IMG/VR virus record: IMGVR_UViG_2529293000_000008 | Origin: a virus | Lineage: Duplodnaviria; Heunggongvirae; Uroviricota; Caudoviricetes | Reading direction: 5' to 3' (one strand) | Length of the DNA stretch: 14,962 nucleotides | Shown: positions 1 through 14,962 of the stretch, one piece after another | Position numbering within the stretch: the first letter of the stretch is position 1 | Layout of the letters: the number at the start of each line of letters is the position of its first letter | The notes under the pieces: generated by a model | Seen by the model: only the letters and a program-made list of their open reading frames with translations | What the model was told of the DNA's origin: nothing | Databases searched by the model: none | Translations under genes and position numbers: made by a program

Positions 1-165
1 ATGGCAAAGCCGATCATCACGCTCAATGGCCTAAAAATCGTCATTATGTTGGGAATGCTGGTCATTATTCTCTGCGGTATCCGTTTTGCCGCCGAGATCA
101 TCGTGCCGTTTATTCTCGCATTATTTATTGCTGTTATATATAACTTATTTCGCATAACACATTGA
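1..165 (+). pseudogene. tqsA: 5' fragment of a host inner-membrane transporter gene (AI-2E/PerM family, TqsA/YdgG-like), truncated and fused to foreign sequence at the island junction
   Basis: ORF starts at nt 1 and encodes [46 protein letters not shown], a hydrophobic transmembrane N-terminus that matches TqsA/YdgG as I recall it (not searched). After about codon 46 it continues as YNLFRITH and stops at 163-165, so only a 54-codon fusion remains. Confidence 0.45.
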
Positions 166-344
166 TTTAATTAAATAATTAACACCGCAAAAAGTGCCAA
201 AAATCGCAAAATGACTACACCAGTGACTACACCGTTCGGTGCACTGTATGAAACAACGTGGAACAAATAGACACAAGAAATATACAGGCGGATCATCTTT
301 CCAGGGGGAAGCACACCAATTCATGAGGGGCGTTAATGTCGATA

Positions 345-609
345 TGGGGATCCCCACCTACCGGAATTTTTTTCCGGTTAAACGTTAATCAGGCTGGTGG
401 GCTTTACCTGTTCGGTAGGTGTTATGATTATCGTAATACCTTTCCCCCAATGGGGTAAAAGCATCAACCGTAACGAAAGTCGTTATGGTTGCCACTGATA
501 CCCCAAATTTGGGTATCACGAGTAAGCCCCAAAATCTGGGTGTTACTCTTACTACCCAAACTACGGGTAGTTTCCGTAGTTTCATGGTCGAGTTGCAGAT
601 CTGCAACTC
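345..609. repeat. Cluster of perfect and near-perfect palindromes in non-coding DNA beside the island junction (function unknown; candidate packaging or recombination site)
   Basis: Read directly: tggggatcccca 345-356; ccggaatttttttccgg 361-377; 9 bp inverted repeat cacctaccg 355-363 with cggtaggtg 413-421; cccccaatgggg 444-455; cccaaatttggg 502-513; ccccaaaatctggg 527-540; aactacgg/ccgtagtt 559-581; 20 bp perfect palindrome gagttgcagatctgcaactc 590-609. Confidence 0.5.
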
Positions 610-863
610 CCCCATTAACCACAGGCGAATTTCCGCCTTCGGTCATTCCTTAATCATCTGCGTAATCATAATGATTATTCAGCAAGCGCAATTTTGCGCT
701 TTGCTTAAAGTTCAGCGAGTTACCGCGCCGACTTCCTCAAATTGAGGTTTCCGAAAATATCAGCGGGTTAGCGATTAAGCTGACCATTAATTAAACTGCG
801 AAAATGTCGTAGTTGTGAGGGGTGTAGCCAACCCATTTTTGGGCCGTCGGGAATATCAACCAG

Positions 864-1145
864 TTACCGCCGCAACCGCTCCGGCTTCTTCCAGTGGTAC
901 GTTATTTTCTCCTTCTCCCGATACATCTCCACGCGGCGACGGTAGGCCAGCAACTCAAGAACTCTGGTTCGTATGTTGCGCATATCCACGCCATTAAGTT
1001 CTATACCATCACGGCGCATCACCTCAGCAACAACACGCGCATAGTTTTCGGCTGTCACGCTGTCCGGCTGCGTGGCCTGTTCGTCAGCCTGCTGGCTGAT
1101 TCCGGCAACGCGGCGGATTAATCCCGTTATTTCGGCTTCTGTCAT
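864..1145 (-). CDS. Hypothetical protein (93 aa) at the distal end of the packaging operon
   Basis: ATG at 1145 preceded by a GAGG Shine-Dalgarno; begins 14 nt after the TerL stop on the same strand; no recognisable motif. Confidence 0.5.
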   Translation of the reverse strand: MTEAEITGLIRRVAGISQQADEQATQPDSVTAENYARVVAEVMRRDGIELNGVDMRNIRTRVLELLAYRRRVEMYREKEKITYHWKKPERLRR

Positions 1146-1158
1146 GCTGCTGACCTCA

Positions 1159-2820
1159 TTACACCCCGCTAAATTCTTCCAGTTTCTGGCGGTGGCTGTC
1201 GCTTATATCAAAAGCAAAATCCTCATGCTCTGCCTGGAATGTACCAAACGCCATCAGCGCCGCCACGCTCGGGTCTATCTTGTTCGGTGATTTTTTCTTG
1301 TTCGGCTTGATATTGGCGTTCGCGTCACTCTGCATCACGACGTTACTCATCGACCAGGACAACACCGGATCGCCACGATGCACAATCACCCTGCGGTTAA
1401 CAAAAACTTCGAACGATTTCGCCGCCGGACTGAATCTGAGGTAGGTTTGCGGGAACGGCTCCACCTCAAAACCTGCCCCCTGTAATTGCGTTCTGAGATG
1501 CGTGGCGTTCCACGTATCAAAGCCCACCAGCCTGATATTAAATTTCTCCGCGTCCTGCATGATGTCATCTCTGATCCGGTCGTAATCAATGCAGTCGCCA
1601 GGCGTTGTGCGTATCCAGCCTGCTTTAGCCCACTGACGATAGATGGCGCGGTTTTTATTGGCGGGGTTCTGTAGCTGAAATTCCGGCAGATAGTGACGGG
1701 AAACCAGCATAATGGTTTTACCGACCGGAAAGGCATAGCACACGCTGGAAATATCGCTGGTTGATGATAAGTCCAGCCCCGCGTAACACTCCTGGCCGTG
1801 TAAATCTTCCTCCGTGAACGTTCCGGCACACTCAGCCCATGCGCCGTTACCCATCCACGGGGTAGCCCCCTGGCACCAGATATTAAATCGCTTTGTCATC
1901 ATCTCCACCCACTGCGACGGAATACCCCGCGCTTTCTGGATGGTTGAGGCCAGTTTTTCACGATCGACGGAAACATCAATATTAGGGTTCGCCTTTATCC
2001 ACATCGCCGGATCATCAACCTCGTTTTCGTCGTCCAGTTCGTAAATCAGTACAAAAATTGAATCGTTAACCTCTTCGCCGTCCAGGATCTGGCAGCAATA
2101 ATCATAGTGCTGCTTACAGGCTGAAACGACGTTGCTGCCTGATGTGGTAATGGCAAATAACAGCCCTTCGGGACGTGCGCCCATCCCCAGCTCAAGCGCG
2201 GAATAAACGCCGTTATCGGGGTGCAAGTGGTATTCGTCCACGATGGAAAGGCTGGGGTTTGTTCCCTCGATGGTTGCCGCTTTTGCTGCCAGCGGCTTTA
2301 ACAGGCTGTTGCTTTTCGGGTGTATCACCTTATGCGCCTGAATATTCACCCGCCTGCGTAACGGTCGGGATAAAAGGCACATCTGACGCGCATCATCAAA
2401 GACGATCCGCGCCTGGTCACGGCTCACCGCTGCGGTGTAGATATCCTGCTGACCGTTCTCCATAATCAGAAACCAGTTAGCCAGAATCGCGGCGGTCGTG
2501 GATTTCGCATTTTTGCGCGGCACTTCGATAAAGGCGCTCGTGTATTTGCGCCGTCCGGTGGCCTTAACCTTAAAGCCGAGGATGCACGCAAAGGCGAACT
2601 GCTGCCACGGCTCCAGCTCAATGGGTCTGCCACGCATCGGTCCTTTTACGTGCGGGCACACCCTGGAAAAGGCAATAAACCGCTCCACAACCTCACGATC
2701 GAACGTGTAAAGGGGGCTTTTAAGGTCCGAAAAGTACCGTTTAACGGCCTGTTTCAGCCGTTTACAGGCCGGAATTTTGCCCGTTTTTACGTCTTCTGCG
2801 TACTTATTCCAGGCGGTCAA
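1159..2820 (-). CDS. terL: Terminase large subunit (TerL)
   Basis: 553 aa; terminase-type deviant P-loop (PRKNAKST), size and overall pattern typical of TerL; TTG start at 2820 preceded by GAGGA; overlaps the TerS 3' end, consistent with translational coupling. Confidence 0.9.
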   Translation of the reverse strand: MTAWNKYAEDVKTGKIPACKRLKQAVKRYFSDLKSPLYTFDREVVERFIAFSRVCPHVKGPMRGRPIELEPWQQFAFACILGFKVKATGRRKYTSAFIEVPRKNAKSTTAAILANWFLIMENGQQDIYTAAVSRDQARIVFDDARQMCLLSRPLRRRVNIQAHKVIHPKSNSLLKPLAAKAATIEGTNPSLSIVDEYHLHPDNGVYSALELGMGARPEGLLFAITTSGSNVVSACKQHYDYCCQILDGEEVNDSIFVLIYELDDENEVDDPAMWIKANPNIDVSVDREKLASTIQKARGIPSQWVEMMTKRFNIWCQGATPWMGNGAWAECAGTFTEEDLHGQECYAGLDLSSTSDISSVCYAFPVGKTIMLVSRHYLPEFQLQNPANKNRAIYRQWAKAGWIRTTPGDCIDYDRIRDDIMQDAEKFNIRLVGFDTWNATHLRTQLQGAGFEVEPFPQTYLRFSPAAKSFEVFVNRRVIVHRGDPVLSWSMSNVVMQSDANANIKPNKKKSPNKIDPSVAALMAFGTFQAEHEDFAFDISDSHRQKLEEFSGV

Positions 2821-3160
2821 GCTCGTCCTCTTCTTCTGTTTCCGGTGGGTTTTTACGGCGGCTTATCGGGTCAAAACCGAGCAAGGAGGCCATTTTTATC
2901 ATCACCCTTTCAGCGTCTGATTTCGCGCTTAATGCGGGGTTTCTGCTCTCGCCGCCCTGACTGTTAACAATGCTGAACCCGCGCGCCGCAAGGTCTGCGA
3001 CGGCTTTCCGGTAAATGGAGTAGTTGACACAATACAGTTCCAGATTGCTCCAGTCGGCGGGGGTCAGGTCTCCCCGTTCCGCAAGCTGCCGCGATTTTTC
3101 CCGCCACTGCTTCACGGCGATGTCATCCAGGTAGGCGGGGGCTTTCGGTGGTCTTGCCAT
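2804..3160 (-). CDS. terS: Terminase small subunit (P27-family-like TerS)
   Basis: 118 aa, MARPPKAPAYLDD...LELYCVNYSIYRKA pattern typical of P27-family small terminase; ATG at 3160; lies directly upstream of TerL. Confidence 0.8.
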   Translation of the reverse strand: MARPPKAPAYLDDIAVKQWREKSRQLAERGDLTPADWSNLELYCVNYSIYRKAVADLAARGFSIVNSQGGESRNPALSAKSDAERVMIKMASLLGFDPISRRKNPPETEEEDELDRLE

Positions 3161-3282
3161 GCTTATTTTTCGTCAGATTATTTTTCAAAAAATTCCCGTG
3201 CATAAAAATTTGAGGAGGCGTTCGGTGCCCGGCGGGGTCGGGTTTGTCCTGAAAACGCCCCCCACCCCGCCATACAGCCTCA

Positions 3283-3465
3283 TCAGCGATTGCGGAAACA
3301 TTCCATAACCTCGCGGTCACGGTCGGTTAATCGCTTCGCTGTGATGCGTTCTGCGCGTCCTGACGCTTTATCTTTATGCCCTGTTTCCTGTGTCTTCCAT
3401 GCGTCACGCTGCCTTATAAGTCCACGGATAAGGCGGTTTTGTTCCCGCTCATTCATCAGCGTCAT
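3283..3465 (-). CDS. Possible small basic protein (about 60 aa) between HNH and TerS
   Basis: Internal ATG of the 3283..3687 ORF overlapping the HNH stop; Arg/Lys-rich; weak or no Shine-Dalgarno, so the call is tentative. Confidence 0.25.
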   Translation of the reverse strand: MTLMNEREQNRLIRGLIRQRDAWKTQETGHKDKASGRAERITAKRLTDRDREVMECFRNR

Positions 3466-3889
3466 ACATCCAGTTATTGCGGTTAGCGGCCCGTTCTTCA
3501 TCTTCACGAAATCCACCTGCGGCACGCTTGCTTTTTGTTGCCGGATCAAGCCATTTCGTTTTCTGGTTATGACACGCCTGACACAATGGCTGATGGTTCC
3601 ATTCGGGCCAGAAGAGAACATCATCGCCGCCATCGATGGGGATAATGTGATCCACCACCACGGCGGGCGTATATATCCCCTTCTCAAGGCATCGCACGCA
3701 TAACGGGTTTTTACTCAGATACATGGCGCGGTATTTGTCCCACTGTCTGGAGTACCCACGCGCGCGGCGGTGTCCTCGTCTGGCATCCTCTGCACGCCAT
3801 GCCGCCCGCCTGTGCTCCTCACACTTACCGGACTTAACGCGCCTGTTACAGCCTGGTTCTGTACATCGTCTTAATGGTTGCCACGGCAT
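3449..3889 (-). CDS. HNH endonuclease (terminase-associated)
   Basis: 146 aa with Cys-rich N-terminus (CTEPGCNRRVKSGKCEEH) and HNH core (DHIIPIDGG...NHQPLCQACHNQKT); sits immediately upstream of terS as in HK97-type cos packaging modules. Confidence 0.85.
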   Translation of the reverse strand: MPWQPLRRCTEPGCNRRVKSGKCEEHRRAAWRAEDARRGHRRARGYSRQWDKYRAMYLSKNPLCVRCLEKGIYTPAVVVDHIIPIDGGDDVLFWPEWNHQPLCQACHNQKTKWLDPATKSKRAAGGFREDEERAANRNNWMYDADE

Positions 3890-4182
3890 CAGTACACCCC
3901 CACATCACGGTAAGCCGTCCAGAGTGCGCCTATCGTCATGGGTACGCGCGTTTTTGCGTTATCCGCGACAATCTGGCGATTTTCATACAGGTGAGCGATA
4001 AACATCATGCAGCCAATCTTTATGGCTGGCGTGAACTCCAGCCCGTCATCAAAGCGCCTGCCTATGTGTATCTGGCACGCCTCAAGCGATGCGGCAATGT
4101 ATCCGCTGATTAACTGGTCTTCATCGTCGCCATCGATGCGGCAATGGAGTTTCACTTCTTCCAGGGTGATAAGTTCTGTCAT
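3889..4182 (-). CDS. Head-tail connector protein (gp6-like)
   Basis: 97 aa, MTELITLEEVKLHCRIDGDDEDQLISGYIAAS pattern typical of gp6-like connectors; ATG at 4182; its stop overlaps the HNH start by one base. Confidence 0.8.
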   Translation of the reverse strand: MTELITLEEVKLHCRIDGDDEDQLISGYIAASLEACQIHIGRRFDDGLEFTPAIKIGCMMFIAHLYENRQIVADNAKTRVPMTIGALWTAYRDVGVY

Positions 4183-4517
4183 TTTTCCGCGCCCTCACGA
4201 CAAAGAATTTCAAGGCGTGTCCTGGCGGCATCTGGCAGCGGTTGCCCGATGATATTCAGTACACGCCCCGCCAGCGGCCCCGTATTGACCTTTATCCGAC
4301 TGGTGGCGTTGATGTCCTTCCGGTAGCGTATCCATATCCTTACAGTTCCAGTCGCCAGCTCTGCACCTGATGAAATGGCCTCCTTGCTGCTGATCATGTT
4401 CACGCTTGCCCAGAGTGTGTGACCGTCCACCCACGTTTCGAGTATTTCGCCCGTCATGGCTCTGGTCTGTTTCAGGGTCTGAATCGTTACCCTGTCACGC
4501 AGTCGCCCTATGTTCAT
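4179..4517 (-). CDS. Head closure / head-tail joining protein (gp7- or SPP1 gp16-like)
   Basis: Start chosen at internal ATG 4517 (MNIGRLRDRVTIQ...) with a GGGAGA Shine-Dalgarno, overlapping the portal stop; IRYR and C-terminal pattern typical of head-closure proteins. Confidence 0.75.
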   Translation of the reverse strand: MNIGRLRDRVTIQTLKQTRAMTGEILETWVDGHTLWASVNMISSKEAISSGAELATGTVRIWIRYRKDINATSRIKVNTGPLAGRVLNIIGQPLPDAARTRLEILCREGAEK

Positions 4518-5725
4518 TCCGGTTTTTCTCCCTCGCTGATTTTTACTTCCTGTTTCCATGCCTGGCTGAACTCATCACCACCATCACGCGGTGACAGTCC
4601 TTCACGTTCGCGGGCTTCGTTCGGACACATAACGCCGGATTTGATGCCGCGCTCATAGGTGGCAAAGCGTTCGCCAGGTGTGGCCCGTAACAGGTCCGCG
4701 CTGTCAAACTCCACCTGATACCGGATACCAGGTACAGGCGAGGCCACCAGCAGGGCGTTTTTTATCTGCTGCTCAAAGTTCGCCAGCCACGGGCGCATCG
4801 TCATGGTGAGAAATGCGCGGCTTGCCTCGCTGAAATTGCTGTAGGTGCTGTTGCTGTATTCCTGCAAAAAAATCGGCGAGACGTTGAACATTCTGGCGAT
4901 GTCTTCAATGGTGAAGCGACGGGAGGCCAGCCATTCAGCATCCTGATTACTCATGCCCAGCTGCTGATAGCTCATACCCCCTTCAAGGATGGGCGTTTTT
5001 CCGGCGTTTCTGGCCCCTTTGTAGCGTTCCAGTGCGGCTAATGCCTGTTTGCCCTTCACGCCGTCCAGCCATTCGCCTGACGTGATAACCCCTGCCGCCA
5101 TCATGCCATCACGCATCACGCTCGCGCCGTGGCGTTGTTGGGCCAGCCCAAGCCCCAGCGATTCGCGGCAGATGGTTACAGGTGAGCGCCCCATAAAACC
5201 GTCATCCGTGGAGTAACGAAGGTGGAGAACCTCCCACGGTAAATAGTTGCGGGTGTTTCCGGTGTAGGCGTCAGTGATGCAGTAGCGCCAGTTATGCTCA
5301 CCTGTCTGCTCAACGTTCACCGACTGCGGCGGGTAAGGATGCAAAGCGACTGGAAAACCATCACGCCCCCACTGAATCACCGCATAAGCATTACCGTTTA
5401 ACAGGCAGTGGCGGATCATCATTCGCTTAAACTGGTAGGGGGTTTGCCATGCGTTCGGGCGCTCGTTGAGGATGTGATCGACCGGATGAGAATCAAGCCA
5501 CTCTCGGGCCTCCTTCCCCTTCTCATTGCGTACCAGGTACAGGTAACACGGCATGGTAGCCACCGCCTCAGAGATGACCGTGACGGCGTTCATGACGGCG
5601 GGCAGTGATTCCGCTGTCCCCGATGATACGTACTCACCCGCCCCCGTGTTCGATGTGCCAGCCAGCGCCATAAACTCATCAAGCGTCATGCTGCGCTGCT
5701 CTTTTTTTCTTCTGAAAGGCCACAT
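4514..5725 (-). CDS. Portal protein (HK97 family)
   Basis: 403 aa with the LLNGNAYA motif and overall HK97-family portal pattern; ATG at 5725. Confidence 0.9.
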   Translation of the reverse strand: MWPFRRKKEQRSMTLDEFMALAGTSNTGAGEYVSSGTAESLPAVMNAVTVISEAVATMPCYLYLVRNEKGKEAREWLDSHPVDHILNERPNAWQTPYQFKRMMIRHCLLNGNAYAVIQWGRDGFPVALHPYPPQSVNVEQTGEHNWRYCITDAYTGNTRNYLPWEVLHLRYSTDDGFMGRSPVTICRESLGLGLAQQRHGASVMRDGMMAAGVITSGEWLDGVKGKQALAALERYKGARNAGKTPILEGGMSYQQLGMSNQDAEWLASRRFTIEDIARMFNVSPIFLQEYSNSTYSNFSEASRAFLTMTMRPWLANFEQQIKNALLVASPVPGIRYQVEFDSADLLRATPGERFATYERGIKSGVMCPNEAREREGLSPRDGGDEFSQAWKQEVKISEGEKPE

Positions 5726-5726
5726 A

Positions 5727-6299
5727 TCACACCCCCGCTAAATCCGCCCACCAGCGGCGATTATCCGCACGCGGCATTTTTTCGGGGTGCTGCTCGTACA
5801 GGGAGCGGCGGGCCAGCTCCACGCCGGAATCAGGGTAAGCCGGTACGGATGTAACGGTAATTTCGTATAGTTCCGCCACCAGCACGGTGCGCACGCATGG
5901 ATCTGTTGTGGTATCCCATACATCCTTACGGGAACGAAAGCCAAAGCTCATGCCGGATATATCACCTCGTTTAACCAGTTCGATAACGTCGCGCCCTGTA
6001 CTGGTATCCGGTGGGGTCAGTTCAAAGCGTAACCCTGTTTCGTCCTCTTCCAGTTTCAGCGTGCCGGAACGGGTGCGCCCCAGTAACATGCTGTGGTCAT
6101 GCTCATACAGGCCGCGAACGTCATTACCCGCCGCAAGCCACTCAGTAAACGCCCCCCGCTGGAATTTTTCGTAAAACTCCCCCCATAGCAGTTCTGAAAG
6201 CTTATCCCAGCGAACAACGTAGCCCGTCAGCGTACCGGCTCCGCTGGTAGTGATTTCCGATGACCGGATTTCCATACTCTTCATAATTTTTTCACCCAT
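5727..6299 (-). CDS. Prohead maturation protease (HK97 family)
   Basis: 190 aa with G-x-L-x-GY, HDHS..LGR and GMSFGF motifs typical of HK97 prohead proteases; the true start may be the internal ATG at 6284. Confidence 0.9.
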   Translation of the reverse strand: MGEKIMKSMEIRSSEITTSGAGTLTGYVVRWDKLSELLWGEFYEKFQRGAFTEWLAAGNDVRGLYEHDHSMLLGRTRSGTLKLEEDETGLRFELTPPDTSTGRDVIELVKRGDISGMSFGFRSRKDVWDTTTDPCVRTVLVAELYEITVTSVPAYPDSGVELARRSLYEQHPEKMPRADNRRWWADLAGV

Positions 6300-6308
6300 A
6301 AAACACTA

Positions 6309-6328
6309 AAGGGGCTTTTAAGCCCCTT
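6309..6328 (-). terminator. Stable hairpin between the capsid and protease genes (possible attenuator)
   Basis: aaggggcttttaagcccctt forms an 8 bp GC-rich stem with a 4 nt loop; on the minus-strand RNA it is followed by UAGUGUUUU just before the protease start. Confidence 0.4.
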
Positions 6329-6338
6329 CTGTATGCTG

Positions 6339-7496
6339 TTAATCGTCGTCCTGTGGCAGTTCCAGAATCTTGATCGCGTTCGAATCCACCACGCCACCGC
6401 CTAAATATTTCTGCGTGAAAATTTTGATGAAGCCCGGCTCTGTGAGGTTGTCCGGTCTGGTGCGAACACCTGTTTCGTGATCAACAATGTAGTAACCGCG
6501 TTTGAAGTCACCCAGGGCAATAACGTTATCAGGCATAAACTCCAGATATTCGACCGGAAGGCCCAGCAACGTATCAGGATCACCCGCCTGTAAACGGTCG
6601 CGCCAGATGTAATCACCGTTCGCGTTCTTCACCTTCTGAAGTTTTGCCGCCGTCGTGGAGTTAACCACCCAGACCGCGTTTTTGCGGTATTTTTTACGTA
6701 ATGCAAATTTCAGGTCGATCAGCGGGTCCGCAGATGTCCACGCCAGAGATTCGGAAGGTTTAATTACCTGCAACGTACCAAAATCACGCTCTTTGTCGTT
6801 CTTCTCTGCACGGGGTACGGATAAAAAACCTTTTGCTTTTTTGTCACCGTCGCCCACAACCAGATCGCTTTCTTCGGTTTCCGTGAAGGTGTCGCCAATC
6901 TCACCCGTCAGCCATGAAAGGATGTCCACATCGGAAAAATCCACGATTTCCTGTGTGGTGCGCGGGTACGCATAGACCGGATACAGCTTAATGCTCACCT
7001 CGTTAATCTGCGGGGTGCTGGTCTGTTCGCGTGTCTTACCCTCTTCACCGTGGTTAACGGTCGCACCGCCAGCGGAAACAAGCTGCTTAAACTCGTTGCT
7101 GCTGATTTTCTTCACGGTACAGATGCGGCGCATGGTGGATTCATCCGTCAGCATTCGCATGATTTCGGTGTTCAGTTCGGGGATAACGGTATAACCACCA
7201 TCAGCGGGAACGCCTGTACTTAATGCGCGGGTTTCACCTGTCAGAATGTAGTTGCGTAGTTCTGCGGGGTCAGTGGTCTGGCTGCTTTTACCTGGCTTGC
7301 TGCGCTCTTCGTCTGCAATGGCTTCAAGGCGGGAAATGTCTTTATCGAGGGATTCAGCTTTAGCGCGTAATTCGTCAAATTTTGCGCCCTCAGCATCGTT
7401 AAGACTGCGGTTTTCTTTTTCCGCGTTCTCCAGCATGTCGCGCATCTGATTTTTAATGGCGGTTTTCTGCTGGCGTAATTCGATTATTCTCGGCAT
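6339..7496 (-). CDS. Major capsid protein (HK97 fold) with N-terminal coiled-coil delta/scaffold domain
   Basis: Start taken at ATG 7496 (MPRIIELRQQ...); the track ORF extends to a GTG at 7544; N-terminal charged coiled-coil region followed by capsid-like body. Confidence 0.9.
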   Translation of the reverse strand: MPRIIELRQQKTAIKNQMRDMLENAEKENRSLNDAEGAKFDELRAKAESLDKDISRLEAIADEERSKPGKSSQTTDPAELRNYILTGETRALSTGVPADGGYTVIPELNTEIMRMLTDESTMRRICTVKKISSNEFKQLVSAGGATVNHGEEGKTREQTSTPQINEVSIKLYPVYAYPRTTQEIVDFSDVDILSWLTGEIGDTFTETEESDLVVGDGDKKAKGFLSVPRAEKNDKERDFGTLQVIKPSESLAWTSADPLIDLKFALRKKYRKNAVWVVNSTTAAKLQKVKNANGDYIWRDRLQAGDPDTLLGLPVEYLEFMPDNVIALGDFKRGYYIVDHETGVRTRPDNLTEPGFIKIFTQKYLGGGVVDSNAIKILELPQDDD

Positions 7497-7575
7497 AAAA
7501 AAAGTCCTGGGGTTAAGTAAGGAACTCCAGGACGCGGCAAACACTCAACCGTTTTTCATAAGGAAATCAGTAATC

Positions 7576-7625
7576 GCACCGATCGTTTTCCCGCCTGGTA
7601 ATGAATATTGGCGAGCACATTAACA
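7576..7625. promoter_or_regulatory. Long inverted repeat in the region upstream of the capsid operon
   Basis: ttttcccgcctggtaatg (7576-7593) and cattaacaggcgggaaaa (7608-7625) are reverse complements with one mismatch, separated by 14 bp. Confidence 0.4.
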
Positions 7626-7754
7626 GGCGGGAAAATGGCCCCAGCGTCCTGGCACCACGGGCGAGAATAATCATGATTCAGGTCGGGTAAAATATGCCGT
7701 TCCGGTCAGCGAGCAACGTGGAACAACCACGAACAAATAATTTACAAAACATGA

Positions 7755-7777
7755 CAAAAAGCCGGATTGCTCCGGCT
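7755..7777 (-). terminator. Intrinsic terminator after the PerC-like gene, separating the early/replication operon from the head operon
   Basis: Minus-strand RNA forms agccgga-gcaa-tccggct followed by UUUUU; located 7 nt downstream of the stop at 7784. Confidence 0.5.
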
Positions 7778-7783
7778 GTGTGA

Positions 7784-8059
7784 TTATCTGTCCTGGTAAT
7801 TTCGCCATATTTCATCGCTTACACCATCTATACCCATTTCAGCATAAGTGCGATCTACTGCCTTTCTCAGGTCTCCGAAGTTATCCGGCGGCTCCGGTGG
7901 CTTCTGTGCCTTCCTGGAACATTCCAGCCGTCGCATCGTAACCTGATGCCGTTCCTTGTCTGTCTCCACCAGCAGCATGACTTCACCCCATCGCGCCGAC
8001 GCCCTCCGGTAAAAGCCTTTCGCCTCGAGTTCTTCCGCTATGCGGTCATGTACCATCGC
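7784..8059 (-). CDS. PerC-family-like small transcriptional regulator
   Basis: Start chosen at internal ATG 8059 with strong GAGGGGG Shine-Dalgarno right after the SSB stop; MVHDRIAEELEAKGFYRRASARWGEV resembles the PerC/Pch signature as I recall it (not searched). Confidence 0.5.
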   Translation of the reverse strand, partial: AMVHDRIAEELEAKGFYRRASARWGEVMLLVETDKERHQVTMRRLECSRKAQKPPEPPDNFGDLRKAVDRTYAEMGIDGVSDEIWRNYQDR

Positions 8060-8066
8060 CACCCCC

Positions 8067-8477
8067 TCAGAACGGAATACCGTCACCGTAAGGGTCATCG
8101 CCTCCCGCTGGTGGCTGATTACCCTGTGTGCCTGTGGTTTTGCGTCTGTTCCCGCCAGGACGTGCCGCACGGGCACTGATTACGCTGTCTGCAATAACCT
8201 GATAACCCTGCCGCGTTTCCCCGTTCTGTCCCGTCCACTGGCTGACCTGCATCGTGCCGGATACGCTGGCAACGTCGCCTTTTTGATGTTTAGCCAGGAA
8301 GTCGGCCTGCTTACCAAATGCGATGACCGATAGCCATAACGTCGCCTGCCCATCCTGCGCCTGACTACATGGCAACGATACCGCCATACGCGCCAGCGTC
8401 ATCGGTGTGCCCTTACTGGTCTGTTTTACCTGCGGGTCGTCCACCAGCCGCCCGTAAGCCGCTATCTGTGCTGTCAT
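8067..8477 (-). CDS. ssb: Single-stranded DNA-binding protein (SSB-like)
   Basis: 136 aa; OB-fold-like core, Gly/Pro/Gln-rich linker and C-terminal acidic tip DDPYGDGIPF resembling the SSB DDDIPF tail; ATGA overlap with the upstream gene; GGAGAGG Shine-Dalgarno. Confidence 0.7.
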   Translation of the reverse strand: MTAQIAAYGRLVDDPQVKQTSKGTPMTLARMAVSLPCSQAQDGQATLWLSVIAFGKQADFLAKHQKGDVASVSGTMQVSQWTGQNGETRQGYQVIADSVISARAARPGGNRRKTTGTQGNQPPAGGDDPYGDGIPF

Positions 8478-8731
8478 GATTCCACCTCTCCGGTTTTAAC
8501 GTTGATGGTTGTTACCTGTTCCGCTTCGGCAATCTCCCGTTCTGTCAGCGTGGCAAAGTTTGCCGCCGCCGTGGTCATGAATGCGCTTATCAGGTCGGGA
8601 TGTGCTTTCGCGTATCCTTCCCCCGTGTTGCGGTCGATGATTTTTATCGCCACTCTCAGCCAGTGCTCTGTAAGGTCAATGGCGCGGTTATGCTGCTTCT
8701 TCTGATTATTAAGTTTTCCTGATGTGCGCAT
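8474..8731 (-). CDS. Hypothetical protein (85 aa)
   Basis: ATG at 8731, translationally coupled to ssb; no recognisable motif. Confidence 0.5.
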   Translation of the reverse strand: MRTSGKLNNQKKQHNRAIDLTEHWLRVAIKIIDRNTGEGYAKAHPDLISAFMTTAAANFATLTEREIAEAEQVTTINVKTGEVES

Positions 8732-8780
8732 TTTTATTTTTACCCCCTCGTTTAAAAAGTTTTGAGTTGTGCCTCCCCTT

Positions 8781-9006
8781 GTCTACCTTATCTACCTTAC
8801 TGGCTCTCATGCCAGTAATGGCGCGGCTTTCAGCGGGGTAGAGTGCTTTTATCCACTATCTACCCCGTATCTACCTCCCTGTCTGATTCAGGTAAAATCA
8901 GGTAGAGAGGGTAGATAGTAGGTAGACAGTGAAAAAAGGCTGTCTACCTAAGTTAATATACTGAATTAAATGTATTTTTCTTTACTCAGGTAGACAGGGT
9001 AGACAG
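8781..9006. repeat. Iteron array and AT-rich tract; putative origin of replication
   Basis: At least 11 copies of the heptamer GGTAGA(C/T/G) or its complement in both orientations: 8781-8787, 8790-8796, 8837-8843, 8858-8864, 8869-8875, 8901-8907, 8910-8916, 8921-8927, 8942-8948, and tandem GGTAGACAG at 8989-8997 and 8998-9006; AT-rich stretch 8950-8985; immediately 3' of the primase-helicase gene. Confidence 0.65.
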
Positions 9007-9019
9007 CCATTGCAAAAAA

Positions 9020-10774
9020 TTATAAAAACGCGTCGCAATCGTCTGTTGTTATTGCGTTAGTCTGCGTTACTCCCTTAACTTTCCGCGTAATATATTCATG
9101 TCCGTAAACTTTCGCGGCTGGCTTCATAGCCTTGCCAAAGTCATTTACGTTTAGCGGTTTGCTCCTGCCTGCGTACGCCATAAACGCCAGATAGACGCGG
9201 TAAAGGCTGTTTCTGGTCGTGTACTTCACTGAATCGCCACCGCCGCCCATCATCAGGCCGCGTGCTTCCTCCAGAAAATTCAGGAACTGGCAAAACTCAA
9301 TAACCGGATCCGTCTGTTGCTTTATTGCCAGTGCTTCATCACCGTCACGCTGTTCAATGAGTAAAGCCCGTGCCTTTTCAGGGTCGGCAAAGTTCGCCAG
9401 CAAGCGGCGGATAATCACAGGGATTTCAGCCGCGATCTTTTCCGGTAGCTCCCTGTCTTTTTCTGCCTCGCTTACGATGTTATCGAACCGGAATATCACC
9501 CGACGACGTGCCACACCTCCGGCCCGTTCGGTGAATATCATCGGATTGTTATTGGTTGCCAGCACCACCGCCCTGATTACCGCCGTAAAACGCTTTTCAT
9601 ATTTCGGGTTAATTTCCACGGGGTCGCCGCCCGTGATTTTCTTGATGCCCGTTCCTTCGCCTGTATATTTCGGCTGGTCTGCCAGGACGATAAGACGACT
9701 CCCGACAACCTGCGCACGCCCACCAGCATCATCAAGCGATGTCATTTCAGCGCTTACCGTGTTCTGTTTCCCTGCCAGAAGGCTGGCTATGTGTGTGAAT
9801 GTACTTTTACCGCTCCCGCCGTCTCCGGTGGCCTCAATAAACATCTGCCAGTCGTACCGGTTCGCCATAATCATGTACAGCGCGGCACATATACGCATCA
9901 TCTTGCGCGGGTCTTTTCCGGCTGCGTGCTCAAGCCATTTATGAAAGTTTGGCGCGTTATCGCGGATGTTCTCCCCTGGTGCTGGTGGCGTGTACTCAAT
10001 GCCGTTGTGCGTGGTGATCCAGTTCTCCGGCGTGTGCGGGGAAAATTCCCCCGTTTTCAGGTCAAGCGCACCATTGGCGAACGGCAGCAAATCGCCGGAC
10101 GGCTCGCCCATTGGTTCGGCAATAACTTTTAACGCTTCCACGGCGTTATTGATTACGCGCTTGCTGAAAGTGGCCCTGTGCTCTGAATAGATCGCCACCA
10201 TTTCGCGGCTAAGTTCCATTGTGCTGACCGGACACCATACCCCGCCGCGCCATACGTGAACGATTTCACTTTCAGGATGTACGCAAACGCCATCAAAGCG
10301 ATCGGCAAGCAGCTGCGCGCGCTCACTGTCCGCCATCTGCGAAAGTTGCGCCTTTTGCTTTACCGGAAGCTCAATGACCAGACCATCAGAAAGATTCTGG
10401 CGCTCACGGGCCAGATATTCGCGCCAGTTCTCCACCTTCTGACCGTGCATACCCTCAGGATAAAAATTTGCATCCTGTACGCCTGCCGCCGCCAGCTTCT
10501 GGCCAATCGCCTTTATCATTACTGGCGCAAGATATCCGGCCCTGAATATGCGCACGGATTTTCTGCCTTCCGGCACAATTTGCAGCTTATCCAGTTCTGA
10601 TAACTGCTGCTCCCCAAGCCACACAGGAGGCTCATTATCTCCGGCCATACGCGCATCATGTTCCTGCCATTGTTTCGCGTGTGCCCAGGCATCACTACCC
10701 GCAAAAATAATGACTTCTGTTCCTTTGTGTTTTATGCCGCGTGACTGCTGTTTTACGTTCGGTGCCAGTTTCAT
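9020..10774 (-). CDS. Replication initiator: P4/D5-type primase-helicase (Pri-Rep)
   Basis: 584 aa with Walker A GDGGSGKST and a Walker B-like RLIVLADQP segment in the C-terminal half, as in P4-alpha/D5-like helicases; ATGA coupling with the upstream ORF; AGGGGT Shine-Dalgarno. Confidence 0.85.
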   Translation of the reverse strand: MKLAPNVKQQSRGIKHKGTEVIIFAGSDAWAHAKQWQEHDARMAGDNEPPVWLGEQQLSELDKLQIVPEGRKSVRIFRAGYLAPVMIKAIGQKLAAAGVQDANFYPEGMHGQKVENWREYLARERQNLSDGLVIELPVKQKAQLSQMADSERAQLLADRFDGVCVHPESEIVHVWRGGVWCPVSTMELSREMVAIYSEHRATFSKRVINNAVEALKVIAEPMGEPSGDLLPFANGALDLKTGEFSPHTPENWITTHNGIEYTPPAPGENIRDNAPNFHKWLEHAAGKDPRKMMRICAALYMIMANRYDWQMFIEATGDGGSGKSTFTHIASLLAGKQNTVSAEMTSLDDAGGRAQVVGSRLIVLADQPKYTGEGTGIKKITGGDPVEINPKYEKRFTAVIRAVVLATNNNPMIFTERAGGVARRRVIFRFDNIVSEAEKDRELPEKIAAEIPVIIRRLLANFADPEKARALLIEQRDGDEALAIKQQTDPVIEFCQFLNFLEEARGLMMGGGGDSVKYTTRNSLYRVYLAFMAYAGRSKPLNVNDFGKAMKPAAKVYGHEYITRKVKGVTQTNAITTDDCDAFL

Positions 10775-11070
10775 TTTTTACCCCTGAATCCTTTAATCAT
10801 GGTTTTCATCTTCTGAATATTGGCGCGTGCTTTCTCCCTGCTGGTGGGCACGTTACGCGGTACGGCCTGCACAAGAGAAAAATCACGGTCGAACTGATAA
10901 ACAGGCATCACGCAATCATATTCGTAGCCTTCACGACGGTAGGTTACGCGCCGTTCCTCCACGCCCTTAATCATTACCGTGCCGCCGTACTTATCGCGGT
11001 AAATATCACCGCGCATGAATTTAGTGCGAGTTTTGCCACTGGCAGTTAAGCCAGAATATTTAAGTTTCAT
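10771..11070 (-). CDS. Hypothetical protein (99 aa), translationally coupled to the primase gene
   Basis: ATG at 11070 with GGAG Shine-Dalgarno; its stop overlaps the primase ATG; no recognisable motif. Confidence 0.5.
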   Translation of the reverse strand: MKLKYSGLTASGKTRTKFMRGDIYRDKYGGTVMIKGVEERRVTYRREGYEYDCVMPVYQFDRDFSLVQAVPRNVPTSREKARANIQKMKTMIKGFRGKK

Positions 11071-11075
11071 TATTT

Positions 11076-11309
11076 TTATTCTCCGGTGTGGGGCGCTTTA
11101 TACTGGTCGTGTAATGTCTCTATTTCCTGCAACTCATTTATTACAGGCTCAAGAAGCGTTATTAATGCCGTGACAATCCTTGATTTCTGTTTATCACGTT
11201 CATTATCTCCAAGCGTTTCAAGACATATGCGCAATATTTCCAACATATTTTCACTGTGAGAAAGTGCAAGAAATGCGCGGTCTATTGTTTCGTGGTAAAT
11301 ATCACGCAT
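11076..11309 (-). CDS. Hypothetical protein (77 aa)
   Basis: ATG at 11309 with GGGGA Shine-Dalgarno; same strand and operon; no recognisable motif. Confidence 0.5.
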   Translation of the reverse strand: MRDIYHETIDRAFLALSHSENMLEILRICLETLGDNERDKQKSRIVTALITLLEPVINELQEIETLHDQYKAPHTGE

Positions 11310-11378
11310 ATTAATCCCCGTCCGTCGTTTTTCTTAAAATAACCTCTGTCACGAAATCAGCATAATCGGCGGCGATAT

Positions 11379-11531
11379 TCAGTACATCAAGCCCCGTTGA
11401 TTTATATTCTCTCGTGGAAAGTAAGAAAAAGCCGCTCTAATAAGCTCTGGCATTGACGAAAGCGCATCAGCCGCATCATCAGGAACGCCGGAAAATTCCT
11501 GTTTCAGGGAATTAAAACGATCATCACGCAT
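11379..11531 (-). CDS. Hypothetical small protein (50 aa), not in the supplied ORF track
   Basis: Hand-translated from the minus strand: ATG at 11531 preceded by AGGGGGG, overlapping the upstream stop by 8 nt; MRDDRFNSLKQEFSGVPDDAADALSSMPELIRAAFSYFPRENINQRGLMY then TGA. Confidence 0.35.
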   Translation of the reverse strand: MRDDRFNSLKQEFSGVPDDAADALSSMPELIRAAFSYFPRENINQRGLMY

Positions 11532-11889
11532 GTTTACCCCCCTGAATGACCTGATAACCGCAACTGGTCAGCAACTCGATAAATTCCGGCAGTGTGCCGA
11601 AACAGCAATCATCACGCAGCCGTTCGCAGGATACCTCGACGCCGTTTTCGTAGTGACTCACCATACATCCGGTAAAATGCAGATCATCATCGTGATGGCT
11701 CGTTGACGGCTTAATCAGTCGCGCACGTTCCGCCAGTTCCAGCAATGCTTCAACGCTTCCGGCAATTGCACCATCCGGCAGGTGATAATTACGCACTATG
11801 CGCCCGTTCTCCACATTGACCAGCAACTGCCCGGTAAATTTCTCGTCAAACTGAATGCTGTTAAGGTCAGAAATTGACAGGTTATGCAT
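11524..11889 (-). CDS. Hypothetical protein (121 aa)
   Basis: Start chosen at ATG 11889 (MHNLSISDL...) with AGGAGG Shine-Dalgarno, overlapping the upstream ORF by 8 nt; no recognisable motif. Confidence 0.55.
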   Translation of the reverse strand: MHNLSISDLNSIQFDEKFTGQLLVNVENGRIVRNYHLPDGAIAGSVEALLELAERARLIKPSTSHHDDDLHFTGCMVSHYENGVEVSCERLRDDCCFGTLPEFIELLTSCGYQVIQGGKHA

Positions 11890-12106
11890 GGTGCACCTCC
11901 TGCACATCAGCCATGATAATTTTTCCGGCCTTATCCAGTGCCTGATCGGCTTTTAGCTGCACAAATGCTAAATAATGGAAGATGCATTCTGATTCTCTGG
12001 CTGCGTGTTTATGCGCCCTGTCAGCAATAACAGAAATATCAATAAGCGCGTGCATCAGCGTAGTGAGCGCGGCGGCTGCTGCGTCCGGTGTGGTTTTATT
12101 GCACAT
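11882..12106 (-). CDS. Hypothetical protein (74 aa)
   Basis: ATG at 12106 with AGGGGG Shine-Dalgarno; overlaps the upstream ORF stop. Confidence 0.5.
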   Translation of the reverse strand: MCNKTTPDAAAAALTTLMHALIDISVIADRAHKHAARESECIFHYLAFVQLKADQALDKAGKIIMADVQEVHHA

Positions 12107-12302
12107 GGCCTACCCCCTGGCGAATACGGGCAGCGAATACCATCACGCAGCCATCAGGAGATTGCTGACGCGCTTCCTGTTCGCTGGTGGCCTCGATGGT
12201 AATCACGCGCGGTTGTGCCGTGCTCAGGGCGATAAAACGCCAGATGTATTTATTCAGGTCGTGCGAATCCCGCCCTTGCGGGTGTGTGGTATGATTTCTC
12301 AT
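12096..12302 (-). CDS. Hypothetical protein (68 aa), first gene of the small-ORF operon
   Basis: 3' portion of the long 12096..13124 track ORF; internal ATG at 12302 with GAGG Shine-Dalgarno; the upstream part of the track ORF crosses the promoter/operator region and is judged spurious. Confidence 0.45.
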   Translation of the reverse strand: MRNHTTHPQGRDSHDLNKYIWRFIALSTAQPRVITIEATSEQEARQQSPDGCVMVFAARIRQGVGHVQ

Positions 12303-12399
12303 AGCTACCTCGATACTTTCGCTATCGTTGGTGGTTAGAAGCCCCGTTACTGCTCCTACAGTGCGGGGTTTCGTCGTTTCTGTGCCTTTCATCAACAAG

Positions 12400-12480
12400 G
12401 TGTAAGACACAATGTAAAACAATGGTGTCTTACACGTCAACCCTTCAAAATATTTTTTTTTCGTGTATATTGTCTTACAC
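12400..12480. promoter_or_regulatory. Divergent promoter region with three operator-like GTGT-N3-ACAC sites
   Basis: GTGTAAGACAC at 12400-12410, its reverse complement GTGTCTTACAC at 12425-12435, and tTGTCTTACAC at 12470-12480; a T-run and TATATT lie between sites 2 and 3; sits between minus-strand and plus-strand operons. Confidence 0.55.
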
Positions 12481-12501
12481 CAAAAACATGAGGGGTTAAA
12501 C

Positions 12502-12681
12502 ATGGCAACGGGTCCAAAGAATGCAAAATCACAATCTGTAACTGCACGTATTGCCCATGAAATTATTGAAGGCATGGAGAACGTGAAAGAAGAAGGCGAA
12601 AGCACGGGACAGTTTATAAACGCAGCCATGCGCGGCGAAATCAAACGCCGCCAGCGCCGCAAGGCCAAAGAACCAGAGTAA
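12502..12681 (+). CDS. Small DNA-binding protein, likely ribbon-helix-helix (CopG/Arc/MetJ-like) regulator
   Basis: 59 aa; ATG at 12502 with GAGGGG Shine-Dalgarno 6 nt upstream; SVTARIAHEIIEGMENVKEEGESTGQFINAAMRGEI fits a beta-strand, helix, G-x-S/T turn, helix RHH layout; basic C-terminal tail; opposite strand to the rest of the island. Confidence 0.5.
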   Translation: MATGPKNAKSQSVTARIAHEIIEGMENVKEEGESTGQFINAAMRGEIKRRQRRKAKEPE

Positions 12682-12738
12682 TCACCATCAGCGCCGTGGT
12701 GTAAGGTATTACGGCGCATTGCTATGCAGGACAACACA

Positions 12739-12912
12739 ATGACCGATAAAGAATTGACCAAAACATTATCACCGGCACGGAAAAGACGGCGCAGAAAGAT
12801 AGAACATGAATCAGAAAGATTCGCGCCATGTGCTTTTGCCCTTGAGCAATTCCTTAAAGAGTACAGGGAAAAGCGCTCATTGCAGGTATGGCAACGAACT
12901 GAACCAGACTGA
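12739..12912 (+). CDS. Hypothetical small basic protein (57 aa), second gene of the plus-strand operon
   Basis: ATG at 12739 with weak AGGA Shine-Dalgarno; contains a KRRRRK stretch; followed by an intrinsic terminator. Confidence 0.35.
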   Translation: MTDKELTKTLSPARKRRRRKIEHESERFAPCAFALEQFLKEYREKRSLQVWQRTEPD

Positions 12913-13009
12913 TTGCATTGCCCACCAGCCTGATAGCGGCTATCATCCCCGTGCTTATGTTTGGGATCACACACACAAACGGCGCAGCGGGTTATCTGTT
13001 CAGAAAGGC

Positions 13010-13037
13010 GGCTCCATTTCGGGGCCGCTTTTTTTAT
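13010..13037 (+). terminator. Rho-independent terminator of the plus-strand regulatory operon
   Basis: gcggctcc-atttc-ggggccgc hairpin (8 bp stem with one G-U pair) followed by TTTTTTT. Confidence 0.6.
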
Positions 13038-13181
13038 GCCTGAAAAACCCCAATTTTGTGGTTTTCCAGTCTCACCAGGGCGAACGAATCCCCGCCCACG
13101 TTCTGGCGTATATTCAATCTTCATGGTTATAGCTCTGTGTTCAGATGATTGATGTGTGGCGGCTGTGTGCCGCCAGCGTGA

Positions 13182-13370
13182 TTAATGAACTGCCTTGCAG
13201 CTATCCTTCCAGGCCAGAACCTCGGATAAAGACCAGCCAACGGAACGACCGCCAAGTTTACGACGTGATGGGAATTGTCCGGCCTTTTCCAGGCGGTAGC
13301 GGCATGAGCGGCTAAGGCCTGTTAGCTTTTCGCATTCTTTTTCACGTATAAACCGATCAGTGCTTAACAC
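13182..13370 (-). CDS. alpA: AlpA-family transcriptional regulator / excisionase-like protein
   Basis: 62 aa; LTGLSRSCRYRLEKAGQFPSRRKLGGRSVGWSLSEVLAW matches the AlpA-family HTH pattern; GTG start at 13370 with AAGGGGG Shine-Dalgarno. Confidence 0.85.
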   Translation of the reverse strand: MLSTDRFIREKECEKLTGLSRSCRYRLEKAGQFPSRRKLGGRSVGWSLSEVLAWKDSCKAVH

Positions 13371-13652
13371 TATTGCCCCCTTTCGTTTCTTAAAGAGTTA
13401 TTTCGTGTTCTATTGCGTTGGGATGTGTCTGATTGTGTCAGGATGATTCAGAGTTGGCAAATGTTGAGGTCGTATGGTTTACAGAAACAGGAATAATCAG
13501 GATAAAATCATTTAAATTCATGTTAATACAAAGGCATAAAATATTGTTTCATGCCTTTTTTATCGCTATTTAAAGAGTGATTCGCTAGTGTATAAAAAAC
13601 CAGTAACACATTAAAAATCAGCTACTTATAAATCCGTACACTTTTTCGCCTC

Positions 13653-13727
13653 TTGTTCGTAGTTGTTCCGCATTGTTGCTCATTGTTGCATGTTGTATCT
13701 GTTCGCATATCCAGTATGCGCATACTG
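13653..13727. promoter_or_regulatory. Helically phased TTGTT repeats plus a 16 bp perfect palindrome between int and alpA
   Basis: TTGTT at about 13653, 13663, 13674, 13684 and 13692 (near 10 bp spacing), including tandem cattgttgc at 13671-13690; palindrome CAGTATGCGCATACTG at 13712-13727, 18 nt downstream of the int stop. Confidence 0.4.
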
Positions 13728-13744
13728 AAAAAACACGAAAAAAA

Positions 13745-14962
13745 TTATTTTCTTCTGGCTACTGGTAGCGTGGTTACGTTTTCATGTGTTCCCGCCAGTA
13801 TCCCTAACCGCTCCGTCCACATATCCAGCGCATTGCGTTTAGCATCCAGATAACGGGAATGATTATAAACTCGCTGCATTCCTGGCATCTGATGACCTGT
13901 AAGCTGCTCCACGACATGCGGATCAACGCCTAAATCGTTCAGCATGGTTGTAAAGGTGCGCCGGATGTCATGCAGTGACCAGTGAGGATGATTAAGCCTC
14001 CTGTGCGCTAATCTTCCATACTGCGATACGCTGGCCTCCTGTTTCGCTTCCCCCAGCAATAAGCCCGTGTGCCTGTTCTGCTCCACCAGCTGCGTGACGA
14101 ACGGCAGGATCGCTTCCGGTATGGGCCGGAATATTGCGACCTTCGTTTTGCTGTGCTCCTTCGGAACGGTCCATAGCATTTCCGTAAAATCCCACTCCCC
14201 GATCTCCGATAGCCTCAGTTCTACCGTCCTGGCTCCGAAGACAATCAGGAGGCGGATTAACGCGACGTAGTAAGGGGAAAATATTTTTTTGTCCAGTGCC
14301 TGCAATAATTCGCCAAGTTCTTTGTTACTTAAGACACGTTCGCTTATATCCGGTTTTTTCCCAACGTCCGCCACGTTCAGATCGTCCAGAACGTTGCTGA
14401 TTGCATAGCGCCGCCTACGGCAGAACTTAAGCGCCTGTTTGCACGCCTGTAGCACGAATCCGGCAGTAACAGGCGTTCGCTTTGCCACCTGGTCAAAACA
14501 GGCCAGCCAGTGCCGTAGCTCGCATTTATCCAGCGGCATAGCACCAATCTGCTGTATTACGTGATTATTAAGTCGCCTTTTCAGGGCGATATAATCCACG
14601 CGGTTTTCCTTTACGTAATACTCAAGCCAGTAGGTGAGCGCATCGCCAACCGTTACGGGCTTTAACGCTTCCTGTACGGTGTAATTCATCTCATGACGTG
14701 GATTTTTCCCCTCAGCCAGCCATGTGCGACACTGTGCGGCTTTTTCCCTGGCTGCTTTCAGGCTCAGATCAGGATAACTTCCCAGCTTAATGCGTTCGGG
14801 TCGTGTCTCCCTTCCCGTTCCGGCCCTGTATGTGAAATACCAGGTCAATTTCCCTGATGTTAAATATTTCACGCTCAGGTTTCCGCCATCACTATAAAAC
14901 GTGTTTTTCTCCGCTGGCTTACCATGAAGTTTCCTTAGCAAGGTATCGCTCAGTTTGTTCAT
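13745..14962 (-). CDS. int: Tyrosine recombinase / integrase (P4-like)
   Basis: 405 aa; N-terminal arm-binding-like region (LTSGKLTWYFTYRAG...LGSYPDLSLKAAREKA) and C-terminal catalytic region with HDIRRT and RVYNHSRY (His/Arg/Tyr signature); start codon lies at the window edge. Confidence 0.92.
   Translation of the reverse strand: MNKLSDTLLRKLHGKPAEKNTFYSDGGNLSVKYLTSGKLTWYFTYRAGTGRETRPERIKLGSYPDLSLKAAREKAAQCRTWLAEGKNPRHEMNYTVQEALKPVTVGDALTYWLEYYVKENRVDYIALKRRLNNHVIQQIGAMPLDKCELRHWLACFDQVAKRTPVTAGFVLQACKQALKFCRRRRYAISNVLDDLNVADVGKKPDISERVLSNKELGELLQALDKKIFSPYYVALIRLLIVFGARTVELRLSEIGEWDFTEMLWTVPKEHSKTKVAIFRPIPEAILPFVTQLVEQNRHTGLLLGEAKQEASVSQYGRLAHRRLNHPHWSLHDIRRTFTTMLNDLGVDPHVVEQLTGHQMPGMQRVYNHSRYLDAKRNALDMWTERLGILAGTHENVTTLPVARRK

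Follow-up and report, generated by a model that had tools for sequence, protein, structure and literature searches.

Head and packaging operon

The window, that is, the whole stretch of 14,962 nucleotides that was analysed, holds a single element, an E. coli satellite of 15,021 bp that extends past its right edge. Its transcription is essentially unidirectional, and all the genes named in an earlier note on this DNA lie on the minus strand, as do the genes described below unless stated otherwise. Its proteins were compared with those of EcCIEDL933 (Alqurainy et al., bioRxiv 10.1101/2022.09.08.507074), the capsid-forming phage-inducible chromosomal island (cf-PICI) of E. coli O157:H7 EDL933 that serves as the experimentally studied prototype of its family and that was found in the EDL933 genome by exact-protein look-up via its roxA/phoQ context.

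An uninterrupted operon encodes capsid, protease, portal, head-closure, connector, HNH, a 60-aa protein, TerS and TerL. The HK97-fold major capsid protein (6339–7496; Pfam Phage_capsid, 2e-61) has an N-terminal delta/scaffold region and an SxGxxAD cleavage motif at residues 93–99, and is identical at 385 of 385 residues both to PDB 9gyi and to the EDL933 protein WP_001137345.1, with which it shares its RefSeq accession. It is followed by a prohead serine protease of the S78, HK97 type (5727–6299; Peptidase_S78, 7e-48; 97.9% identical to EcCIEDL933), the portal protein (4514–5725; Phage_portal, 9e-91; 99.5%), the head-closure protein or head–tail adaptor (4179–4517; Phage_HCP, 2e-23; 95.5%), a gp6-like head–tail connector (3889–4182; Phage_connect_1, 5e-12; 98.9%) and an HNH endonuclease, a packaging cofactor (3449–3889; HNH, 1e-8; 99.3%). 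Between HNH and terS lies the gene for the 60-aa protein (3283–3465), which is 100% identical to its EcCIEDL933 counterpart. Judged by gene order, that counterpart is probably the product of EcCIEDL933 gene 1792; mutation of gene 1792 severely reduced transfer of the prototype (bioRxiv 10.1101/2022.09.08.507074).

The small terminase TerS, of the P27 family (2804–3160; Terminase_4, 1e-23), is likewise 100% identical to that of EcCIEDL933, and the large terminase TerL (1159–2820; TerL_nuclease, 1e-50; TerL_ATPase, 1e-25) is 98.7% identical. The last gene of the operon encodes a 93-aa protein (864–1145) that matches phrog_1561, a family of unknown function (3e-56), and is 87% identical to its EcCIEDL933 homologue. 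Just after the capsid stop codon, a terminator-like hairpin of 9 pairs with a T-run (6308–6329, minus strand) is, by position alone, a possible attenuator, such sites overall being not above the chance count.

In HK97-type cos phages, cos lies between HNH and terS. The corresponding stretch of the element, the G-rich, conserved intergenic region between the 60-aa gene and terS (3161–3282, minus strand), is therefore the predicted cos region, a placement that also draws on LR881103, a linear record of a 70%-identical relative, which ends within the homologous GGGGTGGGGG..TTTTCAGGAC motif. When the cos region was used as a query, the sole match was a 1.6-kb unannotated fragment of an O157 strain.

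Replication, regulatory and integrase genes

Upstream of the capsid gene are a PerC-family transcriptional activator (7784–8056; Pfam PerC, 7e-45; 97.8% identical to EcCIEDL933), a single-stranded DNA-binding protein, SSB (8067–8477; Pfam SSB, 4e-17; 100%), and an 85-aa protein of unknown function (8474–8731; phrog_1231; 84%). The primase-helicase gene, pri-rep (9020–10774), encodes a protein with Pfam domains of the D5_N/DUF5906/Pox_D5 type, only the first 163 aa of which resemble the DUF927 primase of EcCIEDL933 (83%); it adjoins a gene for a DUF4222 protein (10771–11070; Pfam, 2.5e-24).

Directly downstream of the primase gene lies the replication origin (8779–9006), with 10 iterons of GGTAGAYAG in both orientations and an A+T-rich spacer in the middle. 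With one mismatch allowed, this motif has 12 matches in the window, compared with 3.2 expected, and 10 of the 12 fall within 8779–9006; none of 200 shuffles reached 12 matches. The origin listed in the earlier note is borne out.

The early region (11076–12302) contains, by RefSeq annotation, small genes with 77-aa, 121-aa and 74-aa ORFs, a frameshifted pseudogene (11329–11531) and a gene for a 68-aa Icd-like protein. By PHROGs these small ORFs are of unknown function, save the Icd-like protein, which matches families labelled transcriptional repressor. A repeat search identified a 14-nt inverted repeat (12400–12435; I9) between divergent promoter-like hexamers, with promoter-like sites at 12440–12411 on the minus strand and 12444–12471 on the plus strand; it is a possible operator. 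Beyond it are a YlcI/YnfO-family small protein gene (12502–12681, plus strand; RefSeq annotation; phrog_949), the element's sole plus-strand gene, and a truncated copy of a variable gene downstream of alpA, annotated in RefSeq as a pseudogene (12609–13124) and 83% identical to a 247-aa EcCIEDL933 protein.

The AlpA activator (13182–13370; Phage_AlpA, 5e-18) is 98.4% identical to that of EcCIEDL933. It adjoins the gene for a tyrosine integrase with an arm-binding domain (13745–14962 in the window; Arm-DNA-bind_3 and Phage_integrase), whose annotated start is at window-equivalent 14974, 12 nt beyond the window edge. Compared with the EcCIEDL933 integrase it shows 91% identity, and compared with those of other copies inserted at tqsA, 99–100%. 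Across copies, integrase sequence tracks the attachment site. Each gene that the earlier note had named, from the HK97-type head and packaging set to int, alpA and the primase-helicase, was found with strong Pfam matches.

Among the small ORFs, a PADLOC scan found no defence proteins. A scan of the whole window against Rfam gave no match at E ≤ 0.1, and in the same scan, at the same threshold, no C4-type antisense RNA was found near the Icd-like gene.

Integration within tqsA

The point of insertion is exact and lies inside E. coli tqsA. RefSeq annotation of an identical genome, together with the empty site of K-12, identifies window positions 1–137 (plus strand) as the 5' fragment of host tqsA, which encodes an AI-2 exporter; the gene is cut after approximately codon 45, and this fragment lies outside the element. 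A 9-bp direct repeat, TGCTGTTAT, is present at both junctions. The int-distal copy of this att core is at window positions 129–137, and its partner, 188 nt beyond the right edge of the window, is at window-equivalent 15150–15158. The K-12 empty site has one copy of TGCTGTTAT with uninterrupted flanks.

Element-specific sequence begins at 138, and the right boundary, read from the 100%-identical genome NZ_AP043625.1, is at window-equivalent 15149–15158. Of the limits given in the earlier note (139–14962), the left one therefore holds to within 1 nt and the right one falls short of the true end; the accompanying size of under 15 kb does not hold. The second att repeat expected past the right edge is present: the element runs on for 188 nt up to this repeat, beyond which stand two host genes, the remaining 3' part of tqsA followed by pntB, and no contiguous tail or lysis genes.

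The first 726 nt of the element (138–863, minus strand) form a non-coding tail that includes an att arm. By blastn against related loci, 156–493 is 90% identical to EcCIEDL933 and 494–863 is variable; the tail had no Pfam match for its ORFs, no match in the phage collection and no Rfam match. Within it, a 59-nt repeat with tandem TGACTACACC motifs (208–266) has a partner at window-equivalent 14996–15054, so that there is one copy per att arm, in direct orientation and identical at 48 of 59 positions. These repeats are probably arm-type sites of the integrase.

Roughly 4–5% of E. coli have an insertion at the tqsA site. The inserted element leaves in-frame stop codons ahead of the retained 3' part of tqsA. 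Exact excision at the 9-bp core would make tqsA whole again, so one might imagine the island reversibly switching AI-2 export and biofilm behaviour in tqsA-site carriers, in the style of active lysogeny; we consider this improbable. Six attB sites have been published for cf-PICIs, and our search of the literature, which lay outside the cf-PICI and SatelliteFinder supplementary tables, found no paper joining tqsA and a PICI.

Distribution and modularity

The element itself is present in ~3% of complete E. coli genomes. At 96.6–100% identity, copies were found in 157 complete genomes of varied origin, and an identical copy (L009) was found in a separate assembly. The head module is more widespread, being present in 410 of 5,426 complete E. 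coli genomes (7.6%), where it was seen at two places in the chromosome, paired with replication modules of at least four kinds. This occurrence at two sites and with multiple replication modules is, at the level of sequence comparison, evidence of mobility. Synteny is retained in Shigella, Citrobacter, Erwinia and Gilliamella.

Coverage of the head module stays below 80% in every phage record. The best matches among phage records have ~70% identity over ~56% of the module and are themselves elements of 15–16.5 kb. Some relatives have been deposited as phages of 15–16.5 kb.

Classification of the element

We are highly confident that the window carries a cf-PICI closely related to the prototype EcCIEDL933 and integrated in tqsA; none of the observations spoke against this assignment. 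The earlier note had described a head-only, capsid-forming PICI-like satellite and not a prophage, a reading upheld by the presence, with strong Pfam matches, of all 11 components that the published cf-PICI model treats as core, and by the lack of tail and holin genes. The gene order is the published proteobacterial cf-PICI order (capsid, protease, portal, connectors, hnh, terS, terL), an AlpA-type regulator adjoins int, the 15,021 bp fall within the roughly 10–16 kb of att-bounded cf-PICI islands, and every feature of the family that can be tested in sequence was found in the element. Scans of annotated genes and ORFs with Pfam and PHROGs found no tail, holin or lysis gene inside the att boundaries; tail and holin are the forbidden components of the SatelliteFinder cf-PICI model, and were sought here with these two collections. 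By its sequence, then, the element is already known and not novel, a re-identification of a published and well-characterised family.

A cf-PICI by descent might nevertheless be defective or in early decay, and so be non-inducible or transfer poorly. Two accessory ORFs are annotated as pseudogenes (11329–11531 and 12609–13124), the interval between perC and the capsid gene has a 328-bp deletion relative to EcCIEDL933, and we found no cargo gene, for defence or otherwise, that might keep the island under selection. We nonetheless regard decay as unlikely, since all 11 core genes are full length and equal in length to those of the functional prototype, neither the two att copies nor the arm repeats show damage, near-identical copies are found in the 157 complete genomes and the separate assembly mentioned above, and the disrupted genes fall in regions described as variable among islands.

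The same pseudogenes in the early region, together with the HK97-type head genes, could also be expected of the remnant of a decayed HK97-like prophage from which tail and lysis genes had been deleted. Against such an origin stand the clean att boundaries with their 9-bp duplication and exact empty site, and the complete lack, within the att-bounded 15 kb, of tail, lysis and immunity modules or of any remnant or partial copy of a tail or lysis gene. The same architecture recurs at two sites and in other genera, phage records share the module at no more than the identity and length given above, and in published phylogenies the capsid and TerL of cf-PICIs fall in clades apart from those of phages. 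Taken together, these observations make a prophage remnant very improbable. Still less can be said for the idea that the element remodels helper capsids in the way of a P4-like satellite or a classical PICI, an extremely improbable reading even though int, alpA and a D5-type primase are common to P4-like elements, classical E. coli PICIs and this element. The element encodes its own capsid, protease, portal, connectors and TerL, which are absent from P4 and forbidden in a classical PICI, the portal, connector and adaptor being the forbidden components found here. Pfam and PHROGs gave no match to sid, psu or delta, and no Sid- or Psu-type protein among the small ORFs.

Proposed life cycle and significance

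Gene content, boundaries, origin repeats and near-identity to EcCIEDL933 were observed directly in the DNA, and the helper dependence and activity of the tqsA copy are inferred, its functional steps being drawn from experiments on EcCIEDL933 and EcCICFT073. Those on EcCIEDL933 established alpA-mediated induction by a helper, 46-nm capsids encoded by the island, packaging of the island only and a requirement for helper tails (bioRxiv 10.1101/2022.09.08.507074). A T=4 cryo-EM structure is available for the prototype, in which adaptor and connector set tail specificity, and in EcCICFT073 AlpA has been shown to be an activator switched on by helper phages.

By analogy, the tyrosine integrase would keep the element in the chromosome at the 9-bp core TGCTGTTAT until a helper phage turned on alpA, whose product would then activate the island. 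Excision would restore tqsA, and the primase-helicase, assisted by the element's own SSB, would replicate the circle from the iteron origin. The head operon would supply capsid protein, trimmed near residue 93 by the S78 protease, for the assembly of small T=4 heads on the portal. HNH, TerS and TerL would cut the element's own cos so that one 15-kb unit was packaged per head, and head-closure and connector proteins would complete the head, which could then be joined to a siphovirus tail from an HK106-type helper.

Such elements are autonomous head-building satellites that can move DNA across strains and species with borrowed tails. The significance of the present case lies mainly in annotation, since such elements are easily called incomplete prophages. 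What this copy adds is the tqsA site with its core and arm repeats, and an integrase that tracks the attachment site; it also illustrates how several replication and integration modules can accompany one near-invariant head module. The new biology to be had from it is limited to the tqsA site, the tracking of site by integrase and the combination of modules.

Comparison with known systems

Among solved capsids, the next-best relative is that of the Rhodobacter capsulatus gene transfer agent (PDB 6tb9 and 6tba; E = 3e-46), which likewise forms small heads. Gene transfer agents package random host DNA and have no integrase, att or replication module, whereas the element has all three. A gene transfer agent reading, suggested by this second-best PDB match, was ruled out by int, att, the element's own replication module and its element-specific packaging set. 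HK97 and the helper HK106 share with the element an HK97-fold capsid whose N-terminal region is cleaved by a protease, and cos packaging by HNH/TerS/TerL. Sequence similarity to them is low, however, the island capsid has T=4 geometry in place of T=7, with no crosslink reported for it, and the element lacks their tail, lysis and immunity genes.

Satellite P4 resembles the element in its integrase, AlpA/Vis-like regulator and D5-type primase, but it lacks head genes, remodels P2 capsids via Sid and Psu and is able to persist as a plasmid; the element, by contrast, has a head module. Classical E. coli PICIs such as EcCICFT073 have the same int/alpA/pri-rep early region, helper-switched AlpA activator, unidirectional transcription and PerC-type regulators. 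They lack capsid, portal, connector and TerL and use helper capsids, whereas the element encodes its own.

EcCIGN02175 and KpCIDSM30104 are members of the element's family and match it in module layout (bioRxiv 10.1101/2025.02.11.637232). They have been studied for the release of tail-less particles, with adaptor and connector choosing the tail (bioRxiv 10.1101/2025.02.11.637232). Their adaptor and connector are described as 35–63% identical to those of EcCIEDL933, whereas the element's are of the EcCIEDL933 type.

The closest relative is EcCIEDL933 itself, whose genes are arranged in the same order and likewise run in one direction. The two share capsid, TerS, SSB and the 60-aa protein at 100% identity, the remaining packaging proteins are 95.5–99.5% identical, and AlpA is 98.4% identical. 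The element is slightly smaller (15,021 bp versus 15,461 bp). It lacks the segment with a 74-aa gene that EcCIEDL933 has in the perC–capsid interval, and it sits inside tqsA with core TGCTGTTAT, whereas EcCIEDL933 occupies the roxA–phoQ intergenic region with core GGACATATTT. Early accessory genes also differ, the plus-strand YlcI/YnfO gene being a feature of the element and not of EcCIEDL933. The primase is of the D5_N/DUF5906 type (584 aa) in the element and of the DUF927 type (710 aa) in EcCIEDL933; with a replication module unlike that of the prototype, the tqsA copy could differ from it in helper or inducer specificity.

Gene content and origin of replication

To characterise the element, its predicted proteins were searched against Pfam, which confirmed every gene named in the earlier note (int, alpA, the primase-helicase and the full head and packaging set) with E-values far beyond chance. 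The early genes encode an integrase with an arm-binding domain, AlpA, a D5_N/DUF5906/Pox_D5 primase-helicase, SSB and PerC; the head genes an HK97-type capsid protein, S78 prohead protease, portal, head-closure protein and gp6-like connector; and the packaging genes an HNH endonuclease, P27-type TerS and TerL. All genes but one lie on the minus strand. The PerC-family activator carried on the island occupies 7784–8056 (Pfam, 7e-45). The proposed origin was likewise borne out: a cluster of ten GGTAGAYAG iterons, present in both orientations, lies at 8779–9006, directly after the primase gene, and the motif matches 12 times in the whole window versus 3.2 expected, a count reached by no shuffle.

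The other small ORFs matched only PHROG families of unknown function, apart from an Icd-like protein of 68 aa, which hits families carrying the label 'transcriptional repressor'. No ORF of the element matched tail, holin, lysis or defence families, and direct inspection of the flanks revealed no tail or lysis genes of the element just beyond the window, where the earlier note had allowed that they might contradict its reading. The SatelliteFinder model for phage-inducible chromosomal islands of the capsid-forming type (cf-PICIs) has 11 core components and does not allow tail or holin genes. With the components taken, on our reading, as int, regulator, primase, capsid, protease, portal, adaptor, connector, HNH, TerS and TerL, all 11 are present at full length and the forbidden genes are absent, as judged from the Pfam and PHROG matches. 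The gene order is that published for proteobacterial cf-PICIs.

Among the accessory ORFs, two carry a pseudogene annotation. On the minus strand, a continuous 342-aa ORF (12096–13124) spans a truncated RefSeq pseudogene and the separate Icd-like gene; it is overlapped by the plus-strand YlcI gene, and in another of the compared loci (L005) the corresponding position has a called ORF of 430 aa. A 14-nt inverted repeat (12400–12435), lying between divergent promoter-like hexamers, parts the leftward Icd-like operon from the sole plus-strand gene (YlcI/YnfO family, 12502–12681) and is a possible operator. Reversed GC skew extends over ~12000–13500. Elsewhere, a G+C-rich hairpin of 9 bp and the T-run that comes after it (6308–6329, minus strand) sit directly after the capsid stop and before the protease gene, and may act as an attenuator setting the capsid-to-protease ratio.

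Insertion into tqsA

The window is E. coli chromosome, 100% identical over its full length to three complete genomes; among the matches listed, records ranking below the top five show 96.6% identity. In NZ_AP043625.1, mdtJ/mdtI lie to the left of the window and pntB/pntA to the right. Annotation assigns the first 144 nt of the window to the 5′ end of the AI-2 exporter gene tqsA, whose 3′ part restarts 189 nt past the right edge. A 9-bp direct repeat, TGCTGTTAT, occurs at 129–137 and at window-equivalent 15150–15158, giving an element of 15,021 bp core to core. E. coli K-12 has one TGCTGTTAT copy with uninterrupted flanks, and the insertion is therefore exact. Of the boundaries first proposed, 139–14962, the left was thus right to 1 nt, while on the right the element in fact ends slightly beyond the window.

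The island splits tqsA after about codon 45 (window 1–137; window-equivalent 15150 onward, corresponding to 23150–24056 of locus L001). Because in-frame TGA and TAA stops lie upstream of the retained 3′ part, TqsA is probably inactive in island carriers; the gene would be rebuilt if the island excised precisely. The tqsA site is unbroken in 5,170 of the 5,423 matching complete E. coli genomes, so that something occupies it in ~250, 157 of which carry this element (157/5,426 complete genomes, counting those where a single locus spans 80% or more of the window). The head module, at a coverage of at least 80%, is found in 410/5,426.

Both att arms contain a 59-nt direct repeat (window 208–266 and window-equivalent 14996–15054, or L001 22996–23054; 48/59 positions identical) with tandem TGACTACACC motifs. 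These repeats are probably integrase arm-type binding sites. The integrase (13745–14962) is 99–100% identical to those of other tqsA copies and 90–91% identical to those of copies at roxA/phoQ (loci L004–L014), with most substitutions between the two groups in residues 1–60, the arm-binding domain. The attachment site is tracked by integrase sequence, and this small natural set of integrases could help to map att specificity. The int-distal end of the element (138–863, 726 nt) has no convincing gene, exceeds the usual length requirement of an att arm, and matched no phage or Rfam entry. Within it, 156–493 is 90% conserved with EcCIEDL933, the cf-PICI prototype of E. coli O157:H7 EDL933 (Alqurainy et al., bioRxiv 10.1101/2022.09.08.507074), whereas 494–863 is variable and contains repeats.

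Proposed life cycle

Given its near-identity to EcCIEDL933, we infer that this element is helper-induced, forms small island-encoded heads and uses helper tails. By analogy to EcCIEDL933 and to the classical E. coli PICI EcCICFT073, a helper phage would activate alpA, and AlpA would then activate the island; the integrase would excise the element, and its replication by the primase-helicase would start at the iteron origin. Expression of the head operon would yield T=4 heads of ~47 nm, into which HNH, TerS and TerL would package the island exclusively, and the adaptor and connector would determine which tails fit. The EcCIEDL933 versions of these two proteins accept HK106 but not HK022 tails; for cf-PICIs, release of heads that lack tails, with tails attached at a later stage, has also been described (bioRxiv 10.1101/2025.02.11.637232).

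A cos site can be placed tentatively in a G-rich intergenic stretch (3161–3282) between the 60-aa gene and terS. A 70%-identical relative of the same layout, the 16.5-kb linear 'phage' record vB_KppS-Ant, ends inside the homologous motif; these ends could be the depositor's choice of start point.

Alternative interpretations and related records

A head module of this kind could in principle be what is left of a decayed prophage. Against this, the element has clean att boundaries and an exact empty site, and lacks any tail or lysis remnant. Moreover, its architecture recurs at two E. coli sites and in Shigella, Citrobacter, Erwinia and Gilliamella, and coverage of the module stays below 80% in every phage record. 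A defective cf-PICI copy is not favoured either, because the core genes are all intact and the element is common. Assignments as a P4-like satellite or a classical PICI were rejected, as both fail on defining features.

The cf-PICI layout (int, regulator, primase, capsid, protease, portal, connectors, TerS, TerL) was also seen in two records deposited as phages, LR881103.1 ('Escherichia phage vB_KppS-Ant', 16,548 bp) and OR544139 (Pasteurella phage Pmp8, 15.3 kb), which are probably satellites sequenced from particles. The cargo slot after terL in vB_KppS-Ant holds a gene of 765 aa whose annotation reads tape measure protein.

Comparison with EcCIEDL933

Both the observation in the earlier note and its interpretation of the element as a cf-PICI satellite were correct. 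The defining module is shared almost residue for residue with EcCIEDL933, the experimentally characterised prototype. The capsid protein, which has the same RefSeq accession in both islands (WP_001137345.1), is identical at 385/385 residues to PDB chain 9gyi_B ('Major head protein'); since a cryo-EM structure of the EcCIEDL933 capsid has been reported, 9gyi is presumably that entry. An SxGxxAD maturation motif at residues 93–99 agrees with the reported mature N-terminus. Identity to EcCIEDL933 is 100% for the capsid, TerS, SSB and 60-aa proteins, 99.5% for the portal, 99.3% for HNH, 98.9% for the connector, 98.7% for TerL, 98.4% for AlpA, 97.9% for the protease, 97.8% for PerC, 95.5% for head closure, 91% for the integrase and 83% for the primase, the last restricted to its first 163 aa. 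Aligned as DNA, the head and packaging block shows 97% identity across 6.9 kb.

The two islands differ in location, EcCIEDL933 (15,461 bp, 10-bp core GGACATATTT) lying between roxA and phoQ and the present element inside tqsA, and in their primases, of DUF927 and D5_N/DUF5906 type, respectively. The present element also lacks a 328-bp segment with a 74-aa gene found between perC and the capsid gene in EcCIEDL933. An exact-sequence look-up of the capsid protein showed that, at both sites, the same head module is joined to four or more replication modules: identical capsid genes are accompanied by 584-aa and 605-aa D5_N/DUF5906, 710-aa DUF927 and 466-aa AAA_25 proteins (loci L004, L005, L007 and L013; primase at ~5900–8600). 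Such combinations fit the published exchange of the early region among PICI-type satellites. The element belongs to an already known family, published in 2022–2023, for which six attB sites have been described. If this copy adds a detail, it can only be its tqsA site.

Follow-up and report, generated by a model that had tools for sequence, protein, structure and literature searches.

Background and locus

The prototype capsid-forming PICI (cf-PICI) of Escherichia coli, EcCIEDL933, measures ~15 kb and carries int, alpA, and rep followed by head and packaging genes, with no tail genes; this architecture was shown experimentally to be that of a functional satellite (bioRxiv 10.1101/2022.09.08.507074). 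In the same paper, Alqurainy et al. report that cf-PICIs use six E. coli attB sites, four of which are common to classical PICIs, and eight PICI attachment sites in E. coli were given by Fillol-Salom et al. (PMC6092414). SatelliteFinder defines a cf-PICI by 11 components and forbids tails and holins (PMC10085698). Flockhart et al. placed an ED1a relative of OI-51 "between ydgD and ydgG" (PMC3378721), and the EcCIED1a-type classical PICI accordingly occupies the same chromosomal locus as the island described here, ydgG being tqsA. In the parts of the surveys that are accessible, tqsA is named by Bobay et al. (2013) among the conserved E. coli genes disrupted by prophage integration without restoration (PMC3603311) and by Mageeney et al. 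(2020) among the conserved genes disrupted by integrated elements, again without restoration (PMC7192596); the same parts give no core sequence, arm repeats, satellite type, or occupancy figures. Since both the disruption of tqsA and a PICI at this locus have been published, the event is of a known kind at a known site, and what is added here is the base-level position of the junction, the motifs of core and arms, figures for occupancy, and a secondary nonsense mutation.

We analyzed a stretch of 14,962 nucleotides (nt), referred to as the window, which matches E. coli AST216 (NZ_AP043625.1, positions 1771321 to 1786282) over its whole length with one mismatch. Our main reading, to which we assign a probability of roughly 0.85, is that a 15,021-bp cf-PICI integrated in tqsA via its own integrase at a dedicated attB, so that the gene is split and its loss is tolerated. 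The island resembles EcCIEDL933 in size, gene order, and lack of tail genes but differs from it in attachment site and integrase.

The window starts with a truncated tqsA

The following features define the left junction (coordinates, strand where applicable, and description).

1 to 137, plus strand: tqsA 5' fragment, identical to tqsA nt 1 to 137 in island-free genomes
129 to 137: core, or stretch of crossover identity, TGCTGTTAT, tqsA-5' copy; the sole stretch common to both junctions and attB
138 to 165, plus strand: island-derived tail of the chimeric open reading frame (ORF) (YNLFRITH, residues 47 to 54), with no counterpart in uninterrupted tqsA

The ATG-initiated ORF at positions 1 to 165 has 54 codons and stops at 163 to 165. 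The sequence-only reading had taken it for a TqsA/YdgG-like transporter N terminus that gives way to unrelated residues after about codon 46, and both parts of this description are borne out. A megablast search with nt 1 to 400 matched 5,423 of 5,426 complete E. coli genomes; in ~5,400 of the 5,426, the identity over nt 1 to 137 was 99 to 100%, under a gene annotated "tqsA: AI-2 transporter TqsA." In island-free genomes the match stops exactly at nt 137, which is how the proposed alignment of the window start with the uninterrupted locus places the junction. Compared base by base with the uninterrupted reference tqsA of strain 5A (L002), the last common base is the second base of codon 46, the fragment comprising codons 1 to 45 plus two bases of codon 46. 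Because ATT becomes ATA, I46 is retained by chance.

The full tqsA product is assigned to PF01594 (AI-2E_transport; residues 14 to 328, E = 8.6e-80) and matches the TqsA of PDB entry 7nb6 over its whole length, the two being of the same length. The tqsA identity of the window start is not down to chance. Two findings that had been named as possible counterevidence, an intact small gene at nt 1 to 165 in island-free genomes and an absence of homology to TqsA/YdgG, did not materialize: nt 1 to 137 run on into the 344-amino-acid (aa) tqsA in these genomes, and the full gene is homologous as just described. In the cryo-electron microscopy structure of TqsA, helix H1 (Thr7 to Phe29) makes the contacts that hold the pentamer together and H2 extends from Ala31 to Trp57 (PMC9475539). 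Since these limits bracket residue 46, the gene is cut in the middle of H2; the 5' fragment encodes H1 and the first half of H2, and the 3' fragment is without H1.

The second junction and the fate of the gene

The remainder of the gene had been predicted to lie past the integrase end, where a direct repeat was to be sought; both were found there. In AST216 (locus L003; window positions equal L003 positions minus 3000), the window end is followed by the integrase start, a tqsA pseudogene "missing N-terminus," and pntB. The tqsA 3' fragment starts at L003 18150, 188 nt past the right window edge, and the integrase end of the island carries tqsA nt 129 to 1035. The second copy of TGCTGTTAT, which corresponds to tqsA nt 129 to 137 and is identical in seven carriers, lies at L003 18150 to 18158 (window equivalent, 15150 to 15158), outside the window. 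The sequence of attB is TTATT-TGCTGTTAT-TCTTAACCC, that of the tqsA-5' junction is TTATT-TGCTGTTAT-ATATAACTT, and that of the integrase-side junction is TAAAA-TGCTGTTAT-TCTTAACCC. As both junctions share the 9-bp direct repeat TGCTGTTAT with attB, the island that it brackets measures 15,021 bp. Joining the flanks (attL and attR giving the empty site) reproduces tqsA exactly in register in the seven carriers.

Whether the island restores an intact copy of its target had been left open by the sequence-only reading; it does not. Read in frame with tqsA, the junction on the integrase side gives ...K N T K TGA TAA N A V I L N P..., with the in-frame TGA TAA two codons ahead of the junction, and therefore no island peptide can fuse to the tqsA 3' fragment. 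The first in-frame starts within this fragment are the GTG at codon 50 and the ATG at codon 53, whose products would be without H1 and half of H2. An ATG made at the integrase-side junction (AAAATGCTG) was considered as a restart of tqsA and rejected, being out of frame and running into a stop. PGAP annotates tqsA pseudogenes in all seven carriers inspected, with both fragments in five and only the 3' fragment in two short loci. Between the integrase start codon and the junction (L003 17962 to 18144; window equivalent, 14962 to 15144), RefSeq lists WP_001332680.1, a hypothetical protein of 60 aa; it shares its frame with the tqsA 3' fragment, from which TGA TAA separates it, and is probably spurious.

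The island had been proposed to lie in a 5' coding region and not in a tRNA gene, and this holds: ARAGORN detected no tRNA or tmRNA in the window, so that a tRNA-type target is excluded. No further host gene is interrupted, since tqsA is flanked by the divergent ydgV/mdtJI on one side and the convergent pntB on the other.

Occupancy of the site in complete genomes

A 161-nt probe centered on the junction was uninterrupted in 5,174 of the 5,426 complete E. coli genomes. The tqsA-5' junction, defined as a single match covering at least 80% of nt 1 to 400, was present in 230 genomes and the integrase-side junction in 247. From these figures, the site is occupied in about 4.5% of complete genomes, and almost all interruptions at this position are of this type. 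At least 80% of the whole window was found in 157 genomes, at 96 to 100% identity. Identical junction sequences are present in seven carriers, which come from different sources and represent two island types; this is a dedicated attachment site and no accident. There were several independent integrations at this one position, where a cf-PICI and a classical PICI are inserted at the same base, with 230 to 247 carriers.

Excision in silico produced an open 344-codon tqsA, with zero to two amino acid changes, in six of the seven carriers, which agrees either with a recent insertion or with restorability being maintained. In KKo003, the tqsA 3' fragment has the nonsense mutation S298* (codon 298; L096 17455 to 17457, outside the window). 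The exact 61-nt S298* allele occurs in 57 complete genomes, which overlap with a group of near-clonal carriers at 96.6% identity; this clone consists mostly of human clinical isolates and has kept the island, and its split tqsA is in decay. In FORC_069, ~10 kb from tqsA (L001 7940 to 9695), a Rac-like prophage carrying intD lies directly against a ynfG pseudogene without its N terminus, a second gene-splitting integration in the same neighborhood.

Gene content identifies a cf-PICI

The genes of the island were assigned as follows.

864 to 7496, minus strand: head/packaging module (Pfam, PHROGs, and RefSeq annotation of the same DNA), with genes for a phrog_1561 protein, TerL, TerS, a small ORF, HNH, head-tail connector, head completion protein, portal, prohead protease, and major capsid protein
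7784 to 11070, minus strand: PerC-family regulator, SSB, a small ORF, primase-replicase (D5_N/DUF5906), and DUF4222 protein (Pfam)
13182 to 13370, minus strand: AlpA-family regulator (PF05930, E = 5e-18)
13745 to 14962, minus strand: tyrosine integrase, 409 aa (Pfam Arm-DNA-bind_3 and Phage_integrase), whose annotated start is 12 nt outside the window edge

Every large island ORF could be placed by Pfam, and all are on the minus strand. The order from the tqsA-5' end is TerL, TerS, HNH, connector, completion, portal, protease, capsid, PerC, SSB, primase, DUF4222, AlpA, and integrase. TerL has ATPase and nuclease domains, TerS is of the Terminase_4 type, the connector is gp6-like, the protease belongs to S78, and the capsid protein is HK97-type. 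The five PICI-like core components are present, namely, integrase (PF00589/PF13356), AlpA (PF05930), primase (PF08706/PF19263), capsid (PF05065), and TerS (PF05119). The cf-PICI-specific portal (PF04860), connector (PF05135), adaptor/completion protein (PF05521), TerL (PF03354 and PF20441), HNH (PF01844), and prohead protease (PF04586) all score above the curated Pfam cutoffs. No tail, holin, or lysis family was found among 20 proteins compared with Pfam and 10 compared with PHROGs, a set in which ORFs of <60 aa are not exhaustively covered, and the RefSeq annotation of the island DNA lists no tail or lysis gene. With all 11 core components, the island matches the published definition and is a cf-PICI. 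In the AST216 copy, PGAP reports one frameshifted small ORF and one truncated ORF, and the 11 core genes are unaffected.

The other small ORFs belong to PHROG families of unknown function or are transcriptional regulators. One of them (11329 to 11531) is a frameshifted and truncated pseudogene in AST216 and is intact in the related FORC_069 island. At 12096 to 13124 on the minus strand there is a continuous 342-codon ORF, annotated by RefSeq in two parts, a 68-aa Icd-like protein and a truncated pseudogene; matches of the ORF to phage repressor families (phrog_6196) are confined to its last ~90 residues, and positions 12400 to 12800 have a strongly positive AT skew. Because related islands differ here by ~700 bp, we regard this as a variable accessory region. 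The PerC-family activator is encoded at 7784 to 8056 and the DUF4222 protein (99 aa) at 10771 to 11070, both on the minus strand, and the O157 island at phoQ/roxA has a gene syntenic with the DUF4222 gene. OI-51 carries the PerC-like activator PchE, and RgdR of that island family activates LEE type III secretion; the reported length of RgdR is likewise 99 aa (PMC3378721).

The head/packaging module recurs in 410 genomes, at several attachment sites and with different int and rep modules. It is 96% identical in the O157:H7 cf-PICI next to thiM, which differs from the window island in its integrase and in having a DUF927 replication protein instead of D5_N/DUF5906. The island is modular, its int-att module also serving the classical PICI of O18:H1 described below. 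Between terS and the small ORF after HNH there is a 120-nt gap (3161 to 3282), the location at which the cos site lies in cos phages of the HK97 type. A search for lambda-type cosN returned only matches at chance level.

Integrase and attachment site architecture

At and beyond the left junction, the following elements were delimited.

133 to 144: perfect 12-bp palindrome GTTATATATAAC across the junction (read from the sequence)
138 to 159: core-proximal segment specific to tqsA-targeting islands (alignment A1 and junction sequences)
160 to 440: conserved attP arm distal to int (alignment A1)
212 to 233, plus strand: two tandem TGACTACACC copies with a 12-nt period, candidate arm-type integrase sites

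Judging from its R...H-x-x-R...Y residues and its N-terminal arm-binding domain, the integrase is a P4-type tyrosine recombinase. The catalytic residues, as read from the sequence, are R249 (in GARTVE), H335-D-I-R338, and Y370/Y375, and Arm-DNA-bind_3 covers residues 8 to 95 (Pfam). Where attB has GTTA-N4-TAAC, the window junction has the palindrome GTTATATATAAC: 3' of the core, attP and attB differ at three positions and then agree once more in TAAC, which creates GTTATATATAAC in attP and in the junction. The GTTA/TAAC inverted repeats are a candidate pair of core-type integrase sites, and the predicted junction of the attP circle contains ...GATAAAATGCTGTTATATATAACTT....

The tandem pair at 212 to 233 reads TGACTACACCAGTGACTACACC, and a matching pair is located on the other arm, at L003 18002 to 18021, outside the window. 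There are four occurrences of ACTACACC in the 21-kb locus, all within these two arm pairs, and each pair sits in an imperfect direct repeat of ~85 bp. The ACTACACC pairs are natural candidates for the arm-type sites of the integrase N-terminal domain. We infer from these motifs the protein-DNA contacts and the cleavage positions within the 9-bp core.

The arm at 160 to 440 is mostly invariant (~90% or more alike) in cf-PICIs and classical PICIs with this integrase family. One such classical PICI, in O18:H1 (L005), has the same core and its junction at the same tqsA base as the cf-PICI. Its integrase, WP_000085276.1, is the same as that of the cf-PICI of FORC_069 (L001), the AST216 allele being WP_000085275.1; unlike the window island, this classical PICI measures 11.4 kb and has no portal, TerL, HNH, or connectors.

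The segment at 138 to 159, in contrast, is swapped for unrelated sequence in islands with a 91%-identical integrase at phoQ/roxA. These PICIs of the OI-51/CP-933C type (O157:H7 and Shigella flexneri) lie between phoQ and roxA (ycfD), have near-identical arms including the paired ACTACACC, and share the alpA/ssb/perC/DUF4222 backbone with the window island. Their core, AAATATGTCC, is intergenic, so that no gene is split. The arms are alike up to ...GATAAAAT and again from CATTGATTTAATTAAA, and the ~30 bp between them are unrelated. Of the 36 amino acid differences between the two integrases, 22 fall within the first 100 residues, that is, in the arm-binding domain. Within a single int-att family, specificity for tqsA and for phoQ/roxA has been swapped naturally. 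The phoQ/roxA loci compared are at L004 17470 to 17500 and 28660 to 28690 and in L011. A search of genome contigs with the integrase returned a single locus, from Shigella flexneri and of the phoQ/roxA type.

Proposed mechanism and alternative explanations

According to our main reading, the island's P4-type tyrosine integrase would act on attB in tqsA codons 43 to 46, with TGCTGTTAT as the core, and would bind the GTTA/TAAC inverted repeats at the core and, on the arms, the ACTACACC repeats. The crossover leaves tqsA nt 1 to 137 fused to eight island codons and a stop, and nt 129 to 1035 at the integrase end behind in-frame stops, with the AI-2 exporter gene split in the middle of H2. Upon helper-phage induction, acting via AlpA, the island would excise, replicate with its own primase, package itself in its own HK97-type capsids, and borrow the tails of the helper. 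On this reading, the copy in the window and in AST216 would be mobile, a point against being the frameshifted ORF and the truncated ORF that it carries outside its core genes. The loss of TqsA would be tolerated as a side effect and would not be the reason for the insertion.

As a rule, PICIs excise upon lytic induction of a helper phage, in a cell that is about to lyse. Such timing, if it applies to the window island, speaks against regulated gene integrity, an explanation that we consider improbable and according to which integration turns tqsA, and hence AI-2 export, off, precise excision turns it on, and the switching is selected. One survey lists tqsA as a candidate target of this kind, with domain disruption without restoration and tight integrase clades (PMC7192596), and in the locus studied here PF01594 (residues 14 to 328) is indeed cut at residue 46, with no restoration and with stops before the 3' fragment. 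A switch would also agree with the use of the exact same site by two island types, with the uninterrupted 344-codon ORF that excision in silico rebuilds in six of seven carriers, and with the phenotype of a tqsA deletion, which alters intracellular AI-2, motility, and biofilm (Herzberg 2006, as cited in PMC9475539) and in K-12 increases all three. Two observations oppose it. The 57-genome clone with S298* persists although excision cannot restore tqsA function, which is why tolerated loss is favored over a selected switch. Furthermore, the 91%-identical integrase targets an intergenic site, where no gene is disrupted, and gene control is therefore not a property of the integrase family. The side effect is favored and not proven, because a restorable tqsA in six of seven carriers is also predicted by a switch. 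Where the 3' fragment is intact, as in the lineage of the window, it is conceivable, though doubtful, that switching couples AI-2 release, biofilm, and motility to helper-phage activity.

Much less credible is an immobile prophage remnant, no satellite, whose tail and lysis genes were lost by decay in place. The absence of tail and lysis genes and the two internal pseudogenes called by PGAP would fit such a remnant, and related elements were once called "highly degraded" cryptic prophages (PMC3378721). Decay in place is, however, difficult to reconcile with a compact 15-kb architecture that recurs at 96 to 100% identity in 157 genomes (whole window), with a head module found in 410, and that occurs at several attachment sites with different int and rep modules; moreover, all 11 cf-PICI core genes are intact and the architecture is that of EcCIEDL933, the satellite of proven function. 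We give practically no credence to the possibility that nt 1 to 165 are a genuine small gene, or that the junction arose by misassembly or by a single illegitimate insertion. The ORF does run from an ATG to a stop, but its first 137 nt belong to full-length tqsA in island-free genomes, no Pfam family was found for the 54-aa chimeric product, and the identical junction is present in 230 to 247 independent complete assemblies.

Consequences for tqsA studies and annotation

TqsA is, to our knowledge, the only characterized AI-2 exporter, and roughly one complete E. coli genome in 22 harbors a satellite that knocks out its gene. The status of tqsA should thus be borne in mind when quorum sensing or biofilm is compared between strains, and carriers offer a clean natural tqsA-null background. 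For annotation, the insertion accounts for the orphan 54-codon ORF and for both tqsA "pseudogenes," and the att core and arm repeats let such islands be delimited to the base. The current understanding of PICIs and of integrase targeting is unchanged.

Noncoding left end of the island

Five consecutive hairpins, together very stable, occupy noncoding DNA at approximately positions 450 to 650, with RNAfold z-scores of -9.5 (plus strand) and -9.65 (minus strand). No Rfam family matched at the gathering thresholds over the whole window or at E <= 1 over positions 100 to 900, and the left-end noncoding region, including the hairpin cluster, had no match in the phage collection. A 123-nt core (492 to 614) recurs at 92 to 95% identity in several hundred further E. 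coli genomes. At the loci inspected, it is located downstream of a phrog_1561-type last gene, in PICIs and cf-PICIs integrated elsewhere (at clpS, thiM, or a tRNA-Ile gene or inside prophages); the O157 and O18 PICIs have the flanking arm in common with the window island but lack the cluster. Since the copies, from 80 IMG/VR loci and from E. coli, are mostly 97 to 100% alike or partial, they are too alike to give a covariation result, and in the single 75% copy (L008) the stems are neither clearly kept nor clearly broken. The cluster may represent a structured element, RNA or DNA, as yet undescribed in E. coli PICIs. Farther inward, an 18-nt motif (AATATCAGCGGGTTAGCG-like) is present in three copies, at 708 to 725, 756 to 773, and 852 to 869, spaced by 48 and 96 nt. 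The copy at 852 to 869 overlaps the stop codon of the final island gene, and the copies resemble 3' gene ends left behind when islands recombined, though they could also be binding sites.

Follow-up and report, generated by a model that had tools for sequence, protein, structure and literature searches.

PICIs and capsid-forming PICIs (cf-PICIs) are major gene-transfer models and are engineered as delivery vehicles. Their maps leave the stretch from the last gene to the att site blank. In the DNA analyzed here (14,962 nucleotides, hereafter the window), this stretch contains a dense cluster of palindromes at positions 345-609, which raises the question of what the cluster is and what it might do. 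The first-pass annotation suggested a cos/pac or terminase-binding region, an att-proximal recombinase site or a structured RNA. We found that 345-609 is pieced together from three optional modules (B, C and D) of E. coli PICI tails, each of which forms hairpins. It is probably neither a DNA-packaging site nor an integrase site.

The window is an EcCIEDL933-like cf-PICI inserted in the 5′ end of tqsA, and is 100% identical to the cf-PICI of FORC_069. The gene order there is int ... primase, capsid, portal, HNH, TerS (P27), TerL, orf93, tail and tqsA, and tqsA pseudogene fragments are annotated at both ends of the island. The cluster lies within a 700-bp gene-free tail that extends from orf93 to the att junction, which agrees with its earlier placement at the edge of a satellite island. 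RefSeq annotates nothing at 145-863 in the identical FORC_069 locus. The open reading frames crossing the cluster have no Pfam match and differ in extent from tail to tail. Thus, the view that this DNA is non-coding was upheld. A small-protein reading was rejected, as these reading frames are unconserved and domain-free and a 100-aa one called in another tail (L032) is a low-complexity peptide. Two details of the first-pass annotation had to be corrected. Between terL and the cluster lies the conserved 93-aa gene orf93, so the cluster does not follow terL directly. Nor does the palindrome-rich zone end at 609: it runs on to about 869.

The gene orf93 has no Pfam or PDB match, and its PHROG class, 1561, carries no functional annotation. 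It has 1028 homologues. In every locus read it precedes the tail, and it was the constant tail neighbor in all PICI types examined. All island genes are co-directional, and the order in the circular form is orf93, tail, attP, int. In a circular excised PICI of 10.8 kb (L059), the tail is directly upstream of int in the same direction. The 3′ end of PICIs has already been described as a hotspot of accessory (cargo) genes (PMC11364771). We found a helper-embedded satellite (L028) with an Abi gene in its tail.

All the palindromes quoted in the first-pass annotation are present (Table 1). For the count, a hairpin or palindrome centre needed perfect arms of 6 bp or more and a loop of no more than 8 nt. 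Nine distinct centres were found in 345-609, compared with 0.60 ± 0.77 expected from 2000 dinucleotide-preserving shuffles, none of which reached nine. The median 265-bp segment elsewhere in the 15-kb sequence had 0 centres, and 345-609 is the maximum of the whole window. The density is therefore far beyond chance, as had been claimed. Single-strand folding was also much stronger than in shuffled sequences (z = −8.6 for the plus strand and −7.6 for the minus strand), and mutually exclusive alternative pairings occur at 551-582 and 445-518. Many of the palindromes are complementary through their centres (loops of 0-2 nt). A hairpin of RNA or single-stranded DNA does not need this, so a DNA-level cause is indicated. 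It points to either dyad-symmetric binding or "palindrome perfecting" by template switching. In addition, wobble-type mismatches showed no strand bias (17 of the G:T type on the sense strand vs 18 on the antisense strand), and thus no transcribed strand was singled out.

Table 1. Positions of the tail elements and related features in the window
Feature	Position	Strand	Description
att core TGCTGTTAT	129-137	none	Junction at the left island end, within the retained 5′ fragment of tqsA (1-144)
Integrase arm-type direct repeats, TGACTACACC twice with flank	212-244	plus	Outside the cluster
Module B	340-440	minus	TGGGGATCCCCA (345-356), ACCGGAA/TTCCGGT hairpin (360-378) and conserved CAGGCTGGTGGG (391-402)
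Perfect 12-mer TGGGGATCCCCA	345-356		
Hairpin ACCGGAA-TTTTT-TTCCGGT	360-378		
Module C	441-491	minus	S1 (445-455) and 12-bp imperfect hairpin CAACCGTAACGA-AAG-TCGTTATGGTTG (465-491)
Hairpin S1, CCCCA-A-TGGGG	445-455		
TAACGA-AAG-TCGTTA	471-485		Part of a 27-nt imperfect hairpin, 465-491
Module D	492-614	minus	Four hairpins: 496-518, 521-549, 551-582 and the 20-bp palindrome 590-609
TGATACCC-N7-GGGTATCA	496-518		Includes perfect CCCAAATTTGGG at 502-513
Near-palindrome GCCCCAAAATCTGGGT	within 521-549		Inside GAGTAA...TTACTC (521-549)
ACTACCC-N7-GGGTAGT and AAACTACGG-N7-CCGTAGTTT	551-582		Overlapping, two mutually exclusive pairings
Perfect 20-mer GAGTTGCAGATCTGCAACTC	590-609		
GC-rich hairpin, degenerate copy (AGGCG..CGCCT)	623-638	minus	In other tails, an 11-bp terminator-like stem downstream of D
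M unit	648-682	minus	Hairpin TAATCAT-T-ATGATTA, ACGCAG, second ATGATTA, AAGG
U units	U3 681-725, U2 732-773, U1 828-869	minus	Box TAACysGyTGATATT, 8-10 nt, short palindrome
orf93, last island gene	864-1145	minus	93 aa, conserved; PHROG 1561
Candidate cf-PICI cos region	3161-3282	minus	Gap from the small ORF after HNH to terS; G-run GGGGTGGGGGG

The three modules vary independently. Module B was found in 20 distinct variants and in one to three copies per tail. In some of these variants, the palindrome at 345-356 is extended to a near-palindrome of 20-22 bp (CGATATGGGG/CCCCATATCG). One tail (L003) has three B copies, with the palindrome broken in two of them, and B is missing from two others (L002 and L059). 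Module C has 15 distinct variants, and its hairpin S1 also occurs shortened to CCCA/TGGG. Module D has 12 distinct variants; 706 of 5426 complete E. coli genomes contain it, and so does the circular PICI L059. One hairpin of D, hp3, is broken in the helper-embedded variant. Between the window and L002, D has 94.3% nucleotide identity, whereas the adjacent orf93 has only 83.5%, with 33% divergence at third codon positions. Module D is thus more conserved than the adjoining coding gene.

Further elements lie between D and orf93. An 11-bp terminator-like hairpin with a T-rich tail was read downstream of D in L002, L010 and L059; in the last (ACCGAGGGCGGAATTCCGCCTTCGGT then TACTTATTGT, 10447-10472) the scan flagged it as terminator-like. 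The degenerate copy in the window was not flagged in the terminator scan. The M unit recurs in many tails with covarying arms. The U units have 46 distinct instances across 38 tails, and U1 of the window overlaps the stop codon of orf93.

Pieces of the tail matched 1557 of the 5426 E. coli genomes in differing combinations, and no part of it was matched in the other 3869. Every match examined in its context was the tail of a PICI or satellite. In 37 other distinct tails, B, C and D were independently present, absent or duplicated. The modules occur in classical, helper-embedded and capsid-forming PICIs, with several packaging systems and at least five integration sites; they were seen at tqsA, phoQ, clpS, yejO and the thiM side, and also inside prophage capsid genes. 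A comparison of 150-1200 with phage records and genomes gave no match. In the plasmid collection, the modules matched six E. coli records, one of which is a 10.8-kb circle with PICI genes. When we widened the taxa through orf93, scanning one genome per species, only Shigella was returned, and the covariation evidence therefore rests on tails of Escherichia and Shigella. The modules are a repeat repertoire private to Escherichia/Shigella PICIs and are shared by satellites that differ in integrase, att site and packaging machinery. Recombination in the PICI 3′ accessory hotspot adds, removes, duplicates and reshuffles them. Showing the tail to be such a modular system, and not the cos or att site, defines the DNA that synthetic islands could probably lose or exchange for cargo. 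We found no description of a PICI tail repeat family in the literature searched.

Pairing is kept in these elements more than sequence. The U units have 14 different stems, whose complementarity is maintained by compensatory substitutions. Of the segments downstream of the U boxes, 77% contain a perfect hairpin (5 bp or longer), compared with 12% of shuffles. Single compensatory steps lead from AGCGCAA/TTGCGCT to AGCTCAA/TTGAGCT, AGTGCAA/TTGCACT and AACGCAA/TTGCGTT. Similarly, S1 changed from CCCCA/TGGGG to CCACCA/TGGTGG, the M arms are GGTCAT/ATGACC in some tails and AATCAT/ATGATT in others, and the centre of the 20-bp palindrome changed symmetrically from GATC to AATT in helper-embedded satellites. 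The first-pass annotation had made conservation of the palindromes in related islands a point to be checked. The comparison showed that the hairpins are conserved, although the modules are optional, which implies that any function is dispensable or redundant. The tails thus hold a satellite-private repeat family with clear compensatory evolution, for which mRNA-end control, insulation of attP and int, and a DNA-based role are the candidate functions.

We tentatively favor the explanation that the modules are hairpin punctuation of the 3′ tail of the late operon, placed in the known accessory hotspot, and we regard it as possible rather than probable. As the island genes are co-directional in the order orf93, tail, attP, int, the tail would be the 3′ untranslated end of the late capsid/packaging transcript. 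The modules would act by nucleic-acid structure and not as a specific cos or att site. Stacked GC-clamped hairpins could form barriers to 3′-exonucleases and signals for pausing or stopping. They might stabilize the late mRNA and shield attP, int and the flanking host gene from read-through. We infer both that the structures act at the RNA level and what they do there. The position of comparable elements is consistent with this. The equivalent tail of a Klebsiella cf-PICI has, in order after the orf93 homologue, a canonical intrinsic terminator and attP. On the sense strand of L059, the 11-bp terminator-like hairpin comes after D. In the window, the C hairpin at 465-491 comes after D on the sense (minus) strand, and ATGCTTTTACC comes after that hairpin. 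The terminator scan found no intrinsic terminator on either strand of 345-609. The hairpins there are not canonical intrinsic terminators, because no proper U-tract follows them. The scan returned one weak site, at 878-861, over the stop codon of orf93. The missing U-tracts, the complementarity through the palindrome centres, the lack of wobble bias and the optional nature of the modules all weigh against the punctuation reading.

The suggested role is comparable to that of REP/BIME elements at the ends of chromosomal operons. REP elements protect mRNA 3′ ends and bind nucleoid proteins. Like the tail, the REP/BIME elements of E. coli (including the IHF-containing RIP/BIME-1) are extragenic and located at operon 3′ ends. 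They are mosaics of short imperfect palindromes and other motifs, one of which fits the IHF consensus, with variable copy number and order and with pairing kept more than sequence. The U units may form a similar mosaic, in which a candidate IHF-consensus box is joined to a covarying palindrome, in direct rather than inverted order. However, the sequences are unrelated, and the tail elements are not dispersed over the chromosome. The tail palindromes are also shorter (12-22 bp), their units are direct and not alternating, and no RAYT-type transposase accompanies them. Another likeness is with the pneumococcal BOX element (boxA-boxB(n)-boxC), which also has tandem sub-units of about 45-50 nt in variable number and stable intergenic stem-loops. 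BOX elements are dispersed and MITE-like, whereas the tail units are confined to one position in one satellite family.

It is rather unlikely, in our view, that the tail is neutral debris of the hotspot, in which recombination scars and repeats are kept perfect by intrastrand template switching (quasipalindrome correction) and serve for spacing only. The modules are indeed optional, shuffled and duplicated, and extra copies decay, as the broken B palindromes of L003 show. Tail length varies from about 0.34 kb in Klebsiella to more than 1.2 kb. Complementarity through the palindrome centres and the lack of strand bias would also be explained. In addition, the U boxes resemble the stop-codon region of orf93, which suggests a tandem duplication of the gene end. 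Against this, D shows higher conservation than the coding gene beside it and occurs in 706 genomes, and nine hairpins in 265 bp is extreme. The fixed spacing from box to hairpin over 14 stems is also hard to understand without constraint. If the modules are mere punctuation or debris, the finding is an ordinary one.

The modules might instead be a DNA-level architectural or protein-binding platform, a reading that we consider unlikely. Here, a PICI or helper protein (e.g. orf93, AlpA or a helper factor) would bind IHF-type bends at the U boxes together with dyad-symmetric or cruciform-prone sites, and so aid excision, replication or helper interference. The reverse complement of the U box fits the IHF consensus WATCAANNNNTTR; the 38 tails hold 98 such matches and shuffled sequences about 2, although these are pattern matches only. 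Such a platform fits the perfect 12-22-bp dyads, which have GC clamps and centres of GATC or AT, the symmetric change in the 20-mer and the lack of strand bias, and orf93, whose function is unassigned, is always adjacent. However, the palindromes are many and unrelated and the spacings from C-run to G-run vary from 3 to 7 nt, so no single dimeric protein fits them. Moreover, the modules are optional, and no island gene accompanied them in the loci read.

Of the structured RNA proposed in the first-pass annotation, part stood: a structured nucleic-acid element is a credible option. The hairpins are kept by compensatory change, but Rfam gave no match, a promoter paired with a terminator was not found, and the wobbles do not favor either strand. 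More specifically, D and the hairpin that follows it might be a stable small RNA, either independent or derived from the 3′ UTR, that acts in trans on helper or host transcripts. D is compact and highly conserved, with four hairpins in 123 nt, and it moves as a block. The terminator-like hairpin after it on the sense strand of L059, the fold z-scores and the mutually exclusive pairings at both sites are also compatible with an RNA. Nevertheless, we hold this to be quite unlikely. With Rfam 15, which includes the C4/CI antisense RNAs, the whole window gave no match at gathering thresholds, and 100-1000 gave only chance-level scores (E ≥ 2.8); the tail RNA reading had no hit even at E = 10. No promoter-like site was found upstream of D, hp3 is broken in the helper-embedded variant, wobble bias is absent, and there is no known target. 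A tRNA/tmRNA scan found none.

Distinctly doubtful, too, is the idea that the tail modules are a dedicated and hitherto undescribed cis-acting system, in which the units of box and covarying hairpin and the GATC-centred palindromes of 20-22 bp are structure-specific recognition signals. They might be single-strand initiation sites for the island primase, with SSB, in the synthesis of rolling-circle concatemers. Alternatively, they might be decoys or landing pads for a structure-specific protein of the helper phage or the host, which would serve satellite spread or helper interference.

The claim of an att-proximal recombinase site did not hold for 345-609, as both the att core and the arm repeats lie outside it. 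The core 9-mer is repeated at the right junction (L001, 31846-31854). A 31/33 direct repeat of 212-244 (E = 1e-10) is present in the interval from the right junction to the start codon of int. The same layout of arm repeats is found in the circular excised PICI and, with a different repeat, in a Klebsiella element. Only 212-244, plus 249-266, are significant repeats common to both island ends, and no recurrence of the 345-609 sequence was found near int. The modules are found with four or more arm types. An IHF-consensus site is present at 155-167. Compared with the attP of P4-type (Arm-DNA-bind_3) tyrosine integrases, the cluster adjoins a genuine attL with core and arm-type direct repeats. 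However, it begins about 100 bp past the last arm repeat, shows no covariation with the type of integrase or arm, and can be dispensed with in islands of the same Int type.

We think it very unlikely that module B is an accessory part of attP, an outer P arm that binds IHF or a directionality factor. Where B is present, in islands of the tqsA, phoQ, clpS and yejO types, no other module is nearer to the Int-specific arm. About 100-125 bp separate it from the arm repeats, and the circular form puts it about 200-300 bp from the core. Nevertheless, B accompanies four different types of Int arm repeat and is thus not specific to one Int. L002 and L059 lack it, although their clpS-type arm is the same as that of L008, which has B. 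It may have up to three copies and lies beyond the arm repeats as seen from the core, and modules C and D are clearly unrelated to att type.

Several other candidates were rejected. The iterons of the island (GGTAGA/TCTACC), expected of a replication origin or a P4-crr-like element, are beside the primase gene at about 8760-9010, with none in the tail. As a promoter, the U box offers TTGATA as a possible −35 but no correctly spaced −10, and promoter scans were empty. GGA and ANGGA are not enriched, contrary to a CsrA sponge. A type III toxin-antitoxin (ToxI-like) array by the Abi gene of L028 does not fit, as the module is downstream of that gene and convergent with it. By eye, the motifs or spacing of integron attC, Xer/dif, sopC-like centromeres and lambda nut (boxA/boxB) were unfit, or the palindromes too variable.

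The reading as a satellite cos/pac site or TerS-binding region fared worst and seems extremely improbable. The terminase genes occupy the same half of the island as the cluster, cos sites often have palindromes and IHF-type sites around them, and the location of a cf-PICI cos was not found in the cf-PICI literature consulted. However, D is about equally frequent in cf-PICI tails (8/13) and in tails of PICIs with other packaging systems (13/24), and the five cf-PICI tails that have no D adjoin a terL like that of the window. The cluster is missing altogether from a Klebsiella cf-PICI with an 83% identical TerS, which has only a terminator and attP at this position. The modules also occur in PICIs packaged through lambda-type cos and Rpp, whose cos1 and cos2 lie elsewhere. 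In one of these, EcCICFT073, deletion of both published cos sites abolished transfer (PMC6092414). In the stretch of EcCICFT073 that we examined, the only two exact lambda cosN 12-mers (L006, 2559-2570 and 3298-3309) flank rppA and lie outside the homologous tail.

In common with the tail, the cos sites of EcCICFT073, lambda and HK97 are cis-acting, non-coding DNA of the packaging half of a satellite or phage, where IHF sites and dyad symmetry are frequent. The EcCICFT073 sites carry the lambda cosN 12-mer, whereas the tail has none: a search of the window for GGGCGGCGACCT with up to two mismatches found only 9621-9632, a chance-expected match inside the primase gene. Module B has a likeness to lambda cos by eye (GATAATCAT..ACAGGTAAAG, AAAATTCCGG), but local alignment scores were within the range of shuffles (82/500 and 24/500 scored at least equally). 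We dropped this homology because both cosN copies of EcCICFT073 are located elsewhere. An HK97-type cos is upstream of terS, between HNH and terS, whereas the tail modules are elsewhere and optional in cf-PICIs. The cluster is about 2.6 kb from the HNH-terS gap, past terS, terL and orf93, and so does not have the location of an HK97-type cos.

That gap is conserved here, and synteny and a layout shared with HK97 make it the most likely place of the cf-PICI cos. A conserved, modular, hairpin-rich tail that is not cos or att redirects the search for it to this interval. HK97 packaging also requires an HNH protein. The linear HK97 record ends in the HNH/terS gap, with a similar G-run layout. The linear record of Klebsiella vB_KppS-Ant starts 22 nt before terS and ends in the HNH-terS gap; these ends are only weakly suggestive, because they might be the annotator's cut at terS. 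The motif ggggtggggg.(g/c)gttttcaggac is conserved in vB_KppS-Ant.

All palindromes that the first-pass annotation quoted for 345-609 were found in the sequence, and their density was indeed far beyond chance. When only perfect arms of 6 bp or more and loops no longer than 8 nt were counted, the 265 bp held nine distinct centres, against 0.60 ± 0.77 in 2000 dinucleotide shuffles, none of which reached nine. The stretch had the highest count of the whole window (median 0), and both strands folded far better than shuffles (z = -8.6 and -7.6). It also proved non-coding, as claimed: the ORFs crossing it had no Pfam domain, and Rfam and tRNA/tmRNA scans found no family, tRNA or tmRNA in the cluster. 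The palindrome-rich zone runs on past 609 to about 869. At 418-441, GGTGTTATGA-TTA-TCGTAATACC makes a 10-bp stem on the plus strand only, through two G:T pairs that are A:C mismatches on the island sense strand; it is the sole hairpin with a clear strand preference, which is opposite to island transcription. At 551-582 and 445-518, arms occur in three or four copies, so that neighbouring hairpins are mutually exclusive (for example AAACTACGG / AAACTACCC / GTAGTTT / GGGTAGT, and CCCCA / TGGGGTA ... TACCCCA / TTTGGGTA). The 3' arm of the M unit is likewise duplicated (ATGATTA twice).

Window bases 1-1200 were 100% identical to E. coli FORC_069 and other strains, and at least 80% of them were covered at one place in 196 genomes. 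Judged by the RefSeq annotation of the FORC_069 locus and by Pfam, the window is a capsid-forming phage-inducible chromosomal island (cf-PICI), a family whose prototype is EcCIEDL933 (bioRxiv 10.1101/2022.09.08.507074). The minus strand carries all island genes, and the cluster lies within 700 bp without annotation between the att junction and orf93. About 12 GGTAGA/TCTACC iterons, facing both ways, surround AT-rich sequence in the intergenic stretch 8760-9010, which adjoins the primase gene and is presumably the island's replication origin.

Features of the island in gene order, followed by the tail modules
Feature	Position	Strand	Remark
int	13745-14962	minus	first in gene order
AlpA-like regulator, then Icd-like genes		minus	between int and primase
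primase	9020-10774	minus	
SSB, PerC, major capsid, protease		minus	in that order, between primase and portal
portal	4514-5725	minus	
connectors		minus	between portal and HNH
HNH	3449-3889	minus	
60-aa ORF		minus	between HNH and TerS
TerS	2804-3160	minus	P27 family
TerL	1159-2820	minus	
orf93	864-1145	minus	93-aa gene, last island gene
tqsA 5' fragment	1-144		tqsA interrupted by island
module B	340-440		
module C	441-491		
module D	492-614		
M unit	648-682		beyond cluster
U units (three)	681-725, 732-773, 828-869	minus	read on the island sense strand

Mapping against 37 further distinct tails (the stretches downstream of orf93 homologues) resolved the cluster into modules B, C and D, each of which was present, missing or doubled independently; B reached three copies in one tail (L003). 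A BLAST search with the tail found partial matches, in many combinations, in 1557 of 5426 complete E. coli genomes. Tails came from cf-PICIs, from classical PICIs carrying Rpp-like or Nu1-like genes or ClpP-capsid fusions, from one island without packaging genes and from helper-embedded satellites that sit in prophage capsid genes, and the integration sites included tqsA, phoQ, clpS, yejO and thiM-side positions. B was present in 12 of 13 cf-type tails versus 15 of 24 others, and D in 8 of 13 versus 13 of 24. The cf-PICIs L022 and L026 adjoin a terL like the window's and have no D, though their orf93 protein is identical to that of the D-carrying cf-PICIs L018-L021. The PICI 3' end is a published location of accessory and immune genes (PMC11364771). 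We read the tail as the island's empty accessory hotspot, occupied by a set of hairpin modules private to PICIs; our literature search found no published description of them.

Transcription of the island runs in one direction, which makes the tail the 3' UTR of the late operon. The Klebsiella relative vB_KppS-Ant has a canonical terminator at the tail's position, the circular PICI NZ_CP148328.1 has an 11-bp terminator-like hairpin after D on the sense strand, and in the window itself the C hairpin comes after D, with ATGCTTTTACC next. The best-supported mechanism, which we propose tentatively by analogy with REP/BIME, is that the modules, through their structure, punctuate the late transcript and the orf93-attP-int boundary. 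The hairpins might act as exonuclease barriers on the transcript, might cause pausing or termination, and might insulate the boundary. The modules resemble REP/BIME in kind, but they share no sequence with them and are not dispersed, and are therefore not members. Unless a specific cis function is demonstrated, they matter only moderately or little.

Compensatory change was seen inside the cluster: the S1 hairpin of C turns from CCCCA/TGGGG into CCACCA/TGGTGG, and in helper-embedded satellites the 20-bp palindrome has exchanged its GATC centre symmetrically for AATT. By contrast, the palindromes of the extra B copies are broken, and so is hp3, a hairpin of D, in the helper-embedded variant. 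D was better conserved than the adjacent coding gene, with 94.3% versus 83.5% nucleotide identity to L002, where 33% of that gene's third codon positions differ. The U unit (box TAACysGyTGATATT, 8-10 nt spacer, short palindrome) had 46 distinct instances across 38 tails. Of the segments downstream of the box, 77% held a perfect hairpin of 5 bp or more, versus 12% of shuffles, and the 14 different stems include a single-step compensatory series (AGCGCAA/TTGCGCT, AGCTCAA/TTGAGCT, AGTGCAA/TTGCACT, AACGCAA/TTGCGTT).

It is less probable that the tail is neutral recombination debris, with palindromes maintained by template switching. A DNA-level architectural or protein-binding platform comes next and is itself unlikely. 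Read as its reverse complement, the U box conforms to the IHF consensus; the 38 tails gave 98 matches and shuffles about 2, but these are matches of pattern alone among interrelated tails. Wobble-type mismatches were balanced between strands (17 vs 18), many dyads are self-complementary through the centre, which hairpins do not need, and a terminator scan found no U-tract after the hairpins in 345-609. These features favour a DNA-level origin, or at least support no particular transcribed strand. That D yields a stable structured RNA is more doubtful still.

The att core 9-mer TGCTGTTAT lies at 129-137, with a second copy at the right junction, and the 33-nt stretch 212-244, with TGACTACACC twice, has a 31/33 identical copy between the right junction and the int start codon (E = 1e-10). 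The recombination site thus spans about 129-275, and some 100 bp separate the last arm repeat from the start of the cluster. The suggested att-proximal recombinase site at 345-609 was therefore not upheld, as core and arm repeats adjoin the cluster and are not inside it. That B is an outer attP accessory is improbable: it was found with four different arm-repeat types, and was absent in L002 and NZ_CP148328.1 despite a clpS-type arm shared with the tail L008. The core, TGACTACACC twice and TTGTTyC-type repeats occur on both arms, at 129-275 of the window and at 31690-31860 of the locus L001, which holds the right junction. The split tqsA retains a 144-bp 5' fragment. Islands at other att sites had the same layout with different repeats (GGTGTAGTTAAT, GTTATACG, TGTATAAACA), the last being that of vB_KppS-Ant. 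The 10.8-kb NZ_CP148328.1, deposited as a 'non-mobilizable plasmid', carries the genes of a PICI (int, alpA, primase, ClpP-capsid fusion, DUF1441, orf93) and looks like a complete PICI in excised circular form. Its joined attP is visible, in the order tail, arm repeats, core, arm repeats, int, all co-directional.

The cluster is very unlikely to be the cos or pac site once suggested, as the modules are optional in cf-PICIs and without cosN, and the cos sites of EcCICFT073 are elsewhere. Two functional cos sites are experimentally defined in that classical island, and their double deletion abolishes transfer (PMC6092414; PMC6739421). In its examined part (L006), the exact lambda cosN 12-mer occurred only at 2559-2570 and 3298-3309, flanking rppA, while the homologous tail (U units, B, arm module) comes after orf93, separate from them. 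No cosN-like 12-mer was found in the window tail, and the similarity of B to lambda cos was not significant. Packaging of cf-PICIs requires an HNH protein, as in HK97 (bioRxiv 10.1101/2022.09.08.507074). The linear record of HK97 stops in the interval from the HNH gene to terS; a G-run stands about 50 nt inward of its right end, and an AT-rich leader runs up to terS. The window gap 3161-3282, from the 60-aa ORF to terS, has GGGGTGGGGGG, then GC-rich and then AT-rich sequence, a layout resembling the HK97 ends. The motif ggggtggggg..gttttcaggac is kept in vB_KppS-Ant (TerS identity 83% over the aligned part). The linear record of that element opens 22 nt ahead of terS and closes in the HNH-terS gap, which hints weakly at a cos there, as the cut could be the annotator's choice. 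From these resemblances, the gap is most likely the cos of this cf-PICI; the consulted papers on cf-PICIs give no cos position. In vB_KppS-Ant, only about 335 bp separate the orf93 homologue from int, comprising an intrinsic terminator and attP, and the palindrome cluster is absent from this stretch.

The orf93 product belongs to PHROG 1561, with no Pfam or PDB match. The gene came last in all E. coli/Shigella PICI types examined (classical, capsid-forming and helper-embedded), even in the island without packaging genes, and the Klebsiella cf-PICI has a 62-aa homologue at the equivalent place. Its stop-codon region resembles the U box reiterated downstream. Between terL and the 62-aa homologue, vB_KppS-Ant (L031 2036-4333) has a 765-aa gene with no counterpart in the E. 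coli island; its annotation as a tape measure protein is unexpected, the satellite family being described as encoding no tail genes. In the helper-embedded satellites L028 and L029, integrated in a prophage major-capsid gene, an 'abortive infection family' (Abi) gene at 1603-2364 separates D from the att junction and is convergent with orf93; it exemplifies cargo carried in this hotspot.

Follow-up and report, generated by a model that had tools for sequence, protein, structure and literature searches.

The gene cluster at positions 1,159 to 7,496 of the window, the latter being the whole stretch of 14,962 nucleotides analysed here, is very probably (probability about 0.93) the capsid-and-packaging module of an EcCIEDL933-type capsid-forming phage-inducible chromosomal island (cf-PICI) carried in an E. 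coli chromosome. Its unusual, capsid-first gene order is the conserved cf-PICI layout of E. coli and its relatives, and is already known. Since that layout is both published and conserved in cf-PICIs, the analysis confirms a known element rather than making a discovery.

Gene content and identity of the element

On the minus strand the module runs from the major capsid gene through those for the S78 protease, the portal, Hc1, Ad1, the HNH endonuclease and a 60-aa ORF to those for TerS and TerL (Table 1). The head and packaging set is complete: the eight functions assigned in the initial annotation were all borne out by homology searches, each scoring above the Pfam gathering thresholds, with PHROG families in agreement. 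The capsid protein is identical to PDB 9GYI at 385/385 residues, and this entry is the capsid of EcCIEDL933, a T=4 particle of 47.5 nm with a genome of 15.5 kb, according to the depositors' paper.

The initial annotation had described intact genes joined by coupled overlaps and each preceded by a Shine-Dalgarno sequence. No internal stop was found in any module gene, and six of the eight junctions are tight, with a 1-nt gap between the protease and portal genes and overlaps of 4 nt (portal/Hc1 and Hc1/Ad1), 1 nt (Ad1/HNH) and 17 nt (HNH/60-aa ORF and TerS/TerL). The two others are true gaps, namely 39 nt with a hairpin between the capsid and protease genes, and 122 nt with the likely cos between the 60-aa ORF and terS. 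No clear Shine-Dalgarno sequence precedes terS or the start annotated for the protease gene; the true protease start may be the in-frame ATG at 6284, which has a GGAG upstream. The earlier list of eight genes was correct as far as it went but lacked a ninth, the 60-aa ORF. The latter has no Pfam or PHROG match and is kept in many relatives, as detected by tblastn. Judging from gene numbering, it is likely to be the equivalent of EcCIEDL933 gene 1792, whose mutant shows severely reduced transfer.

Table 1. Coordinates of the module and of other features of the window
Feature	Position	Strand	Evidence and remarks
Tyrosine integrase	13745-14962		Arm-DNA-bind_3 + Phage_integrase
AlpA regulator	13182-13370		PF05930, 5e-18
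Primase-replicase, D5 type	9020-10774		D5_N/DUF5906/Pox_D5
Terminator-like hairpin with T-run, AGCCGGAGCAATCCGGCTTTTT	7756..7777	-	7 pairs, 5 GC; directly after PerC-family gene
Structured 5' leader of the capsid gene	7497..7665	-	fold z-score, alternative folds
Major capsid protein (MCP), HK97 fold, 385 aa	6339..7496	-	first gene of the module; Phage_capsid PF05065, 2.6e-61
GC-rich hairpin with short T tract, GAAGGGGCTTAAAAGCCCCTTT	6308..6329	-	between capsid and protease genes
Prohead serine protease S78	5727..6299	-	Peptidase_S78 PF04586, 7e-48; phrog_80
Portal protein	4514..5725	-	PF04860, 9e-91; phrog_12
Head closure Hc1 (Phage_HCP)	4179..4517	-	PF05521, 3e-23; phrog_25; start overlaps portal stop
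Head-tail adaptor Ad1, gp6-like connector (Phage_connect_1)	3889..4182	-	PF05135, 5e-12; phrog_40; overlaps Hc1
HNH endonuclease, packaging cofactor of HK97-type cos terminases	3449..3889	-	PF01844; phrog_144, 1e-44
60-aa ORF	3283..3465	-	RefSeq-annotated; overlaps HNH stop
Putative cos region, non-coding	3161..3282	-	conserved blocks, ends of the vB_KppS-Ant record
TerS, small terminase, P27 family (Terminase_4)	2804..3160	-	PF05119, 1e-23; phrog_83
TerL, large terminase, TTG start, ATPase + nuclease domains	1159..2820	-	PF03354 + PF20441; phrog_9, 2e-179
93-aa protein	864..1145	-	phrog_1561; last gene before island end

The remainder of the window is an island backbone, with a complete tyrosine integrase at one end, an AlpA regulator, a D5-type primase-replicase and an SSB gene. 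The ORFs of the window that were scanned with Pfam or PHROGs matched no tail, holin or endolysin family, and several small ones had no match at all. The element thus has the form by which cf-PICIs are recognized, a chromosomal island of approximately 10-18 kb with a terminal tyrosine integrase. EcCIEDL933 and the proteobacterial cf-PICIs share its integrase, alpA and primase backbone (Alqurainy et al., bioRxiv 10.1101/2022.09.08.507074; He et al., bioRxiv 10.1101/2025.02.11.637232), and EcCIEDL933 also has the same nine-gene module order, a size of about 15 kb, and neither tail nor lysis genes. The strain differs, however: the window matches E. coli strain AST216 at 100% identity and does not represent EDL933. 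A copy of approximately 15 kb in CFSAN061761, 98.7% identical, is flanked by two tqsA fragments. The module was found at a coverage of at least 80% in 412 of 5426 complete E. coli genomes, and among the matches listed those that cover it fully are 98.8% to 100% identical. Island copies differ from one another in the accessory region that separates alpA from the primase gene, and the gene for the 93-aa protein occupies an accessory position that is filled in some relatives and empty in others.

In EcCIEDL933, every module gene is functionally needed and dependence on the helper is limited to tails; tail specificity in cf-PICIs is set by Ad1 and Hc1. By identity with this prototype, where it has been shown, the island would make T=4 HK97-fold procapsids from its own capsid, protease and portal proteins. 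Hc1 and Ad1 would then close and adapt them, its own HNH, TerS and TerL would package its roughly 15-kb cos DNA, and the helper phage would supply tails only.

Other kinds of element fit less well. An HK97-like temperate phage, intact or defective, was rejected, as the canonical head order and the tail genes are both missing from the window. Classical PICIs and P4-like satellites have an integrase, an AlpA-type regulator, a primase and helper dependence in common with the element, but they lack capsid, portal and TerL genes of their own, and remodel or redirect the capsid and terminase of the helper instead. Gene transfer agents have a head and tail cluster without an integrase, replication genes or cos packaging of their own, and they package random host DNA. 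An RcGTA-like agent was rejected because the window has int, alpA, primase, HNH and TerS genes and no tail genes; the sole link is a distant similarity to the RcGTA capsid (E 3e-46).

Conservation of the gene order

Proteobacterial cf-PICIs have been reported to carry the capsid, protease, portal and connector genes first, followed by hnh-terS-terL (Alqurainy et al., bioRxiv 10.1101/2022.09.08.507074). Subsequent studies have searched for cf-PICIs by means of this layout, and the organisation has been termed 'very conserved' across 969 cfPICIs. In our survey of 138 relatives from about 60 species (58 IMG/VR and 80 genome loci from Enterobacterales, Orbales and Pasteurellaceae, with capsid identities of 54-100%), the capsid-first order was present in every informative locus, and no intermediate gene arrangement was found. 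The order noticed in the initial annotation is real, and its recurrence is far beyond chance.

In the phage collection, capsid matches of at least 58% identity came only from satellite-sized records: a 3.8-kb fragment, two records of 15-16.5 kb, and the final 16 kb of another record, 106 kb long. True phages appeared at 40% identity or less, with the order (HNH)-TerS-TerL-portal-protease-capsid-Ad1-Hc1. The closest of them (L005-L007) display the canonical HK97-type order against which the module had been set. The HK97-like, HNH-dependent cos phages, such as Pseudomonas VW-6S and vB_PaeS-D14E, Yersinia YeP1 and the helper HK106, share with the island the HK97-fold capsid, S78 protease, portal, Ad1, Hc1, HNH, P27-type TerS and TerL. 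In these phages HNH lies immediately upstream of TerS-TerL, the gap in which the cos of the satellite would be located. They differ in that portal-protease-capsid-Ad1-Hc1 comes after terL and ahead of the tail genes, whereas the head block of the window is upstream of hnh and internally reversed. Identities are only 28-40%, and the satellite capsid has T=4 symmetry instead of T=7.

The order from the capsid gene through those of the protease, portal, Hc1, Ad1, HNH and small ORF to cos, TerS and TerL very probably represents the fixed, vertically inherited layout of the proteobacterial cf-PICI clade, and not a recent rearrangement. Its use as a signature of the satellite family, proposed from the window alone, holds but was already published and in use. 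It does not extend beyond the proteobacterial clade, since Firmicutes cf-PICIs, which have a similar minimal gene set and the same lifestyle, are arranged in other ways, with portal-protease-capsid first in Bacillus, Clostridium and Staphylococcus, or hnh-terS-terL first in Lactococcus and Enterococcus, by published description.

The cos region and RNA structures around the capsid gene

Cohesive ends have been reported experimentally for cf-PICIs. The most likely place for cos in the window is between the 60-aa ORF and terS, where two conserved blocks, GGGGTGGGGGGCGTTTTCAGGAC at 3246-3268 and CTCAAATTTTTATGCACGGGAATTTTTTGAAAAATAAT at 3177-3214, are found. Apart from two aberrant records, essentially all of 91 distinct sequences lying upstream of terS contain both blocks. 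The linear record of an induced satellite, vB_KppS-Ant, begins at terS and finishes after the small ORF, so that its ends flank the putative cos segment exactly. As this record is without 72 nt that are present between its two ends in all relatives, its termini bracket but do not define the cleavage site, for which we infer a zone at 3174-3245.

With cos in this position the stretch HNH, cos, TerS-TerL would be canonical, being the usual arrangement in HNH-dependent cos phages. The description of the whole module as permuted consequently needs to be narrowed: the head genes have moved and are internally reversed, but the HNH-TerS-TerL part, having cos within the module, is not permuted. The non-canonical part is then the head block, placed upstream of hnh rather than downstream of terL, with both of its sub-blocks, capsid-protease-portal and Hc1-Ad1, reversed.

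The module is probably a single co-directional unit starting after a terminator. The terminator-like hairpin that follows the PerC-family gene may mark the upstream boundary of the capsid and packaging transcription unit. Its first gene would be that of the capsid, with a switch-capable leader resembling a terminator on one side and a 3' hairpin on the other; next would come six tightly coupled genes, cos and the coupled terS-terL pair. The leader comprises the elements P1 (7635-7658), P2 (7586-7635), a small hairpin (7565-7584) and P3 (7504-7535), the last being terminator-like, including the AGGA Shine-Dalgarno sequence, and followed by a U7 tract (7497-7503) that abuts the capsid ATG. A segment of P1, CCAGGACGC at 7644-7652, is able to pair instead with the 5' arm of P3. 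The fold z-score of the leader is -4.07, none of 200 shuffles being equally stable, and the predicted energies are -65.2 kcal/mol for the terminator form versus -57.3 kcal/mol for the alternative form. No Rfam match was obtained for the leader; leaders of analogous architecture, supported by covariation, precede the capsid gene in other cf-PICIs.

The GC-rich hairpin behind the capsid gene may serve as a partial terminator or as a 3' mRNA stabiliser. Among 79 distinct relatives, 72 have it, and their stems come in 38 variants; canonical-order phages (L005-7, L063, L065) likewise have a GC hairpin behind their capsid gene. In the literature searched, neither the leader nor the post-capsid hairpin has been described for cf-PICIs.

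Explanations of the order

We lean towards an explanation in which the order dates from an ancestral PICI that assembled phage head and terminase genes. It would have no functional meaning in itself, and would have been retained because overlapping, coupled genes and a fixed cos make rearrangement costly. Three cf-PICI lineages of separate phylogenetic origins have three layouts, and the absence of intermediates among the 138 loci points in the same direction. Moreover, a reversal on the same strand cannot, on reasoning, be obtained by a single inversion or circular permutation. The best true-phage relatives are all distant and differ by gene, those of the capsid being Pseudomonas phages (37-40%), of the protease Enterococcus phages (43%), of the portal Ralstonia and Klebsiella phages (34-36%) and of TerL the Brucella phage BiPBO1 (36%), although differing best matches at 30-43% identity are weak evidence of a mosaic. 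On the other hand, selection would equally give strict conservation over about 60 species, and the conserved RNA structures that flank the first gene suggest that its position is exploited.

That the order is itself adaptive is a less probable explanation, which we hold as tentative. A leader-gated capsid gene, followed by a leaky hairpin, would create a descending gradient of expression fitted to the amounts needed, from about 235 capsid subunits through the protease to 12 portal and the connector subunits, and then to the catalytic HNH and terminase. The order does track falling copy number in the T=4 particle, the downstream genes are translationally coupled, and a second, independently derived group (Bacillus, Clostridium, Staphylococcus) also has head genes before the terminase genes at the start of the operon (Alqurainy et al.). 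The terminator-like P3 with U7 directly before the capsid ATG, its alternative pairing of similar energy, and the frequency of the post-capsid hairpin with its short T tract are likewise consistent with such a gradient. However, this hairpin is ancestral, being shared with canonical-order phages, and those phages reach the same ratios with terminase first. Similarly, hnh-terS-terL opens the operon in Lactococcus and Enterococcus cf-PICIs, lineages with other orders function, and tight coupling would freeze any order once established.

More doubtful still is the specific proposal that capsid-first order is functionally tied to the leader and the hairpin, which would jointly gate and then grade expression of the module. 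As part of that proposal, the leaders would share one architecture, consisting of P1, a long P2 and an RBS-occluding P3, across three or more classes of sequence. P3 of the E. coli class would be an intrinsic terminator, and pairing of P1 with the 5' arm of P3 would act as an anti-terminator or anti-sequestor. If so, the leader would be a new class of riboregulator that times satellite capsid production.

A decaying, scrambled remnant of an HK97-like prophage, for which the phage-homologous head and terminase genes and the lack of tail or lysis genes could be invoked, is highly improbable. It is refuted by the nine intact, mostly coupled ORFs, near-identical full-length copies in 412 E. coli genomes, an order kept across many genera, the PICI-type int-alpA-primase backbone and a capsid protein identical to that which builds the functional T=4 particles of EcCIEDL933, in agreement with the initial view of an organised layout.

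The refinements concerning cos within the module, the post-capsid hairpin and the switch-like leader could matter for work on satellite gene expression, as they provide concrete targets for studying whether capsid stoichiometry and expression timing are controlled by gene order. The practical value of the layout lies in annotation, since it cleanly tells satellites from prophages. The GenBank 'phage' records vB_KppS-Ant and Pmp8 are actually cf-PICI satellites, as are the S.Kent 1-2-1 fragment and the tail of P12620-1, and the record Pmp7 is probably another.

A capsid-forming satellite with an intact head and packaging module

The element is a textbook capsid-forming phage-inducible chromosomal island (cf-PICI), and all the testable features that define a proteobacterial cf-PICI are found in the window. 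The chromosome of E. coli AST216 matches the window at 100% identity and CFSAN061761 at 98.7%; in the latter strain, two tqsA fragments flank the element. Its capsid protein has the sequence of PDB 9GYI (385/385 residues identical), which the depositors' paper assigns to the cf-PICI EcCIEDL933 (T=4 capsid, 47.5 nm); the link to this prototype is based on that protein sequence. Of 5426 complete E. coli genomes, 412 carry the module at a coverage of at least 80%. The long ORFs are all on the minus strand. Beyond the module, the window has genes for an integrase (tyrosine type, complete), AlpA, a D5-type primase, SSB and a PerC-family regulator. None of the ORFs scanned matched tail or lysis families, several small ORFs gave no match at all, and PADLOC detected no defence systems in the accessory ORFs.

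The gene order described in the initial annotation, with the capsid gene first and the terminase genes last, is confirmed with minor corrections only. Every assigned function is backed by Pfam and PHROGs, and the module genes are indeed intact, with zero internal stops. The order given was right, and the list left out a 60-aa ORF that corresponds to EcCIEDL933 gene 1792, by numbering from capsid gene 1786. Coupled overlaps are found at six of the eight junctions, which abut or overlap (+1, -4, -4, -1, -17 and -17 nt), and not at the two true gaps, of 39 nt 3' of the capsid gene and 122 nt 5' of terS. Shine-Dalgarno sites had been claimed for every gene, which does not hold for terS and the annotated protease start, where the motif is not evident. 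In EcCIEDL933, mutation of every module gene was reported to abolish transfer, except for hypothetical gene 1792, whose mutation severely reduced it.

Features of the module and its surroundings in the window
Feature	Position	Strand	Basis or remark
342-aa ORF	12096-13124	minus	no Pfam or PADLOC match
PerC-family transcriptional activator gene	7784-8056	minus	PF06069, 7e-45
Terminator-like hairpin 3' of perC	7756-7777
Capsid-gene leader, 165 nt	7497-7665	minus	5' of capsid ATG
Last hairpin of the leader (P3)	7504-7535
Major capsid protein	6339-7496	minus	Pfam + PHROGs
Hairpin 3' of the capsid gene	6308-6329
S78 prohead protease	5727-6299	minus	Pfam + PHROGs
Portal	4514-5725	minus	Pfam + PHROGs
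Head closure Hc1	4179-4517	minus	Pfam + PHROGs
gp6-like adaptor Ad1	3889-4182	minus	Pfam + PHROGs
HNH	3449-3889	minus	Pfam + PHROGs
60-aa ORF	3283-3465	minus	RefSeq annotation; overlaps HNH stop
72-nt segment common to all relatives	3174-3245
TerS, P27-type	2804-3160	minus	Pfam + PHROGs
TerL	1159-2820	minus	Pfam + PHROGs

The PerC-family gene lies directly upstream of the capsid and packaging unit, and relatives have it at 39% to 100% identity; its product could be an activator of module or host genes. The 342-aa ORF is located between alpA and the replication genes, in a segment that differs in the otherwise near-identical CFSAN061761 island and thus represents a variable accessory slot.

Distribution of the gene order among satellites and phages

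In the published layout of proteobacterial cf-PICIs, hnh, terS and terL come last, after capsid, protease, portal and connectors, and phage and PICI modules are said to 'have different genetic organisations' (Alqurainy et al., bioRxiv 10.1101/2022.09.08.507074). The same gene list serves as a search criterion in a follow-up study (He et al., bioRxiv 10.1101/2025.02.11.637232), and the SatelliteFinder paper describes the organisation as 'very conserved' across 969 cfPICIs. The module order, put forward earlier as a possible signature for this satellite family, is therefore already known and in use as such.

When the capsid, protease, portal and TerL proteins were searched against 50,697 phage records, matches of at least 55% identity to these four queries were satellite-sized only, with one chimeric case. 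For the capsid protein, matches of at least 58% identity comprised only satellite-sized records and one satellite-sized end segment of a larger record. The order of the window is found in the satellite-sized records vB_KppS-Ant (16.5 kb) and Pmp8 (15.3 kb), in a Salmonella fragment (3.8 kb), and in a satellite-sized segment forming the last 16 kb of a 106-kb Klebsiella record. The nearest true phages, Pseudomonas phages VW-6S and D14E and Yersinia phage YeP1, share at most 40% capsid identity and have the order (HNH)-TerS-TerL-portal-protease-capsid-Ad1-Hc1, followed by tail genes. Since the close matches are satellite-sized or chimeric and every true phage relative inspected is canonical, the possibility that the same order is standard in ordinary phages of the group is rejected. 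Among 138 related loci, 58 from IMG/VR and 80 from ~60 species within Enterobacterales, Orbales and Pasteurellaceae, every locus of sufficient length has the satellite order, with zero exceptions, and no intermediate arrangement was found down to ~54% capsid identity.

Among records filed in GenBank as 'phage', several are cf-PICI satellites or parts of them, namely LR881103 (L002, vB_KppS-Ant), OR544139 (L004), OR544138, OR850982 and PQ569648 at 90.6-106.5 kb (L003). Klebsiella 'phage' P12620-1 (106 kb) has a whole satellite at its end; the junction falls on the start codon of terS and points to a chimeric assembly. In vB_KppS-Ant, a 765-aa gene 3' of terL (2036-4333) occupies the accessory position of the 93-aa phrog_1561 gene of the window; its annotation as 'tail length tape measure protein' is probably wrong, or else the gene is an unusual cargo. 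A tandem duplication within another satellite module (L047, 9360-14564) gives the succession capsid, protease, portal, C-terminal capsid fragment, protease, portal; it may be genuine or have been created in assembly. Multiple copies of this satellite type occur in Xenorhabdus (L076-L120), with at least five loci in X. anantnagensis, at least six in X. innexi and at least four in X. mauleonii.

Two independent contigs from IMG/VR each carry a related cf-PICI within the gene for the large terminase of an HK97-like prophage (L048, ~2084-17081; L052, ~2185-18362). The phage TerL is split at ~residue 200, and a 12-nt repeat is present at both junctions in the Walker-B (DEYHEH) codons (ATATCATGAGCA in L048, TATCACGAGCAT in L052), such that these satellites appear to use prophage terL as their attachment site. 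An int-alpA RNA was detected with Rfam in a Pasteurella satellite (46 bits; L004, 7318-7383), as was a C4 antisense RNA near a Xenorhabdus satellite (70 bits; L076, 17818-17904); neither was found in the window at the Rfam gathering score.

The cos region and the meaning of the order

The record of vB_KppS-Ant, an induced satellite, is linear; it starts at terS and ends just past the small ORF. These ends flank the 72-nt segment common to all relatives, and they therefore bracket the cleavage site rather than define it. Two blocks in the gap upstream of terS, GGGGTGGGGG..TTTCAGGAC and CTCAAATTTTTAYGCRCGG.AATTTTTT, are conserved in essentially all of 91 distinct upstream sequences, the exceptions being two aberrant records (chimeric L003 and mis-extracted L066). 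Cohesive ends of cf-PICIs have been reported experimentally (He et al., bioRxiv 10.1101/2025.02.11.637232). As judged from sequence, cos most likely lies inside the module, between the small ORF and terS, in which case HNH-cos-TerS-TerL would match what is usual in HNH-dependent cos phages; D14E has the same HNH-TerS-TerL arrangement. The packaged genome would then read terS-terL ... int ... rep ... capsid-protease-portal-Hc1-Ad1-HNH. What is truly non-canonical is that the head block lies 5' of hnh and that each of its two sub-blocks is reversed without a change of strand. A single inversion cannot produce such a same-strand reversal; circular permutation could place terS-terL last, yet it cannot reverse capsid-protease-portal or Hc1-Ad1 on the same strand.

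Two readings of this order, which are not mutually exclusive, were weighed, and a frozen lineage trait is somewhat more likely than an adaptive gradient. The closest relatives among true phages vary from gene to gene, and all of them are distant (34-43% identity), which fits an ancient origin but is weak evidence for mosaic assembly. An adaptive gradient, in which the capsid-first order would set expression stoichiometry, is compatible with the capsid gene standing first, with the leaky-terminator-like hairpin 3' of it and with the coupling of the downstream genes. As scored by per-sequence folds, 72 of 79 distinct relatives have this hairpin, in 38 stem variants; RNAalifold yielded no consensus for it, because the MAFFT alignment had put the stems one column out of register. 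Several points speak against such a gradient being necessary. A strong hairpin directly 3' of the capsid gene is also found in canonical-order phages, and it is therefore ancestral, having moved along with the capsid gene, and not specific to the satellite layout. Moreover, Firmicutes cf-PICIs have other orders (Alqurainy et al., bioRxiv 10.1101/2022.09.08.507074), and ordinary phages attain the same ratios with the terminase genes first.

A structured leader 5' of the capsid gene

The leader that precedes the capsid ATG is predicted to fold with unusual stability (z = -4.07), and it may be a new riboregulator gating the module. Its last hairpin is followed by U7 abutting the ATG, with an AGGA ribosome-binding site inside the hairpin, and together P3 and U7 resemble an intrinsic terminator, one that would also hide this site. 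Alternatively, CCAGGACGC of the first hairpin, at 7644-7652, can pair with the 5' arm of the P3 terminator, at 7527-7535; the energies of the two forms are comparable in the window (-65.2 kcal/mol for the terminator form, -57.3 kcal/mol for the alternative one).

A structured leader is present in the window, in vB_KppS-Ant (L002, 12136-12295) and in 38 other loci. Its sequences fall into at least three classes that share one P1-P2-P3 architecture and the alternative P1/P3 pairing; the leader of other genera (class B) differs in sequence and has the same three hairpins. A class B covariance model matches its own class only, always just 5' of the capsid gene, and does not find the class A leader of the window, so that the likeness of the latter is architectural rather than demonstrated homology. 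Rfam gave no matches at E <=1 for the window leader and noise only for class B. A leader peptide was rejected, as several relatives have ATA in place of the ATG within the conserved TTTTTCATG box, and the frames differ between classes.

In class B (29 sequences), 97% of cells are paired, compensatory changes affect 8 of 9 pairs in P2 and 3 of 10 in P1, and the observed score was reached by none of 500 shuffles. The alternative P1-P3 pairing has one compensatory pair, in three sequences, which coincides with a compensatory change within P1.

Follow-up and report, generated by a model that had tools for sequence, protein, structure and literature searches.

In the SaPIs, which are Gram-positive PICIs, the packaging operon (operon I) is transcribed from a regulated promoter of its own, apart from the replication block; it is repressed by LexA and activated by a helper late activator. 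In the capsid-forming phage satellites, or cf-PICIs, tail-less capsids form without a helper phage, and the reproduction of EcCIEDL933 is driven by alpA overexpression (bioRxiv 10.1101/2025.02.11.637232). Published work also indicates that PICI induction and excision require alpA, and that alpA is positively autoregulated. In the searchable literature we found no description of the packaging-operon promoter of cf-PICIs, of its boxes or leader, or of how this operon is switched on; AlpA binding sites were likewise not found in the literature searched.

Among regulators of known mode of action, the recombination directionality factors (RDFs) 186 Apl, P2 Cox and P4 Vis are the closest. These are small proteins that bind cooperatively to tandem direct repeats placed one turn apart, and their sites are found both in att arms and in promoters (PMC7498355). 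P2 Cox also activates a promoter of the satellite P4, as PMC7498355 reports on the basis of its reference 41. A different solution is represented by lambda PR'-qut-tR' with Q and by PalpB-tB with the AlpA of Pseudomonas aeruginosa, where a late or lysis operon lies behind a promoter-proximal terminator-like hairpin; both proteins bind between -35 and -10, use a sigma-dependent pause element and ride with the polymerase (PMC9371919). Finally, in the trp and pyrBI attenuators and in translational operators, the outcome is set by mutually exclusive RNA pairings.

The island and the perC-capsid interval

The DNA analyzed here (the window) is a stretch of 14,962 nucleotides from a viral record of IMG/VR. 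It is a cf-PICI of the EcCIEDL933 kind, with all genes on the minus strand in the order integrase, alpA, an Icd-like ORF, D5-type primase, SSB, perC and HK97-type capsid, followed 3' of the capsid gene by prohead protease, portal, head completion, connector, HNH, TerS and TerL. The island adjoins tqsA and its int-distal end lies at about 138-156: in island-free genomes the match is limited to positions 1-137 (tqsA), and for an island that is integrated differently the match begins at 156. The probable start of perC is at about 8056, the mechanical ORF extending to 8176, and the RefSeq annotation of an EDL933-type relative has a 90-aa PerC. The start of the capsid protein is conserved in relatives as MPRIIELRQQ or MKKLLELRQQ. 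Between perC and the capsid gene there is a gap of 287 nt (7497-7783). We infer from its sequence that this segment, read on the minus strand, is a self-contained control region with a dedicated weak sigma-70 promoter and the start site predicted below. The features are collected in Table 1.

Table 1. Genes and predicted control elements of the window
Feature	Position	Strand	Basis or detail
Integrase	13745-14962	minus	
alpA, 62 aa	13182-13370	minus	Pfam Phage_AlpA (PF05930), E = 5e-18; PHROG 2790 'excisionase and transcriptional regulator'
D5-type primase	9020-10774	minus	
perC-like gene, last of the upstream (replication/early) block	7784-8056	minus	Pfam PerC, E = 2e-44, ORF residues 41-129
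HK97-type major capsid gene, with which the packaging operon begins	6339-7496	minus	Pfam Phage_capsid, E = 3e-61
Predicted intrinsic terminator	7755-7777	minus	terminator scan; stem-loop AGCCGGAGCAATCCGGCT (7777-7760), then TTTTTG, T run 7759-7755
Array 1, five boxes, predicted AlpA (RDF-type) operator	7711-7757	minus	period 10-11 bp
Invariant block TTTTGTAAATTATTTGT, first two boxes of array 1	7733-7749	minus	comparison of divergent cf-PICIs
Predicted -35 hexamer TTTACC	7686-7691	minus	TTTAC kept in 13 divergent upstream types
Predicted -10 hexamer TATTCT, 16-nt spacer	7664-7669	minus	conserved column in relatives
P1, 5'-terminal hairpin GUGGU-g-CCAG-[GACG]-CUGG-g-GCCAU	7635-7658	minus	MFE folds
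CCAGGACGC in P1 (5' half and loop), 9/9 complementary to GCGUCCUGG at 7535-7527 (P3 5' arm)	7644-7652	minus	
P2, 18-bp-arm inverted repeat, directly after P1	7586-7635	minus	RNA fold, comparison
P2', small hairpin GAUCGGUG/UACUGAUU, window-type leader only	7565-7584	minus	MFE folds
P3, pre-AUG hairpin	7504-7533	minus	MFE folds, conservation
U7 tract (7503-7497) and capsid AUG (7496-7494)	7494-7503	minus	
Array 2, at least five TTGTTC-type boxes, 10-bp period	13643-13705	plus	int-alpA intergenic region
Array 3, boxes TTGTGT, TTGTTC, TTGTTT	254-276	minus	pattern search

Relatives were gathered by means of the capsid protein and the invariant upstream motif, which gave about 100 loci with 68 distinct upstream regions, and about 70 related islands were used in the comparison of islands. 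They come from E. coli, Shigella, Citrobacter, Erwinia, Rosenbergiella, Gilliamella and IMG/VR viral contigs. The computations of this work show the features and their conservation, as well as the covariation and the fact that the arrays recur. A BLAST search of the 50,697 phage records of INPHARED returned no homologous leader or region. Taken as a whole, the most probable explanation of the segment is an AlpA-activated capsid promoter followed by a folded leader that would tune termination or translation.

Terminator, predicted promoter and direct-repeat arrays

An earlier note on this DNA had held that the early operon ends in an intrinsic terminator and that the head operon must have its own promoter, and both statements are supported by the present analysis. 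The terminator lies downstream of the perC stop codon (7784), 6 nt past it, and consists of a G+C-rich stem-loop with 7 pairs, five of them G-C, and a 4-nt loop, directly followed by the T run. Three terminator-like sites occur in 1.6 kb against 1.8 expected, so the site at 7777-7755 is, by itself, not above chance. It is nevertheless kept in relatives, and EDL933-type islands have two copies of it, one on either side of an inserted 74-aa ORF; in other islands its place is taken by a different terminator hairpin.

Just past this terminator, with the invariant block, starts the homology of the packaging module between divergent islands. What stands upstream is variable: perC and its terminator, a small ORF of 74-86 aa, another terminator, or a divergent gene. 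In 20 of the 60 distinct upstream contexts a divergent ORF adjoins the block, which makes read-through impossible in those contexts. The variable upstream region, together with a homology that begins after the terminator, indicates that a promoter of its own is both required and present in the operon. The block and P1 stand at a constant distance of 88-90 nt from each other, and in this stretch the only conserved elements are the block itself, a 10-nt periodic TTC/TAC signal and TTTAC-N16-TATcTT. The last one is the predicted -35/-10 pair, conserved at fixed spacing across 13 divergent upstream types, from which transcription would start at 7656-7658 (around 7657). It should be noted that the promoter of the window, TTTACC-16-TATTCT, agrees with the consensus at 8 of 12 positions and was not called by our scan because it falls short of the cut-off of 9; TTTACA-16-TATGTT and TTTACA-16-TATCTT (9/12) were the sole sigma-70-like matches of the scan in two other islands, L084 and L139. 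Three other assignments were discarded by eye: an IHF site in the invariant block (no more than 7 of 9 core positions match), the same block as a -10 (TAAATT, which is without a conserved -35), and P1 as a sigma-54 promoter, where the GG/GC spacing is off by one.

These data bear on the possibility that the capsid gene has no separate promoter and is expressed by read-through of the perC terminator and P3, for example by means of a processive antiterminator loaded upstream. Two terminator-like elements in series would suit such a system, as would the fact that P. aeruginosa AlpA is a Q-like antiterminator (PMC9371919). There is also a perfect 11-nt complement between 7672-7662 and capsid codons 2-5 (7492-7482), which overlaps the -10 and is therefore absent from promoter-derived RNA, so that it could form only in a read-through transcript. 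However, the complement is not kept in the other leader type, and it was discarded as a conserved long-range helix. About a third of the upstream contexts have a divergent gene, the conserved module begins past the terminator, and the -35/-10 pair is conserved. Furthermore, P. aeruginosa AlpA was rejected as a model for read-through, being a different type of protein that uses a different site: it has more than 140 aa, a Q-like fold and a GGGACG between -35 and -10 (PMC9371919), whereas the AlpA of the window has 62 aa and the spacer CGACCTGAATCATGAT has no GGGACG. The region thus does not qualify as an antitermination site of the Q type or of the P. aeruginosa AlpA type. We regard read-through as unlikely.

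Returning to the dedicated promoter, the phased direct repeats of array 1 stand at about -100 to -54 relative to its predicted start. They had been overlooked in the earlier note and, judged from the sequence, are likely better candidates for activator sites than the inverted repeat discussed below. The five boxes are TTGTCA, TTGTAA, TTGTTC, TTGTTC and TTGCTC, starting at 7757, 7747, 7736, 7726 and 7716, respectively, and periodic conservation of the boxes is seen in the 13 divergent upstream types. Array 2 lies 273-335 nt upstream of alpA, in the orientation opposite to array 1, and is kept in two relatives (L172 and L182). Array 3 is placed within the island at about 100-140 bp from its int-distal end and has the 13-mer TTGTTCCACGTTG in common with array 1. 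When the pattern TTGT-N6-TTGT-N6-TTG was searched in the window with at most one mismatch, 8 matches were found versus 0.34 expected, all of them within the three arrays. Other islands show an excess of GTTC-N6-GTTC pairs (32 where about 11 would be expected), often upstream of alpA; around alpA in the fetched DNA of the TAC-type islands, the search gave no second array.

The arrays have features of RDF operators. Each of the three contains at least three direct repeats one helical turn apart; they are found at promoters and, in the case of array 3, near the int-distal end, which is the predicted att arm; and there is a cognate small excisionase-type protein with whose variants the sites change, by correlation only. 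Direct repeats one turn apart that occur in an att arm as well as at promoters are a hallmark of RDFs (PMC7498355). AlpA is taken here as a predicted excisionase-type activator, and the location of an array at -100 to -54 of a structural-gene promoter implies activation. At array 3, the binding protein could instead be the integrase, through its arm-binding domain.

The correlation was evaluated in 22 islands, and in 21 of them the box type can be predicted from the variant that AlpA has in its presumed recognition helix. Thus, AlpA proteins with SRSSRWK go with GTAC/TTTAC/TTAC boxes, those with SRSTRWY with GTTC/GTTTTC/TGTTTG, those with CRTTRYMM with GTTC/nTTC/GTTC, and the window-type AlpA with three TTGTTC boxes. 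The match persists when one leader type meets different AlpA types (for example, L188 and L157 versus L107 and L179). The exception to the rule is L084, which carries two alpA paralogues. The opposite orientation of array 2 and the missing second array in the fetched DNA of TAC-type islands also speak against the role assigned to AlpA. This correlation could partly reflect shared ancestry. In addition, islands with AlpA proteins that share only 45-64% identity have exactly the same invariant block, and its invariance fits a conserved host factor, or a core site shared by all AlpA proteins, better than a variant-specific site. The earlier note had named AlpA and the PerC-like protein for a test of activation. 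AlpA emerges from the match of box types as the best candidate, and PerC is unlikely and was set aside as cognate activator: of the 16 islands that retain the control region, 14 lack it in the part that was fetched.

The predicted leader of the capsid gene

Transcription from the predicted start would give a leader of about 160 nt with the predicted hairpins P1, P2, P2' and P3 ahead of the capsid AUG (7496). P1, P2 and P3 were recovered independently in the MFE folds of all 56 distinct leaders. The leader of the window is strongly structured (z = -4.6), and the sense strand of window-type leaders gains 7-15 kcal/mol in stability over the antisense strand. A search of Rfam 15 gave no match (E <= 1) on the leader of the window or on those of five relatives. 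We define here a cf-PICI capsid-leader family, to which the window contributes a fold made of P1 with GACG, P2, and P3 with CGUC. With default filters, a covariance model built from the other leader type gave no match in the window, so the homology of the window leader rests on architecture and position more than on sequence; with the filters off, the other-type-only model placed P1 and P2 in register at 7658-7548 of the minus strand (19.4 bits, E about 8e-6 in 601 nt). In P1, the GACG loop is invariant in 38 leaders, and when the window type (CCAG/CUGG) is compared with the other type (CUCA/UGAG), double changes are seen in three of the four inner pairs.

The inverted repeat that forms P2 was the central element of the earlier note. 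Its 18-bp arms with one mismatch are real, but the interval given, 7576-7625, was wrong by 10 bases, the arms being located at 7586-7603 and 7618-7635 (18 nt, 17 of 18 complementary, 14-nt loop). The repeat is unique in the window and none of 200 shuffles produced one; as RNA it folds with -23.5 kcal/mol (z = -6.5). In the relatives there are at least five unrelated P2 sequences (GUCCACCCGG..., GGCCGUUUAA..., GGCCGUCAG..., GCCGCCUGAC... and, in the window, UUUCCCGCCUG...). Each variant closes a stem of 9-17 bp, and 9 of 11 sequence-unrelated variants have z values from -3.6 to -7.5. In a MAFFT alignment of 26 leaders that was not fitted to any structure, RNAalifold recovered the stem. Seven of the nine pairs of the basal stem show changes on both sides and 98.3% of the cells are paired. 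The covariation score is 0.279, compared with 0.134 for shuffles (0 of 500) and no more than 0.105 for slid partners. The non-Watson-Crick cells are 15 G-U versus 3 A-C, an excess that indicates the sense-strand RNA. As judged from these alignments, P2 is a predicted leader RNA helix, conserved in its pairing and not in its sequence, and not a DNA docking site.

In the earlier note, the inverted repeat and the pre-AUG hairpin at 7504-7533 had been read as DNA sites for a late activator or an antiterminator, maybe helper-encoded, which would set helper specificity. A near-perfect 18-bp palindrome does suit a dimeric DNA-binding protein, in the window-type lineage (L072, L060) the arms vary less than the loop and the 3' flank do, and P2 variants have been swapped between near-identical flanks, as could be the case for specificity cassettes. 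Against this, both elements lie in the leader, downstream of the predicted start, the repeat at about +22 to +72 from the conserved promoter. The pairing is kept by unrelated sequences, with G-U wobbles on the sense strand and nested sub-hairpins that have their own compensatory changes. The homologous region occurs in none of the INPHARED phages. A helper-encoded factor that sets specificity also conflicts with helper-free capsids and with alpA-driven reproduction; according to that published work, a helper-encoded activator is not required (bioRxiv 10.1101/2025.02.11.637232). We consider the DNA-site interpretation improbable.

Another reading makes P1 and P2 a packaging (cos) site, with P1 as an invariant nicking site beside a variable TerS-binding site in P2. 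P1 does not vary among 26 leaders of the other type and has a partial two-fold symmetry, and the variability of P2 is what a site that follows TerS specificity would show. But in HK97-like phages cos is located in the HNH-terS region, and in the window the non-coding HNH-terS gap (288 nt) contains a G-rich segment at about 3230-3275 that is itself a cos candidate. Moreover, the pairing of P2 and of nested hairpins is kept through G-U wobbles on one strand only, and P1 shares with P3 an invariant complementary tetranucleotide. A cos function is, in our opinion, very improbable.

Downstream of P2, the three G-U pairs of the small P2' hairpin become C-A mismatches on the opposite strand. P3 has a perfect 7-bp stem, which extends to 11 pairs with one mismatch (A-C), and an 8-nt loop; it had been correctly described as a hairpin with a 7-bp stem, outside the interval 7545-7783 to which that description was assigned. 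Its 3' arm holds the sole Shine-Dalgarno-like sequence of the leader, AGGA (7508-7505). By chance alone, about one hairpin of this size would be expected per window, and the weight of P3 comes from its position and conservation: it is found at the same pre-AUG place in all leaders. In two of them (L021 and L024) a CC-to-UU variant turns the stem into a perfect one of 11 bp that includes a G-U pair, and in L021 the terminator scan calls P3 terminator-like (11 pairs, T7), while it is not called in the window. The U tract (U7-8) is present only in the window-type leader, and the other type has the hairpin without it; termination therefore cannot be the conserved function of P3, and the termination feature, to judge by its distribution, is a lineage-specific addition.

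The loop of P1 and the 5' strand of P3 are linked by an invariant complementarity, since GACG and CGUC (7533-7530 in the window) are found in 38 of 38 aligned leaders. In the window it extends to the nine bases given in Table 1, and in the other leader type it extends the opposite way (AGACGUGA with UCACGUCU). Folds with P1 and P3 paired to each other leave the AUG region free; in three leader types their energy is 5-7 kcal/mol higher than that of the MFE fold. The P1/P3 duplex is only modestly better than in shuffles (p about 0.02-0.07). On the basis of these folds, we put forward the P1/P3 pairing, as a hypothesis, as a candidate anti-terminator or anti-sequestor switch. The only mini-ORF of the leader, MKNG (7559-7545), was discarded as an attenuation sensor; it is not conserved in L060, in L072 or in the other leader type.

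Two further readings of the leader were weighed. In the first, the hairpins would only stabilize or process the mRNA, with P1 protecting against RNase E and P2 acting as an RNase III site, and there would be no switch. This agrees with P1 beginning at the predicted +1, with the 17 of 18 bp of P2 in the window and with the strong structure of the leader as a whole. However, the basal stems of P2 in relatives have only 9-13 bp, which is short for RNase III, and the invariant GACG loop with its invariant CGUC partner suggests a specific interaction. We judge this possibility rather unlikely; it is compatible with the terminator and the AlpA-promoter steps of the explanation that we prefer. In the second reading, P1-P2-P3 would be a cis-regulatory RNA switch of a new class, confined to the capsid operons of cf-PICIs, in which a protein reads the GACG hairpin and flips P1/P3. 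The reader would be an island factor, an autoregulating capsid or scaffold domain, or the RNA polymerase. If true, termination and translation of the whole packaging operon would be gated in this way, and it could explain how capsids are made without a helper. This more ambitious proposal seems doubtful at present.

Proposed mechanism and comparison with known systems

In the explanation that we favor, transcription from the perC block would stop at 7777-7755, and the 62-aa AlpA would bind array 1 (7757-7711) cooperatively and activate the weak sigma-70 promoter, acting also at the arrays upstream of alpA and in the int-distal att arm. From the features and their conservation we infer the transcription start, the binding of AlpA to the arrays and the P1/P3 switch. 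Once the leader is made, P2 would be an architectural RNA helix, and P3 would bury the Shine-Dalgarno and, with U7, resemble an intrinsic terminator placed one base before the AUG. When the apical half of P1 pairs instead with the 5' arm of P3, the ribosome site would be opened and the terminator removed. In this manner, the leader would probably set the amount of capsid made per transcript.

According to this model, AlpA would couple excision, its own induction and the activation of the capsid operon through a single kind of repeat array, and a conserved leader RNA outside Rfam would act after the start of transcription. Both elements could serve to mark cf-PICI packaging modules in genomes. 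The regulation of the capsid genes in cf-PICIs is, with these predictions, made directly testable.

As we mentioned before, the packaging operon of the SaPIs has its own promoter apart from the replication block, and the cf-PICI operon appears to share this arrangement. The two differ in that cf-PICIs require no helper factor, and the predicted activator is encoded by the island. With regard to Q and P. aeruginosa AlpA, the window would also have a structural operon behind a promoter-proximal terminator-like hairpin, but its repeats are far upstream (beyond -54), its AlpA has 62 aa and not more than 140, and the pre-AUG U tract is absent from most relatives. The leader resembles the trp and pyrBI attenuators and the translational operators in the predicted mutually exclusive pairings (P1 and P3 versus P1/P3), and sequestering leaders in having the Shine-Dalgarno inside a stem and a U tract after it; unlike attenuators, its sole mini-ORF is not conserved, there is no match among the Rfam families searched, and the termination feature is lineage-specific.

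The likeness is greatest with Apl, Cox and Vis, since the same layout of sites is found at three places of the island together with an AlpA-family protein. To our knowledge, the TTGTTC box has not been described for any RDF-type factor. Apl and Cox mostly repress promoters of the lysis-lysogeny switch, whereas the array of the window belongs to a structural-gene promoter and implies activation. By analogy, the nearest precedent of this design would be P2 Cox acting on P4, which it resembles as a dual-function, excisionase-type regulator at a satellite late promoter. The control region is a new and well-conserved example of known regulatory designs.

Capsid leader and the region of its promoter

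An 11-nt stretch in the -10 region is perfectly complementary to capsid codons 2-5. Since this complement spans the -10 region, the helix is open only to read-through transcripts begun farther upstream; in these it would enclose the entire leader and cover the beginning of the coding region. The complement is not kept in the other leader type present among relatives. The leader also includes a mini-ORF, MKNG (AUG AAA AAC GGU UGA), which ends about 10 nt before hairpin P3. It is probably fortuitous, because it is absent from the related loci L060 and L072 and from the other leader type.

A T run follows a small hairpin that either overlaps the -35 or lies just upstream of it; in the window this element is weak. 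In L003-type leaders the corresponding hairpin and T run are found approximately 35-60 nt past the invariant block at which homology between packaging modules starts; in the related locus L021 the hairpin and T run near the -35 scored as terminator-like, and in the TAC-type islands (those with GTAC/TTTAC/TTAC boxes) the hairpin is clear, with the form CCCCUG...CGGGGG-U-run.

Coordinates of the features in the window and in related islands

Feature	Location	Coordinates
11-nt complement, -10 region	window	7662-7672
11-nt complement, capsid codons 2-5	window	7482-7492
Mini-ORF MKNG	window, minus strand	7545-7559
Hairpin and T run near the -35	window	7700-7714
Insert between capsid control region and perC	L001 (EDL933-type)	1546-1930 (aligned to window 7783-7778)
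Insertion adjoining tqsA	window	1-165 and 138-156
HNH-terS gap, likely cos site	window	3161-3448, especially ~3230-3275
Palindrome, possible replication origin	window	8844-8941
342-aa ORF following alpA	window	12096-13124
int-alpA RNA motif (RF02996)	L108	1236-1302
Two tandem-repeat arrays	L079	3185-3330

Island boundary and perC-capsid junction

The island adjoins tqsA, which encodes the AI-2 transporter. In E. coli genomes that lack the island the match is confined to window 1-137, and in an O157 island integrated elsewhere it runs from 156 on. At the perC-capsid junction, EDL933-type islands carry a 355-bp insert, absent from the window, consisting of a 74-aa ORF with one terminator copy on each side; homologous small ORFs occupy the identical position in Rosenbergiella and Gilliamella islands.

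Candidate cos site and replication origin

The 288-nt HNH-terS gap is non-coding. Within it GGCGGGGTGGGGGGCG...CCCGACCCCGCCGGGC precedes a T-rich stretch, and the gap is the island's likely cos site. The replication origin may be the palindrome of about 98 nt between the primase gene and an 85-aa ORF, with repeated units GGTAGATA / TATCTACC, whose sole Rfam matches, on both strands, were miRNA models at chance level.

The alpA region

The ORF following alpA has homologues in 15 of 16 related islands (25-68% identity). Its matches, to the NCBIfam Icd-like cell-division inhibitor domain and to PHROG 'transcriptional repressor' families, are confined to the last ~90 residues, and its true start may be internal.

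In the related island L108, the int-alpA region matches RF02996 with 51 bits, above the gathering score. The Rfam model found no match in the int-alpA spacer of the window, which holds the TTGTTC-type repeat array 2 in place of this motif. Upstream of alpA, the related island L079 presents two other tandem-repeat arrays, one of CACGTAATGA / CACCTAACAG in 5 copies and the other of TGGTTCAT-type boxes in 4-5 copies with a period of 10-11 bp; both arrays may serve as additional sets of operators or iterons.

Follow-up and report, generated by a model that had tools for sequence, protein, structure and literature searches.

A PerC-family gene of a capsid-forming phage satellite travels with ssb and is probably an accessory modulator of the host

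What does a PerC-family regulator do for a phage satellite that carries it between its replication genes and its capsid operon? We addressed this question in a stretch of 14,962 nucleotides (the window; IMG/VR record IMGVR_UViG_2529293000_000008, Caudoviricetes), in which a preliminary description had noted a PerC-like gene and suggested that its product might cross-talk with host gene expression or activate the satellite's own head operon. The gene is pchE, the group-3 PerC homologue of EcCIEDL933-type capsid-forming PICIs (cf-PICIs). Its product is probably an accessory modulator of the host that acts in trans and stands outside the packaging core.

On its genes, we class the window as a cf-PICI (Table 1). 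The hallmarks given in the cf-PICI paper, namely int with alpA and primase/replication genes, then capsid, protease, portal, connectors, HNH, TerS and TerL, no tail or lysis genes and a size of about 10-15 kb, are all found in the Pfam matches, the ORF order and the RefSeq annotation of a 99.97%-identical island; neither the ORFs nor Pfam revealed a tail or lysis gene in the window. That island lies in tqsA of strain CFSAN061761 and corresponds to positions 1-12107. Window positions 1-165 are a 5' fragment of tqsA, an AI-2 transporter gene that the island splits into two pseudogene fragments in CFSAN061761. The island is mosaic, since its alpA/int end (12108-14962) is only 93% identical to CFSAN061761, with a 221-nt gap. 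RefSeq marks a hypothetical gene at 11311-11531 as frameshifted. A 342-aa minus-strand ORF at 12096-13124 is probably no gene, because RefSeq shows other features in the equivalent region, namely Icd-like fragments and a plus-strand YlcI/YnfO-family gene; the plus-strand ORF at 12463-12681 of the window matches NF041551 (E=9e-18). Upstream of orf85, the gap at 8732-9019 contains the heptamer GTCTACC/GGTAGAC 10 times or more, on both strands, around a core of 41% GC, and looks like a PICI-type iteron origin. The sole Rfam match in the whole window at E<=1 (mir-3927, E=0.12) falls on the iteron palindrome and is spurious.

Table 1. Features of the window that bear on pchE and its surroundings.
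Feature	Position	Strand	Remarks
int	13745-14962	minus	
alpA	13182-13370	minus	
DUF4222 gene	10771-11070	minus	
D5-type primase	9020-10774	minus	
Iteron-rich gap, putative ori	8732-9019		between primase and orf85
orf85	8474-8731	minus	85 aa; phrog_1231 (E=2.5e-48), function unknown; RefSeq hypothetical protein
ssb	8067-8477	minus	Pfam SSB (E=4e-17); directly upstream of pchE
Shine-Dalgarno GAGGGGG of pchE	8062-8068	minus	read from sequence; 5 nt before ATG
pchE	7784-8056	minus	ATG 8056-8054, TAA 7786-7784; 90 aa; Pfam and RefSeq
Intrinsic-terminator-like hairpin AGCCGGAGCAATCCGGCT with T5	7755-7777	minus	hairpin 7777-7760, T5 7759-7755; terminator scan
Capsid operon leader/intergenic region	7497-7754	minus	context; no demonstrated PchE target
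Conserved 36-nt block	7749-7714	minus	just downstream of pchE terminator
Weak promoter-like TTTACC-N16-TATTCT	7691-7664	minus	
18-nt inverted repeat	7635-7618 / 7603-7586	minus	
Terminator-like hairpin with T7	7533-7504, T7 to 7497	minus	abuts capsid ATG at 7496
capsid	6339-7496	minus	
protease, portal, head closure, connector, HNH, TerS	2804-6299	minus	
TerL	1159-2820	minus	

The ORF list of the window has a minus-strand ORF that ends at 7784, and translation of 7784-8059 gives 92 codons that read A-MVHDRIAEELEAKGFYRRASARW...QDR and stop (A, then MVHD...QDR). Because the first of these codons (8059-8057) is GCG (Ala), which is no start codon, and the gene starts at the following ATG, the product has 90 amino acids and not the 91 of the preliminary description. 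RefSeq gives the identical 273-nt CDS (WP_000233308.1, 'PerC family transcriptional regulator') in strains E110019 and CFSAN061761, and the Pfam PerC match starts from residue 2 of this 90-aa product, which speaks against longer starts. Starts at GTG 8176 (130 aa) and ATG 8098 (104 aa) were rejected for an out-of-frame overlap with ssb or for residues without counterpart in homologues, and GTG 8062 (92 aa) for ssb overlap or extra residues that homologues lack. Ten nucleotides separate ssb and pchE, and the Shine-Dalgarno sequence begins with bases 8068-8067, which also close the ssb stop TGA (8069-8067), an overlap that is compatible with translational coupling. GAGGGGG is invariant in the Sakai prophage-like element Sp7 and in E110019. 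The gene is intact in hundreds of E. coli genomes and under purifying selection, with a dN/dS between alleles of about 0.25 (from few pairwise comparisons with small substitution numbers).

Upstream, orf85 is the first gene past the putative ori and overlaps the ssb start by 4 nt; on the strength of such overlaps, orf85, ssb and pchE are presumed to form one transcription unit. Downstream, a hairpin with a 7-bp stem (5 GC pairs in the terminator scan) begins 6 nt past the pchE stop. This terminator is conserved in E110019 and in Sp7, which has two copies of it on either side of an inserted 74-aa ORF. The earlier placement of pchE as the last gene of the early/replication block, followed by a terminator, thus holds at the sequence level (Shine-Dalgarno sequence, ssb stop, hairpin and T5), and the predicted terminator divides pchE from the capsid/packaging operon. 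The E110019 copy (atypical EPEC; locus L001), whose pchE is 100% identical to that of the window, has a frameshifted prohead protease (7184-7755 of that locus) and a RepA helicase with an internal stop (10410-11816), and is likely a decaying island.

Assignment to the PerC/Pch family, made in the preliminary description from a motif, proved sound. A Pfam search, which had been proposed there as a check, placed PchE over its full length above the gathering score of PF06069 (E=7.6e-45; 151.6 bits against a cutoff of 22.6; profile positions 1-89 of 90), and phrog_994 matches at E=8e-46. The quoted motif is exact at residues 7-23 (AEELEAKG-F-YRRA-S-ARW) and amounts to the family core, because its positions are invariant or nearly so in an alignment of 54 sequences taken from 1.84 billion representatives. 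All core positions, defined as invariant or at least 90% conserved in that alignment, are present in PchE (A7, L10, E11, G14, R17, R18, A19, R22, W23, C46 and G75). The family is small: an exhaustive HMMER pass over the 1.84 billion cluster representatives yielded 98 clusters at E<=1e-3, and a word-indexed search returned close relatives of PchE only. The protein is 87/89 identical (about 97-98%) to ECs_1588, the PchE of E. coli O157:H7 Sakai, from which it differs by three amino acids over the full length; identity is 39-40% to EPEC PerC (pMAR2) and likewise to a 104-aa PchA/B/C-type protein. Near-identity to ECs_1588, the RefSeq annotation and the same position between ssb and capsid confirm that the gene is pchE of Pch group 3, already named and studied.

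The closest known system is Sp7 itself, a 15.46-kb element with int, primase, ssb, pchE and a head/terminase module, which we equate by size and gene content with EcCIEDL933, the prototype cf-PICI. Its pchE has the same length, ribosome-binding site, terminator and leader sequence as that of the window and likewise lies after ssb and before an HK97-type capsid operon; the flanks align base for base save for the insertion of ECs_1589, the 74-aa ORF between two terminator copies. The two elements differ in site, tqsA for the window and between roxA and phoQ for Sakai, and tblastn, at the thresholds used, did not detect the D5-type primase of the window in the Sakai element; the integrases are about 91% identical. 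The 74-aa ORF, which has no family match, directly follows pchE in Sp7 (L002, 12046-12440) and in an O157:H7 strain 2159 island (L025, 7678-7902). It is flanked by two near-identical terminator hairpins, an arrangement that resembles the capture of a small cassette at the terminator, and some O157 genomes have it annotated by PGAP as 'trigger factor'.

More distant relatives share the family and part with PchE in context and function. PerC of EPEC E2348/69 belongs to the same Pfam family and resembles PchE in size and conserved core (39% identity over 88 aa). It differs in being encoded on plasmid pMAR2 in the perABC operon, downstream of the AraC-type PerA, and in activating LEE1/ler. PchA/B/C (group 1, O157:H7 lambdoid prophages) have the N-terminal signature of the family and 39% identity, but are 104 aa long with a basic C-terminal tail; in the one EDL933 record covered, such a gene belongs to a lambdoid prophage, behind the lysis cassette, and not to a satellite. 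They are required for LEE expression, while PchE acts oppositely on adhesion, and they are the sole subgroup with a worked-out mechanism, in which LEE1 is activated by relief of H-NS/StpA/Hha silencing (PMC4764244). Even for group 1 a simple H-NS-binding model is not established, since H-NS did not co-precipitate with PchA in the work of Fukui et al.

Published work bears on the host cross-talk proposed earlier. In over-expression experiments, pchE lowers csgD, curli, biofilm and HEp-2 adhesion and raises flhDC and flagella/motility (PMC6265319, PMC7369912), which lends support to host cross-talk; all functional data on PchE come from such plasmid over-expression. Deletion of pchE has little effect and no adhesion phenotype, and native expression in O157 is low without induction and drops on SOS induction (PMC7369912). 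The idea that the gene switches on host virulence regulators does not transfer to PchE, because group 3, in contrast to PerC and PchA-C, reportedly does not activate LEE1/ler (PMC11773190, citing Porter 2005; PMC6265319, citing Iyoda & Watanabe 2004). Some E. coli PICIs encode PerC alleles (Fillol-Salom et al. 2018, PMC6092414), and PICI PerC homologues are treated as accessory genes (PMC11773190, PMC6092414). According to PMC11773190, the PerC-like genes of EcCIEDL933 and EcCICFT073 left LEE1-lacZ unaffected in Porter et al. 2005. The homologue EcCIMP1_025, which also sits on a PICI and is considered accessory, represses LEE1-lux in C. rodentium, and ANR-like behaviour was suggested for it (Schmidt et al. 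2025, PMC11773190); it differs in being about 40% identical to the EcCIEDL933 homologue, as the paper states, and in belonging to a PICI without a capsid module. The cf-PICI papers do not discuss pchE, and none of the papers listed by our literature search, which puts those that match most terms at the top, named cf-PICIs and pchE together.

The predicted fold of PchE offers a hint as to how such effects might arise. An AlphaFold2 model built on 54 sequences has a mean pLDDT of 83.8, with values above 90 at residues 11-50, and contains five helices (5-13, 16-29, 33-50, 60-74 and 79-88) arranged as a small TPR-like helical bundle, a kind of match that is generic for short helical bundles. The first three helices, which are modelled with confidence, look like a 1.5-repeat TPR or ANR-like interaction module. 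Searches of the PDB by sequence with PchE and the family profile gave chance matches only (E>=0.26), and we recognised no DNA-binding domain (HTH or similar) in PchE by sequence or fold. The ANR proteins Aar and Rnr are likewise small and helical, and PerC has their spacing A-x3-E-x7-A-x3-W and a conserved Cys after helix 3 (PMC4983702; Aar sequence). The NCBIfam ANR model (NF033650) matches PchE at residues 7-51 with 16.4 bits (E=0.006), below its curated cutoff of 32 bits, and matches 51 of the 54 PerC-family members, in every case sub-threshold (best E=3e-7). Aar itself gave no BLASTP alignment, and hhalign returned E=0.014-0.083; the comparison with Aar and its clade was not significant. 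A relationship between PerC and ANR is therefore possible but not established, and we do not file PchE as an ANR.

Between pchE and the capsid gene lies the leader of the capsid operon. It is unusually structured (RNA fold z=-4.96), and the hairpin and T7 in front of the capsid gene could act as an attenuator or antitermination element; within this hairpin the sole AGGA is buried. A sigma-70 scan of the minus strand at 7300-9100 found no consensus promoter, and the pchE-capsid leader had no Rfam match at E<=1. Head operon and leader have 48-55% GC, with a range of 48-59% given across the head operon. Since they are not AT-rich, H-NS silencing is not expected there, and relief of such silencing at the island's own head operon was judged unlikely from this base composition.

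This capsid allele occurs in 358 of 5426 complete E. coli genomes, and capsid, leader, pchE and ssb are contiguous in 352 of these 358; the ssb-PerC module reaches far wider, to 863-1356 of the 5426. At the same attachment site, L025 has a PerC allele 89% identical to the PchE of the window, ahead of a different module with a lambda-like capsid, decoration protein and TerS, and lacks the 36-nt block that lies just past the pchE terminator in the window. Conversely, the HK97-type cf-PICI of strain 100117 (L024) has a ProQ/FinO-family gene and an 82-aa ORF in place of PerC, yet its 36-nt block is 35/36 identical while the remainder of its leader has diverged. This PerC-less arrangement occurs in 44 E. 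coli genomes. The 82-aa ORF was considered as a divergent PerC and rejected (hhalign probability 0.2%). Elsewhere the slot after ssb holds ProQ/FinO and then PerC (elements of E. albertii and E. ruysiae; in L003 the ProQ/FinO gene separates ssb from the PerC homologue) or PerC with an extra ORF (Sakai). The ProQ/FinO-family gene, for an RNA chaperone of 180 aa, lies at 9324-9866 in L024, 6462-6998 in L003 and 6462-7004 in L004, and such a satellite-borne protein may deserve separate study.

Beyond E. coli, a species-level scan with 13 closer PerC sequences as query found homologues in Enterobacterales only. It gave 21 loci, and the analysis covered 20 of them. Among these 20 loci from other genera, 8 (L005-L011, L022) have an SSB gene immediately before the PerC homologue. 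What follows varies. Accessory genes or the island end lie downstream in Kluyvera, Enterobacter and Shimwellia; another Enterobacter arrangement, matched by ORF layout in Buttiauxella, has the PerC homologue after ssb and before a weakly tape-measure-like gene. In Lonsdalea, Pantoea and Chimaeribacter the PerC homologue sits between a primase of about 930 aa and a tape-measure-like gene, with no ssb detected, and the ORF layout in Erwinia is the same. The tape-measure-like genes encode 580-1140 aa (TMP_3, E=3e-57 in L014); these loci, together with those of Enterobacter and Buttiauxella (L008, L012, L013, L014, L016 and L022, at about 4000-12100 in each), have no capsid or terminase genes within 7 kb. 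Only 2 of 50,697 phage records encode a PerC homologue.

Three observations are new here: the slot after ssb is variable, with PerC, ProQ/FinO plus PerC, or ProQ/FinO without PerC; PerC moves with ssb, ahead of unrelated downstream modules; and the conserved cis-block of the capsid operon is also found without PerC. It is the ssb-pchE pair that is conserved as a unit across satellites. Together, the variable slot, the linkage to ssb and the PerC-independent cis-block argue against a dedicated activator of the head operon, as evidence and not as proof and provided that the PerC-less islands are functional: PerC segregates with the ssb/replication module in a replaceable position.

We therefore weighed the host-directed reading against its competitors, beginning with the earlier proposal of head-operon activation. 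PchE could be the satellite's early-to-late switch, activating or de-silencing a capsid/packaging promoter within 7497-7754. Its gene marks the early/late boundary precisely, in the window as in other types of element, and stays next to the capsid region in the 352 genomes named above; the intergenic region of about 290 nt, with its weak promoter-like element and 36-nt block but no consensus sigma-70 promoter, might suit an activator-dependent promoter. Against this, L024 and 43 similar genomes retain block and head operon without PerC, L025 has PerC without block or this head module, several genera have accessory genes or the island end behind PerC, the base composition gives no cause to expect H-NS silencing, and phage genomes nearly lack PerC homologues. 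The comparative evidence thus disfavours head-operon activation by PchE, which we regard as decidedly unlikely. A pure ANR-type anti-activator, which binds an AraC/XylS-family activator and/or H-NS and never DNA and is in effect a repressor of virulence and adhesion, has been proposed before for EcCIMP1_025. The shared signature (which ends in R-x2-3-C), the three-helix N-terminus, the breadth of ANR matches, the repression of LEE1 by EcCIMP1_025 and the mostly repressive effect of over-expressed PchE on adhesins are in its favour. We nonetheless consider it unlikely for PchE: every ANR match falls under the NCBIfam cutoff, alignment to the Aar clade is not significant, PerC proteins have about 40 additional, conserved C-terminal residues without counterpart in ANRs, and ChIP places group-1 Pch at chromosomal loci, while H-NS was not co-precipitated with it.

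Two further readings carry less weight. PchE might be aimed at the helper phage, tuning its late/tail genes or its replication to the satellite's benefit. cf-PICIs take only tails from the helper (cf-PICI paper), pchE has its place in the block that is induced along with satellite replication, and the PerC-bearing EcCIMP1 affects helper replication and immunity, an effect that was not attributed to its PerC gene. This is very unlikely all the same, because satellites that package their DNA in very different ways, and so rely on different helpers, share the ssb-PerC module, and because uninduced O157 cells reportedly express pchE weakly and SOS induction lowers this expression (PMC7369912). That pchE is a hitch-hiking remnant without current function would fit the lack of a reported deletion phenotype and the replaceable slot; it is hardly credible given the dN/dS, the reading frame, ribosome-binding site and terminator kept intact across hundreds of genomes, and a family core conserved across Enterobacterales genera.

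The host-directed reading, which we favour, has its own difficulty: the linkage of pchE with the capsid lineage in 352 of 358 genomes would also be expected of a core gene and counts against an accessory role. On this favoured reading, PchE would be made along with the satellite's early and replication genes, to which the O157 data add a low constitutive level, and would act in trans on host transcription as an accessory modulator outside the core packaging programme. Because it has no recognisable DNA-binding domain and has TPR/ANR-like N-terminal helices, it would most likely remodel nucleoid-protein or regulator complexes at target promoters. Its models would be group-1 Pch, which displaces H-NS/StpA/Hha, and, by the same analogy, the ANR proteins, which bind H-NS and AraC-type activators (Aar binds H-NS and AggR; PMC5570504, PMC4983702). 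The outputs would be those reported, with csgD/curli and adhesion repressed, flhDC/motility raised and LEE1 not activated. We infer that PchE works as a small helical adaptor on complexes of host regulators or nucleoid proteins, which it modulates.

The gene itself is of little weight as a discovery: it is annotated automatically as PerC-family, phenotypes of its named homologue have been published, and the presence of PerC homologues in PICIs has been on record since 2018. What is gained, modestly, lies in the comparison. pchE occupies a replaceable regulator slot after ssb, which may hold PerC, ProQ/FinO or small ORFs, and it accompanies the replication module of AlpA-type satellites across Enterobacterales without being tied to the capsid leader. 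A wider conjecture, which we hold to be highly doubtful, is that the PerC family had its ancestral function in satellite/prophage early operons, as TPR/ANR-like adaptors that couple replication to the late/cargo module or manipulate the helper, with the LEE regulators PerC and PchA-C as later co-options; PchE would then be needed for efficient capsid-operon expression or transfer. For the virulence regulators PerC and Pch, the distribution of the family suggests that it is usually at home in phage satellites.

Follow-up and report, generated by a model that had tools for sequence, protein, structure and literature searches.

A repeat-rich gap 3' of pri-rep as the probable replication origin of a capsid-forming PICI of Escherichia coli

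The 288-bp gap at positions 8732–9019 is very probably the vegetative replication origin of a capsid-forming PICI (cf-PICI) of E. coli, the island carried by the 14,962-bp stretch of viral DNA analysed here (the window). A sequence-only reading of this region had proposed an origin, and that proposal is supported by identity to a tested one: the gap shares 97.2% identity with the ori of the island EcCICFT073, with its repeats intact, and the adjacent initiator, Pri-Rep, is 99.5% identical. The island was thus correctly marked as a self-replicating phage satellite, and its origin is pinned to 8732–9019, a placement useful for annotation and for the engineering of cf-PICI vectors.

The origin would work as follows. 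After induction by a helper phage, the C-terminal winged helix of Pri-Rep is expected, from homology and covariation, to read eleven 8-bp GGTAGAnA repeats. Pri-Rep, predicted to be a self-loading helicase of the SF3 (D5/P4-alpha-type) class, may dock its C-terminal domains on repeat pairs about one helical turn apart, and oppositely oriented helicase rings would assemble on mirror pairs. The duplex would then open in the 40-bp, 82% AT spacer between iterons 9 and 10 (8949–8988), replication would start within the gap, and host enzymes would prime and copy the DNA.

Architecture of the gap

The gap is bounded by the stop of the 584-aa initiator gene (9020–10774, minus strand) and by the start of an 85-aa gene (8474–8731, minus strand), and the genes around it all lie on the minus strand. 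The repeats run up to 9005 and the stop codon of the initiator gene follows at 9020–9022, so that the cluster sits directly downstream of the gene, just where it had been placed. The features of the gap are as follows.

8732–9019: whole intergenic region, 288 bp, probable ori; 280/288 identical to EcCICFT073 (L004:3997-4284)
8732–8764, minus strand: invariant block with GAGGGGGT, the ribosome-binding site for the next gene (85 aa)
8780–8787, minus strand: iteron 1, GGTAGACA (motif search)
8789–8796, minus strand: iteron 2, GGTAGATA (motif search)
8797–8818: short hairpin, TTACTGGC-N6-GCCAGTAA; the left arm drifts in relatives
8811–8833: GC-rich block GCCAGTAATGGCGCGGCTTTCAG, in the spacer that mirrors the AT tract (conservation)
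8837–8844, plus strand: iteron 3, GGTAGAGT; hexamer exact, position 8 deviant
8857–8864, minus strand: iteron 4, GGTAGATA (motif search)
8868–8875, minus strand: iteron 5, GGTAGATA (motif search)
8901–8908, plus strand: iteron 6, GGTAGAGA; no mirror partner
8910–8917, plus strand: iteron 7, GGTAGATA (motif search)
8921–8928, plus strand: iteron 8, GGTAGACA (motif search)
8941–8948, minus strand: iteron 9, GGTAGACA; adjoins the AT-rich tract
8949–8988: AT-rich spacer, 40 bp, 82% AT, between iterons 9 and 10
8989–8996, plus strand: iteron 10, GGTAGACA (motif search)
8998–9005, plus strand: iteron 11, GGTAGACA; in tandem with iteron 10

The window holds 12 exact GGTAGA hexamers, both strands counted, against a chance expectation of 3.5 for its whole length, and 200 dinucleotide-preserving shuffles all gave fewer. 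Eleven of the 12 lie within 8782–9003, as the earlier count of eleven or more copies in both orientations had it, at 8782-, 8791-, 8837+, 8859-, 8870-, 8901+, 8910+, 8921+, 8943-, 8989+ and 8998+; the remaining copy, at 14220, is inside int. To allow for the choice of motif and place, we sought whichever hexamer is most often repeated within 225 nt: the top count for the window is 11, and 300 first-order Markov simulations gave at most 9. Ten of the 11 clustered hexamers extend to the octamer GGTAGANA, which occurs ten times in the window (0.86 expected), always inside the cluster. The hexamer cluster therefore stands, but the repeat unit is the 8-mer GGTAGAnA (TnTCTACC on the other strand, i.e. 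T(G/A/C)TCTACC) rather than the heptamer GGTAGA(C/T/G) first described.

The geometry of the array can be read directly from the sequence. The 11 repeats run in the orientations - - + - - + + + - + +, with start-to-start spacings of 9, 46, 22, 11, 31, 9, 11, 22, 46 and 9, and form five exact mirror-image pairs (8782/8998, 8791/8989, 8837/8943, 8859/8921 and 8870/8910) about a centre at 8892/8893, with the copy at 8901 as the only repeat that has no mirror partner. The same geometry about 8892/8893 holds in EcCICFT073 and in the related locus L006. We note that the dyad centre of the array is this point and not the AT tract, from which nine repeats lie to the left and two to the right. Set against the SaPI-type orientation, the two repeats on the right are (+,+), and on the left the nearest is a single (-) followed by three (+). 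The exact mirror geometry is a modest addition of the present analysis. The tandem pair noted before, GGTAGACAG-GGTAGACAG, occupies 8989–9006.

The AT-rich tract had likewise been recognized as flanked by repeats, and it fills 8949–8988 at 82% AT. Among all 30-mers of the window, one within this tract ranks second in instability (dG -29.0; the window averages -41.7 +/- 3.5 kcal/mol), and it ranks first among those inside the island. The position of the tract is kept in GGTAGA-type relatives; base composition makes it the candidate DNA-unwinding element. The 40-bp spacers that mirror each other differ in make-up: 8949–8988 is AT-rich, and 8797–8836 is GC-rich, with a hairpin and a conserved block. 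The hairpin exists, at 8797–8818 and not at 8798–8821 as first given, and its function is doubtful because relatives do not keep the left arm. The block GCCAGTAATGGCGCGGCTTTCAG, in contrast to its drifting flanks, is near-invariant in three GGTAGA-type relatives (L002, L003 and L006), and it is missing from L007 and L008. A 10-mer of it, AATGGCGCGG, recurs at 8678–8687, inside the next gene. The conserved block at 8732–8764 lies outside the repeat array.

Among DnaA, IHF, Fis and GATC sites in the gap, none is conserved among relatives. The sequence TTATCCACT at 8849–8857 agrees with a DnaA box in 8 of its 9 letters; only the window and EcCICFT073 have it, L002, L003 and L006 do not, and it is therefore probably fortuitous. 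We considered and set aside a structured RNA in the gap, for which the Rfam miRNA-hairpin matches are sub-threshold (at most 28.7 bits versus gathering scores of at least 76); these matches and the strong single-strand fold (z -6.8) are explained by the inverted repeats. Small open reading frames in the gap were likewise rejected, the frames being 20–49 aa long and without support.

Identity with a tested origin and covariation with the initiator

PICI origins have been defined as the region directly 3' of the initiator gene, with two sets of short iterons around an AT-rich region (Fillol-Salom et al. 2018, ISME J, PMC6092414), and in the window the gap lies directly 3' of pri-rep, with repeats on both sides of the AT tract. 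The EcCICFT073 pri-rep gene and ori were cloned in the temperature-sensitive plasmid pKO3-blue, where they support the plasmid at 44 C; the delta-ori and delta-pri plasmids each lost 44 C colony support (both p<0.0001), the text describing colony numbers for delta-ori as 'significantly reduced' and not stating abolition (PMC6092414). Mapping the published primer sequences onto the window places the end of the pri-ori insert at ~8710 (primer rep-2c) and that of the pri-delta-ori insert at ~9016 (rep-3c), so that the delta-ori deletion corresponds to ~8711–9015 of the window, i.e., to the 288-bp gap. The primer used for the chromosomal deletion, pri-4c, maps to 8973–9031 with one mismatch.

The initiators are identical at 581 of 584 residues. 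The gaps differ at eight positions, namely 8805–8807 (the hairpin loop), 8834, 8931, 8949, 8958 and 9016, none of them inside a repeat. Since the published deletion maps to the gap, and given 97% and 99.5% identity of gap and initiator, the plasmid maintenance experiment proposed on the strength of the sequence had already been done on a near-identical copy. That gene and segment form a working replicon is experimental for the 97%-identical EcCICFT073 copy and, for the window sequence, would follow by identity. An origin of this type, dependent on its initiator, has been on record since 2018; the feature is ordinary and already known, and the window adds no new biology in this respect. Matches to the gap occur in 424 of 5,426 complete E. 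coli genomes; all are chromosomal, and none falls under an annotated feature. CFT073 is among the carriers, its replication module adjoining phoQ in island EcCICFT073, and EcCIEDL933 carries the same rep as EcCICFT073 and EcCIED1a according to the cf-PICI paper (Alqurainy et al.). Deposited phage genomes searched with 7500–11400 gave no match.

The position 3' of the gene is by itself no proof of a start site, because in P4 the cluster found there, crr, is cis-required and initiation takes place at a second cluster 4.5 kb away. The only serious alternative to the origin reading is accordingly that the present cluster is a crr-like accessory element, required in cis and bound by the initiator, with replication starting elsewhere on the island. 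P4 crr (4291–4590) occupies the same position just 3' of alpha (4636–6969), its 8-bp repeats are of like kind and also point both ways, and the C-terminal domain of Pri-Rep is homologous to the origin-binding domain of P4 alpha. The window, however, has no second cluster, its only other GGTAGA being the single copy at 14220 inside int, and the EcCICFT073 gene and gap alone are enough for plasmid maintenance (PMC6092414). We consider a crr-like role improbable.

Comparison with diverged relatives, taken from E. coli genomes (loci L002, L003 and L005–L008), lends the origin reading independent support. In a footprint set of four GGTAGA-type origins, otherwise only about 77–85% alike, 59 of 66 repeat columns are invariant, versus 84 of 222 elsewhere (Fisher p 2e-14). 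Across eight loci the sequence of the repeat co-varies with the C-terminal domain of the initiator, and in five loci where this domain is at least 80% identical to that of the window the repeats are GGTAGAnA. Identities to the window initiator and the repeats that go with them are as follows.

CFT073, L003 and L006: C-terminal domain at least 80%; N-terminal domain of L006 only 47%; repeat GGTAGAnA
L007 and L008: C-terminal domain 31–35%; N-terminal domain 68–75%; repeat GGTGAACA
L005: C-terminal domain 34%; SF3 core 71%; repeat GGTATACA

Locus L002 has GGTAGA-type repeats but is left out of this comparison, its pri-rep being frameshifted. In that locus (strain MS 200-1, L002:3289-5044, where the gene is annotated as frameshifted), nine exact repeats and three one-mismatch copies stand at repeat positions.

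The repeats of L007 and L008 stand at the same aligned positions and in the same orientations as GGTAGA in the window. The annotated P4 genome confirms that GGTGAACA, read on the opposite strand, is TGTTCACC, the type-1 iteron of P4, and TGT-NN-ACC is the frame common to the three types of repeat. These GGTGAACA origins lie at L007:1395-1681 and L008:1321-1607, and the C-terminal domains of their initiators are only 44–46% identical to that of P4 alpha. The repeats of L008 differ from those of the window, yet identity to the window is 83% for the downstream 85-aa protein and 75% for the N-terminal domain of the initiator. Conversely, the same ori is found with three unrelated packaging modules, of the cf-PICI type in the window, the cos type in CFT073 and the terS type in L003. 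From the dissociation in L008 and these exchanges of packaging modules, it follows that the repeats track the C-terminal domain of the initiator and nothing else nearby. The correspondence between C-terminal domain and TGT-NN-ACC variant, P4 included, is a further modest addition of the present analysis and would lend itself to a natural swap of specificity.

The same comparison weighs on two further readings of the cluster. The repeats could mainly be operators, through which Pri-Rep or another island protein controls read-through into, or expression of, the operon of 85-aa, SSB, PerC and capsid genes. The gap lies inside a co-directional string of genes, and transcription probably crosses it, since neither a promoter nor a terminator on the coding (minus) strand was found in the gap; binding of the initiator could modulate downstream expression as a side effect. 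The repeats nevertheless follow the C-terminal domain of the initiator and not the downstream genes, the downstream modules are wholly different between carriers of the same ori, and deletion of the gap impairs plasmid replication (PMC6092414). An operator role could in any case coexist with origin function and need not replace it, and as the main function of the repeats we regard it as very unlikely, more so than a crr-like role. A packaging (cos/pac) site recognized by the small terminase of the island is implausible in the extreme: small terminase subunits often bind short repeated sites and the island has TerS, TerL and HNH genes of its own, but the identical array occurs in EcCICFT073, which is without these genes and uses helper cos packaging, and in L003, whose terS is unrelated, and it lies 5.6 kb from terS.

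Pri-Rep and the island

The domains of Pri-Rep are as follows.

9020–10774, minus strand: pri-rep initiator gene, 584 aa
residues 1–150: N-terminal domain
residues 153–282: D5_N (Pfam)
residues 316–417: SF3 P-loop, DUF5906 (Pfam)
residues 487–576: C-terminal domain, Pox_D5 (Pfam, 487–575), predicted winged-helix origin-binding domain

The protein matches NCBIfam TIGR01613, 'primase, P4 family, C-terminal'. Residues 193–432 match the cryo-EM structure of SaPI5 PriRep (7OLA, E 4e-15), and residues 488–576 match the crystallised winged-helix origin-binding domain of P4 alpha (1KA8, E 1e-6). Both an SF3 helicase and a C-terminal winged helix, the pair that defines SaPI-type initiators, are present. 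The N-terminal 150 residues have no family match and only a weak Toprim-like fold, without DxD or zinc-finger motifs; the region of ~200 aa in P4 alpha that comprises the zinc finger and the EGYATA primase motif is not present in Pri-Rep, and an hhalign comparison of Pri-Rep with the P4 alpha N-terminus is not significant. The 'primase' label is unsupported, because every family match (D5_N, DUF5906, Pox_D5 and TIGR01613) covers the helicase or origin-binding part. Of the 'primase-helicase' proposed for this gene, the helicase is borne out by the D5_N and SF3 domains, and no primase catalytic domain is detectable. This caution is a modest addition of the present analysis.

In a speculative picture drawn from the protein and the array together, which we regard as rather doubtful, 'Pri-Rep' would have no primase activity and its origins would depend on host DnaG, and the five-pair dyad with its unlike 40-bp spacers would direct polar, SV40/E1-like assembly of a double hexamer, with the GC-rich block as the site of an unrecognised factor.

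The DNA at 10353–10774, which encodes the N-terminal ~140 aa, is together with the upstream DUF4222 gene 72–96% identical to the 5' ends of other E. coli island genes, annotated as DUF927 or RepA-family helicases. This identity to the 5' ends of DUF927 and RepA-family genes indicates an N-terminal module shuffled between unrelated replicase cores.

By gene content and order, the island fits the cf-PICI family (Alqurainy et al.). The two genes that follow the gap are these.

8474–8731, minus strand: downstream gene, 85 aa, phrog_1231
8067–8477, minus strand: island-encoded single-strand DNA-binding protein (SSB), Pfam SSB E 4e-17

The SSB gene (8067–8477) is part of the replication module. Downstream of the gap the order is the 85-aa gene, SSB and PerC, then major capsid, prohead protease, portal, head-closure, connector, HNH, TerS and TerL; upstream of pri-rep lie DUF4222 and Icd-like genes, AlpA (13182–13370; PF05930, E 5e-18) and the tyrosine integrase gene int (13745–14962). 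Tail and lysis genes are absent. The island thus combines int, alpA, a unidirectional operon, no tail or lysis genes and a dedicated att site, as PICIs do. In E. coli AR_0013 (L001) it lies between phoQ and roxA, an integration site shared with EcCICFT073. Collinearity of L001 with the whole window was rejected, the region from pri-rep to int being different.

Several neighbouring genes deserve mention. The PerC-family activator (7784–8176, minus strand; PF06069, E 2e-44) is listed with a GTG start 40 codons upstream of the Pfam match, so that the frame overlaps the SSB gene; the RefSeq protein is shorter. A 342-aa open reading frame at 12096–13124 (minus strand) is recognisable only towards its C-terminus, by an Icd-like cell-division-inhibitor domain (NF033153, residues 293–336), its first 250 aa giving no match, PADLOC included. 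PADLOC defence models had no matches among the uncharacterised island genes.

Comparison with known origins

The closest known system is EcCICFT073, which has the same 11 repeats, AT spacer, hairpin and position 3' of pri-rep, as well as the same downstream 85-aa, SSB and PerC genes and phoQ-adjacent integration site. It differs in carrying a cos-type interference module, where the island of the window has a complete capsid and terminase module.

SaPI origins (Ubeda et al.; Qiao et al. 2022, PMC9371898) share with the window short repeats (6–12 copies) directly 3' of rep, placed on both sides of an AT-rich region in opposite orientations, and an SF3 initiator with a homologous helicase core (7OLA). 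Iteron binding by the SaPI Reps is a function of their C-terminal winged helix and needs no ATP, and these proteins self-load as hexameric helicases (PMC9371898). The SaPI repeats, however, are 5–6 bp long and of other sequence, whereas those of the window are 8 bp long and unevenly distributed around the AT tract (9 versus 2); the C-terminal domains of the initiators are unrelated at the sequence level, and the hosts are Gram-positive in the one case and Gram-negative in the other.

With P4, the window shares the homologous C-terminal origin-binding domain of alpha (1KA8, E 1e-6; 31% identity), the repeat frame TGT-NN-ACC (P4 TGTTCACC, window element TGTCTACC, with the two central bases different) and the location of a cluster directly 3' of the gene, as crr lies to alpha. 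Unlike the window with its single cluster, P4 has ori1 and crr about 4.5 kb apart, and the 120-bp direct repeats of P4 have no counterpart in the window. The P4 type-1 iteron TGTTCACC is not the repeat of the window and is carried instead by the related islands L007 and L008, and the ~200-aa zinc-finger/EGYATA primase region of P4 alpha is missing from the window protein.

Plasmid iterons are ~17–22 bp long, are mostly direct tandem repeats and are accompanied by DnaA boxes, and their initiator is not a helicase. Plasmid iteron origins (pSC101, R6K, RK2 and F, with RepA, pi or TrfA) resemble the window in having initiator-binding repeats beside an AT-rich unwinding region and the initiator gene, but the repeats of the window are 8 bp long and in both orientations, no DnaA, IHF or Fis site is conserved, and the initiator is a helicase. 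The 'classic iteron-type' layout that had been proposed therefore holds in its likeness to SaPI and P4, but the term is a loose one for 8-bp, two-orientation repeats and a self-loading SF3 helicase. In sum, the layout is that of a self-loading SF3 helicase origin of the SaPI/P4 kind rather than a plasmid iteron origin.

Follow-up and report, generated by a model that had tools for sequence, protein, structure and literature searches.

An Icd-like gene and an RgdR ortholog frame a cassette of small genes upstream of the primase gene in an Escherichia coli capsid-forming PICI

The block of six small open reading frames (ORFs) upstream of the primase gene in the DNA analyzed here (14,962 nucleotides in total, hereafter the window) turned out to be mostly ordinary, in that its first gene encodes a relative of the P1 protein Icd, its last gene encodes the published regulator RgdR, and the remaining four comprise one frameshifted gene and three that are real but uncharacterised. 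With moderate confidence, we place the block at the promoter-proximal end of the early (replication) operon in a capsid-forming PICI (cf-PICI) residing in tqsA, with the individual gene roles proposed in the Discussion. Three results bear on how such islands take over a cell, namely the probable retention of the FtsZ-binding core in ORF1, the presence of an Icd/RgdR frame around a recombining cassette, and the selection acting on the cassette genes.

RESULTS

The window is a cf-PICI integrated in tqsA

The window is an E. coli cf-PICI inserted in tqsA. Three RefSeq genomes, E. coli MS20645 among them, match it with 100% identity; in the identical RefSeq locus, the island splits tqsA into two halves. 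Its genes are arranged in the order int, AlpA-family regulator, switch, Icd-like gene, small ORFs, DUF4222 gene, primase, SSB and PerC, followed by capsid, protease, portal, connectors, HNH, TerS and TerL (Table 1). The possession of its own capsid/packaging module and the absence of tail and lysis genes are taken from the RefSeq annotation of the identical locus only. The satellite identity proposed in a preliminary description of this DNA is supported by the presence of int, AlpA, its own primase and probable origin, and the capsid/packaging module, all features of a cf-PICI.

Similar to E. coli PICIs and cf-PICIs (EcCICFT073, EcCIEDL933; Fillol-Salom 2018, Alqurainy 2022), the window combines int, alpA, small ORFs, rgdR, pri/rep and packaging genes, but in its lineage alpA is separated from the operon by a divergent YlcI/YnfO gene that has an operator set of its own, and a truncated remnant of an upstream gene is present. 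Nowhere in the E. coli PICI/cf-PICI literature cited here are the small ORFs analyzed one by one. The left operon of the satellite P4 (PLE, kil, eta, CI RNA, alpha primase) likewise consists of early small genes ending in a P4-family primase, and both elements are integrase-bearing satellites; however, their packaging strategies differ and the CI/C4 RNA is absent from the window, an Rfam search for C4/CI-family RNA at E ≤ 1 over the whole window having returned no C4 match. A search of the phage collection gave no sequence matches, neither to P4 nor to true phages.

Table 1. Coordinates of the features in and around the small-gene block
Feature	Position	Strand	Description
int (tyrosine integrase)	13745-14962		one end of the island
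AlpA-family regulator	13182-13370		next to int; PF05930, E 5e-18, 65 bits, cut-off 21
Operator-like repeats	12399-12481
Promoter-like site of the operon	12411-12440	minus	-35 TTGACG (12440-12435), 18-nt spacer, -10 TACATT (12416-12411); consensus scan
Conserved non-coding leader	12303-12404	minus	~100 nt; alignment
ORF1	12096-12302	minus	68 aa; first cistron
ORF2	11882-12106	minus	74 aa
ORF3	11524-11889	minus	121 aa, counted from the ATG with an AGGAGG site
ORF4 as first drawn	11379-11531	minus	50 aa
ORF4 pseudogene	11311-11531	minus	alignment with intact alleles L002 and L004
ORF5	11076-11309	minus	77 aa
ORF6	10771-11070	minus	99 aa
Primase-helicase gene	9020-10774	minus	D5_N, DUF5906, P4-family primase C-terminal domain; follows ORF6 in the same operon
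Iteron field, probable origin of replication	8777-9011		at least 10 copies of GTCTACC / GGTAGAC in both orientations

The six ORFs form a tightly coupled operon and are under purifying selection

Six minus-strand ORFs of 50-121 aa are present where the preliminary description had placed them. Each is preceded by a purine-rich Shine-Dalgarno (SD)-like site, located 5-7 nt from the ATG for ORF1-5 and ~11 nt for ORF6, and most junctions are overlaps of -4 to -11 nt, as had been claimed; in order from ORF1 to the primase gene they measure -11, -8, -8, +69, +5 and -4 nt, the last (ORF6/primase gene) being an ATGA. A terminator-like site was looked for on the coding strand in the interior of the block and none was found. 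The proposal of a single tightly coupled operon between the switch, with its divergent promoters, and the primase gene is supported. Its upstream limit at 12302 was also correctly placed, as the leader read in the ORF1 frame shows a pN/pS of 0.9-1.4 between lineages.

A PHROG family match was obtained for each of the six ORFs (E 1e-18 to 1e-45), and five of the six are annotated as CDS in RefSeq. All six families are under purifying selection, with pairwise dN/dS values of 0.10-0.50 in nearly all comparisons and an exception of 0.69 in one close ORF4 pair. Since ORF4 is a disrupted gene (see below), the block comprises five intact genes and one pseudogene. It could be argued that not all of the ORFs are genes and that a regulatory/leader region simply contains open frames by chance, given that ORF4 as drawn is a truncated frame, that a mechanical 342-aa ORF extends across the switch and that the long Icd-like calls made by PGAP in other genomes run into the non-coding leader. 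We consider this highly improbable in view of the dN/dS values and PHROG matches of the six families, the conservation of SD sites and overlap geometry across 14 loci, and the demonstrated function of RgdR (PMC3378721).

A promoter-like site, an operator set and a conserved leader precede ORF1

The promoter of the operon most likely lies at 12440-12411. Promoter-like sites in this region are not more numerous than expected by chance in a consensus scan; the -35 hexamer reads TTGAC(G/A) in 8/8 aligned island lineages. A palindrome, GTGTAAGACA...TGTCTTACAC, at 12399-12435 overlaps this promoter, and a third operator-like half-site (12471-12481) overlaps the opposing YlcI/YnfO promoter. In the alignment, the half-site sequence shifts between lineages in all three copies together. 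The leader contains two hairpins, the first at 12368-12342, with a compensatory C:G to G:C change in the alignment, and the second (12327-12311) directly before the SD site, while the stability of the leader fold is not significant (z = -1.6). The 342-aa ORF that was called mechanically here spans the switch by chance.

ORF1 probably retains the FtsZ-binding core of P1 Icd

The statement that none of the ORFs carries a recognisable motif proved wrong at both ends of the block. ORF1 matches the Icd-like model NF033153 (E 9.7e-20, 70.4 bits, cut-off 25), which spans residues 12-51 of P1 Icd. P1 Icd is an FtsZ inhibitor and residues 12-51 are its experimentally defined active core, the minimal FtsZ-inhibiting region (PMC11897509). 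In BLASTP, residues 18-60 of ORF1 align with residues 11-50 of P1 Icd with an identity of only 37% over 43 residues (E 2e-7), and four of the six in-core contact residues predicted for P1 Icd by AlphaFold3 are conserved (R15, E32, A48, R49). When all phage records were searched with ORF1 by tblastn, P1 was not recovered at E 1e-3. The family shows a dN/dS of 0.10-0.33.

The genetic setting is also alike, since each protein is encoded by the first small cistron behind a regulatory leader and each stop overlaps the next gene, by 11 nt for ORF1/ORF2 and by 4 nt for P1 icd/ant1, icd being annotated as 'apparently required for expression of ant'. In contrast to P1 immI (c4-icd-ant), where a C4 antisense RNA precedes icd and the Ant antirepressor follows, the Rfam search recovered no C4-type RNA in the leader, and ORF1 is followed by small ORFs and the primase gene. 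ORF1 is a probable FtsZ-directed cell-division inhibitor in which the P1 Icd FtsZ-binding core appears to be retained.

ORF6 is an ortholog of the published regulator RgdR

By its sequence, ORF6 is an ortholog of RgdR (ECs1581) of the E. coli O157 island OI-51. The protein is basic (pI 10.2), matches PF13973 (DUF4222) over residues 17-68 (E 2.5e-24, 85 bits, cut-off 27), carries an RGD motif (R20-G21-D22) and is 86% identical to an O157 protein with the six diagnostic ECs1581 residues (PMC3378721). RgdR of OI-51/CP-933C, which is the cf-PICI EcCIEDL933 (Flockhart et al. 2012, PMC3378721), is likewise a basic DUF4222 protein of 99 aa with RGD at 20-22, and its gene lies directly upstream of, and overlaps, the PICI replication gene; it differs from ORF6 by fourteen substitutions, mostly in the C-terminal helix. 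The ED1a island shares the ydgD-tqsA site with the window and carries the ortholog ECED1_1787. The RGD motif is not universal in the family, being replaced by NGD, PGD or IGD in islands L010, L015, L009 and L011. The AF2 model of ORF6 predicts a core (pLDDT ~90) consisting of a five-stranded SH3/Tudor-like barrel and a C-terminal helix. A 4-nt ATGA overlap of the RgdR gene with the replication gene was found in 14/14 loci, with primase, RepA helicase or DUF927 as the replication protein.

Deletion of ecs1581 lowers type III secretion (T3S) and complementation restores it; activation of LEE1/T3S and repression of motility have been described for ECs1581, C1493 and engineered ED1a variants only. 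The CFT073 ortholog is active, and a single C20R change turns the inactive ED1a protein into an active one (PMC3378721). These data could argue for a lysogenic-conversion cargo, in which RgdR, and perhaps its neighbours, mainly reprogramme host expression (LEE/T3S up, motility down, Congo red binding up) to the benefit of the carrier, the more so as ORF6 has R20 and K35, residues of the active RgdR forms at which the inactive ED1a variant differs, and as a PerC-family gene lies downstream. However, RgdR orthologs also occur in UPEC, NMEC and commensal strains without LEE, and RgdR binds DNA non-specifically (PMC3378721). Moreover, RgdR is found in all PICIs analyzed, its gene lies inside an induction-controlled operon and keeps its 4-nt overlap with a replication gene of whatever type, and the window's host is a human blood isolate. 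A function mainly as cargo therefore seems quite unlikely to us. Against the model proposed in the Discussion, rgdR deletion has phenotypes in O157 without induction, so that the gene must be expressed to some extent in this state, as would also be expected of a host regulator.

ORF2-ORF5 are small acidic proteins, one of which is disrupted

The lack of recognisable function stated in the preliminary description stands for three or four of the ORFs and does not hold for ORF1 and ORF6, for which the remote-homology searches it had suggested revealed homology to characterised phage proteins. ORF2, a His-rich protein (phrog_5146, E 1e-44; dN/dS 0.23-0.45), is the counterpart of the N-terminal half of a 154-aa protein of O157-type islands, two of which (L007 and L008) encode ORF2 and the ORF4-like half as one fused protein. 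Its homologs fall into 173 clusters, the source names shown being all E. coli, and no Pfam, PDB or PADLOC match was obtained for it.

In the acidic ORF3, a module of ~45 aa (motif FTG-x6-ENG) has been duplicated in tandem. Its two halves align with each other in BLASTP (E 1e-5) and hhalign (E 6e-5), and in Smith-Waterman comparisons (z = 7.4) with a score reached by 0/2000 shuffles. Single-module homologs of 66-70 aa occur in L007, L016 and L009, and collapsed variants of 83-91 aa exist; the AF2 model of ORF3 is poor (pLDDT 48).

ORF4 had been found by hand translation, and the frame at 11379-11531 is indeed present, but it is not an intact gene: it represents the 5' stump of a gene for an acidic protein of 73-77 aa, in which one nucleotide has been deleted from a T6 run (leaving A5 on the plus strand, 11426-11430) and which PGAP labels 'frameshifted'. 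Among genomes with identical flanks, the T5 allele is present in 4 and the T6 allele in 51. The 69-nt gap between ORF4 and ORF5 is explained by the lost ORF4 frame, which runs to a TAA 1 nt short of the ORF5 start. The intact family shows a dN/dS of 0.23-0.69. As ORF4 is dispensable in the window's lineage and in Shigella, part of the cassette, at least, is not essential.

ORF5 represents an acidic orphan family (phrog_2196, E 8.6e-37; dN/dS 0.14-0.50) whose gene adjoins the RgdR gene on the upstream side in 12/14 islands examined; an exhaustive search of 1.84 billion cluster representatives yielded only 8 matches and 0 fusions.

A fixed Icd/RgdR frame encloses a shuffled cassette

Fourteen related E. 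coli islands share a common frame in which an Icd-like gene is followed by one to five shuffled small genes, RgdR and then a replication protein. The stop of the Icd-like gene overlaps the next start by 8-11 nt in all 14 loci, over which SD sites and overlap geometry are kept. The Icd and RgdR genes are invariant frame genes, not variable cargo, and the genes between them form a mosaic: comparison of the window with L004 revealed an identical ORF3 (dS = 0) next to neighbouring genes with dS 0.17-0.44. The cassette of the window reads A-E-A-D by gene family, whereas L013 and L015 have the layout Icd-G-F-D-RgdR-replication gene; G and F are absent from the window, although the 97%-identical island L003 carries F. 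Relatives of the block were found in 1751-1931 of 5426 complete E. coli genomes, about a third. The O157 loci examined include OI-51, the island type of the prototype cf-PICI, which carries the same Icd...RgdR frame as the window.

The preliminary description, noting that satellites usually have early genes against the helper phage or host defences at this position, had seen in the small ORFs the best candidates for new functions, which would make them early satellite weapons. Such a role would agree with the small size, acidic nature (pI 4.4-6.3) and narrow taxonomic distribution of ORF2-5 and with their shuffling between islands in the manner of accessory genes. We found no support for it and judge it unlikely, as none of the six ORFs matched a PADLOC family at E ≤ 1, Pfam and PDB offered no such similarity, and helpers are not blocked by the prototype cf-PICI EcCIEDL933, which leaves their titres unreduced. 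In addition, known E. coli PICI interference relies on Rpp and packaging and is encoded elsewhere, the two end genes of the block are invariant, and ORF4 has been lost without visible compensation.

The operon is probably allelic to a prophage-encoded cell-death locus

A prophage-encoded programmed-cell-death/superinfection-exclusion locus has been described in ECOR61 (Silas et al. 2023, preprint, 10.1101/2023.04.06.535777). Tn5 suppressors of the cell death triggered by orf24 lay in an Icd-like gene as well as in two small ones, which encode 61 and 63 aa; the effect was rebuilt only with all six linked genes, including the primase gene, and was abolished by removal of Icd (10.1101/2023.04.06.535777). 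The two small genes match families G and F, which follow Icd in L013 and L015, by size and by their 8-nt/1-nt overlaps. The ECOR61 locus resembles the window in its Icd-like first gene, overlapping small ORFs and linked primase gene, six genes being linked in it, and differs in its layout, which is that of L013/L015 (G-F-D) and not A-E-A-D. Judged by gene sizes, overlaps and coordinates, not by sequence, the ECOR61 operon is probably allelic to the one in the window.

DISCUSSION

Building on the gene identities, homologies, coupling, purifying selection, mosaicism and frameshift observed here, we propose a model in which transcription of the early operon most likely starts at the sigma-70-like promoter (12440-12411), under the control of an operator with three half-sites. 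It would run leftward, first through the conserved leader and then over the six small cistrons, which are coupled in translation, into the genes for the primase-helicase and SSB. On induction, the Icd-like product of cistron 1 would most likely stop Z-ring formation and cell division, and cistron 1 may also open translation of the following cistrons, as in P1 icd-ant. RgdR, encoded by cistron 6 and predicted to form a basic Tudor/SH3-like barrel, may work on or together with the replication/transcription machinery; the effects on LEE and motility described in the literature would then be by-products of this activity. Cistrons 2-5 would supply acidic, lineage-restricted small proteins from a recombining cassette pool, with ORF2 and ORF4 as the two halves of one protein, ORF4 being dead in the window. 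Because the two corresponding cassette genes of the apparently allelic ECOR61 operon were hit in suppressor screens of phage-triggered growth arrest, cistrons 2-5 most likely modulate or target the arrest/replication programme. Overexpression of AlpA is known to cause uncontrolled PICI replication and to impair growth and viability.

A second reading, which we regard as rather doubtful, is that the small acidic proteins between Icd and RgdR (ORF2/ORF4, ORF3, ORF5, G/F) constitute a swappable specificity layer. Each cassette would then link the invariant core of Icd and replication genes to another trigger or target encoded by a phage and, if this were true, the operon would be a modular sensor-effector deciding which phages trigger growth arrest and replication, or get aborted. 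A further, similarly doubtful reading is that RgdR is a miniature CarD/UvrD-type Tudor domain docking on RNA polymerase.

These results will not surprise specialists in satellites. They correct three recurrent annotation errors, namely the calling of ORF4 stumps as genes, the over-extension of 'long Icd-like' calls, and the naming of RgdR as nothing more than a DUF. The block is common, yet studies of it cover the last gene only, and concern virulence regulation instead of the satellite's own biology. An early replication operon built as proposed here bears on two questions, how PICIs gain control of their host cell and why the arrival of an accessory gene of a phage makes a similar operon lethal.

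Six coding ORFs at the start of a cf-PICI early operon

The preliminary description had placed six tightly coupled small ORFs, each preceded by a Shine-Dalgarno sequence, ahead of the primase gene (9020-10774). All six were found at the given positions, coding on the minus strand within 10771-12302, and a purine-rich Shine-Dalgarno-like (SD-like) site precedes each ATG. From ORF1 to ORF4 the junctions are overlaps of 11, 8 and 8 nt, followed by gaps of 69 nt (ORF4-ORF5) and 5 nt (ORF5-ORF6); the stop codon of ORF6 overlaps the primase start as ATGA, and terminator-like sites were absent from the coding strand inside the block. As all six ORFs match PHROG families (E 1e-18 to 1e-45), five of them are annotated as CDS in RefSeq, and pairwise Nei-Gojobori comparisons with orthologs of other islands gave dN/dS values of 0.10-0.50 in nearly all pairs of every family, they are genes rather than chance frames.

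Coordinates of the small ORFs and of the regulatory features upstream of them
Feature	Position	Strand	Remarks
ORF1	12096-12302	-	68 aa, SD-like GAGGT
ORF2	11882-12106	-	74 aa, SD-like GGGGGT
ORF3	11524-11889	-	121 aa, SD-like AGGAGGT
ORF4	11379-11531	-	50 aa, SD-like GGGGGGT
ORF5	11076-11309	-	77 aa, SD-like GGGGA
ORF6	10771-11070	-	99 aa, SD-like GGAGA
Leader ahead of ORF1	12303-12404	-	conserved, ~100 nt
Sigma-70-like promoter	-35 12440-12435, -10 12416-12411	-	overlapped by palindrome
Operator half-sites, three copies	12399-12481		third overlaps opposing YlcI/YnfO promoter

Three complete E. coli chromosomes are 100% identical to the window. In one of them, strain MS20645, the island lies between two halves of tqsA and is ordered as integrase, AlpA-family regulator (PF05930, 5e-18), gene remnant, divergent YlcI/YnfO gene, the six ORFs and primase, then a small ORF, SSB, PerC, major capsid protein, protease, portal, head closure, connector, HNH, TerS and TerL; the annotation of this locus contains no tail or lysis genes. 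By the definition set for EcCIEDL933, this architecture is that of a capsid-forming phage-inducible chromosomal island (cf-PICI), and the block is the start of its early operon. Of 5426 complete E. coli genomes, 1751-1931 carry a relative of the block; further relatives are present in Shigella flexneri and E. albertii, and a contig scan with ORF6 as query retrieved two loci only. A search of the phage collection returned no true phage carrying the block, the sole match being vB_KppS-Ant, itself a 16.5-kb cf-PICI.

The vB_KppS-Ant record (LR881103.1, 'Escherichia phage') was deposited as an induced phage. It encodes integrase, regulator, Icd-like protein, primase, capsid, portal, connectors and terminase, a cf-PICI-like content, and one of its genes is annotated 'tail length tape measure protein'. 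In the window, an iteron field just downstream of the primase stop (8777-9011; at least 10 GTCTACC/GGTAGAC copies in both orientations) is probably the replication origin of the island. It includes a 39-nt imperfect palindrome (8837-8875/8910-8948), which accounts for a spurious miRNA-like Rfam match.

ORF1 belongs to the Icd family

The preliminary description recognised no motif in any of the ORFs. This still applies to ORF2, ORF3 and ORF5 but not to ORF1, which is Icd-like, nor to ORF6, a DUF4222 protein. Overall, the block comprises two genes in known, partly characterised families, one pseudogene and three genuine orphans.

In direct comparison with P1 icd (NC_005856 48470-48691), residues 18-60 of ORF1 pair with residues 11-50 of Icd, with 37% identity and an E-value of 2e-7. 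The Icd-like model matching ORF1 spans P1 Icd residues 12-51, which a 2025 study identified as the minimal region for Z-ring block and FtsZ binding (PMC11897509), and ORF1 keeps R15, E32, A48 and R49 of the Icd-FtsZ interface predicted in that study. On these grounds ORF1 is a homolog of Icd.

In P1, icd comes first after the leader and shares 4 nt with ant1, and its annotation reads 'apparently required for expression of ant' (NC_005856). In 14 of 14 islands the end of the Icd-like gene shares 8-11 nt with the beginning of the gene that follows. The Icd-like domain (~48 residues) also forms the C-terminal end of longer proteins in vB_KppS-Ant and in one compared island, L012: a 324-aa protein of vB_KppS-Ant (8182-9156) ends in a 48-residue Icd-like domain, and two Icd-like tails stand in tandem in L012 (4185-4691 and 3728-4192), on an Ash-domain protein and a 154-aa protein.

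A 134-aa or 342-aa reading of ORF1 was rejected, given a pN/pS of ~1 in the leader and stop codons in island L016. In the 134-aa frame the leader has a pN/pS of 0.9-1.4 and L016 holds five stop codons, so that PGAP has probably over-extended its 134-aa 'long' Icd-like calls in several genomes. The mechanical 342-aa frame (12096-13124, minus strand) runs from a gene remnant through the switch into ORF1, antisense to the YlcI/YnfO gene, and its middle part lacks coding constraint. The remnant itself (12609-13124) is called as a pseudogene by PGAP and is related to BRO-N or to long Icd-like proteins.

Exchangeable genes between the Icd-like gene and RgdR

When small proteins from 14 E. coli loci were clustered, a common frame emerged, in which the Icd-like gene is followed by one to five cassette genes, RgdR and a replication gene. 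The cassette families are A (ORF2/ORF4), E (ORF3), D (ORF5) and two alternatives absent from the window, F and G. Mutual paralogy of the cassette genes was rejected, pairwise BLASTP and hhalign between families being negative throughout. ORF3 is identical in the window and in island L004 (dS = 0) while neighbouring genes differ by a dS of 0.17-0.44, which makes recombination inside the block evident.

ORF4 is an apparent pseudogene. Aligned with close islands, the window has lost 1 nt from a T6 run (it has A5 at plus-strand positions 11426-11430), and PGAP likewise marks a frameshift here. Intact copies code for 73-77 aa, and their TAA stop lies 1 nt ahead of, or overlaps, the ORF5 start. The T5 allele occurs in four genomes and T6 in 51, with identical flanks, and the T5 allele may be an assembly error. 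The truncated tail recurs in other contexts, and a Shigella flexneri island (L005, 5540-5757) has a frameshift at a different position, thus an independent inactivation of the family. Given the T5/T6 alleles, the recurring tail and the separate Shigella frameshift, the ORF4 family appears dispensable and slippage-prone.

ORF2-like and ORF4-like sequences are fused as one 154-aa protein in O157-type islands, which is why ORF2 and ORF4 are taken here to be the two parts of a single functional unit, half-lost in the window. The fusion genes lie at 3532-3996 in both L007 and L008, and in L016 the two genes are separate but overlapping. ORF2, ORF3 and ORF4 all match phrog_2512, a hint at one common family; for ORF2 and ORF4 the match is explained by the fusion protein. 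For ORF2, 173 clusters of homologs were retrieved, and the source names listed are all E. coli.

ORF3 is internally duplicated: its halves align with each other (BLASTP E 1e-5, hhalign E 6e-5) at a Smith-Waterman z of 7.4, a score reached by 0 of 2000 shuffles. Single-module proteins of 66-70 aa are present in other islands, and variants of 83-91 aa with a collapsed repeat in the protein database. The AlphaFold2 model (32 homologs) reached a pLDDT of 48, too poor for a fold search, and therefore only its beta-beta-alpha pattern, which occurs twice, was used. An exhaustive search of 1.84 billion cluster representatives recovered only eight relatives of ORF5, none of them an informative fusion; in 12 of 14 islands ORF5 has RgdR as its immediate downstream neighbour.

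The isoelectric points of ORF3, ORF5 and the intact form of ORF4 are acidic (4.4-5.1), and that of ORF2 is mildly so (6.3). Pfam, NCBIfam and PADLOC gave no match for ORF2-5 or families F and G. PDB sequence searches with ORF1, ORF3, ORF5, intact ORF4, ORF6 and the ORF2 and RgdR family profiles returned noise only, including designed armadillo repeats and KIF23.

ORF6 corresponds to RgdR

ORF6 scores 85 bits against DUF4222 and carries R20-G21-D22. RgdR (ECs1581), a DUF4222 protein of 99 aa with a pI of about 10 and an RGD at residues 20-22, is encoded on O-island 51; it upregulates LEE1 and type III secretion, downregulates motility and binds DNA non-specifically (PMC3378721); O-island 51 is the cf-PICI EcCIEDL933. 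The protein of O157 F7508, which has all six diagnostic ECs1581 residues, is 86% identical to ORF6. The ED1a island that carries an RgdR ortholog, ECED1_1787, is inserted between ydgD and ydgG (tqsA) (PMC3378721), the same insertion site as that of the window island. Taken together, ORF6 is the RgdR ortholog of this island. The stop of RgdR and the start of the replication gene share 4 nt in 14 of 14 loci, irrespective of the type of replication protein (P4-type primase, RepA helicase or DUF927 protein).

The upstream region resembles a repressor-controlled switch

In an alignment of eight loci the operator half-sites vary as one set between lineages (GTGTAAGACA, GTGTTTAACA or GTGGCTGACA), and the -35 hexamer and the leader are kept. 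This co-variation suggests swapped repressor/operator specificity, possibly with the adjacent YlcI/YnfO-family protein (12502-12681, plus strand) as partner. In three lineages a leader hairpin (12368-12342) carries a compensatory change from C:G to G:C, and a second (12327-12311) adjoins the SD site; leader hairpin stability was non-significant (z = -1.6), and neither a C4/CI-type immunity RNA nor any Rfam family was found, leader included. Promoter, half-sites and leader are consistent with, and not proof of, a repressor-controlled switch.

Downstream of the YlcI/YnfO gene, a 62-aa ORF (12724-12912, plus strand) matches phrog_21027 (E 1.6e-15). RefSeq annotates its counterpart in four compared islands (L004, L009, L011 and L016), and in a window-identical genome a minus-strand pseudogene is called in its place.

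Functional precedent and working model

In ECOR61, killing is triggered by the phage accessory gene orf24, and the Tn5 insertions that suppress it fall in an Icd-like gene and in two small genes beside it; the effect was rebuilt only with all six linked genes, primase included, and was lost on removal of the Icd-like gene (10.1101/2023.04.06.535777). The coordinates reported for the suppressor genes (8940-9132, 9131-9317 and 9309-9675; 10.1101/2023.04.06.535777) give the small genes lengths of 63 and 61 codons and overlaps of 1 nt and 8 nt. Families F and G are arranged in exactly this way after Icd in the island of O157 F7508, which carries Icd, families G and F, then D, RgdR and a replication gene. 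Judged by gene sizes and overlaps in these coordinates, the ECOR61 system is probably an allelic form of this operon.

The preliminary description favoured helper interference or anti-defence functions, for which this analysis found no support; such roles are possible for ORF2, ORF3 and ORF5. EcCIEDL933 does not lower helper titres, and AlpA overexpression alone leads to runaway PICI replication with impaired growth and viability. We consider a three-part model most likely, in which Icd would arrest division and may also gate translation of the cistrons downstream of its gene, RgdR, tied to the replication initiator, would be a helper associated with DNA or polymerase, and the genes placed between Icd and RgdR would supply swappable acidic modulators.

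Follow-up and report, generated by a model that had tools for sequence, protein, structure and literature searches.

A candidate ribbon-helix-helix repressor and its operators at the divergent switch of a capsid-forming phage satellite

A 59-aa protein encoded on the plus strand of a phage satellite is probably an autoregulated, immunity-type repressor of the ribbon-helix-helix (RHH) class that controls the main operon of the element. The satellite is contained in the window, by which we mean the whole stretch of viral DNA that was analysed (14,962 nucleotides, IMG/VR record IMGVR_UViG_2529293000_000008), and we infer both binding and repression by the protein from sequence comparison and a structural model. 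The location of its predicted sites on both core promoters, the exchange of the regulator slot between elements, and the difference in specificity class between satellites that share a host would all be consistent with the role of a master repressor or immunity factor. We regard this protein as the best candidate yet for the off-switch of a Gram-negative satellite, a component that such elements were not known to possess.

The satellite and its divergent cassette

Positions 12000-13450 of the window (a query of 1,451 bp) are 100% identical to the genome of E. coli MS20645 (NZ_CP082091), in which the counterpart, as annotated by PGAP, is an island of roughly 15 kb that splits tqsA. The island genes annotated there comprise an integrase, alpA, an icd-like gene, small ORFs, a DUF4222 gene, a primase, an SSB and PerC, together with a packaging set consisting of major capsid, prohead protease, portal, head completion, HNH, TerS and TerL, and the same annotation includes no tail or lysis genes. 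The alpA and primase assignments are backed by Pfam matches in the window itself. We recognised a capsid-forming PICI (cf-PICI) by a length of about 10-15 kb, the presence of int, alpA and primase genes, the possession of its own capsid, portal, protease, connector and terminase genes, and the absence of tail and lysis genes; this gene set was defined in bioRxiv 10.1101/2022.09.08.507074, and the island genes are that set. Judged by its gene content, the window is therefore a cf-PICI, a form of phage satellite. In the identical genome a frameshifted, incomplete hypothetical gene is also annotated within the leftward operon, at 11329-11531 on the minus strand.

All genes of the island lie on the minus strand, save those of a small cassette on the plus strand, which separates alpA from the icd-like gene. 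An earlier, sequence-only reading of this DNA had stated that Gram-negative PICIs are usually described as unidirectional, in agreement with Fillol-Salom 2018, where they are 'transcribed unidirectionally' and the global repressor is called 'unclear'. That reading had also described a divergent layout with three operator-like sites and a two-gene rightward operon closed by a clean terminator. The three sites are present, at 12400, 12425 and 12470, the third with one mismatch; promoter-like hexamers face both ways, and ORFs of 59 and 57 aa lie at 12502-12681 and 12739-12912. The terminator is likewise real, but it lies past the end that had been given for the region, at 13002-13036. The features of the region are:

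12096..12302, minus strand: icd-like gene, which opens the leftward operon (NF033153, E 1e-19)
12338..12372, minus strand: conserved leader stem-loop of the leftward transcript, consensus GCGAAGCCCGGCAGUGC-loop-AACACUAACCGGGCCUCUAACCAC
12400..12410, unstranded: predicted operator O1, GTGTAAGACAC, an exact match, at about -6 to +5 of P_L
12411..12440, minus strand: leftward promoter P_L (consensus-level), TTGACG (12440-12435), 18-nt spacer, TACATT (12416-12411)
12425..12435, unstranded: predicted operator O2, GTGTCTTACAC, the reverse complement of GTGTAAGACAC, in the P_L spacer and abutting the -35
12444..12471, plus strand: rightward promoter P_R (consensus-level), TTCAAA, 16-nt spacer, TATATT, upstream of the regulator gene
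12470..12480, unstranded: predicted operator O3, TTGTCTTACAC, with one mismatch, overlapping the end of the P_R -10 and covering its start site
12502..12681, plus strand: ORF for the 59-aa regulator, YlcI/YnfO family, with a Shine-Dalgarno-like sequence by direct reading
12691..12717, plus strand: intergenic hairpin between the two rightward genes, GCGCCGUGGUG-UAAGG-UAUUACGGCGC
12739..12912, plus strand: 57-aa accessory gene (phrog_21027), product with a basic N-terminus, and a Shine-Dalgarno-like sequence by direct reading
13002..13036, unstranded: intrinsic terminator, a GC stem then T7 with an A-tract before it, common to the rightward operon and the convergent alpA
13182..13370, minus strand: alpA, activator/excisionase family (PF05930, E 5e-18), convergent with the regulator operon

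From their promoter-like hexamers, P_L would drive the operon of the icd-like, replication and packaging genes, and P_R would drive the gene of the 59-aa regulator. The terminator is flanked by an A-tract and a T-tract and is therefore usable in both directions, ending alpA transcripts too. The product of the icd-like gene bears the NCBIfam name of cell-division inhibitor Icd-like protein, and also matches phrog_6196 (E 4e-45), a family labelled 'transcriptional repressor' in PHROGs.

The candidate regulator, its predicted operators and their specificities

The 59-aa protein matches the NCBIfam family YlcI/YnfO (NF041551) over residues 9-50, scoring 64.8 bits where the family cut-off is 30 (E 5e-18); no Pfam family matches it at E up to 1, and the two PHROGs families to which it is assigned both lack a known function. 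An AlphaFold2 monomer model (mean pLDDT 89.5) has an extended N-terminus, a helix at residues 19-28, a turn formed by G32-E33-S34-T35 and a second helix at 35-56, which is the RHH layout of an N-terminal beta-strand followed by two helices with a G-x-S/T/N turn between them. The protein has 108 homologues, from Enterobacterales, and in an alignment of 41 sequences N7, S10, R16, E33, S34, F38 and E46-R50 are invariant; the inter-helix G-E-S-T turn consists of two invariant residues, E33 and S34, framed by the nearly invariant G32 and T35. In the strand, residues 13, 15 and 17 are hydrophobic and residues 10, 12, 14 and 16 polar, an alternation that would fit a ribbon with a single DNA-facing side, towards which residues 12 and 14 are predicted to point. 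The sequence-only reading had taken this protein for an RHH-like regulator of the nearby operators and had named structure prediction as a check; the model fits RHH proteins, and the NCBIfam match, the G-E-S-T turn and the co-variation of the operator core with residues 12-14 described below all speak for that view. A Foldseek search of the PDB with the model found nothing, and neither single-sequence nor profile searches gave a meaningful match among solved structures, and the RHH assignment, which we consider good, thus depends on a single monomer model. No additional domain is present at the C-terminal end of the regulator, and its strictly conserved EIKRRQR tail is a possible interaction surface. 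A tblastn search gave no match in 50,697 deposited phage genomes, and the subfamily therefore appears to be specific to satellites and islands.

Within the 14,962 bases of the window GTGTNNNACAC occurs exactly twice, once at O1 and once at O2, where 0.17 occurrences are expected, and two matches were reached in three of 200 shuffles. A one-mismatch copy at 7031 (in the capsid gene) and a two-mismatch copy at 3390 are at chance level in the window scan, which found no operator copies upstream of alpA or int. Between O1 and O2 the sequence ACAATG is present twice, 10 bp apart (12409-12424), and is complementary to CAACAATG repeats upstream of alpA (13671-13700); these repeats could be candidate AlpA sites, with a similarity that is possibly at chance level.

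In our judgement the decisive case against chance is comparative. A scan of one genome per species yielded 78 loci, 69 of which, from about 20 genera, had a placeable gene and at least 135 bases readable upstream. These 69 loci have sites of the form nTG-N5-CAn at fixed positions, -32, -77, and -99 to -112 from the start codon, with three copies in 60 and two in another five of the 69 when one mismatch is allowed in the 9-nt core. The same comparison gives nTG-N5-CAn as the general motif, the flanking T and A of 'GTGT/ACAC' being part of the window element's own core. The consensus across loci reads ...TG-N5-CAC-n-TCAA...T-rich...GTATACTG-N5-CACC...aggag...ATG, with flanks that are conserved in all loci. 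O3 is found at -32 in every locus with the consensus GTATACTG-N5-CACC, and O2 at -77 in nearly all of them, always direct relative to O3 and separated from it by 45 bp. O1 has the direct orientation in 30 loci and the inverted one in another 30, and it lies either 22-26 or 34-36 bp from O2, two ranges set apart by about one helical turn; this helical phasing suggests cooperation between dimers bound at O1 and O2.

The promoters share this conservation. The P_R -10 (TATACT) is strongly conserved across loci, with a weak, T-rich -35, and a P_L pattern of TTGAnn-17/18-TAnnnT is present in 64 of 67 non-redundant loci, with O2 within the spacer and the O1-equivalent at or just past the leftward -10, so that both -10 hexamers are fused to a site. 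Most loci have the gene order int, alpA, regulator (on the opposite strand), icd-like, DUF4222, primase. In many loci a terminator follows no more than about 60 nt past the regulator stop codon, and the regulator unit is therefore usually monocistronic. Loci L013, L018, L052, L064, L067, L075 and L076, from other genera, carry Bro-N/AntA-like genes of about 200-270 aa between the regulator and alpA on the alpA strand; these would be co-transcribed with alpA, and their products are candidate antirepressors.

The 5-bp core at the centre of the motif is identical at the sites within a locus and differs between loci, and the 21 distinct O3 cores group into about 16 strand classes. Pairings of strand residues 11-17 with the core include:

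QSVTARI: core TCTTA
QMTTVRI: core ACATA or AAATA
KKLEARV: core TCAGC
LQVSVRL: core AACAC
QQLNARF: core AATCG
QALKARV and QSLKSRV: core TGGCC
QKMSARV: core GCACC
QQIVSRV: core AATGC
KRFDVRV: core TCGGA

The core is most strongly associated with residue 14, which is a member of all 12 best residue pairs, with residue 13 as its partner in the best pair and residue 12 in the third-best. Between the regulators of loci L002 and L003, whose cores differ, identity is 83% outside the strand and 20% inside it. An operator-first sample was obtained by searching IMG/VR with the O1-O2 pair of the window alone; a regulator gene with the S12/T14 strand is present in 27 of the 28 contigs found, in combination with helices and tails that vary. 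Co-variation of adjacent DNA and protein is partly confounded by linkage, but because three cores shift jointly, amid conserved flanks, while the promoter elements and the GTG/CAC arms stay fixed, the pattern points to one reader with changing specificity rather than to drift or hitch-hiking.

The slot that the regulator occupies is itself exchanged between elements. In the cf-PICI located beside roxA in O157:H7 F7386, the same slot encodes a different 57-aa protein (L081:3325-3498, MSTPLEKRSPPYQMRLPEDF...) of Arc-like layout, with a Pfam Arc match at E 0.038 that is below threshold. This protein has repeats of its own, two GGTAATTACC palindromes 30 bp apart, and is followed by the same hairpin, 57-aa accessory gene and terminator as in the window. 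At the same roxA site in E. coli EC21Z-144 the slot holds a 101-aa variant of the regulator family (L083:2226-2531), in which about 42 inserted residues separate the EI(K/A)RRQ motif from the shared C-terminal tail, and its operators have AAACA cores in the usual layout. Satellite loci that are co-resident in one host never share a class (0 of 23 pairs, with 3.3 expected; P about 0.01 by shuffling within genus groups), a count that omits an identical pair found on separate contigs of a single draft assembly, likely a duplicate. Our reading is that regulator and operators would together behave as an exchangeable immunity cassette with many specificities.

Proposed mechanism and alternative explanations

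We propose that the 59-aa protein would bind each 11-bp site as a dimer whose two-stranded beta-ribbon enters the major groove, with the invariant S10 and R16 likely to read the invariant GTG/CAC arms and the variable residues 12 and 14 likely to read the 5-bp core. Occupancy of O1 and O2, at the P_L start site and spacer, would keep the operon of icd-like, replication and capsid-packaging genes silent while the satellite is integrated, and the presence of two sites on this lytic-type operon promoter would make for tight repression. O3, which is fused to the -10 of the regulator's own promoter, would provide negative autoregulation.

Any such repression has to be reconciled with the role of AlpA, the PICI activator (PMC6092414), which is needed for induction of Gram-negative PICIs and whose overexpression alone drives reproduction of the cf-PICI EcCIEDL933. 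As overexpressed AlpA switches on related cf-PICIs, repression by the 59-aa protein would have to be overcome downstream of, or in parallel to, AlpA, and for the same reason the 59-aa protein may not be the primary switch. Candidates for derepression would include AlpA acting at P_L, the Bro/Ant-like antirepressors, a helper protein, and interference from convergent alpA transcription across the terminator, which is weaker on that strand. The idea of AlpA as a processive antiterminator reading into the switch, drawn from an analogy with the AlpA of P. aeruginosa, was dropped, the P. aeruginosa protein being a Q-like eight-helix protein that is unrelated to the 62-aa Phage_AlpA family.

The necessity of AlpA for Gram-negative PICI induction and its sufficiency, when overexpressed, for cf-PICI reproduction would also suit a more local role, in which the 59-aa protein is an autoregulator of its own small operon and AlpA governs the main operon through another promoter or through read-through; P_L, moreover, is recognised by its consensus only. 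We consider this explanation unlikely, in that the leftward promoter, and not the protein's own, holds two of the three sites, in a geometry kept in 64 of 67 loci, and the exchange of cassettes and the exclusion of shared classes among co-residents would be hard to explain by purely local control.

A second possibility is that the 59-aa protein is unrelated to the repeats and that something else reads them, for example AlpA, the Icd-like protein, or a protein of the host or helper. The 'transcriptional repressor' label of phrog_6196 on the Icd-like protein would favour this, as would the resemblance of the ACAATG repeats between O1 and O2 to the repeats upstream of alpA. The gene of the 59-aa protein is, however, the only one that always adjoins the sites, and the core classes follow its residues 12-14 rather than the neighbouring proteins: at L013 the leftward proteins are 74-92% identical to those of the window and both strand and core differ, and the Xenorhabdus loci, which have no icd-like gene, retain both the regulator and its sites. 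The finding of the same strand in 27 of 28 contigs chosen by operator alone points the same way, and we judge a different reader to be very improbable.

The sequence-only reading had further suggested that the 57-aa gene could encode a partner or toxin-like component, and we also considered a toxin-antitoxin or addiction module, with the RHH protein as antitoxin and the 57-aa protein as toxin. Neither idea finds support in our data, and we give the addiction module scarcely any credence. The 36 homologues of the 57-aa gene are all from E. coli or Shigella and the gene is absent from the loci of other genera, so that no conserved toxin accompanies the regulator, and many of the other-genus loci have a terminator no further than about 60 nt from the regulator stop codon. 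Searches of Pfam, NCBIfam and PADLOC gave no toxin, defence or Pfam family match for the 57-aa protein, PADLOC matched no defence system in the cassette and its neighbours, and the AlphaFold2 model of the protein is a simple pair of helices (pLDDT 73). The lack of an additional C-terminal domain in the regulator also counts against such a module. The weakest alternative, in which an omega- or ParG-like RHH protein would bind the repeats as iterons of a replication origin or as a centromere for partition, can practically be set aside, there being no ParA-type gene nearby and three sites only, each locked to a promoter element.

Under the repressor reading that we prefer, the 57-aa gene would be a lineage-specific passenger or accessory gene expressed together with the repressor. 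It is a real coding gene, because its homologues have an invariant ERFAPCxFxLE core and differ by in-frame indels. In the identical genome PGAP omits it, and a minus-strand 'hypothetical protein' pseudogene is called across 12609-13124 instead.

Relation to known systems and RNA elements

The module, probably a switch of the RHH repressor type, falls by sequence outside Arc/Mnt, omega and Stl and inside the named but uncharacterised YlcI/YnfO family. The immI region of P22, with Arc and Mnt, resembles it in function and has no sequence relationship to it (Pfam Arc does not match the window protein). Two proteins act in immI, with one operator per promoter, whereas in the window a single protein would serve both promoters through three separated 11-bp sites, and the immI operon carries an antirepressor where that of the window carries replication and packaging genes. 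The omega repressor of pSM19035 (inc18 plasmids) is also similar in function, but it occupies contiguous arrays of 7 to 10 heptads and acts in plasmid partition too, in contrast to 11-bp sites that lie 22-45 bp apart in an element from which partition genes are absent.

In proposed role the regulator parallels the Stl proteins of the Gram-positive PICIs, which are much larger helix-turn-helix proteins and unrelated to the window regulator. Like it, the Stl/Rpr master repressors of SaPIs are satellite-encoded, divergent from the main operon and diverse between elements (PMC6092414). The stl gene has the same direction as int, whereas the window gene converges on alpA and int, and derepression of Stl by helper proteins is proven, whereas for the window regulator a helper protein is one of several candidate routes.

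YlcI of prophage DLP12 and YnfO of Qin, both in E. coli K-12, belong to the same NCBIfam family (NF041551) as the window protein, and YlcI (L082:6252-6446) shares its strand-helix-turn-helix layout by eye, without BLASTP similarity. The ylcI gene adjoins nohD in the lambdoid DLP12, whereas the window gene stands beside a satellite switch. To our knowledge neither of the K-12 proteins has a known function, and a regulator role in the window would give the uncharacterised YlcI/YnfO family a probable one.

The literature that we searched contained no paper describing this regulator-operator module, and the gene that lies downstream of alpA is described in the 2025 cf-PICI work as variable and 'of unknown function'. 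It is quite possible, and we propose it tentatively, that the AlpA-type satellites of the Enterobacterales, PICIs and cf-PICIs alike, have their missing master or immunity repressor in this RHH family, with 15-20 or more natural specificities set by two or three strand residues, and that helper-dependent induction would have to overcome the repressor. If this is true, the family would be a natural orthogonal set of 59-aa repressor/operator pairs with a readable recognition code, and the matched strand and operator pairs would form a natural series for the study and engineering of RHH specificity. The cassette on the main-operon promoter would be a concrete, testable off-switch for Gram-negative satellites, could account for the regional variation between otherwise near-identical cf-PICIs, and predicts the existence of immunity groups among satellites.

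Immunity can also be exerted by RNA, as in P4 (CI RNA) and P1 (c4-icd-ant), where the leader under control likewise belongs to an operon, in a satellite or phage, whose first gene is icd or icd-like; in contrast, the predicted control element of the window is a protein with DNA operators. C4 and isrK RNAs have been reported in some Gram-negative PICIs (PMC10111431). Rfam searches of the window at gathering score, and of 12000-13800 at E up to 10, found neither of these nor any other relevant family, and gave only weak matches, to the terminator hairpin.

Two hairpins lie to either side of the regulator gene. The hairpin at 12691-12717 is the left edge of a segment that is common to elements with other regulators, and follows a different regulator in L081 and L083; the GTGTAAGG sequence inside it (12697-12704) was considered as an operator and rejected, since the same hairpin follows unrelated regulators in those two loci. 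The stem-loop in the leader of the leftward transcript has no Rfam match and shows compensatory changes at five of nine pairs in an alignment of 22 loci. The O157 element, with its different regulator, has this stem-loop too, and on the plus strand it takes the form of a hairpin followed by a T-rich tract.

Follow-up and report, generated by a model that had tools for sequence, protein, structure and literature searches.

Phased TTGT boxes between int and alpA of a capsid-forming PICI recur at the att arms and before the capsid operon, with AlpA as their probable binder

The island and its int-alpA spacer

The stretch of DNA analysed here, 14,962 nucleotides long and referred to as the window, is an Escherichia coli capsid-forming PICI of the EcCIEDL933 family, inserted in tqsA. 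The queried segment, 13150-13800, is 100% identical to the chromosome of E. coli MS20645 (L001), with which the ORFs of the window are collinear; subtracting 2851 from an L001 coordinate gives the position in the window. The island is about 15 kb long (15.2 kb as used in the shuffles described below), interrupts tqsA and carries all of its genes on the minus strand, in the order int, alpA, an icd-like gene, primase, ssb and perC, followed by the major capsid protein, prohead protease, portal, connectors, HNH endonuclease, terS and terL. This gene content is that of the capsid-forming PICIs, of which EcCIEDL933 is the prototype (10.1101/2022.09.08.507074). EDL933 holds its own copy of the int-alpA region, 92% identical, and the region is present in 877 of 5426 complete E. 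coli genomes. A search of the genome contigs with Int returned one locus only.

The annotated start of int lies 12 nt past the end of the window, and its stop codon, TAA, occupies 13747-13745 on the minus strand, leaving a spacer of 374 bp between the stop codon (13745-13747) and the start of alpA (13370). The repeats and the palindrome that had been predicted to lie between the two genes are indeed located there, with int at 14962..13745 and alpA at 13370..13182, both on the minus strand. The features of the region are the following.

13745..14962, minus strand: int, tyrosine integrase with an N-terminal arm-DNA-binding domain (PF13356, PF00589)
13728..13744: two A-tracts, 10 bp from start to start, AAAAAACACGAAAAAAA, between the palindrome and the int stop codon
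13712..13727: perfect 16-bp palindrome CAGTATGCGCATACTG (halves CAGTATGC/GCATACTG), specific to class I of the homologues described below
13653..13699, plus strand: distal box array, five boxes at exact 10-bp spacing (from coordinates, shuffles and 59 unique homologues)
13530..13564, minus strand: conserved hairpin with T-run, terminator-like, between the distal array and the alpA promoter
13432..13460, minus strand: putative sigma-70 alpA promoter (-35 TTGCCA at 13460-13455, 17-bp spacer, -10 CACAAT at 13437-13432)
13413..13439, plus strand: proximal degenerate box array, TTGCGTT 13413, ATGTGTC 13423, TTGTGTC 13433 (from alignment and PWM)
13182..13370, minus strand: alpA, 62-aa winged-helix protein and proposed binder of the boxes (PF05930, E 5e-18)

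Read with transcription, the spacer comprises, after the int stop codon, a T-run, the palindrome, the distal array, a block (13563-13623) that is kept in both classes of homologues, the conserved hairpin (13558-13530), the conserved sequence TTCTGTAAA, the putative promoter TTGCCA-17-CACAAT, the proximal boxes, the conserved sequence CTCTTTAAGAAA, a ribosome-binding site and finally alpA itself. An ORF on the plus strand at 13653-13853 (66 aa, TTG start) found no support.

The distal array is made up of the boxes TTGTTCG (13653), TTGTTCC (13663), TTGTTGC (13673), TTGTTGC (13683) and TTGTATC (13693), while a sixth unit, cTGTTCG (13699-13705), is out of phase with them. The original prediction had described five or more TTGTT motifs at about 10 bp spacing. 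The phasing holds, with five TTGT cores placed exactly 10 bp apart, but only four of the cores extend to TTGTT (13653, 13663, 13673, 13683), the remaining one being TTGTA (13693). Tandem Repeats Finder (TRF) reports for the region only a period-10 array of 2.7 copies. In order to judge the phasing against chance, chains of 4-mers at exactly 10 bp were collected from both strands of 300 dinucleotide-preserving shuffles of the 15.2-kb island. The longest chain of any 4-mer comprised two units in 221 shuffles, three in 78 and four in one, and a chain of five was never reached; TTGT chains of at least three units, of which the island contains three, did not occur in any of the 300 shuffles. The phasing of the distal array is thus far beyond chance.

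Conservation of the boxes and their recurrence in the island

To follow the array across related islands we aligned the spacers of 12 E. coli loci together with those of IMG/VR contigs found with AlpA, amounting to 59 unique sequences. The int-adjacent part of the spacer falls into two sequence classes. In class I (41 unique sequences, window-like) five in-phase boxes are followed by the palindrome, and in class II (18 unique sequences, amongst them L010, L012 and L015) there are six boxes at exact 10-bp spacing and no palindrome, the sixth box occupying the palindrome's place. The class II spacers have diverged to the extent that megablast loses similarity upstream of about 13623, and the six in-phase boxes nevertheless persist. 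A TTGT chain of at least four units at exactly 10 bp is present in 47 of the 59 unique sequences. Within the distal array of class I, 2 of 20 core columns are variable against 8 of 12 columns in the 3-nt spacers, with a mean entropy of 0.02 bits in the cores as compared to 0.52 bits in the spacers. A compilation of 53 units from 12 arrays gives the logo nnnTTGT[T/G][T/C]C, in which the TTGT core is found in 51-52 of the 53 units and the spacers, at 0.10-0.26 bits, are near-random, so that the box can be described as the 7-bp sequence TTGT[T/G][T/C]C. The arrays gain and lose whole 10-bp units, as in L043, where the distal array has one unit more. Cores that are kept while the spacers between them drift point to selection on phased protein contacts, which is the reverse of what recent slippage would leave. 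Absence of the repeats from homologous islands had been named as the outcome that would speak against a role in binding; across the 59 unique homologues the cores are near-invariant.

Scanning IMG/VR for five TTGT motifs at 10 bp was swamped by perfect 10-bp tandem repeats from giant viruses and other phages, and an alpA or close int accompanied such a chain only in the already known family. One further match, L220, has a distant int and a near-perfect tandem repeat and is uninformative, and no recognisable arrays are present at L086, a distant AlpA locus of high GC content. Searches of Rfam at gathering as well as permissive thresholds gave nothing meaningful in or near the region.

The box is not confined to the spacer. 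When 32.6 kb of L001 were scanned for TTGT in at least three of six 10-bp slots, only three places matched: the distal array and, towards either end of the island, one further array. The 17 kb of chromosome that flank the island in L001 contain no such chain. Together with an array upstream of the capsid operon, this adds the following features.

250..276, minus strand: left att arm box array, TTGTGTC 276, TTGTTCC 266, TTGTTTC 256, also in EDL933
212..235, minus strand: candidate tandem Int arm-type sites by covariation, GGTGTAGTCA twice, 12-bp period
129..137: att core ATAACAGCA, 9 bp, common to the right junction (L001 18001-18009), where tqsA is interrupted
7710..7747, minus strand: capsid-operon box array, TTGTAAA 7747, TTGTTCG 7736, TTGTTCC 7726, TTGCTCG 7716 (from a PWM scan)

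At each end of the island the boxes stand next to a tandem repeat. The module at the far end, in the window at 276-212, reads TTGTgtctatTTGTtccacgTTGTttcatacagtgcaccgaac and then GGTGTAGTCACTGGTGTAGTCA, with 23 bp separating the start of the last box from that of the first tandem site. Its int-proximal counterpart, on the minus strand at L001 17915-17849 and hence outside the window, reads TTGTtccagcTTGTttcacgTTGTagccctTTGTgcaacgatc and then GGTGTAGTCACTGGTGTAGTCAC, with int following about 25 bp on, and is found in 12 of 12 E. coli loci, irrespective of insertion in tqsA or beside roxA. Measured from the start of the last box, the first tandem repeat begins after 13 bp in one arm and after 23 bp in the other, a difference of one helical turn. 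As both ends of the island carry the module, each arm of an excised attP would consist of three to four phased boxes and two tandem 12-bp repeats, with ATAACAGCA as the likely crossover core. The distal array does not lie within an att arm.

The capsid-operon array occupies the stretch between the perC terminator, which it directly follows, and the capsid operon. In the PWM scan its score of 23.2 exceeds the null maximum of 19.3, and 14 unique homologues have kept the array; in most homologues the box at 7716 (TTGCTCG in the window) reads TTGTTC. Judged by its sequence, this box could also serve as a -35 element, with TATTTT 16 nt later.

The proximal array has the same orientation as the distal array, both being inverted relative to the arrays at the att arms and the capsid operon, and it overlaps the putative alpA -10 element and the leader. 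In the window alone its PWM score of 16.2 is within the null range; the array is clearer in homologues such as L011 (TTGTGTC three times). Its number of units varies, with one more in L011 and one fewer in the L003 class and in L009. The putative promoter TTGCCA-17-(A/C)ACAAT is retained in all three sequence classes despite 10-bp indels, and its -10 hexamer is the reverse complement of a box. The island thereby counts five box arrays, namely distal, proximal, two at the att arms and one at the capsid operon. Three of these are, by position, candidates for a regulatory role: one over the predicted alpA promoter, one 190-245 bp upstream of this promoter and one ahead of the capsid operon.

Between the distal and the proximal array lies the terminator-like hairpin (13530-13564), with a predicted stability of -13.7 kcal/mol (z -3.4) on the minus strand as compared to -9.3 on the plus strand and with a G.U pair on the minus strand in place of A.C on the plus strand; in L074 it has undergone a compensatory double change. 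Transcripts of int probably end here, and with a run of six T on the plus strand the hairpin could terminate in the other direction too. The sequence TATAAG at 13630-13625, just downstream of the distal array, is weakly conserved and marks a possible second promoter.

Candidate binders of the boxes

Phased short repeats had been read in the original prediction as sites for cooperative binding by an excisionase, an AlpA-type regulator or the arm domain of the integrase. Comparison of the Int sequences separates these candidates. Over its first 100 residues Int comes in two alleles with 78% identity, as against 92-98% for the remainder of the protein, and the tandem repeat beside the boxes tracks the N-domain allele, being GGTGTAGTCAC with one and GGTGTAGTTAA with the other. 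The covarying repeat can be written GGTGTAGT(CAC/TAA); its variant matches the allele at both arms, and in EDL933 the covariation extends to the far arm, which is about 15 kb away from int, although it comprises few independent events, namely two Int alleles and two or three distant modules. AlpA and the TTGT boxes, on the other hand, are constant across both alleles. The tandem repeat rather than the box is therefore the better candidate for the Int arm-type site, and the boxes would need another binder than Int. Arm-type sites of phage lambda contain AGTCAC, as does the tandem repeat GGTGTAGTCAC.

AlpA is the most plausible such binder. Its AlphaFold model (pLDDT 86.6) has as best fold match the GIsul2 excisionase 8c3t (TM 0.83-0.90; 38% identity), which is also the only hit of a phmmer search of the PDB with AlpA, and further fold matches are the RdfS excisionase, Pukovnik Xis, TorI and BldC, so that AlpA is predicted to have the fold of solved excisionases. 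RdfS and BldC are reported to oligomerise head to tail on DNA (PMC11963761 for RdfS). Distant AlpA-int modules combine altered recognition helices with different phased boxes and similar arm-type sites. In L084 the AlpA protein is 66% identical with a changed recognition helix, and GTTCG occurs three times at 10 bp beside two copies of GGTGTAGTCAT upstream of int; in L248, where AlpA is 70% identical, GTT(C/T)A occurs three times at 10 bp before two copies of GGTGCAGTCAG. CP4-57 has a similar layout, yet other motifs. That the sequence of the box appears to track AlpA across distant modules is supportive and not decisive, as it comprises few independent events.

Functional reports on AlpA fit in part a protein with sites both at att and at promoters. 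AlpA of EcCICFT073 activates its own promoter, and its overexpression leads to excision and replication (PMC6092414), whereas no effect of AlpA on Pint was seen (Fillol-Salom et al., PMC6092414); in the present island a box array lies upstream of int despite this reported absence of an effect. Induction of EcCIEDL933 needs alpA (10.1101/2022.09.08.507074), and in PICMI satellites AlpA was proposed to be an excisionase and did not alter transcription (PMC10803314). In the literature as far as it could be searched, we found no mapped AlpA binding sites for PICIs.

The closest parallel is TorI of KplE1 (CPS-53), which binds GTTCG/GATCG/GTCCG sites at attL/PintS (Panis et al. 2010, PMC2951348). 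Three TorI sites of the K-12 sequence, at exactly 10-bp spacing, abut the -35 element of PintS (L088 455-479). As in the present island, a 5-bp core is repeated three times at exactly 10 bp beside Int arm-type sites, the sites overlap a promoter, the recombination directionality factor (RDF) also regulates transcription, and TorI is a small winged-helix RDF with a fold match to AlpA. It differs in being below the PF05930 threshold and only 26% identical over 42 aa, in its box sequence, in repressing int and in having no array known near its own gene, while here arrays also flank the regulator's own promoter and precede the late operon. The sites of Apl, from phage 186, are direct repeats that follow each other at one helical turn and occur both at att and at pR-pL (PMC7498355). 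RdfS of a Mesorhizobium ICE binds a 40-bp attP region next to an Int arm site as well as its own promoter (PMC11963761), and Vis, described as the P4 homologue of AlpA, is required for excision (PMC6092414). What Apl, Cox (of P2), RdfS and Vis have in common with the system proposed here is one small protein acting through direct repeats, one per helical turn, at att and at promoters, with the difference that binding is proposed here from the arrays. Apl and Cox belong to other sequence families than AlpA, RdfS is without a clear consensus motif as opposed to the sharp box of the island, and autoregulation is reported to be negative for RdfS and positive for PICI AlpA.

Taken together, the conservation of the boxes, their recurrence in the att arms, the predicted fold of AlpA and the anatomy of the TorI sites support the reading as cooperative binding sites, with the Int arm domain as the least likely of the three binders initially considered, because a separate repeat, GGTGTAGT(CAC/TAA), and not the box covaries with the Int alleles. 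The repeats are thus most likely conserved boxes of RDF type with AlpA as binder, and to the reading of all arrays as RDF binding arrays bound by AlpA, in a design like that of TorI, Apl, Cox and RdfS, we assign a probability of about 0.6. From the sequence we infer AlpA as the binder, and likewise the sign and mechanism of regulation at each site; the assignment to AlpA derives from analogy and from the exclusion of Int.

AlpA would bind the 7-bp boxes cooperatively, head to tail and once per helical turn, and would have a double role as recombination directionality factor (excisionase) and transcription regulator. In the att arms, where the arrays stand in fixed helical phase beside the candidate Int arm-type sites, AlpA would form a filament that bends the DNA and assembles the excisive complex. 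At the alpA control region, which they bracket and where they might cooperate, the distal and proximal arrays would mediate the reported autoregulation of AlpA, and the capsid-operon array would link AlpA to late gene expression. Arrays at att and at the promoter would account for both the autoactivation by AlpA and its triggering of excision. The details at alpA fit less smoothly. The location of the proximal array over the -10 element and leader predicts repression, against the positive autoregulation that is reported, and the distal array, lying upstream of the putative alpA start site at a distance of about 190-245 bp and beyond the terminator-like hairpin, is oddly placed for a simple activator site. 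Further points that speak against the reading are the inverted orientation of the distal and proximal arrays relative to the other arrays, the null-range score of the proximal array in the window, the reported lack of an effect of AlpA on Pint and the unaltered transcription in PICMI.

AlpA is the master switch of PICIs and capsid-forming PICIs, which are widespread satellites, and the 7-bp box at the att arms, the alpA promoter and the capsid operon provides a concrete set of targets that can be mutated. With this set one can ask whether a single 62-aa protein couples excision, autoactivation and late expression, and the box would allow AlpA regulons to be predicted in other islands. As the principle is already established by TorI, Apl, Cox and RdfS, what is gained is detail on the mechanism in one family and not a new concept.

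An unlikely reading confines the design to the int-alpA spacer, as a self-contained switch in which two co-oriented arrays of AlpA boxes, 240 bp apart, bracket a terminator and a promoter. AlpA filaments on both arrays might loop or condense the int-alpA segment, or AlpA might permit upstream transcripts to pass through the terminator, like its Pseudomonas namesake; looping or read-through would give sharp positive feedback on helper induction, and the palindrome of class I could then be an operator for a helper-encoded inducer or a lineage-specific repressor. The AlpA antiterminator of P. aeruginosa is similar in name, in its winged-helix fold and in the succession of promoter and intrinsic terminator (PMC7969949), and the present island likewise has a terminator-like hairpin (13530-13564) on the downstream side of the distal array. 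It differs in using a single GGGACGN5GGTA element between -35 and -10 (PMC7969949), to which there is no match in the window, and its system is without multi-box arrays at att arms.

Doubtful, too, is binding of the boxes by a helper-phage protein, either an excisionase or a CII-like activator recognising direct repeats 10 bp apart, which would make the array a sensor for alpA. It would fit the switching on of alpA by the helper phage (10.1101/2022.09.08.507074, PMC6092414) and the ability of excisionases to act across elements (PMC11773190), and the window contains a TTGCN6TTGC of the lambda CII type at 13676-13689. This motif, however, is present in only 22 of 59 homologues as compared to the near-invariant TTGT, related islands are induced by different helpers (lambda, phi80, HK106), and arrays at the att arms phased with Int arm sites, together with an array at the capsid operon, fit an RDF encoded by the element better than a helper protein.

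The possibility that the boxes themselves are the arm-type sites of the Int N-terminal domain, with the distal array as an extra platform for Int, is quite improbable. Int does possess an arm-DNA-binding domain (PF13356) and the boxes do occur in both att arms, but it is a different tandem repeat, GGTGTAGTNNN, that follows the two Int alleles at both arms, with no accompanying change in the boxes, and neither the distal array, some 1.45 kb from the core, nor the capsid-operon array, at a distance of about 7.5 kb, is in an arm position.

Sites for a host winged-helix response regulator (TorR-, ArcA- or PhoP-like), which would tie the island to host physiology, are more improbable still. Tor boxes (CTGTTCATAT) and ArcA repeats (TGTTA) likewise consist of direct repeats with TGTT at a spacing of 10-11 bp, and the units cTGTTCGCATAT (13699-13710) and, in L248, GTTCAT resemble tor boxes. 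The window, though, contains no exact tor box, the box motif changes between islands along with AlpA, and the fixed pairing of boxes with Int arm-type sites at both arms is the signature of an RDF.

Hardly to be expected is a role of the repeats in RNA, as AACAA repeats in the int mRNA 3' UTR serving as a platform for a protein or sRNA, or their origin as a neutral product of slippage; the repeats do sit in the int 3' region, show up in TRF as a short period-10 repeat and vary in copy number among homologues, but the box points either way with respect to transcription and is also present in att arms that are not transcribed, conservation of cores over spacers is opposite to recent slippage, Rfam gives no match and the region is without a significant fold (z -1.3).

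The palindrome beside the distal array

A perfect 16-bp palindrome just after the int stop, as originally described, is present at 13712-13727, 17 bp downstream of the stop codon. A 16-mer that differs from this palindrome by up to three mismatches is expected 0.04 times per window, and no second copy of this palindrome with up to three mismatches occurs in the window. Of the 59 unique homologues, 37 carry it unchanged and 4 with a single-nucleotide difference, while the 18 class II sequences lack it; the variants are a stem CATGCTG in EDL933 (L004) and L056 and a central-base ATGTGC in L017 and L026. Variable columns in class I amount to 2 of 16 in the palindrome, 5 of 12 in the 12 bp preceding it, 9 of 15 in the last int codons and 3 of 17 in the A-tract stretch, which is likewise conserved. 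Within class I the palindrome is conserved about as strongly as the box cores, and conservation above that of the preceding 12 bp and the last int codons suggests that it probably has a function in that lineage. Judged by this distribution, it is a lineage-specific addition that stands outside the family-wide design.

The view that the palindrome is not a simple terminator proved correct. On the minus strand the T-run precedes the hairpin instead of following it, on the plus strand the palindrome is followed by the A-tracts AAAAAACACGAAAAAAA, and the terminator scan did not call it, so that an intrinsic terminator, which would have to be followed by a U-tract, is ruled out in either direction. 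As minus-strand RNA the palindrome folds with -12.2 kcal/mol (z -2.3). It might equally be bound as an operator by a dimeric protein or, at the 3' end of the int mRNA, form a stem-loop. An extended outer stem around it is, by eye, not kept between subclasses, and inspection by eye revealed no likeness to a LexA box or to the att core. It is not a common phage operator, as its IMG/VR occurrences are almost all in the same int-3' context, the exceptions being two unrelated chance hits (L115 and L118). In L248, two copies of a different perfect palindrome, AGTGATATCACT, are located just upstream of alpA.

Elements of the int-alpA spacer

The spacer between int and alpA also contains a conserved, terminator-like hairpin with A- and T-runs on its flanks (window 13530-13564). 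It is more stable as minus-strand RNA, which forms a G.U pair where the plus strand has A.C, and in the homologous or related locus L074 an A-T to G-C change within it is compensatory. As the six-T run on the plus strand is constant in nearly all homologues shown, the hairpin may be active in both directions. The same strand carries two conserved hexamers:

13478-13508, plus strand: TTTACA, 18-19 nt, TAAAAT, conserved

Judged from the sequence alone, these hexamers together with the hairpin and its T-run could yield a spacer-antisense transcript some 50 nt long.

Between the two sequence classes of this spacer, class I (the type of the window) and class II, the best-conserved parts are 13563-13623 and 13383-13402, which are variable inside class I. 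They include the imperfect palindrome ATCGCTATTTAAAGAGTGAT and two copies of the motif TTAAAGAGTnAT, located 180 bp apart at 13563-13582 and 13383-13402, the second directly upstream of the alpA ribosome-binding site. This motif could be a site for a further regulator or for the inducer of the helper.

In L248, a related island whose AlpA is 70% identical, the perfect palindrome AGTGATATCACT occurs in two copies directly upstream of alpA (L248 2380-2430), which suggests that alpA control in this lineage is operator-based and of another kind.

Integrase alleles and arm-type sites

The N-terminal arm-binding domain of Int exists as two alleles that are 78% identical, and both are found in islands at tqsA or beside roxA. 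The variant of the arm-type sites, the 12-bp-period tandem repeats at the att arms, is either GGTGTAGTCAC or GGTGTAGTTAA and covaries with the Int allele at both arms. They lie within the following stretches:

L001 (chromosome of E. coli MS20645 carrying the island), 17849-17915: arm-type sites
Window, 212-276: arm-type sites
L014 (homologous or related locus), 3293-3360: arm-type sites

The E. coli K-12 element CP4-57 (L131) shares the island's layout, in which arm-type sites come after putative RDF boxes, but differs in the motifs: upstream of intA (L131 640-740), repeats of the GTCCCG/GTCCGA type spaced at 11 and 20 bp precede two tandem copies of AGGCCCA.

Capsid operon and remaining elements

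Further elements of the window are listed here:

7710-7790, minus strand: perC terminator CAGCCGGAGCAATCCGGCTTTTT, then 3-4 phased boxes
8777-9006: short tandem repeats CCTTATCTA (x2.6), GGTAGACAGTA (x1.9) and GGTAGACAG (x2), directly downstream of the primase gene
12502-12681, plus strand: small YlcI/YnfO-family gene, convergent with alpA

Downstream of the perC terminator, the final box TTGTTC (TTGCTC in the window) is followed after 16 nt by TATTTT, an arrangement that looks like an activator-dependent promoter of the capsid operon. The repeats at 8777-9006 are candidate iterons of an island replication origin. CTGTCAGCAATAACAG (12018-12033) matches the LexA-box outline CTGT-N8-ACAG, for which about 0.2 matches per 15 kb are expected by chance; induction of alpA is reported to be SOS-independent, and the match is probably fortuitous.

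The 342-aa ORF after alpA (12096-13124, minus strand), within whose region the YlcI/YnfO-family gene lies, carries no single-gene annotation and covers an icd-like gene (~12096-12302) and a truncated pseudogene (~12609-13124), at the position of which EDL933 encodes an intact hypothetical protein of 247 aa.
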